IMG/VR virus record: IMGVR_UViG_3300021256_000056
Location: 32,001 to 96,000 of that record
Length of the DNA stretch: 64,000 nucleotides
Source of the DNA: a virus
Lineage: Duplodnaviria > Caudoviricetes
Direction: 5' to 3' (one strand)
In this document: positions 1 through 64,000 of the stretch, piece after piece
Position numbering within the stretch: the first letter of the stretch is position 1
How the letters are laid out: the number at the start of each line of letters is the position of its first letter
The notes under the pieces: model-generated
Seen by the model: the letters and a program-made list of their open reading frames with translations, nothing else
Database searches by the model: none
What the model was told of the DNA's origin: nothing
Translations under genes and position numbers: made by a program

Positions 1-385
1 TGGCTTCTTCACTTAATACTGCAAAGCCATGGGCAAATCCCTTGGGAATGAACAACTGTAAGTGATTGTGCTCGGTTAACAAAACAGAAAAATACTGACC
101 ACGTGTCTTACTATGGGGCCGTAAATCTACCGCGACATCTAGTACCGCACCCTTCACGACCCGTACTAATTTGGCCTGTTCATAAGGCGGATTTTGAAAA
201 TGTAATCCCCTAATAACACCAAACGAGGACTTGCTTTGATTATCTTGAACTGGTTTAAAATTGATACCAGTTAAACTCTTAAACTCCTCTTCACTAAAAG
301 ACTCATAAAAATAACCGCGTTCGTCTTTATATACGCTGGGTTTTAATACGAAAACCCCATCAATGTCTGTCTTAATTGCCTTCAT
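1..385 (-). CDS. rfbC: dTDP-4-dehydrorhamnose 3,5-epimerase (3' end runs off window)
   Basis: Manual translation MKAIKTDIDGVFVLKPSVYKDERGYFYESF...QDNQSKS..GVIRGLHFQ..EQAKLVRVVKGAVLDVAVDLR...IPKGFAHGF shows RmlC motifs. Confidence 0.92.
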   Translation of the reverse strand, partial: MKAIKTDIDGVFVLKPSVYKDERGYFYESFSEEEFKSLTGINFKPVQDNQSKSSFGVIRGLHFQNPPYEQAKLVRVVKGAVLDVAVDLRPHSKTRGQYFSVLLTEHNHLQLFIPKGFAHGFAVLSEEA

Positions 386-716
386 TTTCTATGGGCTGTT
401 CTTGTAATTCTTGAGCAGTGATTTCTGATTCTTCCCCAGGGACATTCTCGTTCTCGTTATAAAGTTCAAAGAACCTCCAAATTTCAGGCCCCCATAATCC
501 AAAGGTGTTTTGAGGGTTAAGCTCGGTTATGAGCACTTCCATTTGTTCGAAAGGTTCACTTGTAAAACCGTCATAAATTTCAACACAAGACAAATCACTT
601 TTTACAAGGAATGTGGTTTTATCAATTTGAAACCTGTCACCTAACTTAACAATCCTGTCGGTAAACTTCTTATCCTCTTTCGTGGGGTCATAATAAATTA
701 AATAAACTTTCGCCAT
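372..716 (-). CDS. hypothetical protein
   Basis: ORF track; coupled to neighbour. Confidence 0.7.
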   Translation of the reverse strand: MAKVYLIYYDPTKEDKKFTDRIVKLGDRFQIDKTTFLVKSDLSCVEIYDGFTSEPFEQMEVLITELNPQNTFGLWGPEIWRFFELYNENENVPGEESEITAQELQEQPIENEGN

Positions 717-791
717 TTCTTTATTTGTTTTATTAAAAAGTAATTATTTGCGTTGTTAAAATCAACAAAAACCGTAGTTTCCTACGGTTTT

Positions 792-1547
792 TTAAAGGCT
801 GTCTGGTGTTTCGAACATCGGATAGGAACAATCAAGTATTGTCTTGTCTTTATACTCGAATACTAGCGAATTGTTGACGGGGTAATATCTTTCATTAACA
901 AAAGACACGTTCGCCATATAAGTATCGCCCACTTTGGAGAAATTGTGATTTCCACTATGAATATGTCCACAGAAGAAAATGGTCGGCTTTTTTTGCAAAA
1001 TTGCCGAGTCTAAAATTGTATTACCCGCTTGCGTGCCCTGATTGTATCCTTCCTGAATAAGTCCCAGGTCTCCAAGTGTGGGAGCGTCATGACTGATAAG
1101 AATATCAAGTCCCTCGGGTATTTCAGAATACTTTCGCTCTAGCCTGTCATTAGGAACCATGAAGGCCCAACTCCCAAATATCTTGCAATATGGTGTTCCG
1201 AAAATCTTAACTGATTCCTCACCACGCTTAAATTCGTATCCTTCATTTTTGAGCATCACTAACCGTCCCTCAGTTATTTCAGTAAAATCTTTTCTTTCTT
1301 TTTTGGAATAACGCTCAGGTGCAAAATCATGGTTTCCTGGTATCATAACCACCTTAGAATTTTCATCTTTAAATGGCAGACCCTTTATCCAATCAACAAA
1401 CTCTGTGCGTAACCATCTGTCTTGGTAGGCAAAATAATGGTCGTGTGCAGGACAAGCGTCCCCACAATGCAAGAGCAGGTCAAACGGCTCATTAACCACG
1501 GGTAAATACCCGTGTGTATCACTAAATGCTATTATCTTCATAATCAA
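792..1547 (-). CDS. calcineurin-like metallophosphoesterase
   Basis: SDTHG, HCGD, PGNHD, GHIH motifs. Confidence 0.9.
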   Translation of the reverse strand: MIMKIIAFSDTHGYLPVVNEPFDLLLHCGDACPAHDHYFAYQDRWLRTEFVDWIKGLPFKDENSKVVMIPGNHDFAPERYSKKERKDFTEITEGRLVMLKNEGYEFKRGEESVKIFGTPYCKIFGSWAFMVPNDRLERKYSEIPEGLDILISHDAPTLGDLGLIQEGYNQGTQAGNTILDSAILQKKPTIFFCGHIHSGNHNFSKVGDTYMANVSFVNERYYPVNNSLVFEYKDKTILDCSYPMFETPDSL

Positions 1548-2496
1548 AAATCAATGGCTTGTCAAATGTTGCAATTTGGTCCTCAAAATAGAATTTCAAG
1601 TCCCTTGGGTCGCTGGGCTTTTTCTTCCAATATTTATATACCTGAGGATAAAATATTGCGGAAACACTCTTTAGTACTTCCTCGCCAGTATTTAAATTTC
1701 TCTTAATATAACAATCCACGTTATTTCCCCTTGCGTTTGTCACTTTCATTTTTTCAATAGTGAAACATTCGCCACGAACCTTGAAACCGAAAGTATTCTC
1801 AATGGCGCTTTCAATATGGGTAATATCTTCTCCCGAAATAGGACTGTCTAGTTCCCAAATAAGTTCATCACTCTTAAACGCAACGACCTTTCCGTTAACC
1901 TTGCTAATATATCCCCAATCAATGCCAAGAATCTTTGACATCATATAATGTTCCACATTTATGGTGCGTTTCGGATTGAGTTTTCCGAAAATAACTTGAC
2001 GTGTATACTTGGATTTCTTGAAGTAAAATGATTTATCATATTTATCAATGAAATCTTCATACGTTGCATCTGAAATTACGCCAGCATACTTCAGTGCCTG
2101 AAAATTTGCCTTCTTAAGGTCTAAAGATAGGAAAGTTTTACCAGCGCACTCTTCGTTATAGATATTTCTATCGGGGTAATTTCTAAGATTGGGGGAAATC
2201 ACATATTGACTCATATCACATGAGTTGAAATTCTTATATTCTTCAGAACTCTCTAGCGTTTTGATAATAACATCCCTAACCTGAGCATAATGCTCAAGCC
2301 AGAGGTCCATGTTACCACCATAGTCTTCGTTTATTTCCTTGTTAAGTGCTACCCACTCATCTTCGGGCCAAATACCACCTTTATATATTGTGTGGTAGTA
2401 TTCAAACATATCATCATTGAATATGTTTATAGGAAGGTTGAAATCTTTAGAAAATCTTTGATTTATACGTTCTTTACCAGTCATATCCGTAAACAT
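1522..2496 (-). CDS. hypothetical phage protein
   Basis: Long ORF; start reassigned to MFTDMT. Confidence 0.7.
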   Translation of the reverse strand: MFTDMTGKERINQRFSKDFNLPINIFNDDMFEYYHTIYKGGIWPEDEWVALNKEINEDYGGNMDLWLEHYAQVRDVIIKTLESSEEYKNFNSCDMSQYVISPNLRNYPDRNIYNEECAGKTFLSLDLKKANFQALKYAGVISDATYEDFIDKYDKSFYFKKSKYTRQVIFGKLNPKRTINVEHYMMSKILGIDWGYISKVNGKVVAFKSDELIWELDSPISGEDITHIESAIENTFGFKVRGECFTIEKMKVTNARGNNVDCYIKRNLNTGEEVLKSVSAIFYPQVYKYWKKKPSDPRDLKFYFEDQIATFDKPLIFDYEDNSI

Positions 2497-2788
2497 TTTT
2501 AGAAGTCGTATCTTCTTCGGGTTTATAAACAACAACCACAGTATCACGAACGGTCTCCTTTTGGCAGACACAGTTGGGGTCATGAACTATCCCGCCGTCA
2601 TATCCCGCATAGCCTCCATTACAAGACCTAAACCATATGTATTGGTGCTCCTCGAATTTAAATTTAATTATTTCATTGAATAGGTCTTTTGTTACCTCTT
2701 CCCTTTTGGTAACGGGCGTTTGTTGTGGCCCCGTAACACAAGAAGATAGAAATAACAAAGTCGCAATAATTATGACAATCTTTTTCAT
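2474..2788 (-). CDS. putative lipoprotein
   Basis: MKKIVIIIATLLFLSSC lipobox-like signal. Confidence 0.65.
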   Translation of the reverse strand: MKKIVIIIATLLFLSSCVTGPQQTPVTKREEVTKDLFNEIIKFKFEEHQYIWFRSCNGGYAGYDGGIVHDPNCVCQKETVRDTVVVVYKPEEDTTSKNVYGYDW

Positions 2789-2997
2789 ATTTTTTCTATT
2801 GTACATGTTGAGGATGAACTATATGTTATTTCCCCTTCGGGTATGGGTTTAACACATTCAGCACAAGCCTCGGGGCTTGTGTATTTATCCCTCTCAGCCA
2901 TCATACTGGCTAATTCTTTTTTGTGCATTTCATGTACATATTAAATCGTTCTTCCCATGTCTGGGGAACAATTTGAAGATAATTTGTTTGTTCCATA

Positions 2998-3219
2998 TCA
3001 ATAACGGGAAAGCCACGCACCGATTAATATCAATACTACCACAAGGATAATAAATAAGGCAAATCCACCCCAAAGCGGTGCTGTAATCCACCACCACGAC
3101 CAATCAATGACGTGTGTAAGTTTAAGCACAAGGAGTGCTATAAAAAGAAGACCACAGAATCCTACGCCACCGCTTGCAGTTGCTTTGCTTGAGCTGGAGT
3201 TGTTAATATAAGTTCCCAT
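2998..3219 (-). CDS. small two-TM membrane protein
   Basis: LKLTHVIDWSWWWITAPLW hydrophobic motif. Confidence 0.75.
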   Translation of the reverse strand: MGTYINNSSSSKATASGGVGFCGLLFIALLVLKLTHVIDWSWWWITAPLWGGFALFIILVVVLILIGAWLSRY

Positions 3220-3556
3220 TTTTAATATTATTTAAATAAAATTTATTATATGAATCTAAAAGACTAAGTATATTTTGTTTCCCAACAGGATTTTGACTCT
3301 GACTATGGTATTCTGGCAGTGCCAACCCTCTGTCGAGGCAATAATCAACAAGAAAATTTGCACATTCCTTCCCGTTTTCATGTTCCCCAAGGTCATGGTC
3401 GAACCATATCTCATCAGGTAGGGCATATTTTGTTATAGCGTTTTTAAACTCTTCAAAGGTCTTTAACCACATAACAGTATCACCTTTTCGCCTGTTGAGA
3501 AAAACTTTGGGGTCTCTCTGGTCATCAAGCCAATATATAATCTTGGGTTCAAACAT
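3203..3556 (-). CDS. cyclic-phosphate-processing receiver domain protein (RNA repair associated)
   Basis: WLDDQRDP, FDHDLG, HSQNPVG-like motifs. Confidence 0.8.
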   Translation of the reverse strand: MFEPKIIYWLDDQRDPKVFLNRRKGDTVMWLKTFEEFKNAITKYALPDEIWFDHDLGEHENGKECANFLVDYCLDRGLALPEYHSQSQNPVGKQNILSLLDSYNKFYLNNIKNGNLY

Positions 3557-4070
3557 GTCTTGTTAAAATTTTTCTCGCCTTATCAATATGCTCCTGGGTT
3601 ATTCCGTGTCTTCCGTCTACCCACACAAAATTCTCTGCCTGTCCTAAAAGCATATCTTTGTCATCATCAAAAATCACATATTCATAATCTACGCTTGAAG
3701 GAAGTATGTAGTATTCCATGTCATCTTTGTAAAGCCACTCATTACCGTATTTTGTGCCTATCCCTTCGCAATGTTCTTGTATCCATTTTTCAATTTCATT
3801 GCCTCTGCAGAGCCAATTCTGGTGAAAATGTTCGGTATGTCCAACAATAGGTAGTTTCAATCCAACATCCTGCAACATCTTGTCCGCCGATTCGCCCCAT
3901 GAAGAAGAGATGACAACTTCAGCACTGATGTTACTTAAAGAATTAAGCAACTCAACCACCCTAGGGTCGCAATCGCCGCACTTATAATTCTTCTCCACAA
4001 CACGGTTCTGGTAATACCAATCCTCGTGATTGCAGACACCATCTATGTCAAGGAATATGTACCTCTTCAT
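3549..4070 (-). CDS. HAD phosphatase, Swiss-army-knife RNA-repair-like (HAD_SAK_2)
   Basis: FLDIDGV, VVISSSW, RGNEI, YVIFDDD motifs. Confidence 0.8.
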   Translation of the reverse strand: MKRYIFLDIDGVCNHEDWYYQNRVVEKNYKCGDCDPRVVELLNSLSNISAEVVISSSWGESADKMLQDVGLKLPIVGHTEHFHQNWLCRGNEIEKWIQEHCEGIGTKYGNEWLYKDDMEYYILPSSVDYEYVIFDDDKDMLLGQAENFVWVDGRHGITQEHIDKARKILTRHV

Positions 4071-4242
4071 GCTTATAAAAAATCTCGTTAAAATTTTCCT
4101 TGCTTTCTTCTAAGTTCCCGCATTTTGAACACTTGTATTCATATATTGCGGGATATGTCAAAAATACAGTCCCCGTTGGGACCATTTCTCCGCCACATTT
4201 TTCACAATACCCAACTTTTACTTCTTTTATTCTCATAACCAT
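4048..4242 (-). CDS. small zinc-ribbon protein
   Basis: CEKC...CSKC. Confidence 0.65.
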   Translation of the reverse strand: MVMRIKEVKVGYCEKCGGEMVPTGTVFLTYPAIYEYKCSKCGNLEESKENFNEIFYKHEEVHIP

Positions 4243-4670
4243 AAATTATCTTTCAATATTCTTGTCGCCATGGGACTAGCGTCAATTGCACCTATCCTAC
4301 CGCCAGCGTCCTCGTACCTTCTAAGAAACTGCGCAATTTCCATTATCTGTTGACGACCCATATTAATAAACTTTACATAATCTCGCTCTTTCCCTTTTAT
4401 GGAAATTACCGCCCAGGAATCTGTATTCTGATGGATATCTGCACTAATGGCTACCTTCCCACCCCCAAGCATATAACGAATATTGTCGAGTTCTTCCAAT
4501 TCCTCCGCACATGCCCACCTGCCAATCTTCCGAAGAATCCTACGAAAGAACTCCGAAACGGATTTTGCTAGTTTTTTAAAGAATTTACATGCCCACCTGC
4601 CAATCTTCCGAAGAATCCTACGAAAGAACTCCGAAATGGATTTTGCTAGTTTTTTAAAGAATTTCTTCAT
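4233..4670 (-). CDS. hypothetical protein with duplicated amphipathic N-terminal helix
   Basis: KFFKKLAKSxSEFFRRILRKIGRWAC twice. Confidence 0.7.
   Translation of the reverse strand: MKKFFKKLAKSISEFFRRILRKIGRWACKFFKKLAKSVSEFFRRILRKIGRWACAEELEELDNIRYMLGGGKVAISADIHQNTDSWAVISIKGKERDYVKFINMGRQQIMEIAQFLRRYEDAGGRIGAIDASPMATRILKDNLWL
4509..4664. repeat. tandem direct repeat, 2 x 78 bp
   Basis: acatgcccacctgccaatc...aaagaattt at 4509 and 4587, one mismatch. Confidence 0.95.
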
Positions 4671-5040
4671 CGTATTTTATCTCTCTGTCTAAAAACTTTG
4701 TTATTGCCGCTTTGGTTTTAGGTAATTTTGCTATATTTTCCATTAGAATGTCTGTGATGTGACCAATATTCATTTTTATCTGGTCCCATACATCAATCTT
4801 TTTCTCCTTTTTCTGACACGGCCAATCAACTAAGACTATTTCATATTCACAACGTGCCCAAAATTGATACCTCGATTCATCTTCAACAAATTTAAGAAAG
4901 TCTTCTTTGGTTATAGGTAATTCCTTATATTTCTTTGTTTTGCAATTAACATATGCCCTAATTAAATATGGCATTATATCATACGCAACAAAGGCGTTTT
5001 TGTTTACATCGAAAACTATGACGTTAAATGTTTTTAACAT
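4654..5040 (-). CDS. hypothetical phage protein
   Basis: ORF; start MLKTFNV follows a TAnnTTTG promoter at ~5057-5065. Confidence 0.75.
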   Translation of the reverse strand: MLKTFNVIVFDVNKNAFVAYDIMPYLIRAYVNCKTKKYKELPITKEDFLKFVEDESRYQFWARCEYEIVLVDWPCQKKEKKIDVWDQIKMNIGHITDILMENIAKLPKTKAAITKFLDREIKYDEEIL

Positions 5041-5090
5041 ATTATTTCCTATTTGTGGCAAATATACAAAACTTTTTTTATAAAACAAAA

Positions 5091-5112
5091 AAAGCGGAGA
5101 AATTCTCCGCCT
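5091..5112 (-). terminator. intrinsic terminator
   Basis: gcggagaa/ttctccgc hairpin plus U-tract after radical SAM gene. Confidence 0.7.
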
Positions 5113-5116
5113 TGAT

Positions 5117-5974
5117 TTAGAATCTAATATTGCAACAGTCATCAGGGTTACAGTTGTAATGCTCCTGCCAATACTTCCAGTGTTCCTCCACGTCTTCACA
5201 TACAGATTTTTCCTTGAATCCCGTGATTTTATCCAGGTATTCCTTCTTTAATTCAAGCGGGAGGTGTTTGTAACCAGAACTCTTGAGCGTGTACTTGGAA
5301 AGGTCCACAGGCGCATTGAGATTGGTAAGCCATTTCTCAATCCACGTATTAACCCGCAGAAACTCCACCAGAATTTTATCGCACTTGACGTTGTTAATGA
5401 TGTCGAGGTCAACAAAATCTGGAATAAACGGCGATAGGCGTAACGTCACGTCGAAACCGTTGGCCTGTAGTTTTTCAATGCCCTTGATTTTCTCCTTATA
5501 GGAAGGTGCACCTGGTTCAACACGCTTGCCAAGTTCTTCGTCGGTGTTGGTGACTGATACCTGAATATGAGCCAGCTTCTTATCGAGCACAGCCATATAA
5601 TCGTCTCTCGAAATGAGGTCGGCGTTCTTGGTCACAATAAGATAATGAACACCACGCTCATTAAGGGCCTTTATCGTTTCCATGGTAACGTGATAAGTAT
5701 CTTCGCAGTTCTGGAAACAGTCGGTCATGCCACCAAGCCTGACTACCTCCCCTGGTTGTAACTTCTTGTTGATAACTCGCTTGATTTTCTCTATGTTTGC
5801 CACTGATGGTTCGGCGGGATTCCATAACTTCCTGAACGCCAGAAGTGACCTGGCATAGCAATAACCACAATTATTGGCGCACCCGCAGCCGTAGGTATCG
5901 AGCCTGGTTGGATAGTGACATCTGTCACCCTCGTTGCCTTCTACTTTCTTAAAAAAACTATTAAACTCCTTCAT
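5117..5974 (-). CDS. radical SAM protein (spore photoproduct lyase-like)
   Basis: CANNCGYCY CxxxCxxC motif, GGMTDCF, LIVTK. Confidence 0.85.
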   Translation of the reverse strand: MKEFNSFFKKVEGNEGDRCHYPTRLDTYGCGCANNCGYCYARSLLAFRKLWNPAEPSVANIEKIKRVINKKLQPGEVVRLGGMTDCFQNCEDTYHVTMETIKALNERGVHYLIVTKNADLISRDDYMAVLDKKLAHIQVSVTNTDEELGKRVEPGAPSYKEKIKGIEKLQANGFDVTLRLSPFIPDFVDLDIINNVKCDKILVEFLRVNTWIEKWLTNLNAPVDLSKYTLKSSGYKHLPLELKKEYLDKITGFKEKSVCEDVEEHWKYWQEHYNCNPDDCCNIRF

Positions 5975-6047
5975 CTTATTAGTGTTTACTAAAAGATAAA
6001 GGAGTTCGACAAAAAATCAATGCAATAATGAGATAAAATTACCTATG

Positions 6048-6136
6048 CGGAGGGTGGGAGATTCGAACTCCCGCGACCTTTAACAGCCCTACTGGTTTAG
6101 CAAACCAGCCCCTTCAGCCAGCTTGGGTAACCCTCC
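6048..6136 (-). tRNA. tRNA-Ser(GCU)
   Basis: Cloverleaf, long V arm, ctggt-ttgctaa-accag. Confidence 0.93.
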
Positions 6137-6145
6137 GTTATTTTG

Positions 6146-6220
6146 AGCCCATGACTGGATTCGAACCAGTGAAAAATCGGTTTTGCAGACCGACCGTTTA
6201 GACCACTCGCGCACATGGGC
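6146..6220 (-). tRNA. tRNA-Cys(GCA)
   Basis: Cloverleaf, loop ctgcaaa. Confidence 0.92.
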
Positions 6221-6235
6221 ATAGTTTTTAATTTG

Positions 6236-6308
6236 AGCCGAGGACAGGAGTCGAACCTGCAACCCCCTGATTACAAGTCAGGTGCTCTACCATTAAAGCT
6301 ACCTCGGC
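6236..6308 (-). tRNA. tRNA-Thr(UGU)
   Basis: Cloverleaf, loop cttgtaa. Confidence 0.92.
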
Positions 6309-6640
6309 AAAAACCTCGCGTATTTTTCGCCCCGCGAGGTGAGCTCCTTGCACGCCTATTTATATACCGTCCGCCAGAATTACGGTGGTGCCCCATTTTG
6401 GCGCCTTCGGGGCAATTGGGGGTTGGCCCTTCTGAAGAAAACGCTTTGCGAATATCCTCAATGGCGGCCAATACCATAAAAATAAGTCACAACATTGCAC
6501 CATCACGCCTTCCACGGTTGAATGTCGCACAGGTGGTTTCTATAATCTAATTTCAGCCGAAACTAGGCTTGCACCTGTGAAGTTTATCCGCGCTAACGTC
6601 TCCAGTTTATTAAGACTGGTGTGCTACTTGTGACTTTAAC

Positions 6641-6763
6641 AGAAAATCATTTAAAAGACTGGATTCGAACCAGCGTTTCCCCTGCTTTCCAGAGGCGTTC
6701 TGACCCCTAAACTACATGTCCGAAGTTTTGGTGGACACAGGTAAAACTTGCTGTTGGTTTTCT
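6641..6763 (-). ncRNA. ACAGCAA-module RNA enclosing tRNA-like D and T arms
   Basis: agaaaacca-ACAGCAA ... gtagtttaggggtcagaac ... gctggttcgaatccagt ... tgattttct. Confidence 0.7.
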
Positions 6764-6832
6764 TTATTTAAGAATATATCAAAATTGTCAAAAAATCAAT
6801 GAAAATGATAGATTTCTAATAAAGTGTCAAAA

Positions 6833-7321
6833 TTAAACTTTTAACCCGAATTTTTTGATTAAATAGCTCTTTTTTTCATCTTTGGGCATGGATACCATGT
6901 AAAGAAAATCATCACCGTGCTTATTGATATAAGCTTCTAATGTACAAATTGTTTTACAAGGAACGCCAGCAGCAACCGTATTGCTTGGTATGTCTCTGTT
7001 CACTACACTTCCCGCCCCAATAATGCTGTTATCTCCAATGGTTACTCCAGGTAAAATAACGCTCCTGCAGCCAATAAAACAATTTTTGCCAATTTTAATT
7101 GGAGCATATATTACCGTTTCTTTGTTTCCATTGGGTAAATTCCTGATAACCCTCGTAGCAGCATCGTGTGTCACAAAGGCGACATCAAAACTCACAGTTG
7201 TATTATCCCCAATCTCAATGAGATACGGCTCAGAGCCGAAATTGCATGTGCCCCCAAAACTAACGTTTTTACCAAGTCTTAAACCGTTGTTAACCGCTTC
7301 TTTTAAATTTGTTACATCCAT
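6833..7321 (-). CDS. hexapeptide-repeat (LbH) acyltransferase
   Basis: IGKNCFIG..SVILPGVTIGDNSIIGAGSVV..DIP..TVAAGVP. Confidence 0.9.
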   Translation of the reverse strand: MDVTNLKEAVNNGLRLGKNVSFGGTCNFGSEPYLIEIGDNTTVSFDVAFVTHDAATRVIRNLPNGNKETVIYAPIKIGKNCFIGCRSVILPGVTIGDNSIIGAGSVVNRDIPSNTVAAGVPCKTICTLEAYINKHGDDFLYMVSMPKDEKKSYLIKKFGLKV

Positions 7322-7333
7322 AAATTATTGATT

Positions 7334-7409
7334 TGGAGCCCCATATTGGACTTGAACCAATAACCTCCTGATTACGAAACAGGTACTCTACCAATTGAGC
7401 TAATGGGGC
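7334..7409 (-). tRNA. tRNA-Thr(CGU)
   Basis: Cloverleaf, loop ttcgtaa, encoded CCA. Confidence 0.9.
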
Positions 7410-7414
7410 GAAAA

Positions 7415-8140
7415 CTATTCATCTTTGTCTTTTAGCGTTTTCTTTTTTCGATGAAACCTTTTACTATTCTTATTTAATGAGCCAAAGTTGGGGGTTAGGC
7501 TATGGCAATTAGGGCACAGTAGTTGCAAGTTTTCAATACGGTTATTTGTACAATCACCATCAATATGGTGAACTTCGAGAGGAACATTCCCCGTAAATTC
7601 GTTAACTTCGCCCCAGTGACATTTTTCGCATTTATTGTCGTGAAGGCTCATTAAGTATTCCTTAATAAACACTGGCACCTGTGAAGCTCCCCTCAAAAAA
7701 TTTTCTCCCCCTAGCCACCTTTCTAATTTGCTTATTTTTGGTGGGGTTTCATTTGTATATTCTTCGTATTCTCTTTCTGGAAACTTTGAACGTATGGAAT
7801 CTGAAATTTTTTTCTTGGTTTCAAAACTGCGTGGGCCACGTTTTACGTTATTATATTTCGCGGCACATGACGAGGAACAAAACTTATTGAATCTTTGTTC
7901 AAAACTCAATTTTCTCCCGCATTCTTCACAATACCTGGGATTTTTATCATATGTTTCCCTTGTTTGTTTGTTTTGATAATATTGTCCAGTAATATTCGCT
8001 TTCTGTTTTATCCTATTAATAAAACGCCAAGAAGCGCCATTGGGCCTCCTTCCAAAATAATTTATAACCTCTTTCTCGGAACAACATGCCTCGAACGCAG
8101 ATATTATTTCTTCAATAGAAATCTCTTCGACCTTTTTCAT
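7415..8140 (-). CDS. free-standing HNH endonuclease
   Basis: CEKC..LEVHHIDGDCTNNRIENLQLLCPNCHS. Confidence 0.9.
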   Translation of the reverse strand: MKKVEEISIEEIISAFEACCSEKEVINYFGRRPNGASWRFINRIKQKANITGQYYQNKQTRETYDKNPRYCEECGRKLSFEQRFNKFCSSSCAAKYNNVKRGPRSFETKKKISDSIRSKFPEREYEEYTNETPPKISKLERWLGGENFLRGASQVPVFIKEYLMSLHDNKCEKCHWGEVNEFTGNVPLEVHHIDGDCTNNRIENLQLLCPNCHSLTPNFGSLNKNSKRFHRKKKTLKDKDE

Positions 8141-8202
8141 ACTCTTTTTTATAATAAATAGTATAAAAGGGTGAAAAAGTCAAGTCGAACCATTGTTTTT
8201 GT

Positions 8203-8277
8203 GGGTGAGTAGTCGGATTCGAACCGACGTAAACCACATCCACAGTGTGGCCCCTAAACCTCTCGGGCATACTCACC
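8203..8277 (-). tRNA. tRNA-His(GUG)
   Basis: Cloverleaf, loop ctgtgga. Confidence 0.9.
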
Positions 8278-8418
8278 ATGTTTGCTGCATTAGTTATACG
8301 TATGCTGCCTGCAGCGAGCCCACGCATGGGTCCCTTATTCCGTTTCGCGGCTAACCCATGAACCGTCGTAGCATGTACCTGACTTCTGCTACGCTGTTCC
8401 TGTGCGTCAGGGTGGTTG

Positions 8419-8491
8419 AGCAGCGTAGCAGAATCGAACTGCCATCTCTAGCATGGCAAGCTAGTATAATCAACCATTATACGAACGCTGC
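8419..8491 (-). tRNA. tRNA-Gly(GCC)
   Basis: Cloverleaf, loop ttgccat. Confidence 0.9.
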
Positions 8492-8613
8492 AAATACTTC
8501 TTTTAGAACAACCCCAGAGAAGTTTAGAACTGTGCCGACCTACGATTCGGACGCTCATTTGACTTTCGTCAGGGAAGGCGCATCTTCGTTCCCGCCGCGG
8601 ACGGGCCAATAGA

Positions 8614-8889
8614 TTATTTAATTAATCGTTTCCGTTCTTCTTTGATAATCTCAAGTCCTGTTTCAATCTGTCTTAACCATTTCCCTTGTTCAGTAATTTT
8701 CGTCTCGGGAAGAGCATTCTTAAACTCGTTAAGGCTCTTTTCGGCATAATCACAGGACTCTTCGTCAAGTAAACTGTCCGCGCTAATTAAAGAAACATAA
8801 TAGAGGTTTAATAACCCAGTCTCGAACATTGTGTTGAGAAGAGTTATTATATCATTCCTAATTTCTTTTTCTGTTCTTTTCTTTTCCAT
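8614..8889 (-). CDS. hypothetical protein
   Basis: Start reassigned to MEKKRTE; the upstream part of the track ORF is tRNA sequence. Confidence 0.7.
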   Translation of the reverse strand: MEKKRTEKEIRNDIITLLNTMFETGLLNLYYVSLISADSLLDEESCDYAEKSLNEFKNALPETKITEQGKWLRQIETGLEIIKEERKRLIK

Positions 8890-8891
8890 TG

Positions 8892-8963
8892 AGCGGGATA
8901 GCAGAATTGGACTGCCATCTTCAGCTTGGAAGGCTGACATAATAACCGTTATACGAATCCCGC
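8892..8963 (-). tRNA. tRNA-Gly(UCC)
   Basis: Cloverleaf, loop cttccaa; T-loop variant GTCC. Confidence 0.85.
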
Positions 8964-8969
8964 AATTAG

Positions 8970-9042
8970 TTGTCGTTACCTGATTCGAACAGATATTTCC
9001 AGGTTCAGAGCCTGGCGTCCTCAACCGTTGGACGAAACGACA
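8970..9042 (-). tRNA. tRNA-Gln(CUG)
   Basis: Cloverleaf, ccagg-ctctgaa-cctgg. Confidence 0.85.
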
Positions 9043-9422
9043 ATTTTAGTAATCCAAATCACTTCTGGGTGTTCTCCAAAAACCGTGTGTGTGACATTAC
9101 ATAGCCATACGGTTAAAATGGGGGCAGCGTCCTCAGAGACTACGGCATCCATTATCTCATTAAATAAATAGCCACTTAATGAATATGTTGCTCCATCATC
9201 ATCATGTTTAAGTCTCGTTAACTTCAATAAACACTGCTTCGGCTCATCAATATTTAGAATAAATCCCGATTCCATTTCAACTTCGAAAGAATCTTTTCCC
9301 TTCGAGAGCAGCTCACACATTTCATCGGCCCCTAAAACCATCTCATTATCTTCAAGACTATGCTCTGGAACGTCGGCATACCAACGCCCGTCTTGCTTGA
9401 AAAATTTGAGTTTCGTTTTCAT
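9021..9422 (-). CDS. hypothetical protein (DUF6717-like)
   Basis: MKTKLKF..RWYADVP..EMVLGAD..VWLCNVT..VFGEHP. Confidence 0.65.
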   Translation of the reverse strand: MKTKLKFFKQDGRWYADVPEHSLEDNEMVLGADEMCELLSKGKDSFEVEMESGFILNIDEPKQCLLKLTRLKHDDDGATYSLSGYLFNEIMDAVVSEDAAPILTVWLCNVTHTVFGEHPEVIWITKIVVSSNG

Positions 9423-9426
9423 ATCG

Positions 9427-9502
9427 TCGAGTAGACAGGGCTCGAACCTGCATGAATCTCCACATCCCAAATGTGGCGAGGAACCAATTCCTCCACTACT
9501 CG
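9427..9502 (-). tRNA. tRNA-Pro(UGG)
   Basis: Cloverleaf, loop tttggga. Confidence 0.88.
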
Positions 9503-9920
9503 ATATGTGGACTCGATTTTTGGTTTTGTATAGCGGTACCAACTACTACGTATTCCACATGTTTTATCGTGCCAAGTCCTCACACGAACCGATATTTTAA
9601 GTGCTCGGTATGCAGTATCGTCCTTCCTGCTTCCATTACACTTTGCGCAACCGTTGGGCGTCGAACCCAAAGCCTTCTGTAGTACTTTCGCCATTAAGCT
9701 GTTAGCAAAAGCAGGTGGTATTGCACTCACCGCGACGGGAGCTACCCGTAATCCATTGTTCGGTTGCGTTTGCCAAGGAAGATGGATTCGAACCATCATT
9801 CACGCATTGTGTGATTGCGCCACCGCTTATTCCTTATTATTTACACACAAAGTAATATTCAGCGGAATCCCCTTGTGGATAGGGGCGGTTTGCCATTGTC
9901 CTACTCCTTGTTTAAATGCA

Positions 9921-10052
9921 TTACCTGCCCTGACCTCTATATGCTTTTACATAATGTTTTGAATTCTTCAATTTTGAAGTTCTGCATTTTGATACAATGC
10001 CTGGGCGCTTCTTGTGAAGCCTTTGGGTTGCCGATGTTGCTCTGTTTGCCAT
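9921..10052 (-). CDS. 43-aa basic peptide ending YRGQGR
   Basis: MANRATSATQRLHKKRPGIVSKCRTSKLKNSKHYVKAYRGQGR; TAnnTTTG promoter at ~10067-10075. Confidence 0.7.
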   Translation of the reverse strand: MANRATSATQRLHKKRPGIVSKCRTSKLKNSKHYVKAYRGQGR

Positions 10053-10101
10053 TTTCTTAATTTTTCACAAATATACATTTATTTTTTATAAAAATCAATA
10101 G

Positions 10102-10216
10102 TCGGGGAAGAAGGAATCGAACCTCCGCTAACGGCACCCAAAGCAATTTGACGCTGCTGTTAGTTTTCAATACTGAAAACATTTAAAACGTCGTGCTACC
10201 ACTACACTATTCCCCA
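10102..10216 (-). tRNA. tRNA-Pro(UGG) with 44-nt ACAGCA-module insert at 29/30 (10145-10188)
   Basis: Removing the insert gives acggc-tttgggt-gccgt; G72/A73 Pro identity. Confidence 0.8.
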
Positions 10217-10223
10217 AAATTTG

Positions 10224-10340
10224 TGAGGAGGATGGGACTCGGACCCATGACCCACGGGTTAAAAGCCAAGGTGAGGTTGCTGTTAGTTTTCAGTACAGAA
10301 AACGTTTTATACGTTGCTCTACCAACTGAGCTACCTCCTC
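10224..10340 (-). tRNA. tRNA-Lys(UUU) with 44-nt ACAGCAA-module insert at 29/30 (10268-10311)
   Basis: Removing the insert gives acggg-cttttaa-cccgt. Confidence 0.82.
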
Positions 10341-10346
10341 AAAATT

Positions 10347-10393
10347 GCGACGATAGGAGGAGTCGAACCTCCAATCATGCCAAATCTATCGTC
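10347..10393 (-). ncRNA. tRNA minihelix-like RNA (acceptor plus T arm only)
   Basis: gacgata...ggagg-ttcgact-cctcc-tatcgtc-g. Confidence 0.6.
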
Positions 10394-10428
10394 AACCGTC
10401 AACTTAAGACAACGTGTTACCACGTTTG

Positions 10429-10511
10429 TGGCCCCTGTGGGACTCGAACCCACACCCCATTGCTGGGAGTAGATTTTGAGTCTACCGCGTATACCATTCC
10501 GCCAAGGGGCC
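10429..10511 (-). tRNA. tRNA-Leu(CAA)
   Basis: Cloverleaf with long V arm, loop ctcaaaa. Confidence 0.92.
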
Positions 10512-10615
10512 ATAAATAAAGAAGCCAGGCAACACTGCGACATTTTCAGAGTTTTTGTGACCACTTTGCTGGTACCCTACTTAAGTGGTTGCCCTACCAA
10601 CCTCGGGCTTCTTAG

Positions 10616-10689
10616 TACCCCCTGTAGGATTCGAACCTACGACCCGCAGATTAGAAATCTGCTGCTCTGTCCAACTGAGCTAAGAGGGC
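10616..10689 (-). tRNA. tRNA-Arg(UCU)
   Basis: Cloverleaf, loop tttctaa. Confidence 0.92.
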
Positions 10690-10694
10690 TTTTG

Positions 10695-10769
10695 TGCTCC
10701 TAGAAGGACTCAAACCTTCAACCTTATCCTTAGGACGGATTTGCGCTGATTCAATTGCGCCATAGGAGC
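10695..10769 (-). tRNA. tRNA-Arg(CCU)
   Basis: Cloverleaf, loop gtcctaa. Confidence 0.85.
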
Positions 10770-10778
10770 ATTTGTTGC

Positions 10779-10881
10779 GGCAGTAAACCGAATCGAACGG
10801 CTATCAACCACCGACGGTGGTCATTCTTCGTGCGGGTTTCATTTAATTGCAGCTGCACAATACCCATTAAACTATACTGCC
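10779..10881 (-). ncRNA. aberrant tRNA-like RNA with expanded D region
   Basis: ggcagta/tactgcc acceptor, T arm ccgttcgattcgg, extra hairpin in D loop, non-canonical anticodon arm. Confidence 0.55.
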
Positions 10882-10886
10882 ATTTG

Positions 10887-11010
10887 TTGCGGGTGAGGGA
10901 GTCGAACCCCCGTCTTTTCGTTATGGGTGAAATTACGATGTAAGTTGCCGCAAGATTTCCATGCGAAAACCTTTTTTGCTTTTACATGCTAACCATTGCA
11001 CTAACCCGCA
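10887..11010 (-). tRNA. tRNA-fMet(CAU)-like with variant module insert (GCGGCAA)
   Basis: tgcgggt acceptor, cccataa loop, insert ggttttc-gcat-ggaaatctt-gcggcaa. Confidence 0.65.
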
Positions 11011-11018
11011 ATATTGTG

Positions 11019-11421
11019 TGGAGATGGGCGGACTCGAACCGCCGTTTTTCAAGCTTGCAAACTGCTTTCTACGCGCTTAGTTTTCTTTATGATTCGTTGG
11101 GCACTGGTGGAAAACACACCTGAGTACTCAATATATCATTCTGGAAACGTAGCCAAACCAGACGAATGAAACTGGCCTGCCGCTCTCGATTTGATGATGC
11201 CCTCATATTGTGAATTCAACCAAGACCAAACATTCACGAGGACAATCGTCCCGACACATCCTAGGTGCCGATGGATTAGGCTTATTTGCTTAGCAAATTA
11301 AGCGGCGATTGCATAGGTGTTGTTGCCAACTAATTTTTTTGATATTTGTTTAAAGGCTAAAAATCAAAACGCCTGCGTGCTTACAATCCTCATAGATTGA
11401 AATCAAAACCAAAACATCCCC
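11019..11421 (-). ncRNA. ssrA: tmRNA, tag GNNTYAIAA
   Basis: 5' ggggatg, 3' ggcggttcgagtccgcccatctcca, internal ggcaacaacacctatgcaatcgccgcttaa. Confidence 0.93.
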
Positions 11422-11430
11422 ATGTTTTTG

Positions 11431-11503
11431 TACCCGATACAGGACTCAAACCCATACTCTGGGAGCCGTATTCCCAAGTTCTATTCAGTTAAACTAATCG
11501 GGC
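11431..11503 (-). tRNA. tRNA-Arg(ACG)
   Basis: Cloverleaf, loop atacggc. Confidence 0.8.
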
Positions 11504-11643
11504 TTTTTATTTTATTTTCATTTTCTCTATATTCCTTTTTTCTATATCTTCTTACCGAAGAATCATTCCTGCTTCCAAAATTTTCTGTCATTGCATGGCA
11601 ATTTGGACATAAAACTTCTATGTTTTCTTCTGTTACATTTGTT
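11481..11643 (-). pseudogene. HNH endonuclease remnant
   Basis: VTEENIEVLCPNCHAMTENFGSRN C-terminus only; upstream ATG out of frame. Confidence 0.8.
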
Positions 11644-11676
11644 TATTAATAAATAATTAGATAAGAAAGATTTGAG

Positions 11677-11750
11677 AGCCCTCAGTCGGAGTCGAACCAA
11701 CACTTCATCCATACCACAGATGCGTACTCAGCCTTTAATACGATGAGGGC
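11677..11750 (-). tRNA. tRNA-Thr(GGU)
   Basis: Cloverleaf, loop gtggtat. Confidence 0.85.
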
Positions 11751-11855
11751 AAATCGCCAGGTGAAGCTAACCTGGCCCCCGTGAACTACCAGCCAGCCCT
11801 GCACCACGGGTGTTGATATGAGTACTGGTTGCATATCAACTTACAAGCTTACTTG

Positions 11856-11930
11856 TGCTCCCGATGGGACTCGAACCCATAACCCACTGTTTAAGAGACA
11901 GTTGCGCTCAACCAATTGCGCCACGAGAGC
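11856..11930 (-). tRNA. tRNA-Lys(CUU)
   Basis: Cloverleaf, loop ctcttaa. Confidence 0.9.
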
Positions 11931-11940
11931 AGTTATTATG

Positions 11941-12012
11941 TAGCGGATAGGAGAGTCGAACTCCTCTCTCAAGATTGAGAATCTTACGTCCTAACCGATA
12001 GACTAATCCGCC
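11941..12012 (-). tRNA. tRNA-Glu(CUC)
   Basis: Cloverleaf, loop ttctcaa. Confidence 0.88.
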
Positions 12013-12213
12013 ATTATCATATTACACAATGTTACATGTTTTATAAAAAATAAAGCATTGCGGATTTCCGTAGTCACCGCAATCGTTCTCCTCCTGCTAC
12101 CGTATACGACAGGCTAAGGCGAACTATAAGAACTTACCTATATTCGAACCTTTTCCTCTTAATCCACTTTATAAGAGTATGCTATAGGGTTCCCCACCTT
12201 GGTACTTTGATTT

Positions 12214-12372
12214 GTCGCGCATCTTGGAATCGAACCAAGTTCCTCTGGGGTTAGCAGCCCAGCGAGTTTTGTGTCTCCGCAGACTTGCAATCTACAATTA
12301 AGCGTCGTTGCAACTCAACTTAATCTGAATGTAGTATCCGCTTCTGTGCGTCTCCAACACTCTCATACGCGG
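12214..12372 (-). ncRNA. tRNA-like RNA with GCU anticodon arm and large insertion 5' of it
   Basis: cgcgta/tgcgcg acceptor, ctggg-ctgctaa-cccca, T arm cttggttcgattccaag. Confidence 0.55.
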
Positions 12373-12505
12373 ACAAGGCAGCGTGTATGCATCACCTTCT
12401 GACCTTGTAGAACGGACTTATATACATACCGTAACATTTTCGTAGTATGTAATTTCATCTGTTTTGTGTCTCCGACGAGGCTCGAACTCGTGACCCCCAC
12501 ATTAA

Positions 12506-13341
12506 CCTACCCAATATAGTTGCCTATACCATCTTACGATGTTTGAGTTTGGACCATTTCTTATCCATGCCACTTCGTGGTTTAGGTGGTGGTGTATGGC
12601 CTCTACACATTTATGCAAAAAAGCAATTTAGCCCGACGTTTTCCCAGGGGGATGTTCGTCGAATTAGCCACCATTCACGACAAGGGTTTCCCCTCGTGTG
12701 CTCCTTTCTTAGATTCACGTAAACATGAAATGCATAACCCGCTTTTAGTTTCCCTATGAAGCGGTTTTCCACATTTTTTGCACACGTGTTTGTACGTGTG
12801 GGTGTGTGTGGTTGTTTTAACCCCCTTCATATTTTTCTTTCCAGCGTAACTATCTGTTTGTGAATGGCAATTAGGACACAAAATCACTAGATTGTCGAGT
12901 TCATTATTAAAATGGTCTCCATCTTTATGATGAACTTGCAACGTTATGCTTTTACCATGCCACTCAGAAATTCCGCATTCTGGATTTTCGCACTTATATT
13001 CTTTCAGCCCCAATGAAATTAGTTTTTTCATTAATTCCGAAGATTTTATAAGTTTGTCTTTAACAAAAAAATCCTCTTTGTCTAGACCGTTGTGATTTTT
13101 ATTTCCGATGTTCGATTTTTGTCCAGTGAAATGTGAGGTATCTAGGTCGTATTCTTTCACGTATTTGTAAAACGTTCTATAATTACCACCAACAGGTTTC
13201 CATCCCACAGCACGACAAAAATCAGCAACACTAAAAACACGTTTACATATCTCTATTGCCTCTTCTTTACCAATTACATTTTTTGTCATAATAACACTTT
13301 TATAATAAATAGTGTTTAATTGGTAAAAGTAAGAAGATTTG
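12506..13341 (-). mobile_element. group I intron (IC3-like) with HNH ORF, inserted after U34
   Basis: 5' exon ends U, intron ends G; P/Q/R/S-like aattcgacgaa, cgtcgggctaaat, gtgtagaggc, aagaaatggtcc. Confidence 0.88.
12675..13289 (-). CDS. intron-encoded HNH homing endonuclease
   Basis: LQVHHKDGDHFNNELDNLVILCPNCHSQT. Confidence 0.9.
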   Translation of the reverse strand: MTKNVIGKEEAIEICKRVFSVADFCRAVGWKPVGGNYRTFYKYVKEYDLDTSHFTGQKSNIGNKNHNGLDKEDFFVKDKLIKSSELMKKLISLGLKEYKCENPECGISEWHGKSITLQVHHKDGDHFNNELDNLVILCPNCHSQTDSYAGKKNMKGVKTTTHTHTYKHVCKKCGKPLHRETKSGLCISCLRESKKGAHEGKPLS

Positions 13342-13399
13342 AAGTGTGGTGCTCTACCAACTGAGCTACGGAGACTTTCCTTAAATTACCATAAAATTG

Positions 13400-13475
13400 T
13401 TGCGCAGGACGGGCTCGAACCGACGACTTCCAGGATATGAATCTGGTGCTCTACAACCAACTGAGCTACTGCGCA
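13400..13475 (-). tRNA. tRNA-Met(CAU)
   Basis: Cloverleaf, loop ttcatat. Confidence 0.85.
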
Positions 13476-13483
13476 ATATTTTG

Positions 13484-13556
13484 CGGAGACGGGCGGAGTC
13501 GAACCACCGACGCGGGGCTCTTCAGGCCCCCGCTCTACCAACTGAGCTACGTCTCC
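13484..13556 (-). tRNA. tRNA-Phe(GAA)
   Basis: Cloverleaf, loop ctgaaga. Confidence 0.92.
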
Positions 13557-13561
13557 AAAAA

Positions 13562-13661
13562 AAAGGTAAAATCTTCGAAGATTGCTGCAGCGGAAGTCCC
13601 CGAGTCGAACGGTGGTTACCTGGTGCCCCTTGCATACAATACTGCAACAAATTTTACCTTT
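13562..13661 (-). ncRNA. structured RNA candidate with T-loop
   Basis: aaggtaaaat/attttacctt and ttgttgcag/ctgcagcaa stems enclosing ccgttcgactcgg. Confidence 0.5.
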
Positions 13662-13662
13662 G

Positions 13663-13738
13663 TGGGTGTCCTGAGACTCGAACTCAGAAACCTCTTGTGT
13701 ATCAGACAAGTGCTCTCAACCAATTGAGCTAGGCACCC
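13663..13738 (-). tRNA. tRNA-Ile(GAU)
   Basis: Cloverleaf, loop ctgatac. Confidence 0.9.
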
Positions 13739-13748
13739 AGAAATTTTG

Positions 13749-14466
13749 TGGGACAGGAGGGACTCGAACCCTCACCCTCCTTAGAGGACTGGTTCCTCGT
13801 ACCACTATGGCTTTCGCCACCAAAACAACTTCGAACTTGCGGGTTGGATTTTCAAGGCTTGTACACCCCCAGGTTGTCTTGTTTGTGGTCTGGACTGTAT
13901 CTTAACCATATTGAAATCTAGCTAGTAAACATCCTTATACTTATAGTCTCGTAGTTTAATGTGGGTCACGCGACCACCCCTAGCTCATATAAGCATGTTA
14001 TTTCAACTTAGGCTCCTCCTGTATCTCGTCTCTACACACTGTCTATTATTCTATATCTGCGGTCCCTTGTTCTCAGGCTATATTCATTACTGAAGTATAG
14101 TCTTGCAGTATAGATTTTAACATTGGCTCGGCATTAGCATATTATTCCTATTGGGGTTTTACAAGTTTCGCTTATAGTTTTATTCCGATATTCACGGTGT
14201 CCCACAAAACCAATATTTGAATAACTTAGCTTTCACCGAATTAGGAAGGTTCTACATAACGGGTTTCCCCGCGTCCACAGGCTACTCTCCCGTTTGGGAT
14301 TGTTTACCTTATCTATCACGCTTCGCAGCGTCCTGTGGTATGCACTCAAGTTAAACGGGCGCCTATCCGCATACAGAGTGTCTCAGTCTGTAATCTCCAA
14401 GTATAGGTTATCAGTATAAGCCCGTTGTTCATAAGACCAGCGCGTCTACCATTCCGCCACTGTCCC
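13749..14466 (-). tRNA. tRNA-Leu(UAG) split by group I intron
   Basis: Exons 14433-14466 and 13749-13797 join to ctggt-cttagga-accag. Confidence 0.9.
13798..14432 (-). mobile_element. group I intron after U34, no ORF
   Basis: U at 5' splice site, terminal G; core segments shared with introns at 26726 and 27550. Confidence 0.88.
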
Positions 14467-14605
14467 AAAATTAGATAAGGGTGTATAATGCTGCCCTTGC
14501 TATATTGTGTGGCAACCCTTAAATGAGATTTTCCAAATACCTTTGTCTGCCATATTCTCAGGTGCTCATTACTGTAGCATTGATTATGTATATGAAGGTT
14601 ACCAC

Positions 14606-14691
14606 TGGTGCGGCAGGTGAGACTCGAACTCACACGGGATTGCTCCCACCACCCCCTCAAAGTGGCGCGTCTACCATTCCGCCACTGCCGC
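14606..14691 (-). tRNA. tRNA-Leu(GAG)
   Basis: Cloverleaf, loop ttgaggg, encoded CCA. Confidence 0.9.
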
Positions 14692-14857
14692 ATAAATATA
14701 TTGTTTTTAAATGGCCCTGGAATCTGTATTGACCACTAAGGGGGTAATCCTCCATCTACAGAATCTGTACCATCAGGTTTATCCCATTGGTTCCCTAAGA
14801 CCCATTCTTTTTCTCGGTGCGTGGTGACACCTCAAACCGTGAATATATACCTAGTTG

Positions 14858-14930
14858 TGGAGGATACGAGACTCGGACTCGTGACCCCCTGCTTGCAAAG
14901 CAGGTGCTCTACCGACTGAGCTAATCCCCC
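14858..14930 (-). tRNA. tRNA-Ala(UGC)
   Basis: Cloverleaf, G3-U70, loop tttgcaa; T-loop GTCCGA. Confidence 0.9.
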
Positions 14931-15242
14931 TTCATGGTCCTCTTTTAATCGCTATTCATTTAGGGAGCAGGAAGGACCAGTCCTATGACGTGTTAGCCTC
15001 AAACGCCATTCTAAGAGGTTCCTCAAAAATGCACTGCAGTATATGGTGTCCACCATTGCCCCTAATCGCCACCGCTTTCGGAGGGGTTTTGATACCATAG
15101 CATCATCGGAGAAATAAACGGGTTACTTAGTTATCGCTTGGCGCATAGACGCCTCAAACTTGCCTGTTGGCCACCCTTCGTGAGGTACAGAATAACTTAC
15201 TGTTTCTATGCCTTCAGTTACTGCCTCACCCTCACCCGTTCG

Positions 15243-15314
15243 TAGCGGATAGGAGAGTCGGACTCCTCTCTCAAGAATGAAAATCTTGCGTCCTAACCGA
15301 TAGACTAATCCGCC
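15243..15314 (-). tRNA. tRNA-Glu(UUC)
   Basis: Near copy of Glu(CUC) at 11941; loop ttttcat. Confidence 0.88.
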
Positions 15315-15453
15315 ATAAATTAAGAGCATAACGGTGTTTCGAACCACCGTTAATTGTTACCAGCGTGCGTTTCCTCTAATACACCAACCGAGTTTATTGT
15401 TTGCTCTGGGACCGTGGCCTTTAGTCCATTATCGAGCCCTCTGGTATCTCTTG

Positions 15454-15520
15454 TGCGTAAACATGGAGTCGAACCACGTTATTTCTAGGATTGCATTGCC
15501 TCTATATGCTATTTTACGCA
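15454..15520 (-). ncRNA. tRNA-like RNA lacking a proper anticodon arm
   Basis: gcgtaaa/tttacgc acceptor, D arm, gtggttcgactccat T arm. Confidence 0.5.
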
Positions 15521-15665
15521 AATAAGAGCATTATGAAGTCTCGAGCCTTCATAAATTGTTACTTAGCGTGCTCGTCCATCTTTACACTATTCCCGTTAAG
15601 AGTCCTTCCTTTTCACGTTGCCTAGAACTTTTCCGAAAAGAGAACTCACCTCTAAGTATCTCTTG

Positions 15666-15748
15666 TGGGCAGGGAGGGATTCGAACCCCCGAAGCCGTGA
15701 GGCAGCAGATTTACAGTCTGCCCGTTTTGACCGCTTACCTACCTACCC
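15666..15748 (-). tRNA. tRNA-Tyr(GUA)
   Basis: Cloverleaf with V arm, loop ctgtaaa. Confidence 0.92.
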
Positions 15749-15880
15749 ATAAAAAAACTTAAGCCACTCGCGTCCCACAGGTCTGTTCTCGCTTTTATTA
15801 AGAGGTGCACACGAGATTACTCTCCCTCCTTTAAAGTAAGTCGCCCTCCTAAGCCTTGTCCGCTTAAGTTAAAAAACAAC

Positions 15881-15947
15881 GGGAAACATTTTTACGTATG
15901 TTCAGAAAGAAAGTCGGAATTTTAGTAAATTTTGCTGTTAGTTTCCC
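15881..15947 (-). ncRNA. stand-alone ACAGCAA module with Glu(UUC)-like anticodon stem-loop
   Basis: gggaaac-ta-ACAGCAA...ttccga-ctttctt-tctgaa...gtttccc. Confidence 0.7.
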
Positions 15948-15952
15948 TTTAG

Positions 15953-16074
15953 AGCTGATGCAAGGAATCGAACCTCGGTCTGCGGCTTGGAATGCATTTC
16001 TTGATTTTTGCTGTCCGTAACCTTGTCAGAATACCTTATTTGAAAACGCTGTGCTACCACTACACCACATCAGC
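15953..16074 (-). tRNA. tRNA-Gly(UCC) with 51-nt ACAGCAA-module insert at 29/30 (15996-16046)
   Basis: Removing the insert gives gcggc-attccaa-gccgc. Confidence 0.8.
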
Positions 16075-16254
16075 TTATATTAAAATCTCCTGTTTGCCTC
16101 GGGTGGACGCGTCGGGCTGAATCCGCCCATCACCCTTAACACCTCGCCATTATGCTATGGCTTTATTCCATACTGCATAAAGGTTTTCCTACCACGTGGG
16201 TCACATAATGTCAACCTGATTGTTGGTTATGTAGCTCCCTCAGAGATAATAAAT

Positions 16255-16332
16255 TGGCGGTGCGTACGGGATTCGAACCCGTGAACTCCACCGTGACAGG
16301 GTGGCATGATAGACCAGCTTCACCAACGCACC
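16255..16332 (-). tRNA. tRNA-Asp(GUC)
   Basis: Cloverleaf, loop ctgtcac, encoded CCA. Confidence 0.92.
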
Positions 16333-16334
16333 GT

Positions 16335-17150
16335 ATGCTTTTTCGGTTTAACATTAACCGTATTACTGGCGGTTTTGGTATCGCACTTTTCCGCCTTAGT
16401 GCGTCCGAATTTCACGGAAGCCTTACTATCGCGAATAATGTACTTAAGGCTACTACCAAGGTGACTTGTGGAGCAGCCCTTCGCGATTATGATGCCACAA
16501 TGCACTTGGTTTATAATTTAAGGTTACCTAAAGTAGATGTGCCTTGGATTCGCACCTCTCACGGAGACTTTTTACACCAAAACCACTATAGTCAATTTTG
16601 GATATTAAGTTACTCAGCCTTTGACCCGATATACCATTTCACACCACTGCAGCTGGCGGCGATTTTGTACCTGGCCATACTCATTGTCACTTTAGTTTTT
16701 CGCGCTCGGGCTCCCTGCCCGTGTTGGCGTTGCAACCTCTGACTACTCTCACGGTTAAAACTGTGGGGGGTTCTTGGGAGCAAACACAAAGTGCTTTGGG
16801 AAGCATAGCCTATTGGCTTACTTTAACTCCACACAGGGGTAGTCCTCCCCTGTCCCAAATACATGTTTAGCCCTTGGTTTTCAGGCTTGTATTCTCGTTT
16901 TTTCGAGGTAAATTCGCCCCTTTTTGGTACCCAACGCATTGGAGAGTCGAACTCCGCTGCTTGCATATTCGAAAACACGCCCAAGGGGACCCTACTACCG
17001 TTCGGGATTACTGCTAAATTAAGAGCCATAGCATATTCGAATTCCGCTATGTTGTTACCGAATGTGCGAACGTCTCTTGCATTTCACACCGCTGCTAATC
17101 GTACTCCATTGCTATACGCGTAATAGCAACTTAAGGAGCCCTTTCCAGTA
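16335..17150 (-). ncRNA. large structured ncRNA candidate (GOLLD/ROOL-like context)
   Basis: ~800 nt, GC-enriched, hairpin-rich, no credible ORF, between tRNA-Val and tRNA-Asp. Confidence 0.5.
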
Positions 17151-17157
17151 TCTCTTG

Positions 17158-17232
17158 TGGGAGTGGAGGGATTCGAACCCCCGACATCTACCTTGTAAGG
17201 GTAGCGCTCTAAACCAGCTGAGCTACGCTCCC
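17158..17232 (-). tRNA. tRNA-Val(UAC)
   Basis: Cloverleaf, loop cttacaa. Confidence 0.92.
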
Positions 17233-17572
17233 GTTTCTCACCTAAGACTAACGCGCTAATCTGTCATTCGCAATGCACTAGGTGTATAACTTTTTTTATA
17301 CGTGCAGTTCTAACCCCCTTCGTGACCCCTCAGTGCTACTATAGTCGCCCTATATTTGGATTACTGACGATACCCTACACCTACTCATCACGCCATTTAA
17401 CCGTGGCTCTCTCGCATTGTTCCAATCTACGAGAGGCCCCCCCACGGTGAGGCCGTTAGTCGGATTTGACTTGAGCAAGAAGTCTGAATTGAACAGCAAG
17501 TTCCGTCCTTACGTAGCGAACAAGGGACGGACGTCTCCCGAACCTGGGTATCTTGCTAAAAAATGTGTAACC

Positions 17573-17706
17573 AGAAATCAGAAATGTTTTACTCTACCTA
17601 CTGAGCTACATGGGAAGAATACCGTAACTCCCACGGAGGGACTCGAACCCTCGTCCTTAGTTTTACAGACTTACAAACAATTAATGAACTTGCTGTAAGA
17701 TTTCTT
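17573..17706 (-). ncRNA. circularly permuted tRNA(GUA)-like RNA closed by ACAGCAA module
   Basis: Order: module, ctgtaaa loop, T arm, loop-closed acceptor (cgtggga/tcccatg), D arm, module 3' strand. Confidence 0.78.
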
Positions 17707-17732
17707 CACGTTACACGGTGATGGTATTTTTG

Positions 17733-17807
17733 CGGGAAGAGAGGGGCTCGAACCCTCGACCTAAGGATTAACAGTCCTTTGCTACCACCAGCTGAGCTAC
17801 CTTCCCG
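17733..17807 (-). tRNA. tRNA-Asn(GUU)
   Basis: Cloverleaf, loop ctgttaa. Confidence 0.92.
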
Positions 17808-18122
17808 AAATTACAGGCACGTAAACGAAATGCCCTCAGACTTCCCAATGGTTTATAGATTAAAGACCTAAAACCATTATGCGGCTCCTTCACACCTACG
17901 AAAAACAGTCTTTGTCAACTACCACGTGTTATAGTATTGTAGGCAAGTTATTCTAACGTCAAACTGCCATGACGATGGTTGCTATTACGCCACACCAAAA
18001 ATAGCGGGTCTGTTTACTAAACAAGAAATTGACCGCAGGTTGGATTTACACCAACTTACTCCCAGTAAAATCCAGGGCTTCAAATTACAAAAGCCTCGCA
18101 CGGTTGATTCCTTGTAGAAATA

Positions 18123-18236
18123 CGGGAAGCGTTTTACGTCCAACGGACGGGGGCGGACTTGAACCGCCGAACCTCTCAAGTTCTGATTTTCAGTCGGAAT
18201 TGTTAAACCTTTGTTGAGATTGCTGTGTGCTTCCCT
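18123..18236 (-). ncRNA. ACAGCAA module enclosing Phe(GAA) anticodon arm and T arm
   Basis: gggaagc-ac-ACAGCAA...ttccga-ctgaaaa-tcagaa...ggcggttcaagtccgcc...gcttccc. Confidence 0.75.
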
Positions 18237-18240
18237 GTTG

Positions 18241-18325
18241 CAGGCGCTGGAGGATTCGAACCCCCGAGGAATTTAATCCTGCTGGTTTTGGAGACCAGTG
18301 CCTTCGACCGCTCGGCCAAGCGTCT
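18241..18325 (-). tRNA. tRNA-Trp(CCA) with long variable arm
   Basis: ctggt-ctccaaa-accag then caggattaaattcct V arm. Confidence 0.85.
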
Positions 18326-19028
18326 GTATATATTCCATTAATCCTTTTTTATCGAATGGTAGTCCGTAATGCTTAAACCATTTTCTTATAGCATTATCCG
18401 ACACTCCAAAAGACTTTCCGACTTGTAAAAAACTTCTTTTAACTAAAAAAAGATTAATTAAAGTTTCTTTTGATGGGTGATTTCTTTCCCATGCGCATTC
18501 TCGCGCTTCTATCCAATCTTCTTTGTTTGTGTGTCTTTTCTTTACTATGGTTTTAGTAGTGGATTCGTATTTATTTGAATTTTTTCCTGCATAAGTATCC
18601 GTTTGTGAATGACAATTTGGGCATAATAACATGAGATTTTCAATCCTATTATCGTCATGTATACCATTGATATGGTGGAGTTGTAATGATATCGGTTTAC
18701 CATTCCATTCGCAAATTCCACATTGTGGATTCTCACACTTATTTTCTTTTAAGCCACACTCAATTAGTCTTTTTTTTAGCCGACTTTTGTTTGTGTATAA
18801 ACTATGTTCAACTAGAATGTCATCCATGGGAATTTTTTCTCTGTAGCTTTTTGTCATTCGTTTATAAGAGAATCTTAATTCCAGCCCGAGTTCCTTTGCA
18901 AGCGCCCTTACCTCTTTATAATCTTCCCCGCCAACGTTTTCTATTCCGAGTCTATGACAAAGGTCCAACATATTAACACATTTGTCGTAATTTTCAATTA
19001 ACCTGTCTATCGCGTATTCTCGATTCAT
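18273..19028 (-). CDS. free-standing HNH endonuclease
   Basis: LQLHHINGIHDDNRIENLMLLCPNCHSQT; C-terminal HTH-like segment; reads into tRNA-Trp. Confidence 0.9.
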   Translation of the reverse strand: MNREYAIDRLIENYDKCVNMLDLCHRLGIENVGGEDYKEVRALAKELGLELRFSYKRMTKSYREKIPMDDILVEHSLYTNKSRLKKRLIECGLKENKCENPQCGICEWNGKPISLQLHHINGIHDDNRIENLMLLCPNCHSQTDTYAGKNSNKYESTTKTIVKKRHTNKEDWIEARECAWERNHPSKETLINLFLVKRSFLQVGKSFGVSDNAIRKWFKHYGLPFDKKGLMEYIQTLGRAVEGTGLQNQQD

Positions 19029-19216
19029 AATATTCTTTTTATTATAAATAGTATGAAAAGAGAAAAATCGAACCTTTTTGGAAATTTTTATTTAGTTCGA
19101 ATATATAATGAAAAATGAATTTTCCTCTAAGGGGAGTAGTCTAACTCCCCAGTGTGTTTTATGACCTTTTCAGCAAACCAATGTAAAAACCCAATAACTA
19201 TGGTTGTAAAAATTTC

Positions 19217-19281
19217 GGAAATCTGTTTTTCAGAATATTAGATTAAAAGTCTAGTCCTTGATAAATTGCTGTAAGATTTCC
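19217..19281 (-). ncRNA. stand-alone ACAGCAA module with Lys(UUU) anticodon stem-loop
   Basis: ggaaatct-t-ACAGCAA...taga-cttttaa-tcta...agatttcc. Confidence 0.78.
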
Positions 19282-19283
19282 TC

Positions 19284-19374
19284 TGGCGGAGAGGCTGGGA
19301 TTCGAACCCAGGGGACGCTCAACACGCCCAACGGTTTTCAAGACCGCCGCTATCGACCACTCAGCCACCTCTCC
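19284..19374 (-). tRNA. tRNA-Ser(UGA)
   Basis: Cloverleaf, loop cttgaaa, encoded CCA. Confidence 0.93.
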
Positions 19375-19383
19375 ATTAAATTT

Positions 19384-19456
19384 GAACTGCAAAAGGATTC
19401 GAACCTTTACCCGTGGACTATGCCCGCGTGTCCTGTCCATTAGACGATACAATTTT
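19384..19456 (-). ncRNA. pseudo-tRNA with non-canonical anticodon loop
   Basis: D arm cgtctaatggacaggac, T arm aaaggttcgaatccttt, loop gcatagt. Confidence 0.5.
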
Positions 19457-19524
19457 TTATCGCAGTAAAGAGGCCACCACTGATTTAACACGGCATCAGC
19501 AATGACAACCACTACGCCACGTGT

Positions 19525-19605
19525 GCTGGGGTATGGTGATTCGAACACCAATTATTCTCACGCCCTTAGGGCTTGAGGCGGTACTACCGTTGTACTACAC
19601 CCCAG
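19525..19605 (-). ncRNA. pseudo-tRNA with extended anticodon arm
   Basis: ctggggt acceptor, D and T arms, ctcaagccc-taa-gggcgtgag arm. Confidence 0.5.
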
Positions 19606-19693
19606 TTTATGTCTCTCCAAAGTCACGCCACTTTTGGGTATTTATATCGCGGGGGCAGGTGTCGCCCTCGCTTATGGTAATTTATCTCAATAT

Positions 19694-19705
19694 TGTCAAA
19701 GAACG
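19694..19705 (-). promoter_or_regulatory. boxA-like antitermination element
   Basis: GTTCTTTGAC just downstream of promoter; also at 24835, 27494, 28200. Confidence 0.6.
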
Positions 19706-19722
19706 TGTGTTCCGAAGAACTC

Positions 19723-19775
19723 TGGTGCAAATATATATGTAATTTTTCAAACTACAAAATATTTTTGCATTTTTT
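19723..19775 (-). promoter_or_regulatory. Bacteroidota-type promoter (TTTG ... TAnnTTTG), duplicated at 24851-24906
   Basis: aaatattttgtagtttgaaaaattacatatatatttgca on minus strand. Confidence 0.75.
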
Positions 19776-19780
19776 TTTTG

Positions 19781-19857
19781 TCTAGGAGATGAGACTCGAA
19801 CTCACATTATCCTGGCTCCTGACCAGGCAACCTCACATCCAATTGGTTTACTCCTAG
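19781..19857 (-). tRNA. atypical tRNA, Pro(AGG)-like
   Basis: C1-G72, A73; cctgg-tcaggag-ccagg with C33. Confidence 0.5.
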
Positions 19858-19872
19858 TTATATTTCAATTTG

Positions 19873-19956
19873 TGGCCCCGACGGGACTCGAACCCGTAAC
19901 CCTCGGTTTAAAAGACCGATGCGCTCGCTTTCGCTATCCATTTGCGCCACGAGGCC
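19873..19956 (-). tRNA. tRNA-Lys(UUU) with hairpin in D loop
   Basis: tcggt-cttttaa-accga; D loop contains gc-gaaa-gc. Confidence 0.8.
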
Positions 19957-20051
19957 GTTCCATTTTTCTCGGAAGCCTCGCATCACAATCGGGGCTTCAC
20001 ATTAATATTTCTGTTTTATACGTTTCATGTTTCTATTTTATTTCTTTTCTT

Positions 20052-20140
20052 GCTGGCCAGGAAGGATTCGAACCTCCAACCTTTGACACATCTAAAGCCT
20101 TTAGGGCAGTGCCTGCTCTCCCATTTGGAGCTACTAGCCA
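20052..20140 (-). ncRNA. pseudo-tRNA with expanded anticodon loop
   Basis: Intact acceptor, D and T arms; ggcac/gtgtc stem encloses 19 nt. Confidence 0.5.
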
Positions 20141-20183
20141 GTTCTTTTGACAGTTTTTGGCATGCCACTGACAAACCGACAGG

Positions 20184-20259
20184 TACTGGGTGACGGAATC
20201 GAACCGACATCAGATGCTTGAAAGGCACCTCGCCTCAACCATTAGCAGATTAACCCAGC
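20184..20259 (-). tRNA. tRNA-Glu(UUC), second type
   Basis: Cloverleaf, loop ctttcaa. Confidence 0.8.
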
Positions 20260-20266
20260 ATGTATT

Positions 20267-20560
20267 TTAATGAACTAAATGTTTAAATTTTTCCAATTTC
20301 AATTTCGCTTCTTCTCTATCTTCCTCGGTCAAAAGTCTATTTGTACTCCCCACGTGCCACTTATCACACTTTGAACATTTATAAGCCACCATCTTATGTA
20401 ATATGTTTTCACAAGTATTAAGGAACCTGGCCGTTGTCAGAGCATCCATCTCAGTATCGTAGCTCTTTTTGGGGACCAATTTGTCTCCCTCAATCTTATA
20501 ATGGCTTCTTATTGTTCTTTTTTCATCCATACGAAATTCATAATGCAAATTTCGTGCCAA
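20267..20560 (-). CDS. hypothetical protein with YKCSKCDKWH zinc motif
   Basis: ORF track. Confidence 0.7.
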   Translation of the reverse strand: MARNLHYEFRMDEKRTIRSHYKIEGDKLVPKKSYDTEMDALTTARFLNTCENILHKMVAYKCSKCDKWHVGSTNRLLTEEDREEAKLKLEKFKHLVH

Positions 20561-20667
20561 AGTTTTCTTTTTCTAAAAATTTCTTCAAAAAAACCTCCAG
20601 AGAGTTTTGGGGAACATCTTTGGAGGCGTGGAATATAGTGTCGGTCTAAACCGTGTGGTGCTATGTA

Positions 20668-20826
20668 TTATGCATCTGTTCCCATTATTCCTCCTCCTAG
20701 TCCTTTAAATGGCCATGCGCCGAGGCGTTCCTCTGACTTTCTAATGCTGACATATAGGCATGGGCAATCAAGGCTGCTCTTGTGGGAGCCTCCCATGACG
20801 TTTGTATTATTGCTCAGCATAACCAT
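20668..20826 (-). CDS. putative 52-aa leader peptide followed by terminator (20590-20627)
   Basis: MVMLSNN...GLGGGIMGTDA*, then cctcca/tggagg hairpin with U-tract. Confidence 0.4.
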   Translation of the reverse strand: MVMLSNNTNVMGGSHKSSLDCPCLYVSIRKSEERLGAWPFKGLGGGIMGTDA

Positions 20827-20984
20827 TTTGTACCTATTTTTCAATTATAAATATATGATAAAATCGAAAAAACTAAAATTCTGTGCAAATATATATGCTT
20901 TTTTTGTAAAAATCAACAAAAAACAAAAAAAAAGAGCGAATTTTTTAGATTCGCTCAATACGTTTATCACTGTTTATTCAAATC

Positions 20985-21323
20985 TTACCTACCAGCAGCG
21001 AGTATGTATGAGGCAATCATTTTTCCCCAAGCATCGTCTCTAGGGATTGAGAATTCACCACCGTTATCCCAATCGTACCCTGTTGGTGCCCACATAATTG
21101 TTATGTGGTCGTAACTTGGCATAAGACGGTACATCTTTCCAGACTTTCCCCTTACCTCAAAATCTTGGTGTCCTTCTTTTGATACACGTTCTCCGTAGAT
21201 GTCGTCCATTATTTCTTTTGAAGGAATGGGGTTATCTGTCCACTCATTTAGCACTTTTTTAACGCTTTCTTTAACTATTTTACGAAGCTGTGATTCGTTG
21301 AGATTTATAGTATTCTTTTTCAT
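20985..21323 (-). CDS. hypothetical protein with N-terminal INLNESQLRKIVKES motif
   Basis: ORF; upstream CTATTTAT motif. Confidence 0.75.
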   Translation of the reverse strand: MKKNTINLNESQLRKIVKESVKKVLNEWTDNPIPSKEIMDDIYGERVSKEGHQDFEVRGKSGKMYRLMPSYDHITIMWAPTGYDWDNGGEFSIPRDDAWGKMIASYILAAGR

Positions 21324-21361
21324 GTGCTTTTAATTTTCTTATAAATAGTTTGTTGAAACAA

Positions 21362-21387
21362 AAAAGCCTCAGATTTATCTGAGGCTT
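21362..21387. terminator. intrinsic terminator
   Basis: aagcctcaga/tctgaggctt hairpin. Confidence 0.7.
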
Positions 21388-21395
21388 ATAGGAAC

Positions 21396-21462
21396 GGAAA
21401 ACTTTTTGTTAAAATTCGAAGTTTGGAATCGGATTTGGTCTAATATTTGCTGTCGGTTTTCC
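21396..21462 (-). ncRNA. stand-alone ACAGCAA module with Trp/Gly-like loop
   Basis: ggaaaac-cg-ACAGCAA...cga-ttccaaa-cttcg...gttttcc. Confidence 0.65.
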
Positions 21463-21476
21463 TATTTTTGTCTGTT

Positions 21477-21794
21477 TTAGTCTTCAAAGTATTCCTTGAT
21501 AAGTGCCTTAATGGTTTCAAGTTCTACTTCCCTGTCGCGGAGTTCGAGAGCGAGATTGATACGTTTGCGTACCCAGTCCTTGGTGTTGAGGTTTTCTCCG
21601 ACGATGAGGCTCTGTGTGCTTCTCACTGAGAGGTCTTCCATGGAGACAATCTCATTGTTGATGGTGCGGATGCACTTTTCGACTGAACGCTTTTCATCTT
21701 CAAAGACGTCCTTGGTCTCTTCGGTGACATTCTGTGCCCTTTTCTGAATAAGGTTGTCACCAGTGTTTGTTAAGATTTGAGTAAATTTTCCCAT
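21477..21794 (-). CDS. hypothetical coiled-coil protein
   Basis: ORF track. Confidence 0.75.
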   Translation of the reverse strand: MGKFTQILTNTGDNLIQKRAQNVTEETKDVFEDEKRSVEKCIRTINNEIVSMEDLSVRSTQSLIVGENLNTKDWVRKRINLALELRDREVELETIKALIKEYFED

Positions 21795-21795
21795 A

Positions 21796-22137
21796 TTATT
21801 TGCTGTTTATTACGTGTCTATGCTGGAGTTTATAAAGTCCTGGAACGATTTCGATGCTTGCGTGCGATTCTGATTCCCAGTCTTCGATTGTGTTATCAAT
21901 CTTCTCGATTATGCTTCCTCCGTCGTGTCGCAAAACTTCGTGCATGATTGCAATCTCACGTTTAGTTTCTAATTCCCGATGGACTTTCTCTGGGAGGGCT
22001 GCAGCAAGTGTTGCGTAGTCATTAGAGCTAAGGCTGACCTGCACTGTTACGTTATGGTCTCTCGCATCGCTTTCGCAAGTCACAAGGACGTTATCTCCGT
22101 AATCGTTAGTCGCAGTTAAGTTATTAATATTAGTCAT
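21796..22137 (-). CDS. hypothetical protein
   Basis: ORF track. Confidence 0.7.
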   Translation of the reverse strand: MTNINNLTATNDYGDNVLVTCESDARDHNVTVQVSLSSNDYATLAAALPEKVHRELETKREIAIMHEVLRHDGGSIIEKIDNTIEDWESESHASIEIVPGLYKLQHRHVINSK

Positions 22138-22154
22138 GTTTTTCGTAAATTTTG

Positions 22155-22226
22155 TGCTCCATACAGGAATCGAACCCGTCTAAGAACGTTTTAGGGACGC
22201 CCGCTCGGCCACTGAGCCAATGGAGC
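22155..22226 (-). tRNA. tRNA with CUA anticodon (amber suppressor candidate)
   Basis: gctccat/atggagc acceptor; ggcgt-ccCTAaa-acgtt; C33. Confidence 0.65.
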
Positions 22227-22234
22227 AGAAAGAC

Positions 22235-22295
22235 AGGAAACATTAAAATCAACATTATCAGTGTTTATTTGACGAAAGGTTGCTGTGTGTTTCCT
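22235..22295 (-). ncRNA. stand-alone ACAGCAA module with Ile(GAU) anticodon stem-loop
   Basis: aggaaaca-c-ACAGCAA...aaca-ctgataa-tgtt...tgtttcct. Confidence 0.78.
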
Positions 22296-22311
22296 TATCT
22301 TAATGTTTCGT

Positions 22312-22602
22312 TTATTGAACCAACTTAAGTCCTTTAAACATTTCACCCGAATCTTCAACCGCAATTGCCGTAAGGCTATTGTTTAAATCGGGCTCGTAGA
22401 ACGCAGAATAAGTCTTATGTTTGTCCCTCAATCTCTGTCTCCATTTCTCAACGTCGGCGTAGAGATATATAAGGTACTCATTATTCCATTGTTGCTGTGG
22501 GTTATCCAAAAGATATTGTGCAACTGCGTGCCCACCTTGAACGCAGGCGTAAACGGGGTTGAGTCGTTTACTCACCAGCACGTACAATCTCTTCGCAGAC
22601 AT
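22312..22602 (-). CDS. peptidyl-tRNA hydrolase 2-like (PTH2/PTRHD1 fold)
   Basis: LYVLVSKRL..CVQGGHAVA..FYEPDLNNSLTAIAV. Confidence 0.7.
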   Translation of the reverse strand: MSAKRLYVLVSKRLNPVYACVQGGHAVAQYLLDNPQQQWNNEYLIYLYADVEKWRQRLRDKHKTYSAFYEPDLNNSLTAIAVEDSGEMFKGLKLVQ

Positions 22603-23023
22603 CGGTATACACTTTAATCGTTTCTTCCCCCCAGTATGTTTTACAATTTTTTTCCTCATAGACTTTTAACTGATAACCATAGGTTTTCAGATAACTATTA
22701 ATCTCATCAGAATAAAGGAACAAGGGGTGTTTTCCTTCGAGGTGGTCAGCCAAGCGATATCCAGTTTGGCGGTAGTAGTCTTCTTTGTTAAGAGGCTTCG
22801 CCTTATTTTCTATCTGCTCAAACTTTCTTCCTCTCATTAACCCATATGCCGCATACATTGCCCTTAGGGTGTCTTTATTACTAGAAACCTTCCAGCAGGC
22901 TTCATACGGTTGCATTGTCCTTTCGGTCTTTAGGTTAACAGTTTTTCTTTGTTCTTTTGCTTTTCTTTGTTCCACCTCCAAGGCGGCGATTTCCTTACGG
23001 AATTCAATAATTTCTTGTTTCAT
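22568..23023 (-). CDS. hypothetical protein
   Basis: ORF with LRAMYAAYGLMRGR motif. Confidence 0.75.
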   Translation of the reverse strand: MKQEIIEFRKEIAALEVEQRKAKEQRKTVNLKTERTMQPYEACWKVSSNKDTLRAMYAAYGLMRGRKFEQIENKAKPLNKEDYYRQTGYRLADHLEGKHPLFLYSDEINSYLKTYGYQLKVYEEKNCKTYWGEETIKVYTDVCEEIVRAGE

Positions 23024-23093
23024 AATGTTGTTTGGTTTTAATCATTTTATTTTTGGCTCTCGCCGACAAATTCCACTTTCAAATCAAACACCA

Positions 23094-23126
23094 TTAAGGT
23101 GGAACTGGATTAACCTAGTGTTTCAT
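23094..23126 (-). promoter_or_regulatory. uORF M-K-H-(TAG)-V-N-P-V-P-P-TAA
   Basis: atgaaacac tag gttaatccagttccacct taa. Confidence 0.55.
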
Positions 23127-23161
23127 AACGATAATTGTTAAGTTTGTTATTAAAAATAAAA

Positions 23162-23464
23162 AGAACACTACGGTAGGATTACTGATTACCTACAAATACT
23201 CTACAAGCGCGTTATTCAGTCACACCCAAGAAGGTTAGCTACGCCTACTTTTAAAAGGGTGAGGGGAATGCTTACCCCCAAACGGATACAGCCATCAGTC
23301 ACTGTAACTACGATTTGTCCGTTTCTTACGTCACTCTCGGTTGGCCAACCGAGGCTACTTCAACCTTACGCTTCGTGTTGCCCTCTAACCGCCTCCTGAA
23401 CTTTTCAGTCCAGGCTAACGTACCTTATGGGCAGGCTACCCATTGTTCGGTCACAAAGTGTTCT
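23162..23464 (-). ncRNA. ~300-nt structured ncRNA candidate
   Basis: Closing stem gaacact/agtgttc, many internal hairpins, no ORF. Confidence 0.55.
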
Positions 23465-23567
23465 TTTTATGATGGGTCGCCCCGCCATAAATTTTCTTTT
23501 TTTTAAAGAGCTTTTACAAAAATACGACCTTTTAATTAAAAAAGCAAGGTCTTTTAATAAAAAAAAC

Positions 23568-23625
23568 GGAAAACTTTTTTGTGACGCAGTATTATCAGTA
23601 CTTCCAAAATTGCTGTAAGTTTTCC
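23568..23625 (-). ncRNA. stand-alone ACAGCAA module with Ile(GAU) anticodon stem-loop
   Basis: ggaaaactt-ACAGCAA...agta-ctgataa-tact...aagttttcc. Confidence 0.78.
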
Positions 23626-23646
23626 TGCCTTGCCAGGTCGAGTTTG

Positions 23647-23827
23647 TTGCGGGGGCAGGAATCGAACCTGCGACCTTCAGCTTAGGATTGGTAGGAGGAA
23701 TCGAACCTCCGTTTTCACGTGCCTTACTAGGGCTAGATGTCCTGTACCACTAGACGACACCAATCTGGTTCGTTACAGTGAACCACGCTGTATTGAGGCT
23801 GACGAGCTACCGCTGCTCCACCCCGCA
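23647..23827 (-). tRNA. tRNA-fMet(CAU)-like gene interrupted at 35/36 by a 109-nt insert containing a nested tRNA-like gene (23685-23766)
   Basis: Halves join to tcagc-ctcataa-gctga; insert has its own acceptor, D and T arms. Confidence 0.75.
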
Positions 23828-23982
23828 ATATATTTCAAAATAAAGACTGCCCTTAGATTTAAACTTACCTACGCACAGTGAGGTACTAAGGCGGTTCGTT
23901 CAGGTTGCCCGATTTCGTCTAGAATGTTACGGGCCCTCGTGCGTGTCAAACGGGAATTGGCCGTCGCCTTCCACAGTCTTTG

Positions 23983-24089
23983 TTGCGATGGTAGGATTCG
24001 GACCTACGCTCTGAAACGATGTTTCATATCCTTGGCGCCCCAGGAAACACGGGAGTTGCCCCGCTGCTCTGACCACTGAGCTACACCGC
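23983..24089 (-). ncRNA. tRNA-like RNA with three hairpins replacing the anticodon arm
   Basis: gcggtg acceptor, gctcagtggtcagagc D arm, gtaggtccgaatcctac T arm. Confidence 0.6.
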
Positions 24090-24124
24090 AAAGTAAATAT
24101 ATGATAAAAGTTAAAGGTTTCTTA

Positions 24125-24830
24125 AAAAAATCAGCGTTGTCAAAAGCGCGTGGCCGCTACGCTGATTATAATGTCTAATTAAGCACTATTTTGCCACATT
24201 GGCGTCCATAACCTCCCCTGTAGTGTGATGGACAAACATCACAAAGTCACAGTAACTCAAACAGGTTCCCTCTTGCTACGGCTTACTCTCTCCTTTACCG
24301 CGGGGTCAACGCCATGTCCGCGAGGATTCAGCCTTTACTCATGCACACTCCCGCATCCTACTGATAAACTGCATTACAGTCTCGCTGAGCGGGCCCAGCA
24401 CTAACCAACTACAGAGCACGTGCACATCTCTCATGTTGGTCTGGGAAATAACTCCTCCGATTTCCCGTTGTCAGGTTTCCATCCTAATAAACCCCGCCTA
24501 CTCTATGGGGCAACGAAATACGGCCAGTTACGCATTCATTCCAGAATCCGAGAAGCATTTACGATACACTTCTAAAAACGTTTGAATCATTCGAGCCGAA
24601 AAACTTATTACTTATAGGTTTTATTATATCCTATCGCCCTATAAGATAAAATTCAGCACTTAAAGATAGGATTGCGCCTTAATTCCCCTGTGCAATAATA
24701 CGAGGGTTTAATCCCAACTCGGACTTTTCAAAATGTCTATCCAAGTAGCACTTTTGTTTTCGGGCGTACGAATCGACGTTTTACGAGCATCTTCTGCTCA
24801 CCTTACTTTTCCGACTGCGCGGATTGGATT
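24125..24830 (-). ncRNA. large structured ncRNA candidate (~700 nt)
   Basis: ORF-free, GC-enriched, own promoter and boxA upstream, terminal hairpin aatcagcgt/acgctgatt plus U-tract. Confidence 0.6.
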
Positions 24831-24907
24831 TATCTTTCAAAGAACTTTTCTGGATGCAAATATATATGTAATTTTTTAAACTACAAAATATTTTTGCATT
24901 TTTTTTG

Positions 24908-24978
24908 TTGTGGCGCCGAGATTCGAACTCAGAACGCAAGTGCCAAAAACTTGTGTGTTACCATTACACCACGCCACA
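24908..24978 (-). tRNA. tRNA-Gln(UUG)
   Basis: Cloverleaf, loop ttttggc. Confidence 0.82.
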
Positions 24979-25063
24979 ATATCCAAAAAAAACTGTCTGC
25001 ATTGTTTCTTGGTCACAAAGATACAGACAGTTTTTTAATTTTCAAAATATTTTTTAAAAAAAT

Positions 25064-26608
25064 TTACACTGTCCGTCTTTTTATGTATTGTTGAAGAGCT
25101 TCTTTTACCATAATTTTTACATCGTCTTCCTTAATATATATAGTTTCATTTACACTATTTGCTGCATAAGTTTTAAATTTTGCATCAATTACTTCATCGC
25201 TCCACTTAGGGAAGCGTTGTTTCATTTGTTGTTTAGCTTCTTCCTCGGTTGCGTTATTGATAGTGAAAGTTGTTGGCACACCTTGGCTCATAACCTTCAT
25301 TGTAAAAGTATAACGCTTGGGCTGTTGTGCCGCTTTTTGCTGGGCATACTGTAAATGTGGGTTGCCAGTATTTCCGTATAAAAATGACGCAAGGCTATCG
25401 AGTCGAAAATCGGCATTTGTTATTTCATCGTTATAAAGTACATTGAATTCTCCTTTTCTGACATCTGTTAAGATATTATCAAAATTATTAGTTAAATAAT
25501 TACTCGTTCCTTTATTAGGCTTGTGTCTTAATATTGCTCCGTCGTAAATCTCGCACCAGTCGGCATAACTAAATTTGTCCCGAGAATTCAATATATCTTC
25601 CTTTGCATCATACCATCCGTTGGTTGCAACAATTCTATATGCATATTTATATGTTTCTTTTAGTCTGGAGGAAGTGTATGGTTGATTATATTTCATCCTA
25701 AAAAGATACCATGGTGATTTCATTTCTTTTCCACTGGCTATAATTTCACGTTGATAGTCAACTTTAACATCTGGCAGCACACCTTCTATCGAATCTGAGG
25801 TTGTATAATAATATGCCCCAATGTTATTGACTCTGTGATATCTCTTTATATTTCCGTCGGTGGTTACACATAGTATAAGTCTTGCGATATTTGAAGCTGG
25901 GTTAGATTCATAATAACGTATGTAATCATCTGCTTTGTTTTGTGGCGGTATAATGTATCCATAATTAAATACCTTTCCTGTGCGTCTTCCAGTCTCGGGT
26001 GCAGAGAATTGTATTTTAAAGAATTTTATGCCCTTTGACGCCGCCCTGTTGAACTTTTCTTTCATTGCGTCCGTAAAATCCATCTGTTCCATCTGTTCAG
26101 CTTTGGCGATTCTTTCAACGGTGAAGAATTCATTAGATTTCAGGGATACTTGTTCCGCTATCCTCATAAAATCGGGCCCGTGGTGTATAAATTTTTGACG
26201 TGTTGCGGCGAAGAAACCGAAAACGTGCTGACGATAGTGGCACATCTCGTGCACCAATGTGCTTAAAGCTGCTTTTTCAGTCCAATTGTAATTGCCATTT
26301 AGCTGGATTTCGGGATTCATATAATATTCGAAATCCATTGGCTCCATGCTATCTTCCCCATCTATATAATATTGATAACCACTCCCCTCTCGGCTATAGG
26401 GAACCCACTTGTGTTTTACTTGCCAACTGGGCCTTACCTTAAACCATCCTAACGTGCGACCCTGACTTCCCTTACCAGTAGTAAAAAGTGTGAGCTTACA
26501 TTTAGGAAGTATACCATTAAAGAGAAGTTTGTTCATTTCATCAAACTTCTCGGCCATCCATTCTGGGGTAATGGTAATGAGGGTTTTATCGTCTACTTCG
26601 TTAAGCAT
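25064..26608 (-). CDS. SprT-like zinc metalloprotease domain protein
   Basis: TLVHEMCH..HGPDF motif. Confidence 0.8.
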   Translation of the reverse strand: MLNEVDDKTLITITPEWMAEKFDEMNKLLFNGILPKCKLTLFTTGKGSQGRTLGWFKVRPSWQVKHKWVPYSREGSGYQYYIDGEDSMEPMDFEYYMNPEIQLNGNYNWTEKAALSTLVHEMCHYRQHVFGFFAATRQKFIHHGPDFMRIAEQVSLKSNEFFTVERIAKAEQMEQMDFTDAMKEKFNRAASKGIKFFKIQFSAPETGRRTGKVFNYGYIIPPQNKADDYIRYYESNPASNIARLILCVTTDGNIKRYHRVNNIGAYYYTTSDSIEGVLPDVKVDYQREIIASGKEMKSPWYLFRMKYNQPYTSSRLKETYKYAYRIVATNGWYDAKEDILNSRDKFSYADWCEIYDGAILRHKPNKGTSNYLTNNFDNILTDVRKGEFNVLYNDEITNADFRLDSLASFLYGNTGNPHLQYAQQKAAQQPKRYTFTMKVMSQGVPTTFTINNATEEEAKQQMKQRFPKWSDEVIDAKFKTYAANSVNETIYIKEDDVKIMVKEALQQYIKRRTV

Positions 26609-26674
26609 TTATTATAAATAGGCAAATAAAAAGAAAAACCACCATTTACACTTGTGTGTATTTGGTGGTTTTTG

Positions 26675-27289
26675 TGGCCCAGGCGGGACTCGAACCCGCA
26701 CGGCCCTTGCGGGCCAGCAGATTTTCTTACCACTATAGCTTTCACTACCTAAACAACTTCGAACAATCGGGTTGGATTTTCAAGGCTTTATACCCCCAGG
26801 TTGTATAGTTTGTGGTCTGGACTGTATCTTAACCATATTGAAATCTTGCAAGTGTCATACGCATAGTAAACTATAAACATTATAGGTGGAGTCTCTCAGG
26901 TTCCGCTCTTCCTATAAGAGGCTATAGTCTGTTGCCGTAATTCTATTTCAACTTAGGCTCCTCCTGTATCTCGTCTCTACACACATACGTTGCGGGGATG
27001 TCCCGAAAACAAGGCTACTTGCTGCCCTCTGCTACCTTATTAGGGTAGATAGCGTTGCAATTACTTGTTCGTACTTGGCTCGGTATTACCAACAGCGTTA
27101 ATTTTCTCCACTCCATAGAATTCAACTCATTGGCAGTAATCTTCCAATGCTTCACATCTACTTCAACGCTTCCTTGAATTTTAACCTGCTAAGGTTTCAC
27201 CGAATTAGGGAGGTTCTACATCTCTTGTTTCCAAGAGCGCACTCAAATTTTCATTAAGTCTGCCGCGTATACCATTCCGCCACTAGGCC
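26675..27289 (-). tRNA. tRNA-Leu(UAA) split by group I intron
   Basis: Exons 27256-27289 and 26675-26725 join to gcaga-cttaaaa-tctgc. Confidence 0.92.
26726..27255 (-). mobile_element. group I intron after U34
   Basis: U/G splice boundaries; shared core. Confidence 0.9.
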
Positions 27290-27512
27290 ATAATTTAGTC
27301 TCATATTTAGAGGTATGGTAATTAGCTTTACGACCTGCGTTCATACTCGGTGGGGCGACCATGCCCACCTTTCTTACTGGCGACCCGCATCATTTCATCG
27401 GAGGTCAACATTGTGAATCAGCATTACCTGGTCTTCAACATTAGTATCTTCTTTCCGTCATTCGGAATCTTTTGCCAATCTCTAAACGTTTATTTTCAAA
27501 GAACTTCTTTTG

Positions 27513-28250
27513 TGGTCCCTGTAGGACTTGAACCTACGACCATCTGATTCGTACCACCATAGCTTTTACTACCAAAATTGATTACATGAACAAATCCTAA
27601 GTACCGTATCAGCCTTAAGCCGATTATGCCTACATTATGACCGTCCTACTATAACGGTGTAATCAGTCCTAACATTGCTTCATCCTATTAGGGCACTTTA
27701 ATTTTGTTTGTGGTCTGGACTGTCTCTTAACCATATTGAAATCTTGCAAGTAAGTATTGATGTTTCGAGCATCTACCTCGCTCTTATCGAGCGGATATTC
27801 CATTACCTTCGGAAAATACAATTTCAACTTAGGCTCCTCCTGTATCTCGTCTCTACACACTGTCTAAACAAATAATTGAAATGTAGCTTAGATGTTCTAT
27901 TCTGTAATTCAAACATCAACGACTTTTCATTACATTTCCAACTAACATCGTACCTACAGACGCGATGAATTCATTTGTTTTAACATTGGCTCGGTATTAG
28001 CATATTTGGACTGTCTTCTTACACATAGATTCTAAACGACTGCTATCATTACTGAAATTCAGTTAACTATGTACTACTGTTGACAATACACCAACTAATT
28101 TAGACGATTATCCGATATATTCCTGTACATCCAAACTATAGCTTTTACCGAATTAGGGAGGTTCTACATCCAAGGTTTCCCTTGGTGCACACAATTTCTT
28201 TTCAAAGAACTAATGAGTCAGGTGCTCTAACCAAACTGAGCTAAGGGACC
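27513..28250 (-). tRNA. tRNA-Ile2(CAU) split by group I intron
   Basis: Exons 28213-28250 and 27513-27549 join to ctga-ctcataa-tcag; ggtccct acceptor is ileX-like. Confidence 0.85.
27550..28212 (-). mobile_element. group I intron after U36
   Basis: U/G splice boundaries; shared core. Confidence 0.88.
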
Positions 28251-28298
28251 GTTATTGGTGATATCTAGCAAAAATCGTGCCAAAGTATCACCATTTTT

Positions 28299-28652
28299 TT
28301 AAGCGGCCTGTTTCTTTACCGTATTACCGCCGAAAATTCGGGTAATAGCATCAAAAATAGCCTTAATGCTCTCCCAGTCGTAAACACCATTTGCTGATGC
28401 GCCGACGATGAGACCACATACGCCACCAACCGCATAATCCCAGGCTCCGAGTCCAAAGGTGAGGCCGTTGAAGAATACAAACCCCTCTGCGCAAAGGACT
28501 GCTACAACCCAAGATACGATGTGCGCCACAGAAGGCTTTTCAATCTTGAAGAGGCCCTTGATGGCCGCGGTAAGAGTGCAGGTTGCTGCGATGATTGAAG
28601 GGATGACATAAGTCATCTGCTTAATCAAATCAATAACATTAATGTCAGTCAT
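28299..28652 (-). CDS. putative holin
   Basis: Small, 3 TM segments, GASANGVYD motif. Confidence 0.6.
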   Translation of the reverse strand: MTDINVIDLIKQMTYVIPSIIAATCTLTAAIKGLFKIEKPSVAHIVSWVVAVLCAEGFVFFNGLTFGLGAWDYAVGGVCGLIVGASANGVYDWESIKAIFDAITRIFGGNTVKKQAA

Positions 28653-28723
28653 AAATAATACTGTTTTTAAAATTTTATTATCGGTGTTGCAAAAATACGT
28701 TCTTTTTTTTTAAAAACCAAACA

Positions 28724-29083
28724 ATGATGACTATTTATAATAAACTATTCATCAAAATGACACAGGAAGAAATCGTAGCCTTCGTTGAGAGTAGCGTGCT
28801 TTATGGTGATAATGATATTAAAATCATGGATGGATACACTGTTTCCAAGAAGGATTATGATGCCATTTTAAAATGTATTTATGATTCACATCCTGATTCA
28901 CCCGTTTTAACAAACAGATGCTGGGGTAACATTAAGTGCGAGTGGGCAACACATAGCTTCCTATATAAACGTGGTTTATGGGTGTCCCACACTAAGGACG
29001 TTGATATTAATTATCCTTTGAGCGTTTTTGAAAAAATAGCTTACGCCATATTTGGCACAATATGTAAATGGTTAATAAAATAG
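28724..29083 (+). CDS. hypothetical protein
   Basis: ORF track. Confidence 0.65.
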   Translation: MMTIYNKLFIKMTQEEIVAFVESSVLYGDNDIKIMDGYTVSKKDYDAILKCIYDSHPDSPVLTNRCWGNIKCEWATHSFLYKRGLWVSHTKDVDINYPLSVFEKIAYAIFGTICKWLIK

Positions 29084-29099
29084 GAAAACATTATAAGTA

Positions 29100-29249
29100 A
29101 TGGCTTGTTCATGCAAACAATCGGGTAATCGTCAACCTGCAGGCGTAAAACAGGTTGTAAAAAGAGTGCCAACCAATAAAGAATTGGAGGCTCGCAGAAA
29201 ATCATCAACTACACCTCTTAAAAGAAACGTAGTGAGACGCCCTATTTAA
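29100..29249 (+). CDS. small basic protein (MACSCK...)
   Basis: 49-aa ORF by manual translation. Confidence 0.55.
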   Translation: MACSCKQSGNRQPAGVKQVVKRVPTNKELEARRKSSTTPLKRNVVRRPI

Positions 29250-30183
29250 GCGTCTCACCTTCTTTAATATATCCTCTTTCGATAAATTGCTGCTTCAATG
29301 AATCGGCAATTATTTTTATATCTGGGTGTGCGGGGCCAGTTGATTCATCACTTCTTTGCGCCAGGAAATGTTTCCAATCAGACAAATAAGCTGTATGAAC
29401 CATAACTGTATTCGTATCCAGAGGGAGAATTCTTCTTGCCCGTTGCGCTTTCCACCCGAATCTCTGTGTCAATTTAAGATAGCAGAACTCACAAAAGTCA
29501 TTAGCCATTACCCAGTAGTCTATGGGGTGTACTGATTCAACCAAATCATTGCCCATGAAATCTTGAAAAATATATTCAGCCCCGTTGGATTCCCTAAATC
29601 TCTTATAAGACTCTTGGATTGCTTCTTCGGTTATATCCTCATCGTTGGGAAGGCTAATGCTAATGTTATTTCCGAACTTGTCTTTGGAATAATTACAATA
29701 CCTTGTACTCCTTTGTCCTTTAGAGTTCTTTCGGTAGCGATTGATTTCGCTGGCAATCACAATCTGTGTGGCAAATTCAACACTAATTCTCAATTCATGT
29801 TTATCCTCTACGGGAGCGCAAATATACTGCAGGTCATCTAGCCAATTGTTATCAATTATAACCCTGTAGTTAGTAGTTACATAACAGAACGTATCCGATT
29901 CATAAGTTTTTACCCTGGAATATTCATTGTGTTTGTAACGACGATACCTATTGTGGTCATAATCTTCAGTAACTAAATCCCATTTAAGGTATATTGCATT
30001 ACATTCTACGGGTTCCCCGTGACCAGATTGTACAAGATTTTGTACAAATTCTGCTGTGTTGGCTTTGCCCATCTTGTCAGTCGAAGCGTAACAAGTACGG
30101 GCGGCGTATTCAGACATTTTAAGAGCCCCCTCAAGGGTGGGCTCTTGGTCAAGTATTCTTACTGATGGTTTTACTATTTGCAT
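29242..30183 (-). CDS. thyX: FAD-dependent thymidylate synthase
   Basis: ARTCY, GHGEPVE, EINRYR..QRSTRY, ARRILP, AHPDI. Confidence 0.88.
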   Translation of the reverse strand: MQIVKPSVRILDQEPTLEGALKMSEYAARTCYASTDKMGKANTAEFVQNLVQSGHGEPVECNAIYLKWDLVTEDYDHNRYRRYKHNEYSRVKTYESDTFCYVTTNYRVIIDNNWLDDLQYICAPVEDKHELRISVEFATQIVIASEINRYRKNSKGQRSTRYCNYSKDKFGNNISISLPNDEDITEEAIQESYKRFRESNGAEYIFQDFMGNDLVESVHPIDYWVMANDFCEFCYLKLTQRFGWKAQRARRILPLDTNTVMVHTAYLSDWKHFLAQRSDESTGPAHPDIKIIADSLKQQFIERGYIKEGETLK

Positions 30184-30185
30184 AA

Positions 30186-30866
30186 CTACTTCGTAGATTC
30201 AACCACATTATCAATAAGCCCAAATTCGAGTGCGTCCTTAGCGGTGAACCAATTGTCTCTATCTACTGCCTCTGCGATTTCTTCGATACTCTTTCCTGTG
30301 TTGTTCGCAAGGATTTCATTAAGTGTTTGCTGGAGTCTTTCAGAATGCTGAAGGTTGATTTTCATGTCAGCGAATACGCCTTCATTGTAACCCCTTAGCT
30401 GATGAATCATTATTTCGCCATGAGTAAGTGAGTTTCGCCTCCCCTTTGTACCAGATGAAAGGAGTACCGCTCCCATTGAGGCACACATACCAACACAATA
30501 GGTAGAAACATCGGGCTTTACATATTTCATGATATCATATATTGCCAAGCCGTCAATAACTGAACCTCCTGGACTATTGATGAAGAGTTTAACTTCCTCA
30601 TCGCCAACTGAATTTAGGTACATGAGCTGCGCCACAACAATATTCGCAACATCTTCGTCAATCGCAGTTCCAAGATACAGCACTCTGTCATAAAGTAAGC
30701 GTGAAAAGACGTCGAGTCCAATGACGTTCATCTCCCTCTCCTCCAAAATCATAGGGTTGATTCCCCCATAATTCTTGAAATTAAATTTATTATAGCCATT
30801 CAGGGTGTTAGTGCTGATTCCCTTTGATACTGCAAATTTTTCAAACTCGTTTAACTTTGTGTTCAT
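30186..30866 (-). CDS. clpP: ATP-dependent Clp protease proteolytic subunit
   Basis: FINSPGG, CASMG, MIHQ, DRDNW, FGLID. Confidence 0.95.
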   Translation of the reverse strand: MNTKLNEFEKFAVSKGISTNTLNGYNKFNFKNYGGINPMILEEREMNVIGLDVFSRLLYDRVLYLGTAIDEDVANIVVAQLMYLNSVGDEEVKLFINSPGGSVIDGLAIYDIMKYVKPDVSTYCVGMCASMGAVLLSSGTKGRRNSLTHGEIMIHQLRGYNEGVFADMKINLQHSERLQQTLNEILANNTGKSIEEIAEAVDRDNWFTAKDALEFGLIDNVVESTK

Positions 30867-30916
30867 GTTTATAAAATTTTTAACAAAAATACATACTAAA
30901 ATTGAGAAATCCAAAA

Positions 30917-31750
30917 CTAGTAGTTTAATAATTCTTCCTTATCTTCCTCAATATCCTTAATATCATTGATTTGAAATTTATAGAAAGCGTTATCAGGGTT
31001 CTCTACTTCTATGAATTCATAGGTATTTTCGTCCCCAAGTGTCCATAAAACAAATCCATGTTGAGTGATTGTTTCACCAAAATCCTTTTGTTTAATGCTG
31101 GAACAATATACAACCCTTACACCATTCTTCTTTATTTCTTGATACTTATGGATATGTCCAGCGATAACAAAATCCAGGCCCTTAAAGACGCCTGCGTCAA
31201 GGCCGTTTTCCGTAATTCTACCATTAAACGCGCTGGCTCCATTAACGTCTCCGTGTACTAATCCGATTAATTTTTTACCTGGATAACGAAGTTTTGCTTC
31301 CTCAATATCGGGGCGGTTGTAATCATTAAATATTGAATATAGACACCACACAATATTATCGTCTTCATATAATCCAGATTGATAATCCAGTGCTGCATCA
31401 AGATACGTTATATTTTCATAATCCCCTATCTGGAAGATTGGACTTATTGAATCAACTCTCTGTAAGTTATATAAGACAAGGTCATGGTTCCCCGCTATAA
31501 CAATTGTTTTACAGATTGAATTGAGTTCCCTTAAAAACCAGCCAACAGCAAGAAAGCTTTCATTGCTGGCATTTATTTTACTTTCAAAAATATCTCCACC
31601 GACGACAATTCTTACATTGTCGGGAGACTCCTCTTTTGAAACTATTTCTCTACATTTATCAAGAAATGTCGTTAGAACTTCCTGGAGGTCGGTAAGACCT
31701 TCGAGATTCCTAAAATGTATGTCCGCGCAAGCGATAATTTTTTTTACCAT
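30917..31750 (-). CDS. SbcD/Mre11/gp47-like nuclease
   Basis: ADIH, GGDIF, AGNHD, GHIH, QKDFGE. Confidence 0.85.
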   Translation of the reverse strand: MVKKIIACADIHFRNLEGLTDLQEVLTTFLDKCREIVSKEESPDNVRIVVGGDIFESKINASNESFLAVGWFLRELNSICKTIVIAGNHDLVLYNLQRVDSISPIFQIGDYENITYLDAALDYQSGLYEDDNIVWCLYSIFNDYNRPDIEEAKLRYPGKKLIGLVHGDVNGASAFNGRITENGLDAGVFKGLDFVIAGHIHKYQEIKKNGVRVVYCSSIKQKDFGETITQHGFVLWTLGDENTYEFIEVENPDNAFYKFQINDIKDIEEDKEELLNY

Positions 31751-31751
31751 A

Positions 31752-32765
31752 TTATATTATTAATTCAAAATCAGTAAATGTTCTTTGGTCTTGGAGGATT
31801 TCGATAATGGCTTCTTTCCCTCCAGCTTCATACGCTTCACCAAAGTCCTTATATTTGTCCATTCTAATGTAACGAATTTTCCCTTTCAATCTCCCCCAAT
31901 CAAGAATTTTATATATCCGTTTTGTTTCCTGTATTTGCGTATCGGCGTCCAAACATATAATAATATTGGCGTTGGCTTTCTCATATAGTTTTTGATATAG
32001 AGCGTCTTCTCTTTTTAGGGTTTTACCTAAAAGCGCGATTGTATTATTTCCGTATATACAATCAAGTGCACCTTCTACGAGTGTTATATCTGCATCCCAT
32101 AATATATGTGATTCCTGGAATACTATTTCGGTTTTCTTTACACCTTCGCAATTTTTGTACTTTTGGCGCATTTTGCTGCCTGTAAAGTCTCGCCCAACCC
32201 AATAATTTAAAGTTCCATCTTCGTTATAAGAGGGAACAATGATTCGATTTCTATCAATGGGCTTTTCTTCTTCCCAGTTTGTGTATCCAATCTTAAATTT
32301 ATCAATTATGTCCTGTGTGATTTTTCTTCCCTCCAAATACTCTCTAACTTGTTTCCTGCAAACTTTCAAATCGACTCTTTTATAAGAAAGCGGAAGATGG
32401 AGATATGTTTCTTCGGTACCATTGAAAAGGCTCTTGAATTCGGGAAGCTTATAAAGTTCATTGCTGCGCATTTGCGCTACAATTCCCTCGTATTCTCTTA
32501 AATATTCTCGACCACCGTACCTGAGAATTAACTTTTTAATGCTACCCTTCATGTCGTCATCTACGGTACAGCACGACCAACACTTGTAGATACCCTTTAG
32601 GACATTCACTTCAAGGTTATATTTTCCTACTTCATTATGCCCCTTTTCCTCAATGCATCGCGGACAATTGAACTGCAACTGACCATCATCGGTGACATCA
32701 TTCTTTGGTGCCCCGAGAAAACCTGTGAGTATGTCTTGTAATCTTCTTAACTCTGGTATCTGCAT
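31752..32765 (-). CDS. DNA primase (Zn finger plus TOPRIM)
   Basis: CPRC..CWSC, VEGALD, LDAD, KDFGE. Confidence 0.85.
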   Translation of the reverse strand: MQIPELRRLQDILTGFLGAPKNDVTDDGQLQFNCPRCIEEKGHNEVGKYNLEVNVLKGIYKCWSCCTVDDDMKGSIKKLILRYGGREYLREYEGIVAQMRSNELYKLPEFKSLFNGTEETYLHLPLSYKRVDLKVCRKQVREYLEGRKITQDIIDKFKIGYTNWEEEKPIDRNRIIVPSYNEDGTLNYWVGRDFTGSKMRQKYKNCEGVKKTEIVFQESHILWDADITLVEGALDCIYGNNTIALLGKTLKREDALYQKLYEKANANIIICLDADTQIQETKRIYKILDWGRLKGKIRYIRMDKYKDFGEAYEAGGKEAIIEILQDQRTFTDFELII

Positions 32766-32864
32766 TTCGAGGGCAAATATATACATTTTTTGATTAAAAA
32801 ACAAAAAACCCAAGAGTTTTACTCCTGGGCTTCCTGCTCTATAAAGAAGTTTTTGTTTAGGCTA

Positions 32865-35051
32865 TTAATAAGTACCGCAATCGATGATGGCACCAGTGAA
32901 GTCGAAAGTGATAACACCTGATGTCTCGTTTTTGGTTACACCGCTAATGCCAGAGAATACGACGTCCTGTACGGCACCGTCAGCGGTTGTCTTAACTGCT
33001 GCAAGTTGGTCTGCGACAGTAGATACTGACGTGAAGCCACTACCGAGTTTCTGGTTGATACTTGTAATATCGCTATTTGCAGATGCAATAGCCTTTTGAA
33101 CGGTGTTGGTTGAATCAAAGCCGCTGCCAAGTTTTGCGTCAACAGTGTTGATTGCTTGTTTAACATCGTATGCAATTGCTAAGCCATCAGTGTTTGCAGT
33201 TGCGGCTGCAAGTGTGGATGATTTAACAGACACACCAACGCTTTGAGTTCTGTTCGCGCTATCTCTTTTGCCGATAGTAACAGTGACATAGTCTCCGCTG
33301 GTTCCAGTTACAATACCATAGAGAACGTTAGCAAATAAGGTTGATGCGCTGGTCTCTAGATTGGAGATACTGGTGTCCTGTGCATTTTGTTTCTGGGTAT
33401 AAGTGGTGCTCGTCCATGTGGTGAAGGCATCGTTGGTCATAAATACCGAAGTATCAATGGTGCCAGCGAGAGGGTCCCATGCCGCACCGTCCCATGCATA
33501 GTTGGTTCCAGCAGGAACAGCTCCATGAGCGTTGCTTACATTCCATACATCCCCTTTTACATTGCCGCTTGCAGGAAGTTGTTCATAGGTGCAAGTGCCT
33601 TTGTAAACAAAGACTGAAGAGGTCTTGGTGTCAATATAGTTCTTAACAGCACCCTGGGTTGTATCAATACCAGAAAGCTGGTTCTTAACGGTTGACATGT
33701 CGCTAATGACACCGCTGGTCTGTGCTGAAACATAGCTCTGGACATCATAAGCAACAGCTAGACCATTATCACCAGAAGTTGCAGCAGACACATCCTTGGT
33801 CGTAACAGCCACACTAACAGCTTGGTTGTTATTTGCATCTTTTGTTCCTACTGTGGTGGTAACATATGAGCCATCGCTACCCTTTGAAATGGATTGAAGT
33901 GCAGTGTCTGATTTTGCGGAAACGGCGTCAATAGCAGCCTTAATTGTACTAGTTGAAGAATAACCTGAAACAGTACCTTTAAGTTCAGTAACGTCATCGG
34001 TAACACTCTTGAACTGCTGGGTTGCTGTATTATCACTTGTTACACCTTCGCCAAGTCTTGCTGCGAGGGCGTCTGCTTTACCATCAACATATGTTTTGAC
34101 ATCAGAAGCCTCTGCGAGACCCTTGTTGCTTGCAGATGCGGCGGCGACTGACTGGATGTCAGATGCGACAGTAATGGTTTGTGTGGTTCCTCCGTCTTTA
34201 GGACTAATTGTAAGTGATACGTAGTCATCGGGGGTTCCAGGGAGAACTTCGGTAAGGGTGCCGCTTGATAGACCGCTAACAACTTCTTGGAGTGTTGTGA
34301 TATCGTCCTCCGCTTCACCAACTCTTGCATCAAGAGCGGTACGTGCAGAAACTTCGGCGTCAACCTTTTGGTCAACAGTATCAATTGCTTTTGCTACAGT
34401 GTTTGTGGCATCAAAGCTTCCACCGATTTTATTGTTAATTGCAGTATCGGCATCGGCGCGTGCGCTGGTTTCGGCGGCAACTGCATTGCTAACTGCATCA
34501 ACGGCGCTCTTTATTGCACCAGCCCCACTGTAACCGCTGGTAACACTTTGTAGAGTGGAAACATTGGTTTCAACGGCACCAACTCTACTTTCAAGCCCCT
34601 CTATTGCAGTGTTGGCGGTGGTAATAGCGCTTCTAAGTGCATCGAACTGCTGGGTTGCTGTGTTAGAGCCTGTTACGCCTTCGCCAAGTCTTGCTGAGAG
34701 GGCTTCGTCAGCTTCTGCACGTGCGGTTGCTTCGGTTGTAACCGCATTTTTAGCCGTATTTACATCGGTTTTGATTGCGCCTTCGCCCGTGTAACCGCTG
34801 GTAACAGCCTTAAGTGCGGTGACGTCTGTAGTTATAGTACTGGTGGCGGCGGCAATTTTTGCGTCAACGGCGCTACTGTCAATAAAGTGTGCAAAAGTGG
34901 GGGTTTCGCCAGTCACGGTTGCAATGATAAGTTCAGGTTGGTTGACGTTGTGCTGAACGGCGATTTCGCCAAGTCTCAAACCTTCGGTTTCTACTGCACT
35001 GGGAAGAGCCGTTCCACTAGTATGCAGATGAACTAAATGTTGTCTTGCCAT
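32865..35051 (-). CDS. putative tail fibre/virion fibrous protein
   Basis: Ala/Thr-rich coiled-coil repeats, LGEIAV N-terminus, IDCGTY C-terminus. Confidence 0.7.
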   Translation of the reverse strand: MARQHLVHLHTSGTALPSAVETEGLRLGEIAVQHNVNQPELIIATVTGETPTFAHFIDSSAVDAKIAAATSTITTDVTALKAVTSGYTGEGAIKTDVNTAKNAVTTEATARAEADEALSARLGEGVTGSNTATQQFDALRSAITTANTAIEGLESRVGAVETNVSTLQSVTSGYSGAGAIKSAVDAVSNAVAAETSARADADTAINNKIGGSFDATNTVAKAIDTVDQKVDAEVSARTALDARVGEAEDDITTLQEVVSGLSSGTLTEVLPGTPDDYVSLTISPKDGGTTQTITVASDIQSVAAASASNKGLAEASDVKTYVDGKADALAARLGEGVTSDNTATQQFKSVTDDVTELKGTVSGYSSTSTIKAAIDAVSAKSDTALQSISKGSDGSYVTTTVGTKDANNNQAVSVAVTTKDVSAATSGDNGLAVAYDVQSYVSAQTSGVISDMSTVKNQLSGIDTTQGAVKNYIDTKTSSVFVYKGTCTYEQLPASGNVKGDVWNVSNAHGAVPAGTNYAWDGAAWDPLAGTIDTSVFMTNDAFTTWTSTTYTQKQNAQDTSISNLETSASTLFANVLYGIVTGTSGDYVTVTIGKRDSANRTQSVGVSVKSSTLAAATANTDGLAIAYDVKQAINTVDAKLGSGFDSTNTVQKAIASANSDITSINQKLGSGFTSVSTVADQLAAVKTTADGAVQDVVFSGISGVTKNETSGVITFDFTGAIIDCGTY

Positions 35052-35133
35052 AATTTAATTTGTCTTATTTTATTTAATTTATTTGTTTCATTTTGGTTTT
35101 AATATAAATAGTAAATGTTCTCGGAAAGTCAAA

Positions 35134-38100
35134 TTATTTTCCTAACAATTTTCTAACTTTTGTATCAAGAGAATTGAACTTTGACACAAGAACATCATAG
35201 TCATATTTGGATACTGTGGGTTCCTCTGAAGGGCTGGTGGCCTTAAACCTGGTAATACCCATAAGATTTGCTGAGAGTTCGTAAACGTGCTCTTCAAACG
35301 CCAGTGGTCTAATGGTTCCAAACATATCTCCTGCGGCACCCTTGGTGATTGTTATTGGCTTATTGCTTATAACATCGCCGCCGAAAGAGAACTTATAGTA
35401 ACCAGCAAACTCACCAGATGTTTGATAGATACCCATGTTTATTTCATCAGCATAAGGAATTTGTGTTGTATCCGTTCCGTCGTAGTTATATTCACTGCCA
35501 CCGCTATACAATTTAATATATATATCATCAGCAAATGTCAGATATTCAATATTGAATTCACTACCATTAAAAATTCTGCCAAGGGATTGCCACTGTTCGC
35601 CGTCCCAGCCATAATAGTTGTTATCCCTGTCGCTTACTCTCCAAACGTCATCGAGGCTTAGTCGTTCGCCCCAAACATAGACAATTGTTTTGTCCCCCTC
35701 TCCAACTTTATACATATCGCCAATAGCAGGATTAATTTCACCGTCAGTTACGGCTTTTACTAAGTTTTTAAATGTGTCATACGCCCCGATACAGGCGTCA
35801 ATTTCTTCTTGAGTGGGATTATCTATTTTACCCCAAGTTTTTTTGATTAGTTCCTCATACGTGCATGTACCTCTGAGTACCTGGTCGGTTGCGGGAGTAA
35901 ATAGAGGGTCGCCCCAACGATTTGCTTCTCTATATAATTCCAAAGAGGTCTTTGTACCTTCTGGGTTCGTGAAGTAGGCTACTTTTAGAGTGTTTACTCC
36001 GTCTTTTCTGGTTTCATAACCAATGAATGAAGAAGGAATACGAGACAATGGAGCACTTCCAGTAAAATCAAGGTCGGCGTCCAAGGTTCCAAAAGGATTA
36101 TAACCACGAGAAACGTTACCTCCGTTTGGAATTGTTGGTACTGACATAAATGCCATTGTTAGTGCTGAAAGTTTAGAACAATTATTAAATGCAGCATATC
36201 CAAGACTTCCACCAGATAAATTTGATTTGAACACTACGCTTCTGAGGTTTCTATCGCCGTTGAAAAGCTCGCTACCGATATTCTTGTAGTTCTTTTCAAA
36301 GGTTGCACTGCTTAGTGAAGTACAGTCTGCAAAGCATCTGCCCGCAGTTGTTGTAAATGATTCGGGTAAGGTAATGCTCCGCAATGACGTACATTGAGTG
36401 AATCCATATTCTCCTATTGTGGTAAGGGTATCACTAAAGTTAACTTCTGTCATGTGAACACACTTTGCTACGGCACCACCACCGTTTGTCATGTTGTCAC
36501 CACCCTTCACACTAATTGTTCCAGGCTTCATATTTAACACAGAGATGCCAAATGGTACATTGACAATCTGTTTATCTGGAACTGAATATATTGAGCCTTC
36601 GTAAGTTTCGAATATTTCCCCGCTATCTTCCTCTGGAATTCGGTATTCAAGAAGTTTTCCTGCATCTGCAGTCTTGCCACCAAGAATATGTCTATTACTA
36701 AACGAGGTTGCATTTACGACAACGCTATGTATTTCACCCCCCTCTTCAATATTATAACTGGCAACGGGTAAAGTAACAGCCGTTAAAGAAGTCATATCGT
36801 CTGCGCTGTTGTACTCAAGTGTCAAATATTTCGGGAATTTGATATATTTTAAATTGTGACAACTTTTCATGAAACAATCAGGGTTTCGAGGGTCTATAAC
36901 ACGTTTAACCGTTGTTATTGAATCGGGAAGCTCAAGACTTTCAATGTTATTACATTCTACTATGAAATAATTCCCTACAGTTTTAACGGTATTAGGTATT
37001 ACAATATCGGTCATTGCATCACAACGTTCATATATATGATTTCCAAATTCTTCAAGGGAGGTAGGATATGTAATAGCTGTTAATGCTACGCAATTTTGAT
37101 ATGCATAATTACCAATCACCTTAAGACTTGTGCTTAAACTCATATCAATATCGAGTAAATTGTTGTTAAATGCAAATACATGTTGTCCGAACTGTGTTAT
37201 GATTCTATTAAGAGTAATATGCTCGAGTTGTGTGTTATAGAACGAGTAGTCATACAATGTAATGCAGTTATCCAGTGTGGTGTAAGTCGTTAAATCACTC
37301 TTACCACATGGATATTTATATATGGTTTGCTGGGTTTTATTATAAAGAACACCGTCAACAGCTACATATGTAGTACTTTTGTCATTCACCGTAAAAGCCG
37401 TGATGTTTTCACCTCTAAGCATATACTTATCAAGTTTTCCATCACTAATCAAGCCTAGTTTGGCGGGAATTTCCACTGAAACTAAACCACAATCAATGTT
37501 AATGACATTGCCAGTATCTGTACTTGAAAATGTTTCAAATGCACCGTCCACAATTGTTGTCAACGTATTTGGCACCACAACCACATTCTTGGAGATTTCA
37601 GTTCCTGAAACGGCTAAATGTTGGATATTTCGGGTACCTCCAAAAGCATATTGCTCTATTTTAGTGATAGACGCAGGCAGAATAACTTTAGAGAGTGACT
37701 GGCATTGATAGAAACAAAAGCGAGGGATAGTTGTAAGTTTCGTATTTTGTCCGAAATCAATTTCTGTTAAGCCATCACAACCCTGGAAAGCACCCTGTCC
37801 TATTGTTTCTATGTCTTTTGGAAGGGTTAGTTTCGTTACGTTACAATTCATGAACGCATTCTCTTGTATGGTTTTTACATTCACAAATTCAGCAAACTCA
37901 TCAAAAGTAAATGCATCACTTACAAGATTTGCAAAAACAGTTCCAATGTCGGTTACGTCAAGTGCCTCTGACTTTGTAAGAACGTTGGGGTCGCTTGCCC
38001 AACCAGCGGCAGATGCGACATTCATTACAACTGGGTTAGACTCAATTGAAATGATAACGTCTTCGTTGAGAATGAGAAGTTTGAACGATTTACTTACTGG

Positions 38101-41100
38101 GGAACCGTTTACAGGGACCACATTAGCAATCAGGTGTATGTTTGCTGATGTTTCTGGTTCCTGCGTACTTGTCGCAACAACGTAGCGGTTTTGATTTCCT
38201 GGCACCACACCACAGTTATCATAATCAATATAGGGTGATGACATATTGTCAAACGTCCATTCTACCGTATATGTTCCAGTGGCATCTTTTTCGTCAGGGC
38301 CCAAGACCTCAAGGTCATAGAAATATCTATTTTCCTTCTTAATTGAGGATGCGCCACTAATAGTGAGCCCAGTGGATGACATTGGATATGTAGGGTCTTT
38401 TACTAGAAGGTTTATTTCGGAAGTGAATTGGTTACTACCCTCCCACCAGTACGTTACGCGTATTGTTAGATTATTATCTTCGCCAGTAATTAATTCTTCT
38501 GTAGTAAGCACAGCAGTAGCGTTCTCGCTATCACTTTCAATCGTAACACCTGTTCTGGTGTCATACTCTTCACCTCTCACGATTTCAAATACCACATAGG
38601 AATTAGGCTCTCTATTAGGATATATCTCACAAGAATAGTTAACTACTGTGTCTTGTCTGGCGGTAACAACCGTCTTATCGGAATCAATGATAACGAATGG
38701 GAGGCGGCATGTTACGAGAACTGGAGGATTCTTTGTTTTGTCAAAGCAATTTACGCCAAATAAATCCTTAATTCTCTGCACGCGCTGTACGGTCTCTTCT
38801 CGGGTGTCACCTTGAATGTTATCGCTAATTGTAATGGTACCTCTTAGATTGAAGGAGTCACAATTGTTCTTGAGAGCCTCGAACATATCAAGGTCGTCAT
38901 AAGTAATAACCCAATCAAAACCTTCAAACCTTACAATTGTGTTTGCTAGTGCGTCATCTTTTTGGCCATACCACTTCTTGAGAATATCAATACTGGTTTC
39001 TTTTAATGCGTCGCAGTTCACAATTTGAAGGTTATTAACCTTTGACATGTCGTCATTTTCAAATGCAATCTTATTGGCCGCTAAGTAATTAACGCCGTTA
39101 AGAAGAAGTGTATTATAGCAGGCTGGTAATGAAAGTTTCTCCATTCTAGAGCCGTTAGCGAAAACTATTGCCAAAAGGCCACTTCTAAATGCATAAACCT
39201 CCTTCACATTAGGGTTCTGGGATAGGTCAAGACTTGTAAGGTTCTCAAAACCTTGCATATCAATATACTCAAGCTTCTCGGCCTTTTCAATACCCGTTAA
39301 GTCGCTAGGTTTAAGAGAGCTTGTGCCCCTATTAACTTTTCCTGGTTTACCAAGGATGAGTTTCTTAAGTTGTGAACCAAGCACATCATGCTGAACACCT
39401 GAGAGGTCAAGAACCATGAGATATGGTGCAAAGTTGCTGAGGTCAAGTTCTGAAATGTATGGCGTAGCATAAATTTCAACAGGGTCACCTTGAGCAAGTG
39501 CCGCCATCCCTCCGTCTTTGACATCAAAGGTTAAATAATTGAATGTTCCGTCGGGTTTTTTAGTAGAAGGTATACCAGTTTGACCATTAGAACGATTGGT
39601 AATACCCCAACCATAATTCATGAACTCTGTAGGAAGTAACGTGAATTTTAGAGGGTCGTCACCACGTTCAATAGGGGCATCTGCCTTAAATAGGACCTTC
39701 TTATTTTTGTAGTCACCGCTAACAAATTTACTATCAAAATACGTAAAGCGTTTACTTAGCCACCATGCACGATGTGAAGAACGTGGTCCTTGCATCTTAC
39801 CTAAGTGGTTAAGACCTTGAATTGTATATGATTCGATATATTTGAAATTGGCGTCCTTATTAAGGATTCTTTCGCACCACATGTTTGCTTGCTTTGTGTT
39901 AAACATTGTTAGTGCGTTATCATATGTTAATCCAGCAACATAGAGTGCATTATCTATGTCGGAAACAATGGTCATAAACTCGCCATCCGCTTCTAGATTA
40001 TTCCATAGCACTGAAGAGTGTCCAGCGTAAGCGTAGCCACTTTCATTTGACCACTCGTAAACCTCGTCTCCGACTTTGTACATGTCGCCACTATTGGGAT
40101 GTATTTCGCCTGTTTTTTGTGCATGAATCAAGTCATCATAGGTGTCATATTCGCCAATACAAGCCGCGGTTTGTGCTGTAGTTGGTTCTGCATATTCAAT
40201 CCATGAGCCACTGCCTGTGCGGCTATTTCTGTCGATGTCTGGTTTATATACTAGCTGTCCATCATTGTTCAAGCCTAAGATGGTATCGTTATCGTAGTTG
40301 ATATAGAACCATTTACAGTGATTACCTATTGTTTCCTCGTATTTAACTGTTACGGTTTTTGTTCCACCAGTATCAGAGCCAGATGCGGTGGTGATTGCAA
40401 TGTATGAAACGGTTCCTTCGGAAGTAAACATACTGTTCTTTACCACCTGGTCAACAGCGCCAAATCTCATAAGGTAGACATAATATGCGGCCATCTTGAA
40501 GATGTCAAGGTAGTCCCACTTTTCTTTCTCGAACTTAAGTTTCTGATAGTTCAAGAAGTCTTCATATGTGTTGACAACATAGTTGCCGTTTGCTGCGTAA
40601 TATTGTTCTGCCTGCTTATAAACGAGGTCTTCGTTATGCCTTGTTTCACCGCAGATGCTAATCGTCATGCCAGGGGTAAAGGCGTCGGATGTTTCCATTG
40701 TTGAATGGCACCACGCATAGAACTCCCTGAGGTTTGTAAGACCACCCTTAGTGTCGGCATCGGGGATGTCTTTGTCCACTTCAGGATAACGGAATTCAAA
40801 TCCCTTATCCCAATCAGAATCAAATTCAGATACATCTGCAATAAAGTTAGTTACCCTGTTTTCGTTCTCCAAAACCTCGACACAGTAGTTTTTGTTTTTA
40901 ACATCGCCAGCGGTCATTATCTTTTGTGCATATAAAGCAAGATAAGGCTCCTCGGCGATTGTTGCTTTTCCTTCCTGATATGTTTTCGAATATTCATATG
41001 CTGTAGGACAAAGCGTAAGAATATAATCCATCTCAGTGAGGGGTTCTGGTGCTTTTTTGCCAACCTTATCCCTTACTGCGGCTTCAAGGGCCTCTACCGT

Positions 41101-43974
41101 AGCATAGTTTTTCGTTGTTGAGCTCCAGTCATCGGGATGTTCGGCTTTACCAGCTTCGTAGGTGGCTTGGTCTATCTGTTCGTACTCATATTCCTGATAA
41201 TCAATACCATCTATATCGCAGAAACCATATACAGATTCTGTTGATTTATCGTTATTAAAGTTATATTTTCCGAGGAACTTCCAATCAGTATCGTCCATTG
41301 AATAGCGGTAAAATACAACGCATGGGAATCCGTCAACGGTTGTACGAACGTCCATGTTGTTCGTGGGGTCGCTCATGACAACAGCCTGTGCTCTGGTCCT
41401 TGAAACGAATTTTCCTTCAAGCGTTGCATCCCTCATTACTTGGTTCCAAAATCTTGCAACACCCGTATTGTGTGATGAAGATGATTCGGCAAAGTCGGCT
41501 TTAAATGTCCAGCAGTTAACTGCCTGGGCTTTTCTTTCACCTTCAGAAAACGTACCTTCTAAACCGCTCTTAAATGCGACCTTACCCTTACCAGGTTTGG
41601 ATGGGTTAATCTCCTGCCCTTCTGGTGAAATTTTGTCTATTGTTGACGTTGTACCCGTATATGTTATAGGTAATGGCCACTCCCCGTATTTTCCTTTAGC
41701 CTTATCTTTGATGTAGAGCCTGAGGTTTTTCTTGGGGTAGTTCATTGATGATGTACCCTGGCATGTCATTTGAGGATATTCCACCAAGAAGTTTGTAATA
41801 GGGTCTAGGTTGTTGATATATTGGATACGTCTAAGAAGGATTGGTGTACTCTTATCAACAGTGGTAAAACTCATTAAGTTTTCTATGTTATTCCTTGTCT
41901 GGTCATAGTCAGTAATGAGCAACATTGGAAGGATACTTGAAATAGCATCCATATCAAATTTACCGCGAACAGCGTAAACATCATTCCTGTCGTAGATTTC
42001 CTTCATCTCTTGGAAGGTGTTCCTATATAACATATAATTATTAAGGATGTCGTCCGCGTCAAGTGCGCGATTATAAATGCGTATTTGTCTGATTTTAACT
42101 CCAGCTTCAGCGGAACCTTCAATTCTGATGTATTTATCGGCAGCAAAGCTTGATGTTGTCCTATTGTATCCCGCAGCACCACAAGCAGCACCATTTACAT
42201 ATATGTAAATAAGTGGTTTACCTGCGCTTTCGGGGTCAACGACGAAAACAATACGGTTGTTTTCACCGCTTTTGAATTTTGTTGACACACTATTAAGTGC
42301 ATTATCGTTAAATATTGCTTCAGATGCTGTTAACGTAATACCTGGCATGTTAACGCCGTCATTCTTTATATTACAAATTACAGCGTCATCATTTGATACA
42401 TTAAATGTAGAGAACTCTATTTCAAAAGTTAAACCGTCGTCCTGTATAGTGCTCGTAAGCGGTTTGCAGTTTACTTCAATTGCATTGTTGTTTGATATGA
42501 TAAGTTCGTCGTTATTCCATCCAGAGGTATCGTCCCAAGTAAAATTATAAAACGTTGTGCTATAAACTTCACTACCGTTATCATATTCCCATATCTCCCT
42601 GTCTTCGGGATTATTGGTCTTACCATTGGCGCGTAAATTAAGAATCAAACCAGCAGTAATTTCGTAAACATTAAGTTCATTCTTCTCAATTGGCGCACCA
42701 ATTATATAAACAGTTGACTCGACGCCGTCGTTGGCGATGATTTTAATTCTTGTTTCACCGCTGACTGTTGGGCTAACCGTTGCATCCCAAATTTGGCCTT
42801 CTTCTACAGAGTTGGTATATGAAACATCCACCTTCTCAATATCTCCGTCTGTATAGCAGACTTGGACCGTTGTGTTGACGTTTGCAACGTTAGGTTTATA
42901 TACGGCCACTGGAAGATTAAATGAAGTGTATTGTACTACGTCATAAAGAACTGGTGTTAAATATGTTTCACCAGTAAATGGGTCATAACCAATAGGTATT
43001 TCAAGCGCAGCAGCAACTATTGGGGTCTCGCCACCGTTTGATACGATAAAATCCCTATAATATGTTGGTGTATAGAAACGTTTTTCGTTTATGACCAACC
43101 ATGCGCGGTATTGTATGTTGTGTCTGCCTTCGCTAAAATCTCTTGAATTTATACCGATGGTTTTGGTTAAATTTCCACTTTCCTGTCCACCAGGGATTGG
43201 GTCGGGCGCGTCTTGTAAAATGCCGTCAACATACCATTCGATAAATTTATTAACGGTCGATGTTCCCGTCACGCCCCAGACGATTGTGAGGGTTGAAGAT
43301 TTTCCATCGGAGACGTCGTGGACTCTGGCAATATTAATGTTGTCAACTACCCTTAAATTAATTACTTGATAAATAACGGTTGTATTGGCAATAGCGTTAC
43401 TCGTACCGCCAACCGCATTTATGGCAACAATATTTTGACCTTCTGTTAAATAATTGTCTACTGTAAGCCTGTCGGTTTCGCCTGCTTGCGCAACGTGCGT
43501 GACAAATGTCTTTGAGCCGTCGGGGCGAGTAATGGAATAGTTAATGTTAATAACTTCAATAAGAGGATTATCATCTTTATCGAATGTTTCAACTTTAAAT
43601 ACCACTTCATTACCTGTTTGCCCAACCAAAATTGCGTTTGTTGGTTGTGTATGCTCACTATCCAGTGTAATCACAATACGATAGTTTGAATAACTGTTCA
43701 TCTCAGCAAGTTTAAGTGCTGCGATTTCAGGGTCCATGGGGTCATCATCCTCATGTTCCAGATAAATGTTACATGATTCTTCATCAGCAAAGATATAATA
43801 TTTACCCTTGCCATTATCGTGGATAAATCCCCACTTACTATCAAGACCGCCCTTAATGAAATTTTCTACACTCTCACCATCGGCAGCGTCATATATAACA
43901 CCGTCTTTAATAAGTGGTCCACCCCACTTGTCGTGTTTATTTAATTCACCAGAATAGATATTCTTTTTAGCCAT
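35134..43974 (-). CDS. 2946-aa multidomain protein: LamG-like, CotH-kinase-like and BspA-type LRRs
   Basis: QGTSS..YPKKN, GKYNFNNDKS, YDNDT; TIG..AF..C..L..I.LP repeats. Confidence 0.75.
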   Translation of the reverse strand: MAKKNIYSGELNKHDKWGGPLIKDGVIYDAADGESVENFIKGGLDSKWGFIHDNGKGKYYIFADEESCNIYLEHEDDDPMDPEIAALKLAEMNSYSNYRIVITLDSEHTQPTNAILVGQTGNEVVFKVETFDKDDNPLIEVININYSITRPDGSKTFVTHVAQAGETDRLTVDNYLTEGQNIVAINAVGGTSNAIANTTVIYQVINLRVVDNINIARVHDVSDGKSSTLTIVWGVTGTSTVNKFIEWYVDGILQDAPDPIPGGQESGNLTKTIGINSRDFSEGRHNIQYRAWLVINEKRFYTPTYYRDFIVSNGGETPIVAAALEIPIGYDPFTGETYLTPVLYDVVQYTSFNLPVAVYKPNVANVNTTVQVCYTDGDIEKVDVSYTNSVEEGQIWDATVSPTVSGETRIKIIANDGVESTVYIIGAPIEKNELNVYEITAGLILNLRANGKTNNPEDREIWEYDNGSEVYSTTFYNFTWDDTSGWNNDELIISNNNAIEVNCKPLTSTIQDDGLTFEIEFSTFNVSNDDAVICNIKNDGVNMPGITLTASEAIFNDNALNSVSTKFKSGENNRIVFVVDPESAGKPLIYIYVNGAACGAAGYNRTTSSFAADKYIRIEGSAEAGVKIRQIRIYNRALDADDILNNYMLYRNTFQEMKEIYDRNDVYAVRGKFDMDAISSILPMLLITDYDQTRNNIENLMSFTTVDKSTPILLRRIQYINNLDPITNFLVEYPQMTCQGTSSMNYPKKNLRLYIKDKAKGKYGEWPLPITYTGTTSTIDKISPEGQEINPSKPGKGKVAFKSGLEGTFSEGERKAQAVNCWTFKADFAESSSSHNTGVARFWNQVMRDATLEGKFVSRTRAQAVVMSDPTNNMDVRTTVDGFPCVVFYRYSMDDTDWKFLGKYNFNNDKSTESVYGFCDIDGIDYQEYEYEQIDQATYEAGKAEHPDDWSSTTKNYATVEALEAAVRDKVGKKAPEPLTEMDYILTLCPTAYEYSKTYQEGKATIAEEPYLALYAQKIMTAGDVKNKNYCVEVLENENRVTNFIADVSEFDSDWDKGFEFRYPEVDKDIPDADTKGGLTNLREFYAWCHSTMETSDAFTPGMTISICGETRHNEDLVYKQAEQYYAANGNYVVNTYEDFLNYQKLKFEKEKWDYLDIFKMAAYYVYLMRFGAVDQVVKNSMFTSEGTVSYIAITTASGSDTGGTKTVTVKYEETIGNHCKWFYINYDNDTILGLNNDGQLVYKPDIDRNSRTGSGSWIEYAEPTTAQTAACIGEYDTYDDLIHAQKTGEIHPNSGDMYKVGDEVYEWSNESGYAYAGHSSVLWNNLEADGEFMTIVSDIDNALYVAGLTYDNALTMFNTKQANMWCERILNKDANFKYIESYTIQGLNHLGKMQGPRSSHRAWWLSKRFTYFDSKFVSGDYKNKKVLFKADAPIERGDDPLKFTLLPTEFMNYGWGITNRSNGQTGIPSTKKPDGTFNYLTFDVKDGGMAALAQGDPVEIYATPYISELDLSNFAPYLMVLDLSGVQHDVLGSQLKKLILGKPGKVNRGTSSLKPSDLTGIEKAEKLEYIDMQGFENLTSLDLSQNPNVKEVYAFRSGLLAIVFANGSRMEKLSLPACYNTLLLNGVNYLAANKIAFENDDMSKVNNLQIVNCDALKETSIDILKKWYGQKDDALANTIVRFEGFDWVITYDDLDMFEALKNNCDSFNLRGTITISDNIQGDTREETVQRVQRIKDLFGVNCFDKTKNPPVLVTCRLPFVIIDSDKTVVTARQDTVVNYSCEIYPNREPNSYVVFEIVRGEEYDTRTGVTIESDSENATAVLTTEELITGEDNNLTIRVTYWWEGSNQFTSEINLLVKDPTYPMSSTGLTISGASSIKKENRYFYDLEVLGPDEKDATGTYTVEWTFDNMSSPYIDYDNCGVVPGNQNRYVVATSTQEPETSANIHLIANVVPVNGSPVSKSFKLLILNEDVIISIESNPVVMNVASAAGWASDPNVLTKSEALDVTDIGTVFANLVSDAFTFDEFAEFVNVKTIQENAFMNCNVTKLTLPKDIETIGQGAFQGCDGLTEIDFGQNTKLTTIPRFCFYQCQSLSKVILPASITKIEQYAFGGTRNIQHLAVSGTEISKNVVVVPNTLTTIVDGAFETFSSTDTGNVINIDCGLVSVEIPAKLGLISDGKLDKYMLRGENITAFTVNDKSTTYVAVDGVLYNKTQQTIYKYPCGKSDLTTYTTLDNCITLYDYSFYNTQLEHITLNRIITQFGQHVFAFNNNLLDIDMSLSTSLKVIGNYAYQNCVALTAITYPTSLEEFGNHIYERCDAMTDIVIPNTVKTVGNYFIVECNNIESLELPDSITTVKRVIDPRNPDCFMKSCHNLKYIKFPKYLTLEYNSADDMTSLTAVTLPVASYNIEEGGEIHSVVVNATSFSNRHILGGKTADAGKLLEYRIPEEDSGEIFETYEGSIYSVPDKQIVNVPFGISVLNMKPGTISVKGGDNMTNGGGAVAKCVHMTEVNFSDTLTTIGEYGFTQCTSLRSITLPESFTTTAGRCFADCTSLSSATFEKNYKNIGSELFNGDRNLRSVVFKSNLSGGSLGYAAFNNCSKLSALTMAFMSVPTIPNGGNVSRGYNPFGTLDADLDFTGSAPLSRIPSSFIGYETRKDGVNTLKVAYFTNPEGTKTSLELYREANRWGDPLFTPATDQVLRGTCTYEELIKKTWGKIDNPTQEEIDACIGAYDTFKNLVKAVTDGEINPAIGDMYKVGEGDKTIVYVWGERLSLDDVWRVSDRDNNYYGWDGEQWQSLGRIFNGSEFNIEYLTFADDIYIKLYSGGSEYNYDGTDTTQIPYADEINMGIYQTSGEFAGYYKFSFGGDVISNKPITITKGAAGDMFGTIRPLAFEEHVYELSANLMGITRFKATSPSEEPTVSKYDYDVLVSKFNSLDTKVRKLLGK

Positions 43975-43989
43975 TATCTAGTATTGTTT

Positions 43990-44166
43990 TTATTCATGAT
44001 TTTTCCAGGCATCGGCATTTGAATATGGAGCAGAGCTCACCCAATAACCCCTGCCGAAGCATGATTTAATTAATTCCCATACGAGCGTTAGGCCGCGATA
44101 TGCCGCAGTGATGATTTTTTCACCCCTGTAAATACCTTCAATTGGAGTTTCGCCGCGATATATCAT
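43990..44166 (-). CDS. small hypothetical protein
   Basis: MIYRGETPIEGIYRG...SCFGRGYW...DAWKNHE by manual translation. Confidence 0.65.
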   Translation of the reverse strand: MIYRGETPIEGIYRGEKIITAAYRGLTLVWELIKSCFGRGYWVSSAPYSNADAWKNHE

Positions 44167-44816
44167 TATTCCTCGTATGTATAATATGTTCTATTGGGGT
44201 CTATTGTGCCCTCTTCGACCATTGCTTCGTATTCGGCCTCGGTTCCGTACCAATCTTCAACAAAAAACGCAGTAACATCATTATAAGAATATTTGCTCCC
44301 AGAGGGGCTGTCATATTCTATAATAAGGTACGAACCCGCAGGATGCAACTCCCCGTCAAGACCAATAAATGCCTCGGCGTGCTTTTCGATTGTAATTGAT
44401 TTAATGACTGAACCTATTGGTATGTTTTCAATTTCAATTTCGATGTCACTAAGGTGTTTTTCGACCTTACCAAAAGCATCGGCCACTGTGTCTGCCGTGG
44501 TAAGGGTCAACCCACTACCTTCTTCTTGGGACTCGGTGTACGCGCTTGAGAGCTTAATATTTTCTCCGCTCGTGATGTTAATCACCTTCCCAGGATTAAG
44601 AGTACTTGCGCTTTCGGTTATCATGAAGATACCAGGCGTCTCACTATCATTACATAAAATGATTTCGCCTTCACGCAAAACTTCATCTTTGCCCAAACCG
44701 TATTTATTGACCAGTTTGAGGGTGGTGAATGAATTTACGTTTATATCCCCAGGATTTCTATAGTGTTTATTTACTACTATTTTTGTATCAGCCATTGATG
44801 TTAATGCATTTTTCAA
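44166..44816 (-). CDS. putative tail-associated protein
   Basis: LREGEIIL N-terminus, TEAEYEAM..IDPNRTYY C-terminus. Confidence 0.6.
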   Translation of the reverse strand: MKNALTSMADTKIVVNKHYRNPGDINVNSFTTLKLVNKYGLGKDEVLREGEIILCNDSETPGIFMITESASTLNPGKVINITSGENIKLSSAYTESQEEGSGLTLTTADTVADAFGKVEKHLSDIEIEIENIPIGSVIKSITIEKHAEAFIGLDGELHPAGSYLIIEYDSPSGSKYSYNDVTAFFVEDWYGTEAEYEAMVEEGTIDPNRTYYTYEE

Positions 44817-44884
44817 TAAATAGTCGGATAAGCAGAAAACAAAGGCCCATAAATAGGATTAACAAACTATTTATCAATACCAAT

Positions 44885-46351
44885 ATGAATAAAAATAAAA
44901 CAATATTATTAAGAGAAGACCAATTGCATTTGCTAGCGGAAAGGGTATCGTCAATTGTATATCATTTCTGTTCATTTGCTTCCTGTCTTGGTATTTGTAA
45001 AGATAACCAATTTATTTTAAGTCATATATCCAGGGGAACCGCTGATGGAAATATTAATAAAACTCGACATTACCTCTCCCTTACCAGACAAAAAAGTCAT
45101 AAATTAGGGTATTCAACGAATGGAGATGTCCGTATTACTCTTGACGGTGATAAACTTAATCAAAGGTATTCTGGCGGGCCAGTTGACTACTGGGGAAATA
45201 GTATGGGCAAACAGGAATATATGAGGCAGGGCGCCGAAAGAGGCCATTATGACCCAACTCAAAACCGTACCGAAAATGAAGACCGAATCTTTTCAAATGA
45301 CCCAGTAATACCGAACGCAAATTTTTATATCAAAAGGATAGATATATTGCTCCGCCCAGGGCGAGACGGAAATCTTAACCCCAATGAAGTAGCTGTAACC
45401 CAAGAAATACTAAAAACTGGCTTTCAGAACGTGACCTTTGTGTATGGCGACGAAGCTTCATTTGATGCGCAAAATCAAAACATAATTAATAACAAAATTT
45501 TGTTCATGAATGTCGCACCCGCAGAAAAACATGAACCATATAAATCATCTATTATACGCGCACTTTCAGACCTTCTTAATGTGGTTACGTGTTATGAACA
45601 CGACAGAAGTCAAGTTTGGCCTGTCTGCAGAAAACTACTAAAAGATTATGGCATTGGTCGTCATCTTGTCCAAAATTATGGGCCTCAATATCTCAAAGAC
45701 CTTGAAAATGACATGTATTACAAAACCTGGTTTTTAAGTGACGTTTTCGCTAATACACAAAATATGATAGATACCCTAAGGAGGGACGATAAAACGCTCT
45801 ATATCAGGGGAATGAGGCTTTTTAATGACTATTTAGACAAACGAAATCTCTTTGATTTAAAAGATTTATATCGCTATAAAAAAAATATTGCGAACAAAGC
45901 GTCGCGGGGCGAGGTGTCGGGTTTAAATTGGAATAAAACCGCACAAATTCTCGCATTGACCCAACTTGATTATGACCCAGAGGGGCCTTCTAGGGAATAT
46001 TTCGGTGGCGCAATCGCCGTTGTTAATCCAGATAGAACATCGATTTGGTCTGTAATTCCACAGGAGCGAGAATACTTTGTAAACGATGTTTTGGCGGGTG
46101 ACCCAGAATATAGCAGTGAAACTGAGGTTAAATTTGAAAAATACTTACAACACATTGTAAAAAGTAATATTTCGGTAACACAATTTATAGACTTTTTATC
46201 TAAACTCAAAGTAAACCAAGAGAAGAAGGATGAAATTTTGGGGTGGAGAAAATTCCAAACCATAACCGTTAGCCCATGGAACTATGACCATTGTCATTAT
46301 TTATCTGATAATGACCAAAAAACCGTTGAGCAAATGCTCAGCGGCGATTAA
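44885..46351 (+). CDS. hypothetical protein
   Basis: Start reassigned to MNKNKT after CTATTTAT motif. Confidence 0.75.
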   Translation: MNKNKTILLREDQLHLLAERVSSIVYHFCSFASCLGICKDNQFILSHISRGTADGNINKTRHYLSLTRQKSHKLGYSTNGDVRITLDGDKLNQRYSGGPVDYWGNSMGKQEYMRQGAERGHYDPTQNRTENEDRIFSNDPVIPNANFYIKRIDILLRPGRDGNLNPNEVAVTQEILKTGFQNVTFVYGDEASFDAQNQNIINNKILFMNVAPAEKHEPYKSSIIRALSDLLNVVTCYEHDRSQVWPVCRKLLKDYGIGRHLVQNYGPQYLKDLENDMYYKTWFLSDVFANTQNMIDTLRRDDKTLYIRGMRLFNDYLDKRNLFDLKDLYRYKKNIANKASRGEVSGLNWNKTAQILALTQLDYDPEGPSREYFGGAIAVVNPDRTSIWSVIPQEREYFVNDVLAGDPEYSSETEVKFEKYLQHIVKSNISVTQFIDFLSKLKVNQEKKDEILGWRKFQTITVSPWNYDHCHYLSDNDQKTVEQMLSGD

Positions 46352-46776
46352 TTGTTGTGTTTTGTAATATCGTCAACGACAATCATGTCATCATCCTCAA
46401 CTTCTTCGGTTATTACGTCTTTCTCTCCTTTGCTTTCAAAGTATTCTTCTATATGATGTAATATCCAAACAACCCCAGAAGTGAATCCACAATCACATAA
46501 AGCCGCAAGCCACCAAAGGTTTGTTGCGCCCAATATAATATTAAAAGGTGTTAGTGCAACTGGTATGAAAAACCAATTGATGAGAGAGCAAAAGAGTCCA
46601 AGATTCGCGGGAAAACACATCATGCAAGTGAACATGGTGCCAAAATGGTCTCCAATACGATTGGTTATATATCGTATCCATTCGAAAATGCGAAATGGCC
46701 CGCTACCAAAAACAAACATATTGCTTATTCCGTAAGCGGCAATGCAATAACAAAAAATTAAAAACCAATTACTCAT
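46348..46776 (-). CDS. membrane protein (DUF1360-like)
   Basis: IFEWIR..MFTCMMC, TM segments. Confidence 0.6.
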   Translation of the reverse strand: MSNWFLIFCYCIAAYGISNMFVFGSGPFRIFEWIRYITNRIGDHFGTMFTCMMCFPANLGLFCSLINWFFIPVALTPFNIILGATNLWWLAALCDCGFTSGVVWILHHIEEYFESKGEKDVITEEVEDDDMIVVDDITKHNN

Positions 46777-47263
46777 CCTTTACCTCCTCGTTTTTCTCTT
46801 CATTTTTTTTGGGCCTTCCGCCCCTTCCCTGTATTGTGCCAGTTGATTTTTCAATAAATGGGGGCACGTTGTTTGGGGTGTTTATTTCAGGATTTGAAAA
46901 TATCAGTTGTAAGGTTCTTAATTTTTCAATATCATAATCTTCGTTCTCGAAAATTTGTTGCAAGTCTTTTACCTTTTCATTAAAAAGCACTGCTTTTTCT
47001 TGTGCTTCTCGATTAACCTTAACATTAAAGTCAACTGCATTGAATATTGCTTCAAATCCAACGCTCATTTTACCCCAAAAGTAAGTGAGACCGTTCTCAT
47101 GCACGCATTCCACGCCATACTTCTCGGTGGTTCGATTGTCAAGAACCCATGACGGGGGGAATACAGTAGTTATGTAAATGAAATCACCTTCTTCGGTGTT
47201 AGCTACTTTCATTTCACGAAAGTATTCTTTGATGTTTGCTATTCTTTGTGATATATCTGCCAT
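46769..47263 (-). CDS. hypothetical protein
   Basis: ORF track. Confidence 0.75.
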   Translation of the reverse strand: MADISQRIANIKEYFREMKVANTEEGDFIYITTVFPPSWVLDNRTTEKYGVECVHENGLTYFWGKMSVGFEAIFNAVDFNVKVNREAQEKAVLFNEKVKDLQQIFENEDYDIEKLRTLQLIFSNPEINTPNNVPPFIEKSTGTIQGRGGRPKKNEEKNEEVKDE

Positions 47264-47327
47264 AATAAAAAACCACCATCTTTTTATAGAAAGATAGTGG
47301 CCTATGTGATAAAAATCAAGTTATTAA

Positions 47328-48038
47328 TTATATCTTACTAGAATTGTTAAGCAAAATGGCAAACTTATTAGCGTATTTTTGAACAGCCCTGGTGATTGTT
47401 TCCGAATCCAAAGGTTCTGAGTCACAATATTCAATTCCAAGTGCACCAATAATGGTTTCTTCACCATAAAGGGCATCAATTGTAAAATGATTTACCCCAT
47501 CACCCTTAATTCTATAATAAAAAACTTCGTCAACCTCTTTTAAATTTTCAATATCGCCAGACCAATAATTGGTCTTATACAAGAAAGTGCAAAAACTATA
47601 TCTCTGAAGTCTAACGTTCTTATATTCGTCCTCCAAAAGCGTCATACCACTTCTCGCTGATTCATATGTCATATCCACATATAGAAATGGCAGACTGGTT
47701 AAATTTGAACCTCCATTATGTGCTTCAACGATAAATGTTCTGTCGGCATTAAGTGTCACGCGCAATTCAAGGAGGGCTTCTCTAATTTGAGGGTCATTTT
47801 TGATACGTTTATCAACGGCCTCCTGATGTTGTCTAATTTGTACTTTTTGAATTTCATTAAAGATTAATTGGGGCTTAAAGGCAACTACACCTACGGTGAT
47901 TGTTATGAACAATAACATCAATGCGCTAATTATCTTACCCAGGCCATAATCTTTCTGCAATTTAAGAAGGCGCTCAAGCCATCCTATGACGTTCCCGCTA
48001 TTGTTGGAACCAATTGGTACTTTTTCTTCGTTTGCCAT
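47328..48038 (-). CDS. putative T4 T-like holin (single TM plus GAF-like domain)
   Basis: TM then ADRTFIVEAHNGG..IIGALGIEY. Confidence 0.5.
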   Translation of the reverse strand: MANEEKVPIGSNNSGNVIGWLERLLKLQKDYGLGKIISALMLLFITITVGVVAFKPQLIFNEIQKVQIRQHQEAVDKRIKNDPQIREALLELRVTLNADRTFIVEAHNGGSNLTSLPFLYVDMTYESARSGMTLLEDEYKNVRLQRYSFCTFLYKTNYWSGDIENLKEVDEVFYYRIKGDGVNHFTIDALYGEETIIGALGIEYCDSEPLDSETITRAVQKYANKFAILLNNSSKI

Positions 48039-48053
48039 AACTTTTATTGCGGT

Positions 48054-48899
48054 TTAGTCTTTTATTTGCATATTGTTCCTGGCGCTGTCAAGAGTTTTTG
48101 TGAACGCCCCGTTACTCTCATTAAGTCTCTCGTCACCAGTTGAGTTTTTGAAATACTCACCAGAATTATAATTGAAGAGTGATTTCATTCTGTCAAGAGA
48201 CTCGTTGAATCTCTGCTTGTCTTCGTGTTCAAGAATGTTTGCCTTGTTATCAGACCATTCAATAAGATACTGATTTCCGTTCTTATCCTTCATGCGGAAA
48301 ACGCACCCCTCATTTTTGAAATCATCAGGAATACGTGAAATCATGTGACCTTCTGTTAAGAATGCGGTTTTTTTGAAGAAAACGGTCTTCACCCTATTCT
48401 CGTTAACATATCCGCCTTCACGCTTGAAATATTCCTTTCCACCTGGCCTGTGATATATGGCATCACTTTTAATACCCGTGGAATTGACGATTTCTTTATT
48501 TGCTTTTATTTTGTCATCGGATTTCTTGATTGCGTCATAAAACTTCTCGTTTGTTTCGCGCTCCCCAGTTTTCTCAATATCGTTTTCTTTCTCGTCTTTT
48601 GACGAATAACCTTCTACATGGGCCTTCTGTTGCTCTTTCCACTCTTTCCCTGGGTCAAAATCAAAGTCAGCGTCAAGCGTGGTTCTGTTCCAATCACGCT
48701 TTTCGTATTCTGCAGTTTTGGGGGCTTCTAATTCTTTTCCATAATGTTCTTTGGAAATAGATTTTGCGTCTTTATAGGCCTTGTCGTTAATCTCTTTGTT
48801 TTTGCTTTCCACTTCAGGCCCGAATTTGGGCTTGAATTCATTGGAACTTGCCTCCCTGATAAGAGATTTTAATTCGCCTACGGTGTAACTTGTTTCCAT
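48054..48899 (-). CDS. hypothetical protein
   Basis: ORF track. Confidence 0.75.
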   Translation of the reverse strand: METSYTVGELKSLIREASSNEFKPKFGPEVESKNKEINDKAYKDAKSISKEHYGKELEAPKTAEYEKRDWNRTTLDADFDFDPGKEWKEQQKAHVEGYSSKDEKENDIEKTGERETNEKFYDAIKKSDDKIKANKEIVNSTGIKSDAIYHRPGGKEYFKREGGYVNENRVKTVFFKKTAFLTEGHMISRIPDDFKNEGCVFRMKDKNGNQYLIEWSDNKANILEHEDKQRFNESLDRMKSLFNYNSGEYFKNSTGDERLNESNGAFTKTLDSARNNMQIKD

Positions 48900-48946
48900 G
48901 TTTTTATTTTTGTTTTTATATTATTAAATAGTTTATCACATCGAAA

Positions 48947-49729
48947 CTAGCGAAGAATATTATTCTTTATTTCCTCAATGTGTGAATTTATATAATTCCT
49001 AATTTCTTTGTCAAACAATGAGCCAGGTTTTACTTTAATATCTTTATTACCATTTGAATCACCCTTAACAGCGTATTCTATGTTTCCGTTGTTATCAAAG
49101 AAAACTATGTTAAAGAATCTGCCATCTGATGAATAAGGGAGGTCGCTATGACCAATCCAAATCTCATAACCGCTGGGGCCCTCCATTTCACTTTCGGCAA
49201 GACTGTCCCTCTGGCTTTCATAAGTATCGTCTGGATTTGGACCGTCCCATGAACCATCATCGTAGCTTTCGTCCTTAAAATATTCAGAATACTCACCTTC
49301 CCTGAACTCTTCAAGGTCGTCATCGTTGCTTATGTAACGTATGGTATTGCAAGCGAATTCATATGCTTCAAAGACATTTTTATCCTCTTCGTCTTCGCTT
49401 GAATTTTTTAACATACTTGCTTTTGTTTCAAGAGATTTTAATTCACTCTCATTTAGAATTTGGCAATCATCATAATCATCAGGGCCAGCGCCAGACAAGC
49501 CTCCGTTATAGTGAATACTAAACGGAATTAGGGGATTCAAGCCGACCTGTTTTAACATTTCTAAAACCCAGGCTCCGTCGAGCCCAAGATTGTCAACAAT
49601 ATAACTAACAATGTCGATTTTTCCGTCAAATGATTGGGCGCCATGCTCGGTTCTCATTTCAGCCAGCATCTTTATGGTCTTAGCAACCATTTTCTTTATA
49701 TCACTTTCAGTAATTTGTATCTTTGCCAT
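48947..49729 (-). CDS. hypothetical protein
   Basis: Start MAKIQITESDIKKMV. Confidence 0.7.
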   Translation of the reverse strand: MAKIQITESDIKKMVAKTIKMLAEMRTEHGAQSFDGKIDIVSYIVDNLGLDGAWVLEMLKQVGLNPLIPFSIHYNGGLSGAGPDDYDDCQILNESELKSLETKASMLKNSSEDEEDKNVFEAYEFACNTIRYISNDDDLEEFREGEYSEYFKDESYDDGSWDGPNPDDTYESQRDSLAESEMEGPSGYEIWIGHSDLPYSSDGRFFNIVFFDNNGNIEYAVKGDSNGNKDIKVKPGSLFDKEIRNYINSHIEEIKNNILR

Positions 49730-49730
49730 A

Positions 49731-49925
49731 TTAATAAGGTTTGTATCCGTAATTTCTGGTGTAGCCACCGTTTATTTGCATTCCCCTCCAAAGTTGTGCC
49801 CAATATAATTTCTCGAGCTCTTTAGGGTCTGGGTTATATTTCTTCTTTTCTTCCTCAATTTTTTCATTGTAATCAAGGACATCTTTAATTACTTCTGAAT
49901 TGAGGGCTTGAAATCTATTCTCCAT
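49731..49925 (-). CDS. hypothetical protein
   Basis: ORF track, coupled. Confidence 0.6.
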   Translation of the reverse strand: MENRFQALNSEVIKDVLDYNEKIEEEKKKYNPDPKELEKLYWAQLWRGMQINGGYTRNYGYKPY

Positions 49926-50851
49926 TATTGTTTCCTCCTTGCTCCAATCTTTTTCTTATTTTCGCTAAGATTTTTGTCTTTCAAGATGTTTTGGTCGTCA
50001 AGGCTTGGGTCGTCGCCTTTCGTTTCAAGACCAGGGGCATCAAACCCAAAATCTCCAGCTGGGGTATTCATAACTGCAGGTGCGTCTTCTGCTAACATCT
50101 TTTTGACATACTCAAACTGTTCTTCGTTCATAAGGACGGTGCGAGTTATGGGCTTTTCTGTTAAGGGAGCAACAAACTGGCCAGCGTCGGGATTATTGCC
50201 ACCGCCTTGCATACAGCCAGCACAATCAGTCTCATTGACTTTCTTATCCAGTCCACCGCATTTTTTGTATTTTTTATCTGTGTCCATTGATTCAATATCT
50301 TTTATCATTTGTTCCTGATTACCAAAAACCTGAGGAACATAATTATTTTCATTATCATTAACATAATTCGCCCATCTTTCTGTTATATCACCAGGCTTTC
50401 CTTGAGCAATAACCTTTTCGTCGCTATTACTAAAGGGTGGGGGTGTCGAACTTAACAGTAGTGCATCGAAATAATTTAAATCTTCATTTATTGGGCAGCC
50501 TTCCACTATATTACTTTCAAAGAGATTAATAAATAAATCTCTCATTTTCTTTTTGTAATCTTTGCGCGGTAACTTATATGTCACGACAAACATATCTTTA
50601 CCATCATCACCCGTCTTAATTTTCTCAGTACGTAATAAAACGGCAGATTCTTCATCATTCTTGTCAGTACGCTTTAAGAGTGATGAAAGTGCTTTTTCAT
50701 CATCTAGGCCATAACTTTTCAGATAATCATCAATATGGGCGGTGAGTGGATTAGTGAGTAACTGTTTCATATACGATTCCATGTGAGAAATGAAACCGTA
50801 TCGTGTTATTGGGTCTTTGAAGTACCTTTCGTTTAGTTGCTTTTTATCCAT
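49925..50851 (-). CDS. hypothetical protein
   Basis: ORF track. Confidence 0.75.
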   Translation of the reverse strand: MDKKQLNERYFKDPITRYGFISHMESYMKQLLTNPLTAHIDDYLKSYGLDDEKALSSLLKRTDKNDEESAVLLRTEKIKTGDDGKDMFVVTYKLPRKDYKKKMRDLFINLFESNIVEGCPINEDLNYFDALLLSSTPPPFSNSDEKVIAQGKPGDITERWANYVNDNENNYVPQVFGNQEQMIKDIESMDTDKKYKKCGGLDKKVNETDCAGCMQGGGNNPDAGQFVAPLTEKPITRTVLMNEEQFEYVKKMLAEDAPAVMNTPAGDFGFDAPGLETKGDDPSLDDQNILKDKNLSENKKKIGARRKQ

Positions 50852-51069
50852 TATTGCCTAATGTCGTGGTCGTAAATGCCGTTTTTCTGCCAGAGCGTCC
50901 TAAAGAGATTTTTAACAACATCTGCAGCAACATTCTTAACACGACTTTCAAAGTCTTTATCTTGCTTTATGAGGTTGCGCACAATTTTAGTAACTTCCTC
51001 CTTGGATAAATTTTCCTCCTGGAGGATGCTTCTTAATTGTTCTTCATTTATTAAAACTTTCTTGGACAT
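50851..51069 (-). CDS. hypothetical protein
   Basis: ORF track. Confidence 0.7.
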   Translation of the reverse strand: MSKKVLINEEQLRSILQEENLSKEEVTKIVRNLIKQDKDFESRVKNVAADVVKNLFRTLWQKNGIYDHDIRQ

Positions 51070-51164
51070 TCCTTTACATATTTTATAATAAATAGTCTTT
51101 TTAAGATAAAAAACAACGAAAAAGCCGCCCCGAAGGACGGCAAAATAATGATAAATTAGCTAAA

Positions 51165-51683
51165 TTAGAGTCTATTTTGTAGGGATTGTCCCATGCGTTC
51201 CAAATCAGCCGCTTCGCTATTCCATGCGTCCCTCCAATTATTGTAGAACCCAAAGAGTTTGTTCAATATTTGAAGATTATCTTTGCTTAGGATTAAGCCA
51301 TCAGACCAGATAAAACAACCGTTGCCCGTGTTTGTTTTCAAAACAAATTGCCATTTAAGGTTGTTTAAGCAAGGAATAATTCCCCCAAAGACAAGATTTC
51401 CTGTCTCTGGCATATAAATTAAGGGACTGCTTGCGACATCTTCGTCGGATGGGTCGGAAAATTGCGCTCCGCCCTCGACGGATACTCTAAATTCTTCTAT
51501 TTGACTGGATAGGACGGACTGCCCAAACACAGGGTCGTCGGTTATCGCAATGGCCTTGGGCTCTTTACTATCAGAAGAATCTTCTTTAAGTATTTTTTTA
51601 TTTTGATTTGTTTGATTACCTTCCTGAATACTTCTAATAGTATTCAGCATTTCCCTTGTAATGAGTGAACTGTCCTTTTCCAT
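51165..51683 (-). CDS. hypothetical protein
   Basis: Start MEKDSS. Confidence 0.7.
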   Translation of the reverse strand: MEKDSSLITREMLNTIRSIQEGNQTNQNKKILKEDSSDSKEPKAIAITDDPVFGQSVLSSQIEEFRVSVEGGAQFSDPSDEDVASSPLIYMPETGNLVFGGIIPCLNNLKWQFVLKTNTGNGCFIWSDGLILSKDNLQILNKLFGFYNNWRDAWNSEAADLERMGQSLQNRL

Positions 51684-51688
51684 AATAA

Positions 51689-52129
51689 TTACCAATCTTG
51701 AACCATACCATTCCAACTATTGCTTATTTGCATGTTGGAATACTTTTTCGCCACTTTTTCGACGTTATTTTTAATTTTTTCAACCTTTGCAATTTCATCT
51801 TTAATGATTTGCTCGGCGTTTTCTGGGTCGCTCTCGAGTTTCTGCTCTAACTTATCCTGGGATTCCTCAAGTTCTTGGTTTGCATTGGCAAGTTCTTGCG
51901 CCTCGTCGATTGCCTCGGTTGGTACCTCGCCGTCGTTTGCTGGTTCCAAGTTCTCAATTTCCTTAAGAGCATCTTCAATTGCTCCTTCTACCTTTTCTTC
52001 TGTTTCTGCAGCATCGCTTTCTTGTGTGCCCTCGTTTTCAATTCCGTTATTAACTTCGAGATTGTTTTCCTGAAGTTCTACTTCGGGGCTGTTTTGTGCA
52101 GCTTTGCTTGTTTTACCATTTCTAGCCAT
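51689..52129 (-). CDS. acidic hypothetical protein
   Basis: ORF track. Confidence 0.7.
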   Translation of the reverse strand: MARNGKTSKAAQNSPEVELQENNLEVNNGIENEGTQESDAAETEEKVEGAIEDALKEIENLEPANDGEVPTEAIDEAQELANANQELEESQDKLEQKLESDPENAEQIIKDEIAKVEKIKNNVEKVAKKYSNMQISNSWNGMVQDW

Positions 52130-52140
52130 AAAATTGTATG

Positions 52141-52848
52141 TTAATTATAAATAGTTATTAATGCCGAATTATTATATGCCGCAGCACGCATTTTGGTGAG
52201 GGCTTTTTCGTTAATTTGGCGTATTCTTTCTTTAGTTAAACCAAGGTCCGCGCCAATTTCCTCTAAGGTTTCCGTTTCACCTCCATTAAGTCCATAATAT
52301 CGACTTACGATTTCCTTTTCTTTGTCGTTGAGCACTCTCACGAGGTCAAGAACCGTTGATGCTCTTTCTTCTTTGTCTGCCTGGCCATCTGTATATATAT
52401 ACGACGGTTCTACCACCTTTTCGTTGGTTTCGTCGCTAATAAGGGGTTCCTCGTAATCCTGTGGATAATCCTCCGTATTGTTTTTATTTCTTTTTTCGAT
52501 TGCCTCCAAGATAGATTGTCGAATCCACCACACTGAGTAACTGATTAATTTATTTCCCTTCTCAGCCTTGAATTTTTTTAGGGCCTTTATGAGGCCGTAA
52601 TTTCCCTCTGCTACCAATTCGGAGTAAGATAGTCCCCTACCTCTATATGCTTTCGCTATATTTGCAACAAACTTTAGATTTGATTCGATAAGTTTGTTCC
52701 TTGCATTTAAATCGTTATTCTTTTTATATTTTCTCCAGAGTCTCTGTTCTTCTAATCGCGTTAAGGGTGTTGAATTTGCGATTTCCTGATAATAGATTTG
52801 TGCGCTTCTATCGAAGTCATCCACAAATACCTTTTTCTTAATAGACAT
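52141..52848 (-). CDS. phage RNA polymerase sigma-70 family factor
   Basis: LIESNLKFV, EGNYGLIKA, YSVWWIRQSI, TLEEIG..LTKERIRQI. Confidence 0.92.
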   Translation of the reverse strand: MSIKKKVFVDDFDRSAQIYYQEIANSTPLTRLEEQRLWRKYKKNNDLNARNKLIESNLKFVANIAKAYRGRGLSYSELVAEGNYGLIKALKKFKAEKGNKLISYSVWWIRQSILEAIEKRNKNNTEDYPQDYEEPLISDETNEKVVEPSYIYTDGQADKEERASTVLDLVRVLNDKEKEIVSRYYGLNGGETETLEEIGADLGLTKERIRQINEKALTKMRAAAYNNSALITIYN

Positions 52849-52894
52849 TTTTAAACCATAGGCTTTAATTTTTATTGTTAAACGAAAATAAACT

Positions 52895-55282
52895 TTAATC
52901 TTTTACTTCAATATGGCTGACGTGATTTTGTTTTACAACAGTTATAACCCTGTTATGCCACTCGTACACTGCCTTAAGATGCGTTATCTGCAAAATAAAC
53001 GCATAATTTTCTGCTATTTTATCATACAAATTCTTCATATTCTCATAATTCTCTTCGGCAACGCCCCCAAGAATCTCGTCAAGCAATATGAACGGTGGTT
53101 TTGAAAGTGCTGACATTTTCCCTAATACGACACGTAGAGCTAATGCTGCGGCTGTTTGTTCAAAGCCTGAACCTGCGGCAAGGCGTTCACGTACGCCGTC
53201 GCTGCAAATAAGAGTGAAATCAACATCATTTTTTTCGTTAATTTCAACTTCTACGGTAAAGTCGCATACGCCATCAAGCAAACGTTTTAACTCACTATTA
53301 ATAATAGGTAATGCGTTTCTGAGAACCATTTTAGAAATACCGTCTTTACCAATAAGCATGAGATAAATTTTCCAATTTTTTTCTATCTCAACTTCTTCTT
53401 TGATTTTATTGATAATAACATTCCTGTCAACAATTTCTTTCTTGTAGGTTTCAATGTCTTTCTTGAATTCTACAATAACCTCATTCGCGTTATTTCTAAT
53501 ATTTGTTTCAGTAGTAATATTTGTTTTTAACAAATTAAGTGAGGTGTCAATTTTATTGTTGCTTTCAATTGCCGCTTTATTATCCTGTATATCTTTTTGG
53601 AGTTGCCTTTTCTCCTTATATTCAATGCGTTTGTTCCCGATTTCGACCTCGAGTTTGGATATAAGTAGTTCTAACCGATTTTTCTCATTAAATTTAGCAC
53701 GTTCAATATCCATTTTACTAATCTCTTCTTCGAGGCTCTTCTTTTGTTCATTGATTTCTATACCACGGTCAATGAGCTTGTTGATTTTCTTTTTATTCTC
53801 CTCAATCAAAGGAGTATTATCAACATTATCGTATCTGCGTTTGCAAACAGGACAAAACTCGCTATTCTTGAGATTGTTATTTGTTTGTTTGAGGCTCTCT
53901 ATATTGGATTTAATCGTGGCTATTTCTGTGATGAGGGGCTCTTTGGCATTACACTTTTCTTTATATAAAGCCTCGGAGAAATTAACTTCTCCAATCTGAG
54001 CGACTTCTTTCTCGTAGCCTTCTTTCTCTGCGGCTCTAACTTTGCCTGTCTGTACAAGGCGGTTAATTGCCTCTTCTAATGTCACAATATCGACCTTAAG
54101 CAGGTCTGCCTTAATTTCCTTTTTGGCTGAAAGAAGGTCTTCTTTGGCCTTGTTATATTCCTCCAATTTGTCGTCACACTCCTTTACTCTTCGGGTGTTT
54201 TTTGCAATTTGGTTTTCCGCATCTTCTATTCTCGCCTCATATTGTTCGATTTCTTGTTTGAGTGTTTCGGTGTTATACCTGTTGACATAGCGGTTGACGC
54301 TTATCTCTTTATTCCATTTTTCTCTTGCTTTTACATCCTTGTCCTCTAGTGGGAGTAAACCAATCCATCTTGAAAGAAGTCTGCCCCTGTCGGTTTCCTT
54401 TAGTGAAATAAGCTGTTTGAGGTTATCCGAATTTGCGGAAATAACTAAGTCAAAGTCACGTTCGTTACCGATAGCCTCTTTTATTGCTTGCGTGGTTTTT
54501 ACATTGGTTCCTTCGTTTAGGTTTTCGTTGTCTTCCAATACTTCAGAAGTTCCATCGGGGAGCATTCTGAAATATTCAATTTTTTGGGTTACTGGCCTAT
54601 TTTTTCTTGATGCTGCTGGTCTCGTAAGAGTTCTTCTGATAACATAATCTTCACCGTCAATATTTATACATCCCTCAACTTTGAGATGCGTTGCTTCGTT
54701 TAGATGATTATTAAATAAATCTTCAAGTGTCTTTGCTTTACCAGAAGAGGTTTTTCCAAAAAATAGAAAGTGGAGTAAGTCATAAGCAAATGTTGATTTT
54801 CCGCCCTGGTTTGCGGGTACGCTGTTGAGAAGAACCAGTCCGTGTAAATCAGTAAAATCAAAATGATTATTCTCTCCATATGAAAGAAAATTGTCCCAAT
54901 CCAGCCACTTTAAGGTGTATTTACGACCTTTTTCATATGAATCGTAATCTATAAGACTGTTTATTTGGCTATCAATCTTAAGTATTTCATCCAAATTATA
55001 ATCTTCTATTCCATGCTCTTTGAGATATGGTACAAAAAGCTGTTGTTGGAATTTCGGGTCCTGGATATTTTGTATTGTTTCATTGTTAAGAGCGACTTCC
55101 CCCTCAACATTTGTCGTAATAAAATTGGGCAATACTTTGATGTGAGAGACTGGTATCCCGTATTTTTCAGCAAATTTTGCTCTTATGCTTTGTTCTTTCT
55201 CGTCAGAATAGTTTATAGATTGAACATTCCAGACAATCTGCACCTCACTGTTGGTGCTTATGTTGACTTTTGTTTTTCCCAT
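52895..55282 (-). CDS. SbcC/Rad50/gp46-like ATPase
   Basis: NQGGKST Walker A, CPVC hook, GSGFE, LLDE, ITH. Confidence 0.9.
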   Translation of the reverse strand: MGKTKVNISTNSEVQIVWNVQSINYSDEKEQSIRAKFAEKYGIPVSHIKVLPNFITTNVEGEVALNNETIQNIQDPKFQQQLFVPYLKEHGIEDYNLDEILKIDSQINSLIDYDSYEKGRKYTLKWLDWDNFLSYGENNHFDFTDLHGLVLLNSVPANQGGKSTFAYDLLHFLFFGKTSSGKAKTLEDLFNNHLNEATHLKVEGCINIDGEDYVIRRTLTRPAASRKNRPVTQKIEYFRMLPDGTSEVLEDNENLNEGTNVKTTQAIKEAIGNERDFDLVISANSDNLKQLISLKETDRGRLLSRWIGLLPLEDKDVKAREKWNKEISVNRYVNRYNTETLKQEIEQYEARIEDAENQIAKNTRRVKECDDKLEEYNKAKEDLLSAKKEIKADLLKVDIVTLEEAINRLVQTGKVRAAEKEGYEKEVAQIGEVNFSEALYKEKCNAKEPLITEIATIKSNIESLKQTNNNLKNSEFCPVCKRRYDNVDNTPLIEENKKKINKLIDRGIEINEQKKSLEEEISKMDIERAKFNEKNRLELLISKLEVEIGNKRIEYKEKRQLQKDIQDNKAAIESNNKIDTSLNLLKTNITTETNIRNNANEVIVEFKKDIETYKKEIVDRNVIINKIKEEVEIEKNWKIYLMLIGKDGISKMVLRNALPIINSELKRLLDGVCDFTVEVEINEKNDVDFTLICSDGVRERLAAGSGFEQTAAALALRVVLGKMSALSKPPFILLDEILGGVAEENYENMKNLYDKIAENYAFILQITHLKAVYEWHNRVITVVKQNHVSHIEVKD

Positions 55283-55755
55283 TAATTTAATCTTGTAACT
55301 TTCTTATTTCCATTTCTTACCGTTGTGTAAGTGGTCCCTTCGTTTTTCTGCTCCTCTTTGGGGTCAACTTCTTTAACTTCTTGCGGAATATTATCCGCAA
55401 TTTTTGCGGTTACTTCTTTTACCTCTTCAGCGGATGGCCCCAAAACTAGCTTAGTAAGCTCCTTGTTGGCGCCAAAATATGCGTCTTCACCAATAATGTC
55501 GACAACCTCTTTGATGGCTTTTTCCGCCCTCTCGCCAGGGGAAACCAAGTCCTTAGCTGGTTCCAAAACGAGCACGTCACCCCTTGCTTCAAATGGTGTT
55601 GCGCCAAACTTTTCAATTCTAAATGCCTTCGATAATAATGTTTCTACAAAAAAATTAAGTTTAAGCTCGTTAAGGGTGCAATATTCCTTAATTTCATTGT
55701 ATAATTTCCTGCTAATTGAGACTGTATGTTTTTCGTTGTTACTCATTTGGCTCAA
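55282..55755 (-). CDS. hypothetical protein with RHH-like N-terminus
   Basis: TVSISRKLYNEIKEYC. Confidence 0.6.
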   Translation of the reverse strand: MSQMSNNEKHTVSISRKLYNEIKEYCTLNELKLNFFVETLLSKAFRIEKFGATPFEARGDVLVLEPAKDLVSPGERAEKAIKEVVDIIGEDAYFGANKELTKLVLGPSAEEVKEVTAKIADNIPQEVKEVDPKEEQKNEGTTYTTVRNGNKKVTRLN

Positions 55756-55827
55756 ATGTATGTTTTTTTTCTGAGAAAAACAAGTGACTTTTAAGTTTAT
55801 TTGTTTATTTTTTAAAAAAAAAGAAGA

Positions 55828-56625
55828 ATGGAAGAATCTACTATCTACCCCCGAATAATCCTAGGTCTTGATATCAGCACTGCTTGTATTGGGGTTTCAA
55901 TTGTACTTGACGACGGCAAAAGCGATTTGCCGAAAATATTAAAAATAACCCATGTATCACCCAAAATCCCAAACAAGATTAAGGGCATGGAGGCGTTGTT
56001 CCTCAGAAAAAAGCTATTCAAGGAGCAGTTTATCCCTCTGCTGAAGGATTATAATATTACTGACGTTGTTGTGGAGGAGCCATTGCTTTCTTCTAATAAC
56101 GTCAACACTGTTGCTACGCTTTTAAGATATAACGGCATGATTTCTGATGCTATTTATGAGACCCTTGGCGTTGTTCCGACAACAATTTCTTCTTATGATG
56201 CCAGGATGTACTCTTTTCCTGAGCTTGTTTCTCTCAGAAAATATAATAAACGCGGGGAGGTCTATCCTCTTAAACATATAAAGAGTGCCATTAACGCTGG
56301 TAACATTGTTCTTTTCGGGGCATATCCTTTCGATATCGATAAAAAAACCGTAATGATGAATATGGTAAATGGTGTATATAAGGATATAGAATGGATTTAC
56401 AATAAAAAGGGTGAAATTAAGAAGGAAAATTATGATGCCTGTGATTCTCTTATATGTGCTTTAGCATATGTCAATATTAATCATCACGGTATAGAAGCCC
56501 CTGTCATCGCTAATAATTCATTTGAAGAAGGTGATACTCAGTACATATTCACATATCAGACTAAAATTTGGGATAGGATTTACGATAAGAAAATCGTCAT
56601 AGATAAAAATGAATTAACAAAATAG
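55828..56625 (+). CDS. RuvC-like Holliday junction resolvase
   Basis: ILGLDISTACIG, VVVEEP, YDACDS. Confidence 0.75.
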   Translation: MEESTIYPRIILGLDISTACIGVSIVLDDGKSDLPKILKITHVSPKIPNKIKGMEALFLRKKLFKEQFIPLLKDYNITDVVVEEPLLSSNNVNTVATLLRYNGMISDAIYETLGVVPTTISSYDARMYSFPELVSLRKYNKRGEVYPLKHIKSAINAGNIVLFGAYPFDIDKKTVMMNMVNGVYKDIEWIYNKKGEIKKENYDACDSLICALAYVNINHHGIEAPVIANNSFEEGDTQYIFTYQTKIWDRIYDKKIVIDKNELTK

Positions 56626-56745
56626 AGAATACTTTAAATAGTTTTTGTTTCCGTCATTCTTTTTTGGAAGAATGGCGGTTTTTTGTCTATGTTTTCACTG
56701 TGGGCGACTATTTATTGAGAAATAAGATAAGAAAAGAAAATCGAC

Positions 56746-57618
56746 ATGTCACAAGGATATACGTACAATGCAATAGCAGAACATCCCATTATCCCAGAGT
56801 TCGATGACAATGAGACTAAGTACAAATGGAATGGTGCTCTTCTCAATCTTTCGGACTTGCCTGTTTCTGACTATACAAAAACAATTTACAACATCGCTGG
56901 TAGTGTCACAAGTGAAACTGAGGTTGTTACAAATACTCTCTCTGTCTCTCTTGAAAATACGGGTGATACTTATGAACTCGTAGTTAACGCACAATATGCC
57001 CCTGAAGCAGATATTACAGTCAGACTTACGGTTGAAGGTGAGTCTTCCCCTGTTGAGGTTGTTCTTAATAAGGGAAGTTTAAGTGCTAAAACGGCTCTTT
57101 CTATACCTTCAAGTGCTGCAAGGCCTGGTTTATCAAACGCAAGTGTCTCCCCAAGCAAGGATAACACGTATACTTATCAGGTTGCAATTGAGCAGATAAT
57201 TACTGATAAATTTAAAGTTTATTTCGGACAGTTTTACGAAGATGAGCTTGATGATATGCAGAACCTTATCCCTGGTATGAACAGTGATATGGTTGATACC
57301 GCAGGCACTAACATGACATTTACAATTCCCGCCGTTGATTTTACTTTTACATCAACGACCCAAATGGAAGAATTCAAATATGGTTTGGTTATTGCCATAC
57401 CTAAACAGATTTATGAAGGAAACCAATATTTCCTCGCTGAGCAGCAAACTCCAGGTATAAAGGAAGAAGGATTCATCTTCAAAGAGAACGACGTGATTGA
57501 TGGTGTTGAATATTCCGTTTTATGTAGAGTTGGTGATGGTCTTGAATTTGTACCTAATGACGTAGCAAGCGGTGGTGGGGATATAAATTATGTGTTTATC
57601 ATAAAATATGTTAAGTAA
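56746..57618 (+). CDS. putative virion structural protein
   Basis: Beta-rich ORF after CTATTTAT motif. Confidence 0.6.
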   Translation: MSQGYTYNAIAEHPIIPEFDDNETKYKWNGALLNLSDLPVSDYTKTIYNIAGSVTSETEVVTNTLSVSLENTGDTYELVVNAQYAPEADITVRLTVEGESSPVEVVLNKGSLSAKTALSIPSSAARPGLSNASVSPSKDNTYTYQVAIEQIITDKFKVYFGQFYEDELDDMQNLIPGMNSDMVDTAGTNMTFTIPAVDFTFTSTTQMEEFKYGLVIAIPKQIYEGNQYFLAEQQTPGIKEEGFIFKENDVIDGVEYSVLCRVGDGLEFVPNDVASGGGDINYVFIIKYVK

Positions 57619-57635
57619 AAAAACAAGAATAAGAT

Positions 57636-59147
57636 ATGGCAATAGTTACAAACTCTAATCAAATTAAATACGGTGGACCTAAGTACCTTGACCCAAAGCA
57701 TGACCCCGTTGCAAACGTAGAGAGCCTTCCTAAGAGCCTAAGAGATGTTTTTGAGGGTATGACTCTTACGGTGCTTGACAGTGGAGACGGCACGCCTAAG
57801 GATTATTGGTATATTGGAGGACAGTGGGTTGTTAAGAGTGCTGGAGGTTCTGGTGCTTCTTATACCGCAGGTCAATACATCGACATTACTAATAACGAGA
57901 TTTCGGTTACTGGCATAACCCCCGATGATTATGCTAAGAAAACTGATGTTGCCGCAGATATCGCCACTGCAAAGGCGGGCGCAATTTCTGAAAGCGAAGC
58001 ATGGGTTGAATCTCAGGGTTTCTTAAAAGAGGTTCCTGCAGAATATGCTAAAACGTCCGATGTTGCAACCTCAATTACTGCCTCTGAAAATGAACTGAAA
58101 TCTTGGGTTGGCGAGCAGGATTTCGCAACCGAACGGGATGTTGAGGGGAAAGCCGATGCAACAGCAGTCACCGAAGAGATTGCAGCCGCAATTGCGGATG
58201 AGGTGGCCAGGGCAGAGGCTGAATATGCTAAAGTTGAAGATATTGCAACCGCAATAACGGAAGCACAAGCAGAAGCGGTCAGCGCCGCCACGGCTTGGAC
58301 CGAAGAACAAGGATACTTGAAAGAGATACCTTCACAATATGTAACAGTTTCTGAGCTCAATAACGAAATCAGCGATGCTAAAGATGAAATGTTTAGTGAA
58401 ACGACTGTTTGGGTTGAAGCTCAGGGCTATTTGAAGGAAATACCTTCAAACCTTGCAACCAAAGCCGAAGTTGCTAGTGCTGCCACAGAAGCTGTTGCTG
58501 AAGCCAATGCATATACCGATGCAGCTGTGAGCGCAATAACAGTTCCTGAATATAGTTTAAGTAGTGTAACCCCCACACCAGGCTTTGCGTCTACTTATGG
58601 TCTTATGAAGGACGGAAGCGCAGTTACGGGTTCTGCTCTCATCAATATTCCTGATACTGCGGGTGCAACAATAAAAAGTGCGATTACAACCGACATTACT
58701 ATTGGTTACGTGAGCGCTGGAACTTCGTTTGCTGCTGGCACGACAATTGAATCGATTCTTAGGGCAATATTTATTAACGACAGTCCTGTTGCGGTTGGAT
58801 ATGCTTATTATGGCTCACTTGTAACGCCTCTTGACGAAACGACTGGCATAACCGCCGAGAATATTAAAGCATATTTAAGCCACTCAGAAAGTGCTGCGTC
58901 AACGACTCCTTGGAGATTCCGTGTAAATGAGGGTGATTATCAGATTATTGTTGCTGCGCCATTATCATTCACTCTTGACGATGCGAACGACATAACAAAC
59001 GCCATTCCTTATTATAACGAAATTTCTAATAATGGAGCACCGAAGAAAACCCTAACCATTGACGGTATAGATTATGGCGTTTATTACTGCACCTTCCCCG
59101 TTGAAATGACAAGATTTATGATGGAAATAACACTTATAAACGCTTAA
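57636..59147 (+). CDS. putative tail fibre-like protein with internal repeats
   Basis: WVE.QG(F/Y)LKE.P..YA repeats. Confidence 0.65.
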   Translation: MAIVTNSNQIKYGGPKYLDPKHDPVANVESLPKSLRDVFEGMTLTVLDSGDGTPKDYWYIGGQWVVKSAGGSGASYTAGQYIDITNNEISVTGITPDDYAKKTDVAADIATAKAGAISESEAWVESQGFLKEVPAEYAKTSDVATSITASENELKSWVGEQDFATERDVEGKADATAVTEEIAAAIADEVARAEAEYAKVEDIATAITEAQAEAVSAATAWTEEQGYLKEIPSQYVTVSELNNEISDAKDEMFSETTVWVEAQGYLKEIPSNLATKAEVASAATEAVAEANAYTDAAVSAITVPEYSLSSVTPTPGFASTYGLMKDGSAVTGSALINIPDTAGATIKSAITTDITIGYVSAGTSFAAGTTIESILRAIFINDSPVAVGYAYYGSLVTPLDETTGITAENIKAYLSHSESAASTTPWRFRVNEGDYQIIVAAPLSFTLDDANDITNAIPYYNEISNNGAPKKTLTIDGIDYGVYYCTFPVEMTRFMMEITLINA

Positions 59148-59154
59148 TTGAACT

Positions 59155-59469
59155 ATGGCAAGTTATGTAGAGACTTTTAGAACAAAAATTGGACAGCCCG
59201 CTGTTTATCAAAGATTGAGTAGTAGTCCGCTTGACAGAAGTTCAATGTTTTCTGCTCTCACTGACGCGCAAGAGTATGCCAAGGGTGAGTATATTGCACC
59301 AGGTGAAAGTACTCCTGCACCACACGATAGTAGAAAATTGGCTGGAATGTCATATATTGGGCAAATTATTACCGTCTATGAAAATGACGTGGTAACTGCT
59401 TATCAGATTGATTACAATAGGGAGTTAAAGATGCTCGGCGGCGGAAGCGTCGACTGTGGCGATTATTAA
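59155..59469 (+). CDS. putative virion protein
   Basis: PLDRSS..YIGQIITV..VDCGDY. Confidence 0.6.
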   Translation: MASYVETFRTKIGQPAVYQRLSSSPLDRSSMFSALTDAQEYAKGEYIAPGESTPAPHDSRKLAGMSYIGQIITVYENDVVTAYQIDYNRELKMLGGGSVDCGDY

Positions 59470-59549
59470 TCAAACCTAAACTTAAGGCTGGGGCGGCAAT
59501 TTTTTTGCTGCCCCTTGTTTTTTAAAAAAATTAACACTATCTTTGCGGC

Positions 59550-60182
59550 ATGAGACAAAGAAAGACATATTACGAGGCACTCTTCGAAGAAACGCCCGAA
59601 GAAAAAGCTTTATGGGAAAAAATTGACAAGGAGAGGGCTGACTATGAAAAAACCCCCGCTTATATTGAACACACGAAAAAAATTGAGAAACTTTTTGATG
59701 AACTTAAAAACGCCAAAAAGAAGCATCGTGAAAATGTCCGTCAAAACTATGAGCGCCCAATACGAAAACCCTTAGAGAAAATAACAGAATATAAGCCAAA
59801 ACCAAAACCAAGGCCAGAATCTGTTCAAAAATTACTGGATGCTTATTCTTGTTTAGATAAGCACGAGAAGCAGCTCTTTGGTATTGGCCTGCATGCCCTG
59901 AGTGAGGAGTATAAGGATTATGAAAACCCAATTACAACGAAAAAGGATTTGTCTGAACTTCTTGAAATCCTCGTTCAAACCACAATTGATTTTATCAATG
60001 AGCGCGATTTGACCGATATTTATTCTATTTCATTTGGCGCGGATGATTTGAATACTTCTGCAAAACACGGTGAATGGACTTGTGCTACCGACGCAAGTAT
60101 CTTCGCATATGGCCTTGGTGACGAGGAAATTAATGGGAAAACTGTAAAAGGTTGTCTCCAAAAAATTGGGCATTATATGTAA
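59550..60182 (+). CDS. hypothetical protein
   Basis: ORF with TATCTTTG promoter at 59538. Confidence 0.7.
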   Translation: MRQRKTYYEALFEETPEEKALWEKIDKERADYEKTPAYIEHTKKIEKLFDELKNAKKKHRENVRQNYERPIRKPLEKITEYKPKPKPRPESVQKLLDAYSCLDKHEKQLFGIGLHALSEEYKDYENPITTKKDLSELLEILVQTTIDFINERDLTDIYSISFGADDLNTSAKHGEWTCATDASIFAYGLGDEEINGKTVKGCLQKIGHYM

Positions 60183-60183
60183 T

Positions 60184-60951
60184 ATGGATAAAGATATAAA
60201 ATTGTTAATAGTTCCTGACGTACACGGCAGAGATTTTTGGAAAGCCCCTGTGAAAGAAAATCTTGACAAAGAGATTATCTTTCTTGGGGATTATCTCGAC
60301 CCATACCAGAGTGAGGGTATTTATCCTCGGGATGCTCTCGTAATGTTTTACGAAATTCTTGAGCTTGCTAAAACGCATTCAAATATTGCGCTGCTTCTTG
60401 GTAATCATGACGCTGGCTACTGTCTCAGTCCTAGAATTTGTGAATGCCGCCATGATTGGGAAAACCATGAGGAAATACGTCAACTATTCGAGAATAACCT
60501 CGATTTATTTAATCTTGCTGAGAAACGTGTTATAAATAGAAAACACTTCCTATTCACGCATGCGGGAGTAAACCCCGCATGGGTCCAATATGAACCTTTT
60601 TTCGGAGGAAGAATCAAACCAACAGCAAAACAGTTAAACCGTTTACTTCATAATCCTCAGGATGCTGATTTTCGTGGTTTGGTTAGAGCGCTCGAAACAG
60701 TATCCTATTATCGTGGGGGCTATGAGGGGTATGGGAGTTTGCTTTGGGCCGATGTTCGTGAATTTTATAAAAATAATGAGATTCGAAACAAAAAAACAAT
60801 TCAAGTTGTTGGGCACACCATGTTAAATAATGTTGCCTTGCGATTTGGTGATATTTTTTACTGTTTGGACTGTCAGCAAGTATTCTATATTGATAATAAA
60901 GGAATAATAAGGTATTATAATACCGATGATGAAATCACTAAAGTTAAATGA
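60184..60951 (+). CDS. calcineurin-like metallophosphoesterase
   Basis: PDVHGR, LGDYLD, GNHD, THAG, VGHT. Confidence 0.88.
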   Translation: MDKDIKLLIVPDVHGRDFWKAPVKENLDKEIIFLGDYLDPYQSEGIYPRDALVMFYEILELAKTHSNIALLLGNHDAGYCLSPRICECRHDWENHEEIRQLFENNLDLFNLAEKRVINRKHFLFTHAGVNPAWVQYEPFFGGRIKPTAKQLNRLLHNPQDADFRGLVRALETVSYYRGGYEGYGSLLWADVREFYKNNEIRNKKTIQVVGHTMLNNVALRFGDIFYCLDCQQVFYIDNKGIIRYYNTDDEITKVK

Positions 60952-61145
60952 AACCATTTGATAGTCCATCATTAACAGGGTTCACTTCTCGCTGGGGGCG
61001 CCAATGCTGGGAAGAAGCATTTGCTATAGAAGAATACAGTAACTCCTATTACGACATAGTATATAGTGGTTTTGGGTTTTTATATGGCAACAACTTTTAC
61101 AAGGTTACACGCCATGAGGCAAGAAGTGATTTTAAAAATGAATAA
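60948..61145 (+). CDS. hypothetical protein
   Basis: ORF track, coupled. Confidence 0.5.
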   Translation: MKPFDSPSLTGFTSRWGRQCWEEAFAIEEYSNSYYDIVYSGFGFLYGNNFYKVTRHEARSDFKNE

Positions 61146-61168
61146 AAGGGACTCTTGTGAGCCCCTTT

Positions 61169-61927
61169 TTATGTATTTGTCGAAATTCTTGTGACTTTTC
61201 TTCTATCCCATCCTGTAAAGGCGCAGAGCTCATCGATGATTTTTGTGGTTCTTAAAGACTTACCAAAATAGCCTCCAGTAAAGTAAATTTGTTTATATTT
61301 ATCCCTGGTTGCCCACTCTTGAAGAAGATTATAAAATCTAATGGCGTCTCCCCTTGTTTTACAAATAACCAAGTTGATGCCAGCATAATCATCCTTTATT
61401 ATTAACTTATTATTATAAACAGATACGCGTTTTATGTCATATCTTCCATTTATTTGGTTTATAAGCAAATTTTCATATACCCATGAAAAAGTTTTTCTTG
61501 AAACTCTTGGGTCATAACCATATACCCAAAAAGTTTCTTCTTCCTGAAATTTGAATTTATCAAGAATAGCCCACCTCTCGCTACTTGTTTTATGCTCGAC
61601 CAATTTACCATAATCATTCCTTAAGAGCGAAGTCTTTAATTCGCCGTGTGTTTTTTCAAGTATGAGATACTCATCGACGGAATCTTCGACCTTTCTTCCT
61701 GTTATTGATTTTCTTGGAAAAACAACTTTTTTACTTTCTTCGAGAAGTTTATTAACTTCCTCATATGCCTTTTCTATTGAAGGAAAGCTCCCGATATAGC
61801 CAGTTTGTTTTCCGTTTCTGCAGGAAATAATCTTATAATTCCACCTATTATAGCCTTTGTATATCTTTGGCGGTAATTTCTTCTTGGGGCCTCTTTTTTT
61901 CTTCCTCCCCCTCTTTTTCTTCGTCAT
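61169..61927 (-). CDS. basic hypothetical protein
   Basis: Start MTKKKRGRKK. Confidence 0.7.
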   Translation of the reverse strand: MTKKKRGRKKKRGPKKKLPPKIYKGYNRWNYKIISCRNGKQTGYIGSFPSIEKAYEEVNKLLEESKKVVFPRKSITGRKVEDSVDEYLILEKTHGELKTSLLRNDYGKLVEHKTSSERWAILDKFKFQEEETFWVYGYDPRVSRKTFSWVYENLLINQINGRYDIKRVSVYNNKLIIKDDYAGINLVICKTRGDAIRFYNLLQEWATRDKYKQIYFTGGYFGKSLRTTKIIDELCAFTGWDRRKVTRISTNT

Positions 61928-62013
61928 AATTTTGCTTTCTCCAAATTCTTTTGTACATTTGTACGTACTTATTAAAAAATAACGTTTTTTAACTAACAAA
62001 TCAATATATTAGT

Positions 62014-62490
62014 ATGAATAGAAAACTTACTGAAGCTAGCCAGGAGTATGTTGACCTGGTAAAATCTGTTGCTGAGGAAATCGGTATTGGACGTTATGTC
62101 GAGATGAACGTTTTCAACATGATTAAGTCATCTAAGGATGTTATCAAGGTTAAGAAGACCTCCGAACCCCTCGAGGTTAAACTCGACGGCGAGGATATGA
62201 TTGACGTCTATATCTACGAAGAGGCGTTCGACCTTGTGGAAGAATCCACCAAGAGGTTCTGGATTGAAAACGCCCTCTGCCAGGTCGCCTACGACATGGA
62301 AAAGGGTAGAGTTATTATCGGTAAGGAACCGACCATTACCGCACCCCTCGGCATCCTTAATAAGTATAAGGATGAAGCCGTTAGGCAGTTGGAACTTGCC
62401 AGCCTGACGGTTCAACAAATAAATGATGCCCTGAAACAGAAAAAAAAGGAAGAACGGCAGTCTAAGAAGAAAGAGAAAAAAAATCAATAA
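62014..62490 (+). CDS. hypothetical protein (possibly phage metallopeptidase-like, catalytic His residues absent)
   Basis: ORF track. Confidence 0.55.
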   Translation: MNRKLTEASQEYVDLVKSVAEEIGIGRYVEMNVFNMIKSSKDVIKVKKTSEPLEVKLDGEDMIDVYIYEEAFDLVEESTKRFWIENALCQVAYDMEKGRVIIGKEPTITAPLGILNKYKDEAVRQLELASLTVQQINDALKQKKKEERQSKKKEKKNQ

Positions 62491-62523
62491 ACAAAAAGCG
62501 ACACCCTTGGTGCCGCTTTTATC

Positions 62524-64000
62524 TTAAGTTAGTGGTAGTGGTGAAAATCCATCTCTATCAACTTTAAAACCTTTATTATTAATGTTGGTTGCCGTTATTC
62601 CTGTGTCGGTCATTTCGAGAGTATAGCCACCAACGGTTACCCTAAAATTGGTGTTACCATTATTATCCAAATAATATTGCAATAAATTTGTACCAATTGT
62701 CTTAACCTCGATTCCGTTGGAGCCAATTACCACGGTGGGGTAAGCTGACTCGGGTGTTATATCTCGCCTTATTGTAAATGGGTAGCTACTTAATTGTATT
62801 GACGTGGATGCGCTAGCCTCTCCGCCTTCACCATATAACTCCACTGCACCCACTGTTGCGCGTATTGACACCGTAATAGTAATCTTTCCATCACTTATTT
62901 CCTCAAATTTTGCCTTTAACGGAATCGAAAACGACTTGCTCGTAAAATTACTGATACTACCTACTACTACATTATTTAACTTGATTGTTCCTTCTGTTTG
63001 TCCAGTAACATTTTGACCCTCGGAGTTAAAAGTGCTTCCAATACGTATCTCGGGGTCACTTCCGCTCATCCACAAATCTCCGCTTTCTTTATAAAGCGAG
63101 TATTCCCAGTAAAGTGAGACGTGCCCTGTTTCACCGCTATATTCTCCGCGCCACTTATAGGCTACAGCCGTATTCGATATCCATGTACCTTGTCTGGATA
63201 ATTCCCCGCTTCTTGAACCGATTTCTGCGCCTTGTACCCAATTTTCGTTTACCATTCCGCCTATGGTATTTGTTATTGACGTAGTTGAGGCTGTGGTTAT
63301 TCCCACCTTTCCTGATGAAATATTTATTACAGCCCTTGAATTTCTATCATTTAAGCGCAAATAATTGTCATTTTTTAATGTAATATTACCGTCCAGTGTT
63401 GCATTATTAATGCTGGCATTATTCATGTTTGCATTTTGTGATACAAAATTTCCGCTTGTGTCGACAACAAAGTTACCATTACCAATTGAAAGTGAACCAC
63501 CGTTGATTGTTGCACCTGTAATTATACCACCATAAATATTACTACCTGTTATGGTACCTTTTATTTCTGCACTATTTGTTTTTATGTGTCCGTCTTCATA
63601 TATAATAGTGTTGGCAGATACGCTGACTCGGCTTTCGGGCCCCTCATTTTTAATCCTTATTATTTCCCAATCGCTGAAAACAGCTCCGTCTTCCGATGTT
63701 GTCGTCGCCATCCATATAGCCTCGGCTCCTAAAAATTCTAGTGGCGTATGGAACCAGTTACTCTCTGCCGCTTCGGCCCACCAATCATTTATGAAATCGT
63801 TGGCTGCAGCTTCATTAAAATTGGGTGGTATTGGGGAATAGTCTTCAAGCCAACAAAATATACTACACCTATACCCCGCGCTACCAGTCTGCCAGGTTTT
63901 CTGAATGGCTGGCCAAGAGGCGCCTCCTGTAGTCCTATCATCTCCGTAGAAAGTTTTATTTGTAACATATACTATTACTTCATTAACGTCCACGGCTTCA
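62524..64000 (-). CDS. tail/baseplate-associated protein (5' end off window)
   Basis: G.ITGS.I.GG.ITGATINGG beta-helix-like repeats. Confidence 0.6.
   Translation of the reverse strand, partial: EAVDVNEVIVYVTNKTFYGDDRTTGGASWPAIQKTWQTGSAGYRCSIFCWLEDYSPIPPNFNEAAANDFINDWWAEAAESNWFHTPLEFLGAEAIWMATTTSEDGAVFSDWEIIRIKNEGPESRVSVSANTIIYEDGHIKTNSAEIKGTITGSNIYGGIITGATINGGSLSIGNGNFVVDTSGNFVSQNANMNNASINNATLDGNITLKNDNYLRLNDRNSRAVINISSGKVGITTASTTSITNTIGGMVNENWVQGAEIGSRSGELSRQGTWISNTAVAYKWRGEYSGETGHVSLYWEYSLYKESGDLWMSGSDPEIRIGSTFNSEGQNVTGQTEGTIKLNNVVVGSISNFTSKSFSIPLKAKFEEISDGKITITVSIRATVGAVELYGEGGEASASTSIQLSSYPFTIRRDITPESAYPTVVIGSNGIEVKTIGTNLLQYYLDNNGNTNFRVTVGGYTLEMTDTGITATNINNKGFKVDRDGFSPLPLT

What the first reader, a model, noticed from the sequence alone, without database searches (positions are those of the whole stretch)
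6641..23625. Family of ~12 RNAs pairing an ACAGCAA module with tRNA anticodon loops: candidate new system
Seen: on the minus strand a short helix (often GGAAAC/GUUUCC-like) followed by ACAGCA(A/G) recurs at 6641, 10145, 10268, 15881, 15996, 17573, 18123, 19217, 21396, 22235 and 23568, with a GCGGCAA variant at ~10945. Helix sequences covary between copies while ACAGCAA stays constant, as expected of a protein-binding site. In nearly every copy a 7-nt anticodon loop lies 10-26 nt 3' of the motif: Pro UGG, Lys UUU x2, Met CAU, Glu UUC, Gly UCC, Tyr GUA, Phe GAA, Trp/Gly-like, Ile GAU x2. The rest of the tRNA is optional (full, permuted, 3' half or absent). Established: anticodon nucleases such as PrrC, VapC and PARIS AriB cut these loops during anti-phage defence, and Ro60/Y RNAs join a protein-binding stem to a tRNA-like domain. 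Inference: a panel of anticodon baits on a shared handle, acting as decoys or cleavage sensors that release or activate a partner protein.
Basis: partly seen in the sequence, partly recalled or inferred. Interest (0 to 1): 0.95.

Follow-up and report, generated by a model that had tools for sequence, protein, structure and literature searches.

The report
Phage tRNA-mimic RNAs with Ro60-like partner
A rumen jumbo phage carries twelve small RNA genes in its tRNA array that share one handle (a short clamp helix plus CUUACAGCAA) holding tRNA anticodon arms or rearranged tRNAs; they are most likely undescribed Y-RNA-like partners of a Ro60-shaped protein that the same phage encodes.

Summary
All twelve elements are present on the minus strand. 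They belong to a family of about 61 copies in 12 jumbo-phage records. The layout is fixed: A, a 7-9 bp helix, ACAGCAA at nt 11-17, variable cargo, an A-rich strand, the 3' helix strand, then G. All 8 helix pairs covary (95.7% paired, 0/500 shuffles). Anticodon-type hairpins occur in 29/61 members against 4.2 in shuffles, but about half of the members lack one.

The handle occurs in three circular permutations: a 44-51 nt insert in the anticodon stem of full tRNAs, a closing stem around permuted tRNAs, and a stand-alone form.

It is not a new tRNA intron system as the leading reading. The handle travels with a DUF2828+DUF7788 protein whose model has the Ro60 fold (Z 20.7 to 1yvp). Handles lie beside that gene in 6/7 relatives and in 4/4 loci picked by protein alone. 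This phage has the gene too, about 41 kb beyond the IMG/VR record on a 272-kb scaffold of the same virus. A thirteenth handle ends 4 nt before its ATG.

The handle equals the Dictyostelium Class I RNA signature, but scores below the Rfam thresholds. Decoy or bait function is untested. Earlier agents of this scan reached the same reading on other phage genomes; I re-tested their leads here.

The parts
6640..6764 (-). Handle RNA. P1 (AGAAAAC / GAUUUUCU) plus ACAGCAA encloses a hairpin and a tRNA-like body in normal order (D arm, irregular anticodon-like arm, T arm).
   Evidence: R2 30.0 bits. Rfam tRNA 28.2 bits at 6655-6717. Fold.
10102..10216 (-). tRNA-Pro(UGG) body with a 44-nt handle insert (10145-10188) between nt 29 and 30. 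The insert is 8 nt + GUUUUCA-loop-UGAAAAC + UA + ACAGCAG + 9 nt.
   Evidence: Rfam tRNA 41.8 bits with 55 nt in place of 11. Exact removal gives ACGGC-UUUGGGU-GCCGU.
10224..10340 (-). tRNA-Lys(UUU) body with a 44-nt handle insert (10268-10311) between nt 29 and 30.
   Evidence: Rfam tRNA 47.7 bits. Exact removal gives ACGGG-CUUUUAA-CCCGU.
10890..11009 (-). tRNA-like body whose anticodon arm is replaced by a handle hairpin (GGUUUUC-GCAU-GGAAAUC) + UU + variant word GCGGCAA. No canonical anticodon loop. Weakest member.
   Evidence: Sequence and fold only. Not found by R1 or R2.
15880..15948 (-). Stand-alone handle RNA. Cargo is a hairpin with loop CUUUCUU (Glu UUC-like, one stem mismatch, U at position 37).
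   Evidence: R1 76.8 bits. R2 63.2 bits.
15953..16074 (-). tRNA-Gly(UCC) body with a 51-nt insert (15996-16046) at 29/30 carrying ACAGCAA. The helix of this copy is weak.
   Evidence: Rfam tRNA 45.5 bits, 122 nt. Stem GCGGC / GCCGC restored by eye from the sequence.
17572..17706 (-). Handle closing a circularly permuted tRNA-like RNA. Order: ACAGCAA, anticodon arm (CUGUAAA, Tyr GUA), T arm, acceptor stem closed by a loop, D arm, P1 3' strand.
   Evidence: R2 31.8 bits. Rfam YrlA 31.4 bits, gathering score 69.
18123..18236 (-). Handle (GGGAAGC / GCUUCCC) closing an anticodon arm (CUGAAAA, Phe GAA, one mismatch), a T arm and a small hairpin.
   Evidence: R1 27.8 bits. R2 28.0 bits. Fold.
19216..19282 (-). 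Stand-alone handle RNA displaying a Lys(UUU) anticodon arm (UAGA-CUUUUAA-UCUA). Its interior is homologous to a copy in another phage (G005; L206:15048-15115) that has a different, compensated P1.
   Evidence: R1 75.6 and R2 72.9 bits. Rfam Dicty_Class_I_RNA 23.3 bits. Sequences compared.
21395..21463 (-). Stand-alone handle RNA 15 nt downstream of ORF 21477-21794. Cargo has an irregular UUCCAAA loop. An intrinsic-terminator-like hairpin follows.
   Evidence: R1 69.0 bits. Fold.
22234..22296 (-). Stand-alone handle RNA with an Ile(GAU) anticodon arm (AACA-CUGAUAA-UGUU), just upstream of the suppressor tRNA(CUA) gene.
   Evidence: R1 65.0 bits..
23567..23626 (-). Stand-alone handle RNA with an Ile(GAU) anticodon arm (AGUA-CUGAUAA-UACU), followed by a U run.
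   Evidence: R1 61.7 bits..

Best explanation
These are genes for a multicopy family of small RNAs built from a constant handle and exchangeable cargo.

The handle is a 7-9 bp clamp helix whose sequence is free, followed on its 5' strand by the single-stranded word (C)UUACAGCAA and closed by ...UYCY-G. It is most likely the binding site of the phage's own Ro60-shaped protein, which has a DUF2828 HEAT-repeat ring and a DUF7788 vWA/MIDAS domain. Together they would form a Y-RNA-like particle.

The cargo in this phage is mostly a tRNA anticodon arm (Lys, Ile, Glu, Phe, Tyr, Gly, Pro). It comes bare, with parts of a permuted tRNA, or as a whole tRNA into whose anticodon stem the handle is grafted.

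By analogy with Y RNAs, which tether or gate Ro60, the cargo would present tRNA look-alikes to tRNA-recognising proteins. Those could be host anticodon nucleases, or repair or decay enzymes. The handle holds the ring protein.

A thirteenth handle sits at the start codon of the protein's gene and probably lets the protein repress its own translation.

Shown: the RNA family, its helix and its three topologies; the fold of the protein; the genomic linkage. Inferred: physical binding, retention of the insert in the mature RNA, autoregulation, and the bait or decoy role.
For: 1. Family and structure. There are 61 members in 12 phage records with a fixed layout. All 8 P1 pairs covary. All copies are co-oriented with the tRNA genes.

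2. Permutations. The same module occurs in three circular permutations. This points to a folded RNA module and not to a signal that depends on RNA ends.

3. Partner fold. The DUF2828+DUF7788 protein model has pLDDT 89.7. The top 12 Foldseek hits are all Ro60/TROVE. VIA-align gives Z 20.7, rmsd 4.2 A, 405 residues to 1yvp_A, against Z about 10 for vWA-only hits. The MIDAS residues D-x-S-x-S are invariant.

4. Linkage.
- The gene is in 7/12 records, including 3/3 that are at least 90% complete.
- The nearest handle is 10-610 nt from the ORF in G011, G007, G009 and G005, and 3-3.5 kb away in G002 and G006.
- In four loci chosen only by protein homology, handles lie 0.1-2.5 kb downstream in all four.

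5. This phage. A 272,275-bp scaffold is 99.9-100% identical to the record over three overlaps. It carries a 534-aa DUF2828+DUF7788 ORF that is 33% identical, E 1e-73, to the modelled protein.

6. Handles at the start codon. A 52-nt handle (35.7 bits) ends 4 nt before that ORF's ATG. In G005 the handle overlaps the ATG.

7. Non-tRNA cargo. In L235 and L236 the handles beside the gene carry cargo with no tRNA likeness by eye. So the handle, not the tRNA part, goes with the protein.

8. Precedent. Bacterial and mycobacteriophage YrlA join a Ro60-binding stem to a tRNA-like domain (PMC4201824). Thermus phage phiLo Ro60 binds two phage Y-like RNAs and host PNPase (PMC12135203).
Against: - No binding or expression data. 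The one read-mapping call was lost to a filter.
- In this phage the protein gene lies about 180 kb from the array.
- In G003 it is about 120 kb away. In G008 (82% complete), G004, G001 and G010 no such gene was found.
- The handle does not resemble the Ro-binding bulged helix of known Y RNAs. Neither Rfam YrlA nor Class I reaches its gathering score.
- Exact removal of the inserts restores perfect anticodon stems in Pro and Lys here, and by eye in Gly here and in three tRNAs of relatives. That is also what an intron would show.
- The known direct binder of the look-alike Class I RNAs is an RRM protein, Rnp1A, not a Ro60-like one (PMC7919456).
Confidence: 0.62

Rival explanations
1. The module is a new kind of small tRNA intron or processing signal. 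In full tRNAs it is cut out and the exons are ligated. In the permuted and stand-alone forms the same reaction would circularise the cargo, and acceptor-end processing would then give mature tRNAs, as with permuted tRNA genes of red algae.
For: - Exact excision restores perfect 5-bp anticodon stems and canonical loops in Pro and Lys here. By eye the same holds for Gly here and for Met(CAU), Pro(UGG) and Tyr(GUA) in relatives (sequences), at positions 28/29, 29/30 and 31/32.
- In all six the 5' exon ends in G and the insert ends in U (by eye).
- Some permuted copies would give a near-complete tRNA if joined (L208:12453, L207:8214).
- The phage encodes an RNA ligase, a Thg1-like enzyme, RNase T and an RlaP nucleotidyltransferase.
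Against: - The same handle carries cargo with no tRNA likeness by eye, sits beside the Ro60-like gene, and sits on its start codon.
- About half of members have no tRNA part.
- Several permuted copies cannot give a paired anticodon stem when joined (17572-17706; L207:8459; by eye).
- All three interrupted tRNAs here duplicate other genes: Pro UGG at 9426, Gly UCC at 8891, and a Lys UUU gene with a group I intron.
- No splicing endonuclease or RtcB was seen. No ribozyme family matches.
- A paired stem is needed for display of the arm just as much as for splicing.
Confidence: 0.13
2. The elements are processing, stability or termination punctuation for the long tRNA-array transcripts. They would be recognised by host RNases, with the helix acting as an acceptor-stem mimic, and would have no relation to the Ro60-like protein.
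For: - Constant A before and G after the helix (61/61 and 56/61).
- Copies abut tRNA 3' ends and each other with 2-nt spacers.
- Some are followed by U runs or terminator-like hairpins.
- One lies just after a protein-coding ORF (21395-21463).
Against: - This does not explain the invariant ACAGCAA, the versions buried inside tRNA anticodon stems, or the repeated linkage to one protein family, including overlap with its start codon.
Confidence: 0.08
3. A DNA-level mobile element: a miniature inverted-repeat element, or a homing site of the HNH endonucleases in the array.
For: - Terminal inverted repeats.
- Several HNH endonuclease ORFs in the arrays of four or more phages.
- Multiple copies per genome.
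Against: - Strictly one orientation, that of the transcribed strand.
- The inner helix positions differ between copies with perfect compensation, while the outer ones are kept. Transposase-bound ends would not do this.
- No target-site duplications were noticed.
Confidence: 0.03

Closest known systems
YrlA-type Y RNAs with Ro60/Rsr in bacteria and mycobacteriophages (Rfam RF02553; Chen et al. 2014, PMC4201824), and Yrl1/Yrl2 of Thermus phage phiLo with phage Ro60 (PMC12135203)
   Same: A small RNA with a terminal stem joined to a tRNA-like domain (T arm, closed acceptor, D arm in 17572-17706). It is encoded in a genome that also encodes a ring protein with the Ro60 fold and a vWA/MIDAS domain. 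The RNA genes often lie next to the protein gene.
   Different: - The protein is not detected by Pfam TROVE; it is DUF2828+DUF7788, about 11-13% identical to Ro60.
- The handle (free-sequence helix plus ACAGCAA) is unlike the bulged Ro-binding helix or the CGAA motif.
- There are 12-13 copies per genome instead of 1-4.
- The cargo includes real anticodon arms, which YrlA lacks.
- The handle is also grafted inside otherwise complete tRNAs.
- YrlA model scores are 27-36 bits against a gathering score of 69.
Class I RNAs of dictyostelid social amoebae (Rfam RF01414; Kjellin et al. 2021, PMC7919456; search pattern GTTGRCCTTACAGCAA...GTCAACTG in PMC5054030)
   Same: Same architecture and nearly the same letters: a short stem joining the 5' and 3' ends whose sequence varies but covaries, the word CUUACAGCAA directly after the 5' strand, a variable remainder, a 3' end ...UG, about 60 nt, many genes per genome. 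Rfam consensus GaUcuC-CUUACAGCAAUuaAA...GagAuC-UG.
   Different: - Eukaryotic, with a DUSE promoter.
- Reported as absent outside Dictyostelia.
- The known direct binder is the RRM protein Rnp1A.
- No tRNA-like cargo is described.
- Phage copies score 23-31 bits, below the gathering score of 41.5.
- Whether the likeness is common descent, transfer or convergence is open.
tRNA introns and permuted tRNA genes (bacterial group I introns in tRNA anticodon loops; archaeal bulge-helix-bulge introns at non-canonical sites; permuted tRNAs of Cyanidioschyzon)
   Same: Inserts of fixed place in the anticodon arm whose exact removal restores the tRNA. Permuted gene order with the break at the same place.
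   Different: - 44-51 nt with no group I core.
- No bulge-helix-bulge seen by eye.
- Bacterial-virus setting without a splicing endonuclease.
- The same module occurs with no tRNA at all and beside a Ro60-like gene.

Membership tests
YrlA / Y RNA (Rfam RF02553) | Score at or above the Rfam gathering threshold (69 bits) | tested here: not met
   31.4 bits for 17561-17677. 27-36 bits for four permuted copies in relatives. Stand-alone copies give no hit.
YrlA / Y RNA (Rfam RF02553) | tRNA-like domain in the order T arm, closed acceptor stem, D arm, held by a terminal stem | tested here: met
   Met for 17572-17706 (alignment) and for L207:8214, L207:8459 and L208:12453. Not a feature of the stand-alone copies.
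YrlA / Y RNA (Rfam RF02553) | Conserved Ro-binding bulged helix in the terminal stem | tested here: not met
   The terminal stem is a plain 7-9 bp helix of free sequence followed by unpaired ACAGCAA. It does not align to the YrlA lower stem.
YrlA / Y RNA (Rfam RF02553) | Bound by a Ro60 orthologue | not testable with these tools
   Only genomic linkage to a protein with the Ro60 fold is shown.
Dictyostelium Class I RNA (Rfam RF01414) | Score at or above the Rfam gathering threshold (41.5 bits) | tested here: not met
   23.3 bits for 19231-19280. 22.9-30.7 bits for six copies in relatives.
Dictyostelium Class I RNA (Rfam RF01414) | Short covarying stem joining the ends, conserved 11-nt word CCUUACAGCAA next to its 5' strand, variable remainder | tested here: met
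   Layout. Consensus comparison. Published pattern in PMC5054030 and description in PMC7919456. The phage copies share 10 of the 11 letters (CUUACAGCAA).
Dictyostelium Class I RNA (Rfam RF01414) | Dictyostelid gene with upstream DUSE promoter | tested here: not met
   These are phage genes inside polycistronic tRNA arrays.
Ro60 / TROVE proteins (for the partner) | Match to Pfam TROVE (PF05731) | tested here: not met
   No match in any of the 12 records. The protein matches DUF2828 and DUF7788 instead.
Ro60 / TROVE proteins (for the partner) | HEAT-repeat ring followed by a vWA domain with a MIDAS motif | tested here: met
   Model pLDDT 89.7. Z 20.7, rmsd 4.2 A, 405 residues aligned over residues 10-545 to 1yvp_A; also Rsr 2nvo and phage phiLo Ro60. 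D352, S354 and S356 are invariant.
Group I tRNA intron | Group I catalytic core | tested here: not met
   No Intron_gpI match over the 44-51 nt inserts. The only such match in the array is at 12527-12722.
Archaeal-type tRNA intron | Bulge-helix-bulge at the exon-intron borders, and a splicing endonuclease | tested here: inconclusive
   No such motif seen by eye at the six junctions. The endonuclease family was not searched.

The most novel reading that the evidence does not exclude
The helix-plus-CUUACAGCAA handle is a universal address tag for DUF2828-type Ro60-like proteins, shared by jumbo phages and dictyostelid Class I RNAs. If so, the long-unexplained Class I RNAs would be Y-RNA-like partners of such a protein. 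In this phage the tag would be used to arm the ring protein with a panel of anticodon arms. These would capture, sense or neutralise host anticodon nucleases, making it an RNA-guided counter-defence aimed at tRNA-cleaving immunity.
Probability: 0.2. Interest if true: 0.92.

Novelty: new variant of a known kind. Interest (0 to 1): 0.8.

Why it matters
Ro60/Y RNA particles are known, but what they do in bacteria and phages is still unclear. Here the RNA partner is multiplied a dozen-fold, and its variable part is an explicit set of tRNA anticodon arms. These are the exact targets of many anti-phage nucleases.

That gives a concrete, testable link between Ro60-like proteins and the fight over tRNAs. 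It also assigns a likely fold and ligand to two domains of unknown function (DUF2828, DUF7788) found in more than 1800 proteins.

It explains a class of 'tRNAs with odd inserts' and 'permuted tRNAs' that gene finders miss or miscall in jumbo phages. And it offers a lead on the Class I RNAs of social amoebae, which share the same handle and whose mechanism is unknown.

Tried and rejected
- Read mapping. 
- First pattern scan. GAAAACTNACAGCAA in IMG/VR gave over 100 loci that were almost all chance. Only L079 was real.
- Relatives by the neighbouring SprT-like protein: none found. GenBank phages: no close relative.
- RtcB, Pfam TROVE and reverse transcriptase: absent from all 12 records. This removed a retron-like reading (AGC after a closing stem) and a phage RtcB splicing route.
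- T4 Rnl1 family: nothing rang, controls included, so uninformative.
- RNA_ligase PF09414 was scored absent from G000 by the genome search, but a 225-aa RNA_ligase ORF is on record there. Absences from that tool are soft.
- Known ribozymes and riboswitches: no Rfam match over the elements at E up to 1-10, other than YrlA and Class I.
- Promoter reading. The reverse strand gives TAnnTTTG, the Bacteroidota -7 box, in only some copies. Rejected by eye.
- Deletion scan with ARAGORN to place the insert borders was too permissive. It was replaced by a strict stem-and-loop rule and by eye.
- Shared proteins. G000 and the complete G002 share only nine proteins (NrdD/G, YqeY, NadE, dUTPase, thymidylate synthase-like, metallophosphoesterase, HNH, one small ORF). 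None is an obvious partner.
- A second helix between the U-rich stretch after ACAGCAA and the A-rich stretch before the 3' strand is plausible in some copies, but I did not test it by covariation.
- No complex prediction was run, because the tool does not take RNA.

Full report
**What is in the window**

The minus strand of 6000-25000 is a giant tRNA array. It holds 35 tRNA genes by ARAGORN, a tmRNA and an amber-suppressor tRNA. The record is a 195-kb IMG/VR fragment of a T4-like jumbo phage (Gp23, T4 portal, S77 protease) from ruminant gut samples.

ACAGCAA occurs 13 times on this strand between 6748 and 23616. A twelfth copy carries the variant GCGGCAA. Two others, inside ORFs, are chance.

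**Anatomy**

A covariance model was built from five stand-alone copies plus one from another phage (R1). It was then rebuilt from 24 hits (R2). R2 finds 61 members in 12 phage records.

The layout is fixed:
- an A;
- nine nucleotides that form the 5' strand of a 7-9 bp helix (consensus RGAAAWC, then UU);
- ACAGCAA at nt 11-17;
- a U-rich start of the interior;
- cargo of 23-164 nt;
- an A-rich strand;
- the 3' strand of the helix;
- a G (56/61).

All eight helix pairs show changes on both sides. 95.7% of cells are paired. No shuffle of 500 reaches the observed covariation, and the signal collapses when partners are slid.

Copies with homologous interiors have entirely different, compensated helices. 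An example is 19216-19282 here against L206:15048. Part of the set was found with a pattern that demanded complementary ends. The divergent helices came from the model search in the same loci.

**Three topologies**

- In tRNA-Pro(UGG) 10102-10216 and tRNA-Lys(UUU) 10224-10340, the module is a 44-nt insert between nt 29 and 30. Its helix is closed by a loop. Exact removal restores perfect anticodon stems.
- tRNA-Gly(UCC) 15953-16074 has a 51-nt version at the same site.
- Relatives have such inserts at 28/29 and 31/32 in Met, Pro and Tyr tRNAs (read by eye).
- In 17572-17706 the helix is terminal and encloses anticodon arm, T arm, closed acceptor stem and D arm. This is a circular permutation of the first form and the topology of YrlA.
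- In five copies only a hairpin remains.

So the helix, the word and the cargo helix form one folded unit, whichever loop is open.

**Anticodon display**

By strict rules (at least 4 bp, 7-nt loop Y-U-NNN-R-N), 29 of 61 members have such a hairpin, against 4.2 +/- 1.9 in shuffled cargo. Lys UUU is the commonest, followed by Tyr GUA and Ile GAU.

In this window about ten of twelve copies show an anticodon-like arm by relaxed rules. About half of the family, however, has other or no recognisable cargo. The anticodon arm is therefore frequent cargo, not a defining part.

**The partner**

My first searches found no RtcB, Pfam TROVE or reverse transcriptase in any of the twelve records.

Notes of earlier agents of this scan on other phages named a DUF2828 protein and Dictyostelium Class I RNA. 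I tested both leads.

Occurrence and position:
- DUF2828+DUF7788 ORFs of 532-603 aa occur in 7 of 12 records, including all three that are at least 90% complete.
- The nearest handle lies 10-610 nt from the ORF in four records and about 3 kb away in two.
- In four loci chosen only by protein homology, all four have handles within 0.1-2.5 kb downstream.
- Two of those four have cargo with no tRNA likeness by eye.

Fold:
- A model built on 27 sequences has pLDDT 89.7 and pTM 0.89.
- Its twelve best PDB matches are all Ro60/TROVE structures.
- The second-look alignment gives Z 20.7, rmsd 4.2 A, 405 residues over the whole chain to Xenopus Ro60 bound to RNA. vWA-only hits reach about Z 10.
- The MIDAS residues are invariant.

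**Is the partner in this phage?**

It is not in the 195-kb record, even with my own profile.

The same virus exists as a 272,275-bp ENA scaffold. It is 99.9-100% identical to the record over three overlaps, with one constant offset. Walking along it found a 534-aa DUF2828+DUF7788 ORF about 41 kb beyond the right end of the record. It is 33% identical, E 1e-73, to the modelled protein.

Directly upstream lies a 52-nt handle, AAGAAAAC-AA-ACAGCAG...GUUUUCUG (35.7 bits). It ends 4 nt before the ATG. In phage G005 a handle overlaps the ATG of the same gene. This placement suggests that the protein binds its own leader.

**Mechanism**

Shown:
- a structured multicopy RNA family;
- a protein with the Ro60 fold;
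- repeated genomic linkage, including the gene's own start site.

Inferred, with my odds:
- the handle binds the protein (about 0.6-0.65);
- the inserts stay in the mature RNA;
- the cargo presents tRNA look-alikes to tRNA-recognising proteins, such as anticodon nucleases, while the ring protein is tethered, as Y RNAs tether Ro60 to PNPase (about 0.3 for the bait or decoy role specifically).

The phage also has an RlaP nucleotidyltransferase, an RNA ligase, a Thg1-like enzyme and RNase T in one cluster. A metallophosphoesterase and an AAA ATPase lie beside the Ro60-like gene. These fit a tRNA damage and repair theme but prove nothing.

**Rivals**

A small-intron reading (0.13) is kept alive by the exact restoration of anticodon stems and by a G|...U| pattern at the six borders. 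It does not explain handles with non-tRNA cargo, handles on the protein's start codon, or permuted copies that cannot be joined into a paired stem. All three interrupted tRNAs here are redundant.

Transcript punctuation (0.08) and a DNA mobile element (0.03) fit still less.

**Comparison with what is known**

Phage Ro60 with Y-like RNAs is established (PMC4201824, PMC12135203). TROVE proteins with a tRNA-like partner have been noted in a few jumbo phages (PMC7824862).

What is different here:
- the divergent protein family;
- the handle;
- the copy number;
- the real anticodon arms;
- the grafting into complete tRNAs.

The handle is nearly letter-for-letter that of Dictyostelium Class I RNAs (GTTGRC-CTTACAGCAA...GTCAAC-TG). 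Those RNAs are reported as unique to dictyostelids (PMC7919456). Scores stay below both Rfam thresholds, so I file these RNAs under neither family.

I found no paper describing this phage family.

**Verdict**

This is a real and interesting feature. It is a new variant of the Ro60/Y-RNA kind. Function beyond the likely protein partnership is untested.

Noticed in passing
window 12467-13375 (-): Weak group I intron match (12527-12722, 34.4 bits, gathering score 50) with an HNH ORF (12675-13289). Another reader places it inside a tRNA-Lys(UUU) gene. If so, both Lys(UUU) genes of this phage are interrupted, in two different ways.
   Followed up: partly
window 23640-23835 (-): An initiator-like tRNA body split after CUCA of its anticodon loop by about 109 nt. 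The insert holds AUACAGCG, a hairpin and a complete inner tRNA-like fold. It may be a loose relative of the handle, with the anticodon stem acting as the clamp.
   Followed up: partly
window 23983-24090 (-): tRNA-like gene (Rfam 44.7 bits, 108 nt) with a roughly 40-nt extra region after the anticodon arm and a non-canonical loop GCAACUC. It has no ACAGCAA.
   Followed up: partly
window 10173-10293 (-): The 3' helix strand of the Lys insert and the 5' helix strand of the neighbouring Pro insert can pair over 9 bp (ACUGAAAAC / GUUUUCAGU). That is longer than either local hairpin. It would enclose Lys 3' half plus Pro 5' half, which is the geometry of the permuted forms.
   Followed up: no
window 7415-8140, 12675-13289, 18273-19028 (-): Three HNH endonuclease ORFs inside the tRNA array. 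Homologues lie in the arrays of G002, G004, G006 and G008.
   Followed up: partly
window 11016-11421 and 22154-22226 (-): Phage tmRNA (tag GNNTYAIAA, close to what I recall of Bacteroidota tags, suggesting a Bacteroidota host; from memory, not tested) and an amber-suppressor tRNA(CUA). Long ORFs are nevertheless open under the standard code.
   Followed up: no
G000:C1 about 8000-13000 (outside the window; L248:259-6986): Cluster of RlaP nucleotidyltransferase, 225-aa RNA ligase, Thg1-like 3'-5' polymerase and RNase T. This is a tRNA-repair-type gene set about 25 kb from the array.
   Followed up: no
L254:2004-4130 (same phage, beyond the record's end): Downstream of the Ro60-like gene: a 122-aa ORF, a metallophosphoesterase (230 aa) and an AAA ATPase (352 aa). 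An AAA ATPase also follows the gene in L237. vWA proteins often work with AAA+ partners.
   Followed up: partly
L206:9308-9395 (G005 29308-29395): Near-threshold RAGATH-1 hammerhead ribozyme match (49 bits, gathering score 56.3), about 40 nt upstream of the handle that overlaps the start of the Ro60-like gene.
   Followed up: no
window 21477-21794 (-): Small ORF (105 aa, no Pfam match) just upstream of handle 21395-21463. It has 37%-identical homologues inside the arrays of G002 and G006.
   Followed up: partly
L205:7309 (G004): A tRNA-Met(CAU) insert carries the word ACAGCAA twice, 12 nt apart.
   Followed up: no

What the first reader, a model, noticed from the sequence alone, without database searches (positions are those of the whole stretch)
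10102..16074. Precise 44/44/51-nt inserts at position 29/30 of three otherwise perfect tRNAs
Seen: deleting 10145-10188, 10268-10311 and 15996-16046 restores fully paired anticodon stems: Pro acggc/gccgt, Lys acggg/cccgt, Gly gcggc/gccgc. All three inserts sit between nt 29 and 30, start and end with U, and carry a hairpin plus ACAGCA. They are far too short for group I/II introns. Established: short enzyme-spliced tRNA introns at non-canonical positions are known in archaea, not as a rule in bacteria or their phages. Inference: either a new protein-spliced tRNA intron class (a conditional reserve of tRNAs) or permanently tagged tRNA mimics.
Basis: partly seen in the sequence, partly recalled or inferred. 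Interest (0 to 1): 0.9.

Follow-up and report, generated by a model that had tools for sequence, protein, structure and literature searches.

The report
tRNA-shaped phage RNAs carrying protein handle
Three tRNA genes of a giant rumen phage carry, at one exact spot in the anticodon stem, a conserved side arm (hairpin plus ACAGCA) that is more likely a kept docking handle for a Ro60-like protein than an intron, which would make them an undescribed kind of tRNA-mimicking partner RNA.

Summary
Three tRNA-shaped genes (Pro-UGG, Lys-UUU, Gly-UCC) carry 44, 44 and 51 nt between nt 29 and 30, and removing them restores perfect 5-bp anticodon stems.

The insert is not private to these genes. It is the hairpin-closed form of a "stem + ACAGCAA" handle that also closes at least 7 free-standing small RNAs in the same tRNA array. 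Those RNAs carry anticodon-like hairpins or rearranged tRNA bodies.

- **Site:** two more insert tRNAs in related phages use the same 29/30 site, and their hairpin stems covary.
- **Partner protein:** in an unrelated phage group, my covariance model finds handle RNAs just downstream of a DUF2828/DUF7788 gene in every locus with downstream DNA. It finds none in 818 kb of control viral DNA.
- **Fold:** that protein models confidently as Ro60.
- **Literature:** the handle matches the motif of Dictyostelium Class I RNAs, which keep it when mature.
- **Against splicing:** no bulge-helix-bulge, EndA or RtcB was found.

The partner gene is absent from this half-complete record. It is present in the only complete relative.

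Best reading (0.55): unspliced, handle-tagged tRNA mimics. Splicing is not excluded (0.2), because no usable RNA junction data were obtained.

This scan has noted the same handle before on other DNA (more than 100 genomes). I re-tested those leads here.

The parts
10102..10216 (-). tRNA-Pro(UGG)-shaped gene; the 44-nt handle insert is at 10145-10188, between nt 29 and 30
   Evidence: Rfam tRNA 41.8 bits; exon and insert boundaries and restored stem; 7-bp hairpin + UAACAGCAG
10224..10340 (-). tRNA-Lys(UUU)-shaped gene; the 44-nt handle insert is at 10268-10311, between nt 29 and 30
   Evidence: Rfam tRNA 47.7 bits; hairpin GUUUUC/GAAAAC + UAACAGCAA
15953..16074 (-). tRNA-Gly(UCC)-shaped gene; the 51-nt insert is at 15996-16046, between nt 29 and 30, and is a degenerate handle (ACAGCAA present, hairpin weak)
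   Evidence: Rfam tRNA 45.5 bits; alignment A6
15881..15947 (-). free-standing handle RNA right after the Gly gene: GGGAAAC..ACAGCAA..anticodon-like hairpin..GUUUCCC
   Evidence: model R1 52.1 bits, a training sequence
17572..17706 (-). free-standing handle RNA whose cargo is a rearranged tRNA, in the order GUA anticodon hairpin, T arm, loop-closed acceptor stem, D arm
   Evidence: weak Rfam YrlA match 31.4 bits against a cut-off of 69
18123..18236 (-). free-standing handle RNA (GGGAAGC/GCUUCCC) with a GAA anticodon-like hairpin and a T arm
19217..19281 (-). free-standing handle RNA with a Lys-type anticodon hairpin (UAGA CUUUUAA UCUA)
   Evidence: R1 66.3 bits; the same hairpin occurs in unrelated phage locus L260:11609-11674
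21396..21462 (-). free-standing handle RNA
22235..22295 (-). free-standing handle RNA with a CUGAUAA (Ile-type) loop
23568..23625 (-). free-standing handle RNA with a CUGAUAA (Ile-type) loop, followed by a U run
6630..6770 (-). probable further handle RNA (AGAAAAC CA ACAGCAA, only a 6-bp closing stem) with tRNA-like cargo
   Evidence: it fails the strict 7-bp test

Best explanation
The three genes are tRNA-shaped RNAs that keep their insert. The insert is a conserved handle: a short helix followed by (U/A)ACAGCAA. Here the helix is closed by a hairpin loop and grafted between nt 29 and 30 of the anticodon stem, directly 5' of the anticodon loop. Elsewhere in the same array the same handle forms the terminal stem of small RNAs that display anticodon-like hairpins or rearranged tRNA bodies.

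By inference, the handle is the docking site of a Ro60-shaped protein of the DUF2828/DUF7788 family. If so, these molecules are Y-RNA-like partner RNAs that present a tRNA body and anticodon loop to, or on, that protein. They may act as mimics or decoys in the contest over tRNAs between phage and host, rather than as decoding tRNAs.

Shown: the anatomy; the family; the covariation; the conserved site; the gene neighbourhood in other phages; the Ro60-like fold.

Inferred: that protein and handle bind; that the insert stays in the mature RNA; the biological role.
For: 1. The same motif recurs. ACAGCAA with a 7-bp closing stem within 140 nt occurs at 8 of 12 motifs on the array strand, against 58 of 774 in control viral DNA. 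The copies are listed.
2. The stem is real. On alignment A3 (15 RNAs from this and 4 other phages), 98.3% of cells pair. All 8 pairs show changes on both sides, and there are 39 such cells against 12.2 in shuffles (0 of 500 shuffles reach this). Slid controls pair at 27-50%.
3. The insert form and the free form are circular permutations. In both, the GAAAAC strand is followed by UA-ACAGCAR, then a linker, then the 5' strand of an anticodon arm.
4. The site is conserved. Two further insert tRNAs in related phages (L364:702-828 and 983-1111) have the insert at 29/30, with a covarying hairpin (CAUUUU/AAAAUG) and UUAACAGCA.
5. There is a protein link. Unrelated contig L213/L260 has a handle array 2.7 kb downstream of a 554-aa DUF7788 protein. 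In 8 of 8 held-out homologous loci that have downstream DNA, model R1 finds handle RNAs on the same strand at 27-54 bits. The best score in 818 kb of control loci is 22.8 bits.
6. That protein models at pLDDT 92.9. Its 12 best PDB matches are all Ro60/TROVE proteins, E 5e-7 to 2e-4, and it has an invariant DxSxS motif.
7. G008 is the only complete relative of this phage (355 kb). It encodes the protein at E 1e-207, with a handle across the gene's 5' UTR.
8. Dictyostelium Class I RNAs have the same layout, 5' stem + CCUUACAGCAA ... 3' stem (PMC5054030), and keep it when mature (PMC7919456).
9. Each insert tRNA duplicates an isoacceptor that is intact (Pro-UGG 9426-9502, Gly-UCC 8891-8963). For Lys-UUU the second copy is only an earlier, unchecked note of a group-I-intron gene near 12467-13375.
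10. No bulge-helix-bulge is present, and no EndA or RtcB is encoded.
Against: No member of the Ro60-like family is encoded in the 195-kb record, even with a maximum-sensitivity profile search. The record is only 53% complete, so absence from the phage is not established.

No experiment or RNA read shows that the insert persists.

Excision would restore flawless tRNAs in 5 of 5 cases, and the discriminator bases fit the anticodons: U73 for Gly, A73 with G72 for Pro, A73 for Lys, G73 for Asn. This is what one expects of genes selected to yield working tRNAs.

The Gly insert has a poor hairpin.

The protein association was tested in one protein clade (51-72% identity) plus one relative, not across the whole family.
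Confidence: 0.55

Rival explanations
1. The inserts are a new kind of protein-dependent tRNA intron. The handle is the recognition signal for a cleavage-and-ligation machinery that is not EndA or bulge-helix-bulge based. It removes the handle to give decoding tRNAs, and would circularise or re-join the free-standing and rearranged forms.
For: Precise restoration of 5-bp anticodon stems in 5 of 5 genes, always at 29/30. Acceptor and discriminator identity matches the anticodon. The rearranged tRNA at 17572-17706 resembles permuted tRNA genes that need cut-and-join processing. An Rnl2-type RNA ligase is present in complete relative G008.
Against: No bulge-helix-bulge, strict or relaxed. No EndA or RtcB in this record or in five relatives, including a complete genome. 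The same handle is the terminal stem of 56-67-nt RNAs that hold only an anticodon-like hairpin, where splicing yields nothing useful. The homologous-looking Class I RNAs keep the handle when mature. All three duplicate other isoacceptor genes.
Confidence: 0.2
2. The RNAs are kept whole and act on their own, without a Ro60-like partner, as decoys or sponges for host anticodon nucleases or tRNA-modifying enzymes. The handle only stabilises or blocks them.
For: The displayed loops include Lys-UUU and Tyr-GUA types. From general knowledge, these are targets of known anticodon nucleases. No partner gene is in the available record.
Against: A stabiliser does not explain the strict conservation of ACAGCAA from phages to amoebae, nor the tight linkage to one protein family.
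Confidence: 0.12
3. The inserts are selfish or decaying insertions of a small mobile repeat into spare tRNA genes and have no function.
For: The motif is repeated in the array, HNH endonuclease genes lie nearby, and the Gly copy looks degenerate.
Against: The exons stay perfect. The site and handle are conserved with compensatory changes in related phages. A goat-gut relative's DNA contig (28 other letters over about 808 nt, roughly 96.5% identity) keeps the whole Pro insert and nearly all of the Lys insert without gaps.
Confidence: 0.06
4. The insert is a small self-cleaving or self-splicing ribozyme.
For: It is structured and has a conserved single-stranded motif.
Against: At E up to 10 the insert region gives only a sub-threshold match to an HtrA RNA-thermometer element (16.2 bits, cut-off 52) and no ribozyme or group I/II intron match. 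At 44 nt it is far below group I/II size.
Confidence: 0.03

Closest known systems
Ro60/Rsr with Y RNAs, especially bacterial and phage YrlA (Rfam RF02553)
   Same: A small RNA combines a protein-binding helix with a tRNA-like module. The rearranged copy at 17572-17706 has the YrlA order of T arm, closed acceptor stem and D arm. The partner candidate folds like Ro60, with a helical TROVE-like ring part plus a vWA domain with a MIDAS motif.
   Different: Rfam YrlA scores are far below its cut-off: 15.8-31.4 bits against 69. The handle sequence (stem + ACAGCAA) is not the Y RNA Ro-binding helix. The protein belongs to DUF2828/DUF7788, not Pfam TROVE. Here the handle sits inside an otherwise complete tRNA with a free acceptor end and a real anticodon loop.
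Class I RNAs of dictyostelid social amoebae
   Same: A 5' stem strand is directly followed by (C)CUUACAGCAA, then a variable middle, then the 3' stem strand, for a total of 42-65 nt (PMC5054030, PMC7919456). Window copies read GGAAAUCUUACAGCAA and GGAAAACUUACAGCAA and are 56-67 nt long.
   Different: They are known only from Dictyostelia, and the paper found none elsewhere. No tRNA cargo is described for them. Their known binder is an RRM protein, Rnp1A/Cibp. The tRNA-insert form has the stem closed by a loop.
Archaeal and eukaryal protein-spliced tRNA introns, and permuted or split tRNA genes
   Same: Short inserts at a non-canonical position in the anticodon stem, precise restoration of the tRNA on removal, and coexistence with a rearranged tRNA gene.
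   Different: No bulge-helix-bulge motif, no splicing endonuclease and no RtcB. The setting is bacterial-type (a tmRNA gene in the array). The insert sequence is itself a conserved RNA module used elsewhere as a terminal stem.
Group I introns in bacterial and phage tRNA genes
   Same: They interrupt the anticodon arm of tRNA genes. One seems to be present in this array (weak Rfam hit at 12527-12722).
   Different: Group I introns are at least about 200 nt with a catalytic core. These inserts are 44-51 nt and match no such model.

Membership tests
Bulge-helix-bulge tRNA introns (archaea/eukaryotes) | Both splice sites lie in 3-nt bulges separated by a 4-bp helix | tested here: not met
   Neither a strict test nor a relaxed one (0-3 nt between the helix and each cut) finds a helix for any of the three
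Bulge-helix-bulge tRNA introns (archaea/eukaryotes) | A splicing endonuclease (PF01974) and an RtcB-type ligase are available | tested here: not met
   Neither is in G000 or in relatives, including complete G008. The host genome is unknown. An Rnl2-type ligase occurs only in G008
Bulge-helix-bulge tRNA introns (archaea/eukaryotes) | Mature RNA lacks the insert | tested here: inconclusive
   One search lists no joint across any insert among the rows shown. The output was truncated and the runs are assembled contigs
Group I / group II introns and known ribozymes | A match to a catalytic-core model | tested here: not met
   No ribozyme or intron family matches the inserts at E up to 10; the only overlapping row is a sub-threshold HtrA thermometer match
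YrlA-type Y RNA (RF02553) | A score at or above the Rfam gathering cut-off of 69 bits | tested here: not met
   21.5 and 15.8 bits across the insert tRNAs; 31.4 bits at 17561-17677
YrlA-type Y RNA (RF02553) | Encoded with a Ro60/Rsr (TROVE) gene | tested here: not met
   No PF05731 hit in G000. The associated protein elsewhere is Ro60-like in fold only
Dictyostelid Class I RNA | A short terminal stem plus the adjacent 11-nt motif CCUUACAGCAA, total 42-65 nt | tested here: inconclusive
   Met in form by 5 free-standing copies of 56-67 nt sharing 7-10 of the 11 motif letters. The tRNA inserts carry a loop-closed version. Common descent is not shown
Handle RNAs beside DUF2828/DUF7788 Ro60-like genes (provisional family of this scan) | A covarying helix directly followed by ACAGCAA | tested here: met
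Handle RNAs beside DUF2828/DUF7788 Ro60-like genes (provisional family of this scan) | A partner protein gene in the same genome | tested here: not met
   Absent from the 195-kb record, which is 53% complete. Present in complete relative G008
Handle RNAs beside DUF2828/DUF7788 Ro60-like genes (provisional family of this scan) | Physical binding of the protein to the handle | not testable with these tools
   Only gene neighbourhood and fold are available

The most novel reading that the evidence does not exclude
The handle is the signal of a third, so far unknown, protein-catalysed tRNA cut-and-join system in phages. The Ro60-like ring protein would hold the handle while an RNA ligase re-joins the ends. 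Handle-bearing and rearranged genes would then be a conditional reserve of tRNAs, released for example when host anticodon nucleases strike.
Probability: 0.12. Interest if true: 0.95.

Novelty: new variant of a known kind. Interest (0 to 1): 0.72.

Why it matters
If the handle is kept, phages make complete tRNA bodies, with correct acceptor identity and real anticodon loops, that are wired to a Ro60-like protein. That would be a new architecture for Y-RNA-type particles and a new player in the phage-host contest over tRNAs.

The handle also equals the conserved motif of Dictyostelium Class I RNAs, whose molecular role has been open since 2004. That link gives a concrete protein candidate to test.

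If instead the insert is removed, it would be the first short protein-spliced tRNA intron class in a bacterial virus.

In the library searched, I found no paper describing either the RNA outside Dictyostelia or any function of DUF2828.

Tried and rejected
- **Read laying.** I laid three rumen RNA libraries and one goat-gut DNA run on 6000-25000. No joint across any insert appears among the listed rows. However, 87 joints were not shown, and all runs are assembled contigs that cannot show mature ends. This says nothing either way about splicing.
- **Contigs in RNA libraries.** Some run unbroken over 17693-18278, and one runs from upstream into the Gly 5' exon plus 8 nt of insert (16039-16197). 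These may be precursor RNA or contaminating DNA.
- **Exact-pattern scans of IMG/VR.** GAAAACTAACAGCA gave chance coding hits, which I re-used as control DNA. The hairpin pattern gave nothing. GGAAANCTTACAGCAA gave 1 real locus among 118.
- **Relatives found through the hexapeptide transferase.** G001-G004 have tRNA arrays but no handles, no long tRNAs and no DUF2828.
- **First structure model.** The model from 4 sequences was unusable at pLDDT 48. A PDB sequence search gave nothing.
- **Model R1 limits.** R1 does not detect long-cargo or hairpin-type handles, so counts made with it are lower bounds.
- **Branch-point resemblance.** ACUAAC resembles the yeast branch point, but other copies read CUUAC, ACCGAC or CACAC, so I dismissed it.
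- **Common scaffold.** The Pro and Gly insert tRNAs are 69% identical, sixth highest of 351 pairs. This is suggestive only.


Full report
**Setting.** The window is positions 32001-96000 of a 195-kb IMG/VR virus record that CheckV rates 53% complete. Between 6000 and 25000 the minus strand holds 35 ARAGORN tRNA genes, a tmRNA gene (11018-11421) and a CUA suppressor tRNA. Near-identical DNA occurs in ruminant gut metagenomes.

**The observation.**
- ARAGORN misses the three genes. The Rfam tRNA model finds them as full-length matches with one large insertion each: 10102-10216 at 41.8 bits, 10224-10340 at 47.7 bits and 15953-16074 at 45.5 bits.
The 44-, 44- and 51-nt inserts begin and end with U.
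- The joined sequences are 71-73 nt. They have 5-bp anticodon stems and the loops UUUGGGU, CUUUUAA and AUUCCAA.
- Pro and Lys carry GUUUUC-loop-GAAAAC followed by UAACAGCA. Gly has ACAGCAA but no convincing hairpin.

**The insert is one form of a repeated module.**
- On the array strand, a purine-rich strand followed after 1-3 nt by ACAGCAA recurs at 23616, 22286, 21453, 19272, 18226, 17696 and 15938, and probably at 6754. Each time a complementary strand lies 40-120 nt downstream.
- Between the two strands lies an anticodon-like hairpin. The loops seen are CUGAUAA twice, CUUUUAA, CUGAAAA and CUGUAAA. At 17572-17706 the cargo is a whole rearranged tRNA body: anticodon hairpin, T arm, loop-closed acceptor stem, D arm. 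Rfam scores this copy weakly as YrlA, 31.4 bits against a cut-off of 69.
- In the insert tRNAs the same helix is capped by a loop and the tRNA's acceptor end is free, so the two forms are circular permutations of each other. The break is at 29/30 in the inserts and nearer 26/27 in the rearranged copy.
- The closing stem is not chance. ACAGCAA has a 7-bp closing stem within 140 nt at 8 of 12 sites on the array strand, against 58 of 774 in 1.96 Mb of control viral loci.

**Comparative evidence for site and structure.**
- Relatives of this phage were found through its 627-aa ORF, at 64-72% identity.
- Two of them, G010 and G007, carry two more long tRNAs. Both have the insert between ACG and the last two stem bases, which is 29/30 again. 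The hairpin has changed to CAUUUU/AAAAUG while UUAACAGCA is kept. The anticodon loops differ: CUUUCCC and the Asn-type CUGUUAA.
- The five insert tRNAs fall into two body types, each carrying several different anticodons.
- Another relative, G006, has an uninterrupted Lys-UUU tRNA that is 86% identical to the Lys 3' exon.
- A goat-gut DNA contig at about 96.5% identity keeps the whole Pro insert and nearly all of the Lys insert without gaps.

**Link to a protein, tested here.** Earlier notes of this scan claimed that the handle travels with a Ro60-shaped DUF2828 protein. I treated that as a lead and tested it.
- A pattern scan gave one true locus, L213/L260, from an unrelated 73-kb phage contig. 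About nine handle RNAs with quite different stems lie 2.7 kb downstream of a 554-aa ORF. That ORF matches DUF7788 at 37 bits, and DUF2828 weakly.
- On 15 short handle RNAs from this window and four such loci, the 8-bp stem pairs in 98.3% of cells. All 8 pairs change on both sides. The covariation score is 0.91 against 0.28 in shuffles (0 of 500 reach it), and slid controls score at most 0.17. The sequences were chosen for having a stem, so the percentage paired is partly circular. The diversity of the pairs is not.
- Model R1, built on this alignment, finds no match above 22.8 bits in 818 kb of control viral DNA. It finds 27 matches of 26-54 bits in held-out loci that encode homologues of the protein at 51-72% identity.
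- These matches occur in all 8 such loci that include downstream DNA. They are on the gene's strand and mostly within 0.1-1.6 kb of its end.
- With an 86-sequence alignment the protein models at pLDDT 92.9. Its 12 best PDB matches are all Ro60/TROVE proteins: Xenopus and human Ro60, Deinococcus Rsr and a Thermus phage Ro60, at E 5e-7 to 2e-4 over 480-580 columns. vWA domains follow further down the list. DxSxS is invariant.
- The family is large, with 2006 clusters at E up to 0.001.

**The gap in this genome.**
- The 195-kb record encodes no member of this family, by Pfam models, tblastn or a maximum-sensitivity profile search of all ORFs.
- Of five larger relatives, only the complete one has the gene: G008, 355 kb with terminal repeats, at E 1e-207. 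There a handle spans the gene's 5' UTR and start.
- G006, G007 and G010 have R1 handle matches but are 41-60% complete.
- The partner may therefore lie in the missing half. This is an inference.

**Intron tests.**
- No bulge-helix-bulge can be drawn, strict or relaxed.
- No ribozyme or intron model matches the inserts.
- EndA and RtcB are absent from this record and from the relatives. An Rnl2-type ligase appears only in G008.
- The RNA libraries gave no usable junction information.
- Some facts favour real tRNA function. The exons are flawless, and the discriminators fit the anticodons: U73 with G1-C72 and C2-G71 for Gly, A73 with G72 for Pro, A73 for Lys, G73 for Asn. The identity rules come from established knowledge; the bases are.
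- This keeps the splicing model alive, or else implies that the mimics are charged.

**Literature.**
- The search pattern published for Dictyostelium Class I RNAs is GTTGRCCTTACAGCAA, then up to 120 nt, then GTCAACTG (PMC5054030).
- These RNAs are 42-65 nt with a terminal stem and an adjacent 11-nt motif. They are stable and abundant in that form, and the authors found them in no other organisms (PMC7919456).
- Two window copies read GGAAAUCUUACAGCAA and GGAAAACUUACAGCAA.
- In the library searched, I found no paper on short protein-spliced tRNA introns in phages or on any function of DUF2828.

**Verdict.**
- Kept handle, with the RNAs acting as partners or mimics of a Ro60-like particle: 0.55.
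- A handle-directed splicing system: 0.2.
- Stand-alone decoys: 0.12.
- Selfish insertion: 0.06.
- Ribozyme: 0.03.

The same handle has been reported by this scan in more than 100 other genomes. The points new to this window are three insert tRNAs at one site, the second pair in relatives with compensatory changes, and the match between acceptor identity and anticodon.

Noticed in passing
L274:4999-5054, L276:4990-5048, L278:4999-5054, L260:~6001-6060, L363:~1460-1510 (G008): A handle-like stem + AACAGCAA structure spans the 5' UTR or first codons (MFNSK = AUGUUUAACAGCAAA) of the Ro60-like gene itself. This suggests the protein may regulate its own mRNA by binding a handle.
   Followed up: partly
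window 12467-13375 (Rfam hit 12527-12722): A weak group I intron match (34.4 bits, cut-off 50) with an HNH ORF (12675-13289).
   Followed up: no
window 23983-24090 (-): A 108-nt tRNA match (44.7 bits) with an odd anticodon arm and a long two-hairpin variable region. It has no ACAGCAA.
   Followed up: partly
window 23647-23827 (-): An fMet-like tRNA 5' part runs into AUACAGCG and a hairpin, and is followed by another tRNA-like fold. This may be a further handle variant.
   Followed up: no
window 10341-10427 (-): An acceptor stem plus T arm minihelix (GACGAUA ... GGAGGUUCGACUCCUCC UAUCGUC) without D or anticodon arms lies between tRNA-Leu and the Lys insert tRNA.
   Followed up: no
window 9503-10101, 10770-11017, 13557-13661, 15315-15664 (-): Many intergenic stretches of the array contain isolated T-arm-like GGUUCGAnUCC hairpins and other strongly structured RNA of unknown kind.
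   Followed up: no
window 22154-22226 (-) and 11018-11421 (-): A CUA suppressor tRNA and a tmRNA gene (tag GNNTYAIAA). In this part of the genome ORFs are not obviously longer with TAG read as Gln.
   Followed up: partly
L260:11240-11350: In the unrelated phage, a hairpin-type handle sits inside an RNA closed by a 7-bp acceptor-like stem that ends in an encoded GCCA.
   Followed up: partly
L278:1654-1783: A tRNA match with a 54-nt long-stem insert in the D loop. It has no ACAGCAA, so it is a different kind of interrupted tRNA.
   Followed up: partly
L264:1065-1249: A Hatchet ribozyme match above the Rfam cut-off (55.4 bits), upstream of the Ro60-like gene.
   Followed up: no

Follow-up and report, generated by a model that had tools for sequence, protein, structure and literature searches.

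A probable mobile group I intron with an HNH endonuclease gene in the tRNA-Lys(UUU) gene of a jumbo phage

Results

A split tRNA-Lys(UUU) gene in a phage tRNA array

The anticodon loop of a tRNA-Lys(UUU) gene in the window (the whole stretch of 64,000 nt that was analyzed) is interrupted by 836 nt. This insert is probably a mobile, IC3-like group I intron, located between U34 and U35 of a jumbo-phage tRNA and carrying an HNH homing-endonuclease gene in the loop of P1. The window belongs to a 195-kb IMG/VR virus record with an estimated completeness of 53%, from which a jumbo phage was deduced, and its proteins share at most ~24% identity with the proteins of any deposited phage. A tRNA array occupies the minus strand from ~6 to 28 kb, and 35 tRNAs (ARAGORN, default settings), a tmRNA and a CUA suppressor tRNA were found in it. 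Neither Lys(UUU) gene of the phage is continuous: the group I intron splits one of them after U34, and a 44-nt insert, located five base pairs upstream, splits the other; 44-nt inserts are present elsewhere in the array. Three further tRNAs of the window are likely to be split by introns, at sites that are classical or nearly so (Leu.3Ug and CAU.5Ug), and the likely number of group I introns in the window is four. An Rfam search with 541 nt over the Leu(UAA) intron of the window gave no match. The tRNA features relevant to the split gene are as follows.

13342..13375, minus strand: 5' exon of tRNA-Lys(UUU), with the acceptor, the D arm and the 5' strand of the anticodon stem, ending in C32-U33-U34
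12506..13341, minus strand: predicted group I intron of 836 nt, with U34 at -1 and omega-G at 12506
12467..12505, minus strand: 3' exon of tRNA-Lys(UUU), with U35-U36-A37-A38, the 3' strand of the anticodon stem, the T arm, the acceptor and A73
10340..10223, minus strand: second tRNA-Lys(UUU) gene, interrupted by the 44-nt insert
17732-17806: separate tRNA-Asn(GUU) gene

The intron begins with CAAAUC and ends with GGUAGG, and the 3' exon begins with UUAAUG. An earlier note on this DNA had described an 836-nt intron after U34 with a terminal G, and its coordinates hold: when the exons were joined in silico, a flawless cloverleaf of ~74 nt with the anticodon UUU and A73 was obtained. The split gene was also recovered by ARAGORN with the intron option. 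Five IMG/VR viral contigs (L005-L009) carry an uninterrupted tRNA-Lys(UUU) gene with identical D and anticodon arms, and the uninterrupted gene of one of them (L006) has the T arm in common with the window gene as well. Given these uninterrupted genes with the same arms, the identity of the split gene is Lys, and the empty-site form of the gene is known.

If the splice site were shifted upstream by one base, to lie after U33 with 12507 as omega-G, a U would likewise stand at -1 and a G at the intron end; a cloverleaf would form, and the resulting tRNA would have the anticodon GUU (Asn) instead of UUU. This register is extremely improbable and was rejected on the guide sequence, the tRNA body and the homologous introns. 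The GAG of the guide pairs with C32-U33-U34 in the register of the whole family, whereas the alternative has only 2 bp; the tRNA body and A73 agree with those of uninterrupted tRNA-Lys(UUU) genes; and the arrangement of CUU before the intron, G at its end and UUAA after it was found in 5/5 homologous introns. A separate tRNA-Asn(GUU) gene is, moreover, already present at 17732-17806.

The group I core

The Lys(UUU) insert was compared with a family of tRNA introns that was collected from IMG/VR contigs by the search signature CTAATTCG-N35-65-AAATGTGTAGAG, which spans J3/4-P4 to J6/7. The signature was found in 76 contigs, in 53 of which it lay inside a split-tRNA call; these 53 viral calls were mostly Leu(UAA) at the classical site, together with suppressor CUA, Ile(UAU) and Lys(UUU). 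In bacterial MAGs (Patescibacteria, Gammaproteobacteria and Bacteroidales) the signature was common, and split tRNAs were present in 77/80 fetched loci. The intron was therefore assigned to the bacterial tRNA-intron family, which is IC3 in the literature (Williams 2020). A covariance model, R1, was built on 21 short, ORF-less phage tRNA introns with the window sequence left out; it covers the core only (157 positions), P1 and P9 lying outside the model. The elements located in the window intron are listed below.

13341..13344, minus strand: 5' strand of P1 (C32-U33-U34 and intron C1), pairing with GGAG at 12704..12701, as placed by the sequence and the R1 alignment
12701..12704, minus strand: internal guide sequence GGAG (3' strand of P1), within the ORF
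12676..12698, minus strand: P2 hairpin, CACGAGGG-GAAA-CCCUUGUCGUG, with a GAAA tetraloop, within the ORF
12549..12705, minus strand: catalytic core from the guide sequence to P7', as delimited by R1, RF00028 and family covariation
12673..12668 and 12592..12587, minus strand: P3 (UGGUGG) and P3' (CCACCA)
12661..12657 and 12638..12634, minus strand: the two strands of P4 (CGACG and CGUCG)
12652..12642, minus strand: P5 (UCCC and GGGA)
about 12625..12614, minus strand: P6, short
12612..12602, minus strand: J6/7, AAAUGUGUAGAG
12601..12596 and 12557..12552, minus strand: P7 (GGCCAU) and P7' (AUGGUC)
12586..12565, minus strand: P8, receptor-like (CCUAAA...CAUGG)
12507..12548, minus strand: P9 region, with the closing helix ACUCA/UGGGU, GNRA hairpins (GUAA and GCAA) and AG before omega-G

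All helices of the core are paired, and the intron has each element from P2 to P9 as well as omega-G. The wobble of P1 at the splice site is U34·G, and the R1 alignment places the GAG of the intron on the family guide sequence. The P8 sequence CCUAAA...CAUGG is presumably a variant of the 11-nt tetraloop receptor of Azoarcus P8, and the layout of P9 is that of the family alignment A1. An alternative P1, in which ACACUU of the exon would pair with AAGUGU (13298..13293), was discarded: it lacks the U·G wobble, and the segment forms a hairpin upstream of the ORF.

When R1 was run against 12705..12549, a score of 124.7 bits (E 6e-29) was obtained over all 157 positions, with posterior probabilities near 1. 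According to the R1 alignment, 95.3% of the cells are paired, versus 33-40% when the partners are slid by one to three columns, and 28 of the 39 pairs are changed on both sides, the long-range P3 and P7 pseudoknot, by which group I architecture is defined, being among them. The nearest core in the sampled introns is only 75% identical. A search with group I models had been suggested in the earlier note, and its outcome differed between models. Rfam at the gathering score gave no group I match, either in 1 kb around the locus or in the whole 195-kb record; RF00028 reached 27.2 bits (E 2.4e-5) only when 12500-12720 was searched alone, which is below its 50-bit gathering threshold, whereas R1 recognized the core clearly. 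The weakness of RF00028 on longer searches was attributed to the ORF loop of ~600 nt that separates P1 from the core.

As expected of a group I intron, a U at -1 with its guide, omega-G, P3-P8 with the P3/P7 pseudoknot, J3/4, J6/7 and J8/7 were all found. The insertion in the anticodon loop, the compact core without P5abc, the GNRA loop of L2 with a P8 receptor and the GNRA loop of P9 are traits of IC3. Judged from its sequence and predicted fold, the insert belongs with the IC3-like group I introns of bacterial tRNA genes, as the earlier note had suggested, with the subgroup assigned by resemblance and not by a subgroup-specific model.

Some features of the core are reduced or atypical: P1 is limited to 4 bp and P6 to 3 bp, a P10, if there is one, would have no more than 2 bp, and J8/7 and the second P7 pair deviate from the family consensus. 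The short P1 and P6 and the off-consensus J8/7 and P7 pair, along with the weak Rfam score and the presence of a second Lys(UUU) gene, would fit a splicing-dead relic, in which the intron and its endonuclease have invaded the gene, the ribozyme is inactive and nothing but the selfish endonuclease maintains this tRNA-Lys(UUU) copy, a pseudogene, decoding being left to the host or to the second gene at 10340..10223. Such a relic is considered unlikely, given that all core helices pair, that R1 matches over its full length with posterior probabilities near 1, and that the exons are undamaged. The second Lys(UUU) gene is itself interrupted, and six diverged lineages have preserved the same intron arrangement with compensating changes in its helices (see below), which argues for selection on the RNA fold. 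An intact, probably mobile intron is thus the preferred reading.

The predicted HNH endonuclease gene and its probable start signal

12675..13289, minus strand: ORF of 615 nt for a predicted HNH homing endonuclease of 204 aa, wholly in the P1 loop
13293..13316, minus strand: hairpin AACACU/AGUGUU, with CTATTTAT (13312..13305) in its loop
19028..18273, minus strand: free-standing HNH paralogue, 40% identical
8140..7415, minus strand: free-standing HNH paralogue

The ORF is intact, and residues 7-194 of its product match phrog_10822 ('HNH endonuclease') with an E value of 6.9e-42, while the Pfam scores are below the cut-offs (HNH_3, 17.4 vs 24.8; HNH, 16.4 vs 21.4). In 37 homologues, C100, C105, H120, H121, N133, C138, C141 and H142 are invariant and N129 is nearly so; H120, H121 and an Asn are the putative catalytic residues, and the four Cys are the predicted zinc ligands. 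In an AlphaFold model (pLDDT 82.8), three helices form an N-terminal domain, a beta-beta-alpha unit spans residues 118-143 and the C-terminal part resembles a zinc ribbon; within the unit the strands 118-121 and 134-137 and the helix 139-143 are modeled with high pLDDT. Searches of the PDB by sequence and by Foldseek with the enzyme gave no significant match; the top Foldseek rows were HNH nucleases (McrA and Cap5), weak, with E >= 0.1.

The last 30 nt of the ORF cover the guide GGAG (12704..12701) and all of P2 (12698..12676), and the stop codon UGA (12677..12675) lies at the P2/J2-3 border. The overlap of an HNH ORF with the start of the core, described in the earlier note, was therefore confirmed. 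Since the guide sequence and P2 are also coding sequence, translation of the ORF could interfere with folding.

The overlap could also couple protein and RNA function, and P1, P6 and P10 are minimal; both points would suit a group I intron that is non-autonomous, its splicing requiring a protein (the HNH enzyme as a maturase, or a host factor). This variant is very unlikely. Short family members of ~205-230 nt, which lack the endonuclease gene, share this core without encoding a protein, and the tetraloop and receptor elements that stabilize small IC3 introns are present. To our knowledge, no HNH maturase has been described.

The element CTATTTAT is found 15 nt upstream of the HNH start codon. 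It occurs 17 times in the window versus 4.4 expected; the earlier note had assigned to the ORF a motif of its own. Ten of the 17 copies lie 10-30 nt upstream of the ATG of an ORF of at least 50 aa (random mean, 1.3); besides the HNH gene, nine other ORFs are preceded by it, both free-standing HNH paralogues included. The CTATTTAT hairpin is thus likely to be the ORF's own promoter or start signal within L1, and expression would be independent of the tRNA precursor. T4 intron endonucleases are expressed independently of the precursor transcript.

Relatives at and beside tRNA-Lys(UUU)

Database relatives of the HNH protein numbered 1398 at E<=1e-5, the nearest being 60-81% identical and of equal length. 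In five other phage lineages, an intron in the identical position of tRNA-Lys(UUU) encodes a homologue, with 38-72% identity over the best aligned segment. These intron-bearing loci, and a related intron without an ORF, are listed below.

L093: HNH 72% identical; 260-kb contig; intron of 830 nt; R1 score of 120 bits
L095/L096: HNH 72% identical; in a tRNA array; intron of 865 nt; R1 score of 65 bits
L101/L102: HNH 62% identical, with TGA read as W; intron of 842 nt; R1 score of 163 bits
L103: HNH 60% identical; 181-kb contig; intron of 876 nt; R1 score of 86 bits
L045: HNH 38% identical (tblastn) and 47% over the 49-aa HNH domain; intron of 946 nt; R1 score of 142 bits
L063: ORF-less version; intron of 472 nt; R1 score of 141 bits

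In L045 the ORF is open only with TAG read as Q. The intron of L093 keeps the hairpin and the CTATTTAT element, and the 5' exon of L103 is nearly identical to that of the window. The tRNA-Lys(UUU) genes of the intron-borne relatives have four different anticodon stems. In all Lys(UUU) relatives, CUU precedes the intron, G ends it and UUAA follows, and GAG is located directly 5' of P2. P3 differs from intron to intron and is always fully compensated (UGGUGG, GACGG, GCUGG, GUGUG, UCCACC and UUUCC).

Homologues outside introns were found at the same kind of gene. In L099/L100, a free-standing homologue (68%) adjoins an uninterrupted tRNA-Lys(UUU), its stop codon overlapping the 5' end of that gene; in L098, a free-standing homologue (45%) lies between tRNA-Lys(UUU) and tRNA-Lys(CUU); and in L105, a homologue (66%) precedes an odd tRNA-like gene with the loop CUUUUAA. 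All homologues with at least 45% identity that were inspected are in, or adjoin, a Lys(UUU)-type gene. A more distant homologue (L021, 39%) is inside a Leu(UAA) intron, and g395 of the cultured Yersinia jumbo phage fHe-Yen9-04, likewise more distant, is a free-standing HNH homologue adjoining tRNA-Leu. This placement is the pattern expected of a homing endonuclease that would be aimed at the tRNA-Lys(UUU) gene, and both occupied and empty tRNA-Lys(UUU) sites were seen among the viral contigs.

Close copies of the window intron were sought by several routes. An exact-pattern scan of IMG/VR with a 31-mer of the core gave no match, and the sole match of an IMG/VR scan for the exon-intron junction (L016) was dismissed as chance, as it is not a tRNA. 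Metagenome scans with the 34-nt 5' exon and with an intron-specific P4...P7 signature revealed no near-identical intron or empty allele. A protein-based locus search of IMG/VR returned distant HNH domains only, and the matches of blastn against cultured phages were confined to the HNH domain in jumbo phages of Erwinia and Yersinia.

Discussion

The mechanism proposed for the Lys(UUU) intron is taken from established group I chemistry and from homing. On the RNA side, the tRNA array would be transcribed, P1 would form between the guide GGAG and the exon CUU plus intron C1, placing U34·G at the splice site, and the core would fold into P2, capped by the GAAA loop, the pseudoknot of P3 and P7, and the helices P4-P6, P8 and P9. 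Free guanosine would attack after U34, omega-G (12506) would then enter the G site, and the joining of the exons would give a normal tRNA-Lys(UUU). On the DNA side, the gene-start motif within the intron would serve for expression of the HNH gene; the transcript would start within the intron and lack the 5' exon, so that it would not compete with splicing. The enzyme would nick or cut the intron-less tRNA-Lys(UUU) of co-infecting relatives near the anticodon-arm DNA, and repair would copy the intron into the cut gene. The intron-bearing allele would be immune, it is proposed, because the insertion splits the target site.

The closest known system is bacterial. Williams 2020 (bioRxiv 10.1101/2020.01.27.920355) extended the bacterial tRNA group I sites from 4 to 21 in a catalogue of bacterial and archaeal assemblies only, and the seed alignment of that study contains Mle24.Lys.3Ug, Mpe6.Lys.4Ug and Dba165.Lys.2Ug. 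The window intron shares with Mle24.Lys.3Ug the isotype and position (CUU / intron ... g / UUAA), the U at -1 and omega-G, and, as compared by eye in the seed alignment, the P1 type CUUC(A)/(U)GGAG followed by P2 with a GAAA loop. It lies in a tRNA-Lys between loop positions 3 and 4, with U at -1 and g as omega, which are the features of the Lys.3Ug class; the phage intron differs from that class in residing in a jumbo-phage tRNA array and in having an HNH gene in L1. The earlier note did not count Lys(UUU) among the sites known to it; the entry Lys.3Ug in Williams 2020 means that the site is already catalogued for bacteria, for which the novelty of the site is refuted.

Similar comparisons can be made with the IC3 introns of Azoarcus tRNA-Ile(CAU) and of cyanobacterial and plastid tRNA-Leu(UAA). 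These have in common with the window intron the anticodon-loop insertion and compact core, the conserved J3/4, J6/7 (GUGUAGAG) and J8/7, the GAAA of L2 facing a CCUAAG/UAUGG-type P8 receptor and the GNRA loop in P9; the window intron is unlike them in its site (Lys U34/U35), its 836 nt, owing to the 615-nt ORF, and its RF00028 score of only 27 bits. With respect to the endonuclease, the tRNA-fMet intron of Synechocystis PCC 6803 encodes I-Ssp6803I, as cited in a review (Bonocora and Shub 2001, in PMC3984707). It too is a tRNA anticodon-loop group I intron with a homing endonuclease for the intron-less anticodon region, from which the window intron (phage host, Lys site, HNH enzyme) is distinguished by the cyanobacterial host and the fMet tRNA of the former. 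I-Ssp6803I belongs to the PD-(D/E)XK nuclease family.

By analogy with the phage HNH and GIY-YIG enzymes I-HmuI, I-TevIII and I-PfoP3I, the protein would be a phage homing-type enzyme with its own expression signal in the intron, but the known phage intron enzymes are encoded in introns of protein genes (PMC3984707). The free-standing HNH relatives in tRNA clusters (the paralogues, L099, L098 and g395) resemble T4 SegB, which is located in a tRNA cluster (PMC2330249); unlike the intron-borne HNH, SegB is of the GIY-YIG family and lacks an intron. Devoto 2019 (PMC6784885) described 'enigmatic' short tRNA introns in Lak megaphages, which matched no Rfam class, and stated that phage tRNA introns had not previously been reported. 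The window intron is similar in being located in a tRNA gene of a huge phage and different in having a full group I ribozyme; the 44-nt inserts of the array are closer to the Lak-type introns than the 836-nt intron is.

A 2014 review (PMC3984707) states that, although phages have many tRNA genes, every phage group I intron known at the time interrupted a protein-coding gene, and it treats the lack of introns in phage tRNA genes as a puzzle; the earlier note, too, had phage introns usually in protein genes. Full-text searches of the literature turned up no description of group I introns in the tRNA genes of phages, and the studies of intron-rich gut phages concern introns in protein genes. With its phage host, HNH cargo and Lys site, the window intron belongs to a kind already known, namely the tRNA anticodon-loop group I intron that bears a homing-endonuclease gene. 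In conceptual terms, there is nothing unusual about it as a mobile group I intron.

The anticodon arm of jumbo-phage tRNA-Lys(UUU) may be a contested site, on which one HNH lineage would have specialized while alternating between free-standing and intron-borne forms. A bolder and quite improbable view is that the Lys(UUU) interruptions benefit the phage rather than being selfish alone. If it were true, the 44-nt mini-insert could protect the second Lys(UUU) copy from the endonuclease, and intron-gated maturation could time the supply of tRNA-Lys(UUU) or shield the tRNA from anticodon nucleases. Host anticodon nucleases, PrrC among them, classically target tRNA-Lys(UUU).

Contrary to the 2014 picture, the locus and its relatives indicate that introns do occur in tRNA genes of large uncultured phages, and the introns of phage tRNA arrays are a widespread and essentially undescribed population. 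Because standard tRNA finders and Rfam thresholds miss such introns, phage tRNA sets are under-counted, recoding suppressor tRNAs included. With the same HNH lineage occurring free-standing, intron-borne and, in L063, as a remnant without the endonuclease gene, these loci provide a natural series for the joining of endonuclease and intron.

Split tRNA genes in the array

Besides the tRNA-Lys(UUU) gene that holds the main group I intron, three tRNA genes of the array are likely split by introns, each of which lacks an ORF and has U(-1) and omega-G boundaries:

13798-14432, minus strand: likely intron of 635 nt in tRNA-Leu(UAG)
26726-27255, minus strand: likely intron of 530 nt in tRNA-Leu(UAA), at the classical site
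27550-28212, minus strand: likely intron of 663 nt in tRNA-Met/Ile2(CAU), after U36

When the exons were joined in silico, a cloverleaf fold was obtained for all three spliced products. The core GUGUAGAGACGAGAUACAGGAGGAGCCUAAG ... AAGAUACAGUCCAGACCACAAAC was nearly identical among the three inserts, and the guide of the CAU intron was GUG, not GAG. The inserts in Leu(UAG), Leu(UAA) and CAU were matched weakly (29.7, 27.6 and 18.1 bits, respectively) by R1, the covariance model built from 21 other phage tRNA introns, and the Rfam search gave no match for them. All three split genes were missed or miscalled by default ARAGORN and Rfam.

Three further features of the array were located:

10223-10340, minus strand: second tRNA-Lys(UUU) gene, its anticodon stem split at positions 29/30 by a 44-nt insert (10311..10268)
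11016-11421, minus strand: phage-encoded tmRNA (tag GNNTYAIAA; 109.5 bits)
22154-22226, minus strand: CUA (amber suppressor) tRNA

Once the 44-nt insert was deleted, the stem ACGGG/CCCGU of the second tRNA-Lys(UUU) was perfect again; the two Lys(UUU) genes in the array are thus interrupted by different elements. The same type of insert (a hairpin plus ACAGCA) was seen in two other tRNAs, at 10101-10216 and 15952-16074. No recoding is needed to read the HNH ORF of the main intron.

Free-standing HNH genes and a recurrent, probable start motif

Two free-standing HNH genes, both flanked by tRNA genes, were found in the array; they belong to PHROG 10822, as does the intron enzyme:

18273-19028, minus strand: free-standing HNH gene, 40% identical to the intron enzyme
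7415-8140, minus strand: free-standing HNH gene

At its end, the first ORF runs into an odd 86-nt 'tRNA-Trp(CCA)' call (18240-18325) with a long variable arm. In both genes, CTATTTAT lies 13-15 nt upstream of the ATG. The motif has 17 sites in the window (for example 8161, 13312, 19051, 21348, 28731, 44823, 51095 and 52154). In its extended form, CTATTTAT(A/T)ATAAA, it is seen repeatedly at a distance of 10-30 nt ahead of ATG start codons, and it is probably a promoter or leaderless start signal of this phage.

A free-standing HNH that is 68% identical to the intron enzyme was found at L099:1201-1876, and likewise in L100, two fetched loci from a phage reading TGA as W. An uninterrupted tRNA-Lys(UUU) adjoins it, with the HNH stop codon overlapping the first bases of the tRNA gene; this arrangement may show the intron enzyme's lineage in a pre-intron or a post-intron state.

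The wider intron family

A large intron family is marked by the core signature CTAATTCG...AAATGTGTAGAG. In the viral contigs from IMG/VR (L017-L092), split tRNAs hold 53 of the 76 signature matches, with Leu(UAA) in the majority, and in the bacterial MAG loci (L106-L185) they hold 77 of 80, in Asn, Asp, Thr, Leu and other tRNAs. Suppressor tRNA genes also carry family introns (CUA in L054, L055 and L071; UCA in L099/L100).

Among the cores sampled, the one nearest to that of the main intron was found at L070:60-310 (75% identical). It lies in GC-rich surroundings that are not tRNA-like and, when read by eye, appear to be protein-coding. The P1 of this core is the same as that of the main intron (CUU|C...GGAG). 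The comparison suggests that the intron family moves between sites with a common CUU 5' exon end.

Follow-up and report, generated by a model that had tools for sequence, protein, structure and literature searches.

A probable IC3 group I intron with apparently exchanged domains in the sole canonical tRNA-Leu(UAG) gene of a very large ruminant-gut phage

Can a tRNA gene of a phage be split by a group I intron that is still intact, and from where would such an intron have come? All phage introns then known lay in protein genes, despite the many tRNA genes that phages carry (Hausner, Hafez and Edgell, 2014, PMC3984707), and a full-text literature search turned up no report of a phage tRNA gene split by a group I intron. 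For bacteria, 21 kinds of intron-split tRNA have been reported, all IC3 and including Leu.3Ug, Arg.3Ug, Ser.3Ug and Lys.3Ug (Williams, 2020, preprint). The locus considered here lies in a window of 64,000 nt, the whole stretch of DNA that was analysed, which covers bases 32001-96000 of a 195,095-base IMG/VR virus record (CheckV completeness 53%). In the first 28 kb of the window, 35 tRNA genes and one tmRNA form an array on the minus strand; phage-type replication genes (primase, SbcC-like nuclease and thymidylate synthase) come after it. The window's DNA was found mainly in one animal-gut metagenome, intron cores of relatives are abundant in RNA libraries of sheep and cattle gut, and related contigs reach 354-393 kb; the host of the intron is a very large phage of the ruminant gut. 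A blastn search with the gene against 50,697 GenBank phage records gave zero matches. With good confidence we read the locus as an intact IC3 group I intron in the sole canonical tRNA-Leu(UAG) gene of this huge phage, with catalysis, an order of events and a mode of mobility that we infer and set out below as a proposal.

The split gene and its group I core

The initial annotation had placed a 635-nt, ORF-less group I intron after U34 of a tRNA-Leu(UAG) gene, and this reading stood. The size is exact (Table 1), no sense-strand ORF longer than 38 aa lies inside the 635 nt, and the joined exons form an 83-nt RNA that ARAGORN identifies as tRNA-Leu(tag), a canonical cloverleaf with a long variable arm. 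Since the joined exons fold as a normal tRNA-Leu(tag), the intron site falls between U34 and A35. The discriminator is A, and CCA is not encoded. Across the 195-kb record, ARAGORN with introns allowed found no intron-less canonical Leu(UAG) gene, and the split gene is the sole canonical tRNA-Leu(UAG). The same program misses the split gene when run without an intron search; when introns are allowed, a 635-nt insert is detected, though at a shifted site and in a gene wrongly named tRNA-Ile. Standard tRNA finders thus miss or misname intron-split genes of such phages. A 115-aa ORF overlapping the intron was rejected as spurious; its start lies within the upstream tRNA-Leu(GAG). No maturase-like ORF was found in or beside the intron.

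Table 1. Coordinates of the split tRNA-Leu(UAG) gene, of the modelled elements of its intron and of the two paralogous split genes in the window (intron positions in brackets)
Feature	Window coordinates	Strand	Details
tRNA-Leu(UAG) exon 1	14466-14433	-	34 nt; starts GGGACAG, ends CUGGUCUU; acceptor, D arm, 5′ anticodon stem, C32 U33 U34
Group I intron	14432-13798	-	exactly 635 nt; starts AUGAAC, ends GUGGUACG
L1 module (7-79)	14354..14426	-	closing helix 7-13/73-79, two inner helices, 16-nt loop AUUACAGACUGAGACA
Guide sequence (83-89)	14344..14350	-	homologous position in all relatives; covaries with exons
Inserted three-way hairpin, P1 to P2 (95-158)	14275..14338	-	GCGA loop; -23.4 kcal/mol, z -4.4
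P2 with GAAA tetraloop (161-174)	14259..14272	-	161-165/170-174; all six P2 pairs covary in family
P3 5′ strand (184-188), J3/4, P4 5′ strand (193-199), J4/5, P5 5′ strand (202-208)	14225..14249	-	P3 184-188/414-418; P4 193-199/300-306; P5 202-204/295-297; receptor half CUAAG in P5 5′ strand
P5 extension (209-291)	14142..14224	-	fold no better than shuffles, z 0.07
P5 3′ strand with UAUG (292-297), P4 3′ strand (300-306), P6 5′ strand (311-314)	14119..14141	-	P6 311-314/390-393
P6 extension (315-389)	14044..14118	-	z -4.4
P6 3′ strand (390-393), J6/7, P7 5′ strand, J7/3, P3 3′ strand (414-418)	14015..14043	-	
P8 5′ strand with receptor half CCUAAG (419-433)	14000..14014	-	P8 419-433/516-529
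P8 extension (434-515)	13918..13999	-	no bridging by independent contigs
P8 3′ strand with UAUGG (516-529), J8/7, P7 3′ strand (536-541), P9.0 5′ strand	13885..13917	-	P9.0 5′ strand ACCAC (544-548); P9.0 544-548/628-632
P9 and extension (552-612)	13821..13881	-	P9 552-558/606-612; all seven P9 base pairs covary
P9b hairpin with GAAA loop (613-626), P9.0 3′ strand GUGGU (628-632), G635	13798..13820	-	P9b 613-617/622-626
tRNA-Leu(UAG) exon 2	13797-13749	-	49 nt; starts AGGAACCAG, ends CUGUCCCA; A35 G36 G37 A38, 3′ anticodon stem, long variable arm, T arm, acceptor
tRNA-Leu(UAA) paralogue	26675..27289	-	530-nt family intron 26726-27255, same site 34/35
tRNA(CAU) paralogue	27513..28250	-	663-nt family intron 27550-28212, after position 36

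Intron positions equal 14433 minus the window coordinate. From an alignment of 28 family members, RNAalifold recovered P2, P3, P4, P5, P6, P8 and P9, to which P7, the pseudoknot, and P9.0 were added by hand. In this hand-built core (P2 to P9b with the P3/P7 pseudoknot), 96.1% of cells are paired across the 28 members, and pairing falls to 30-41% of cells when partners are slid by 1-3 columns. Compensatory changes on both sides occur in 24 of the 60 core pairs, and none of 500 shuffles matched the observed measures. The tRNA-Leu(UAG) intron keeps 59 of the 60 pairs, a count biased towards this copy because the structure was drawn on it. Changes private to this copy preserve pairing (615/624 from A-U to G-C; wobbles in P3, P4 and P8), as selection on the fold predicts.

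Within P7, G401, G403, A404 and C405 (A402 being bulged) pair with G538, U539, C540 and C541. The pairs flanking the bulged A, G401-C541 and G403-C540, are invariant across the 28 members; each of the remaining two deviates in a single member, and in L025 the change is compensatory, from C-G to G-C (relatives are given by label where they need telling apart). The terminal G635, at window position 13798, stands just before the 3′ splice site. GAAA occurs at 166-169 (L2) and 618-621 (L9b), and 11-nt receptor motifs are present in P8 (CCUAAG/UAUGG) and P5 (CUAAG/UAUG). The Azoarcus intron has the same arrangement of two GAAA loops and two 11-nt receptor motifs. By analogy with that intron, the L2 GAAA probably docks in the P8 receptor and the L9b GAAA in the P5 receptor. 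The likeness extends to the primary sequence: core strings of the phage intron match those of the Azoarcus tRNA-Ile(CAU) intron (IC3, "Ile2.5Ug" in Williams' seed alignment) element by element, the common strings being AAUUCGG.GAAA, CUAAG/UAUG in P5 and P8, GCCGAGCCAA, GUAGAGAC, AGUCCAG, and GAAA in L2 and L9. Moreover, the window's tRNA(CAU) intron has the same site and the same GUG guide as the Azoarcus intron; its gene and the split tRNA-Leu(UAA) gene are adjacent. The Azoarcus intron, which has been shown experimentally to self-splice, differs in being about 200 nt long, in lacking peripheral insertions and in its site, 36/37.

The model thus describes a complete, structurally intact, Azoarcus-like IC3 core of the bacterial tRNA type, and structure, covariation and guide-sequence modelling together back the assignment to group I. 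We conclude that the IC3 group I intron at the classical site, 34/35, is real and apparently functional. The Rfam model RF00028 scores it at 18.2 bits, below the gathering score of 50; relatives also fall far below the threshold, and even compact ones are missed. RF00028 is weak on bacterial tRNA introns too, for which 18-20 bits have been used (Williams, 2020, preprint).

Guide sequence and choice of splice site

Modelling of P1 and the internal guide sequence, which had been proposed as a check, yields a short but consistent pairing with the exons. P1 comprises three exon pairs only, namely G86-U34 (the wobble at the 5′ splice site), A87-U33 and G88-C32, and U89 opposes U31 as a mismatch at -4 of a kind present also in Ser(UGA) members. 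P10 is formed by C83, U84 and U85 with A35, G36 and G37 of the 3′ exon. Across the family, the guide covaries with the host exons: GAGU accompanies 5′ exons ending in ACUU (hosts Leu(UAA), Leu(UAG), Ser and Arg), GUGU accompanies those ending in CAU (CAU tRNAs), and GGUU accompanies those ending in GACU (Leu(UAA), site 33/34). The last case comprises Leu(UAA) introns at L017:7024-7612 and L034:4113-4539, which lie one base upstream, between 33 and 34, and in which GAGU has become GGUU with the alignment position unchanged.

The three bases 5′ of the guide track the 3′ exon in the same manner, with UUU facing AAA in Leu(UAA), UUC facing GAA in Ser and AG facing CU in Arg. Both Leu(UAG) introns with a guide on record carry CUU facing AGG (CUU followed directly by GAGU). 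C at that P10 position occurs in none of 11 Leu(UAA) introns, all of which have U. UUU facing AGG could also form wobble pairs, so the C improves the pairing but is not required for it; its presence in both Leu(UAG) introns would reflect a single event if the two share descent. A GAGAC in the loop of the L1 module was considered as an alternative guide reaching five exon bases, and was judged coincidental because the loop stays unchanged where the exons differ and also in a free-standing copy.

We propose the following course of splicing. The tRNA array would be transcribed from the minus strand, and C32-U33-U34 would pair with G88-A87-G86 to form P1, the U34-G86 wobble marking the splice site. 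A free guanosine, bound at G403-C540 of P7, would attack after U34; A35-G36-G37 would pair with U85-U84-C83 to form P10, and the terminal G635 would take the guanosine site. Attack by U34 after G635 would then restore the anticodon loop CUUAGGA.

Similarity to the tRNA-Leu(UAA) intron of bacteria and plastids is evident at this level: that intron also occupies site 34/35 of a leucine tRNA, with CUU before it, a U-G 5′ splice site, a terminal G followed by A, and an IC3 core. In contrast, the phage intron resides in a UAG tRNA, measures 635 nt as opposed to roughly 250, and adds domains in L1, before P2, and in P5, P6, P8 and P9. It also departs from the compact size of IC3 introns (about 200-300 nt), with six inserted or extended arms.

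Peripheral domains and autonomy of folding

Large peripheral insertions had been noted from the first, and they are real when this intron is set against its compact, about 200-nt relative in tRNA-Ser (L012). Relative to that intron, it has a 73-nt L1 module, a 64-nt hairpin before P2, and longer P5, P6, P8 and P9. The arms of P5, P8 and P9 fold no better than shuffles, while that of P6 does (z -4.4). No match to the pre-P2 hairpin was found elsewhere among the sequences compared, making it unique to this copy.

The L1 module (folding z -2.2) represents a recurring unit of about 60 nt with covarying helices and the invariant 16-nt loop AUUACAGACUGAGACA. It also fills L1 of a Leu(UAA) intron (L009:9650-9731) and P9 of another intron (L355:1075-1160), and stands free between genes at L012:4960-5040, within a GC stem followed by a T-run. 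The hairpin with the AUUACAGACUGAGACA loop additionally heads a different, larger P8 module in L352 (4700-4900), L350, L354 and L051. A comparison of the module with Rfam gave no match. In Leu(UAA) introns at L027:11022-11700 (minus strand) and L038:2520-2760, L1 holds a different structured insert of about 110 nt, which reads GGGAGAAAUAUCG...GGUGAAAGUCCAAC...CGAUAUUUCUCU. We tentatively suggest, as an idea that is more likely to fail than to hold, that IC3 introns of huge gut phages are fast-moving elements that re-target different tRNA genes and even the neighbouring sites 33/34, 34/35 and 36/37 through 2-4 guide nucleotides and swap peripheral domains, and that the L1 module may be an autonomous functional RNA, acting for instance in protein binding or as a tertiary clamp. 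As a natural series of guide re-programmings and domain swaps, the family is useful for studies of how ribozymes change target.

Insertions between the 5′ splice site and P2 total 137 nt, which could slow folding or require a protein. Splicing might then proceed only with the help of a chaperone or maturase-like factor supplied by phage or host, the insertions blocking autonomous folding. The 73-nt and 64-nt insertions and the long P5, P6, P8 and P9 arms speak for such dependence, as does the recurrence of the L1 module both in introns and free-standing, which a protein-binding element might show. However, the intron retains each of the tertiary-contact motifs that mark the self-sufficient Azoarcus type and the neighbourhood offers no maturase-like ORF, so that we regard obligatory protein assistance as unlikely.

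A more drastic reading of the same features would be a decayed relic that has lost splicing, leaving tRNA-Leu(UAG) a pseudogene. The intron's length is roughly three times the minimum, some of its insertions are private, its P1 is short, and some relatives look damaged or chimeric (the L040 intron ends in A; L030 and L046 mix tRNA halves). Decay is nevertheless hard to square with a core in which 59 of 60 pairs are intact, as are the nucleotides at both splice sites, the G-binding site and the two tetraloop/receptor motifs, with private substitutions that are compensatory, and with exons that make a perfect cloverleaf in the sole canonical Leu(UAG) gene of the record; we hold this reading to be very unlikely.

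Kinship, origin and movement of the intron

Exact core motifs of 21-25 nt occur three times in the window (0 expected from shuffles), and exact repeats of 39-41 nt are common to its introns in Leu(UAG), Leu(UAA) and CAU genes. Searching IMG/VR with family motifs gave six loci in one scan and 41 in another. Where flanks were read, hosts are Leu(UAA), Leu(UAG), Ser(UGA), Arg(UCU) and CAU tRNAs, with a few non-tRNA settings. The locus and about 30 relatives show that large animal-gut phages carry group I introns in several tRNA species, often several per genome. Further Leu(UAG) cases include L012 (complete) and L066 (3′ part only); a "terminal repeat" of L066 was considered as its upstream half and rejected, the contig starting inside the intron and the repeat being part of another intron, one in tRNA-Lys. 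A scan of species-representative genomes with a 15-nt pattern (the 3′ intron end plus AGGA) gave no bacterial Leu(UAG) example among the matches listed, almost all of which are chance. Eight loci (L074, L092, L094, L101, L062, L064, L070 and L073) have the same 3′ architecture, AGUCCAGACCAC...GAAA hairpin...AUAGUGGUAAG, followed downstream by apparently protein-coding sequence with no tRNA half, and the family may reach beyond tRNA genes.

Bacterial tRNA introns (Arg.3Ug, Ser.3Ug, Lys.3Ug, Thr.3Ug; Williams, 2020) share with the phage family UGC...GUAGAA around P2, ACCAC/GUGGU in P9.0, the GCGAAAGC hairpin before the terminal G, and a spread over several U34 tRNA species. They sit in chromosomes, whereas the phage family resides in tRNA arrays of phages of about 350-390 kb, in several copies per genome and with peripheral modules swapped between copies.

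The initial annotation held this intron to be closely related to that of the Leu(UAA) gene, near-identical in its 3′ domain, and this is correct for one part of it. Over its last 127 nt, which include the stretch originally quoted, the intron shares 89.8% identity with this genome's Leu(UAA) intron, and among the sequences found the P9 extension is common to that intron only. Outside those 127 nt, the two introns have only family-wide core blocks in common, and the 5′ half is not closest to Leu(UAA). In P5′-P4′-P6 (13 of 31 positions differ) and P6′-J6/7 (19 of 37), few family members are more distant than the Leu(UAA) intron. Over 216 core columns the nearest relative is the L012 Leu(UAG) intron, with 33 differences. 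Arms recur across hosts elsewhere in the family as well, the P5 arm of the window's CAU intron being found also in two Leu(UAA) introns and the P8 arm of its Leu(UAA) intron also in a CAU intron. An intron phylogeny, originally suggested as a check, gave an unresolved core tree (2 of 25 branches starred; the bootstrap did not settle), on which host labels change 12 times (minimum 7; shuffles 17.8). Recombination makes a single intron tree unsuitable. Because arms and the 3′ part are shared across hosts and the nearest relative differs by block, the family behaves as a mosaic from which no single donor can be named, and on these comparisons the tRNA-Leu(UAG) intron itself reads as a mosaic.

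Did the intron arrive in a pre-existing Leu(UAG) gene, or did the gene arise with its intron? One could imagine a duplicate of the intron-bearing Leu(UAA) gene with an A36-to-G change, in which the intron never moved: the site (34/35) and the GAGU guide are the same in both, and the 3′ domains are 90% identical. Yet at 67% identity the window's Leu(UAA) tRNA is no nearer to the mature Leu(UAG) tRNA than Leu(CAA) is (68%), and the L012 Leu(UAG) tRNA reaches 70%, while the best intron-less phage Leu(UAG) genes are 86% identical overall, with positions 8 to 44 identical and the D and anticodon arms matching; more than 119 intron-less phage genes have this anticodon arm. These exon identities, together with a 5′ intron half that points away from Leu(UAA), favour intron gain and render duplication highly improbable. 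The presence of family introns in the Leu(UAG) genes of L012 and L066 suggests that the gain may predate this genome. The earlier suggestion of transposition between isoacceptors thus survives in a general sense only, in that the Leu(UAG) gene gained an intron; the Leu(UAA) intron as donor is supported only in part, the 3′ quarter alone being closest to it. The order of events that we propose is that an existing Leu(UAG) gene took up one member of an intron family that moves among phage tRNA genes with loops reading (A)CUU up to the splice site, so that the guide change would have been small or nil, and that the 3′ part of the intron was later exchanged with this genome's Leu(UAA) intron or came from a source common to both.

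Contigs of one DNA run and three metatranscriptome runs were compared with window positions 13640-14700. Exact matches to 13640-13907 and 14016-14700 come from independent contigs of the likely source sample, which do not bridge the repeated core between these stretches (13908-14015); the P8 arm might in principle derive from a sister intron. A larger mis-join is argued against by exons that match each other and a guide that fits them. Of all readings we give least credence to an assembly chimera joined across the core blocks identical in three introns, which the exact 39-41-nt repeats, the contigs breaking at core blocks and intron joins in related contigs (L030, L046, the false terminal repeat of G001) might suggest, but against which stand 5′ and 3′ exons that pair perfectly in acceptor and anticodon stems, a fitting guide, a 3′ domain 90% rather than 100% identical to the Leu(UAA) copy, and exact contigs leaving at most the P8 loop to be swapped. 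No RNA contig covers the exons and no exon-exon joint was found, the many apparent joints being relatives with other peripheral loops. One 172-nt contig from an RNA library matches 14247-14418 exactly and may be DNA carry-over.

Repeated intron cores of this kind break assemblies and can fake terminal repeats. In L030 (Arg/Leu) and L046 (Ser/other), the 5′ half of one tRNA is joined, across a family intron, to the 3′ half of another. G001 (L226/L227; 354,809 bp, rated 100% complete) has a 99-nt "direct terminal repeat" that occurs in two distinct introns, of which one is present as the 5′ part of a Lys case and the other as the 3′ part of a Leu(UAG) case. Such joins reflect either recombination or mis-assembly at intron repeats, and circularity calls for such phages need care.

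No endonuclease ORF lies inside the tRNA-Leu(UAG) intron, so any present-day movement would need an enzyme acting in trans or reverse splicing. Two HNH genes, both above Pfam cut-offs, stand free in the array (7415-8140 and 18273-19028), a weak HNH match lies inside a fourth intron (12675-13289), and the L013 relative has an HNH ORF within L1. Homing of the cyanophage psbA intron is reportedly helped by a trans-acting enzyme. By analogy, either homing by an enzyme in trans or reverse splicing into loops with CUU at the site would fit. The introns of T4 td, nrdB and sunY and of Bastillevirinae resemble this intron in being phage-borne, mobile and often HNH- or GIY-YIG-linked; unlike it, they interrupt protein genes.

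The array holds further elements of note (all on the minus strand). The fourth group I intron, more divergent, spans 12467-13375, with an RF00028 match of 34.4 bits at 12527-12722 and a 204-aa ORF (the one with the weak HNH match); a tRNA 3′ half comes next. A tRNA with anticodon CUA, which reads TAG, lies at 22154-22226. The tmRNA (11016-11421) encodes the tag GNNTYAIAA, and a similar tmRNA directly follows the intron-split tRNA-Ser of L012. Four tRNA matches of 108-122 nt (10102-10216, 10224-10340, 15953-16074 and 23983-24090) contain short inserts below group I intron size. Finally, a tRNA-like gene at 20053-20140 (Rfam 31.2 bits) has normal acceptor, D and T arms and an irregular anticodon region of 31 nt, and is called Leu(tag) with a 12-nt insert by ARAGORN when introns are allowed.
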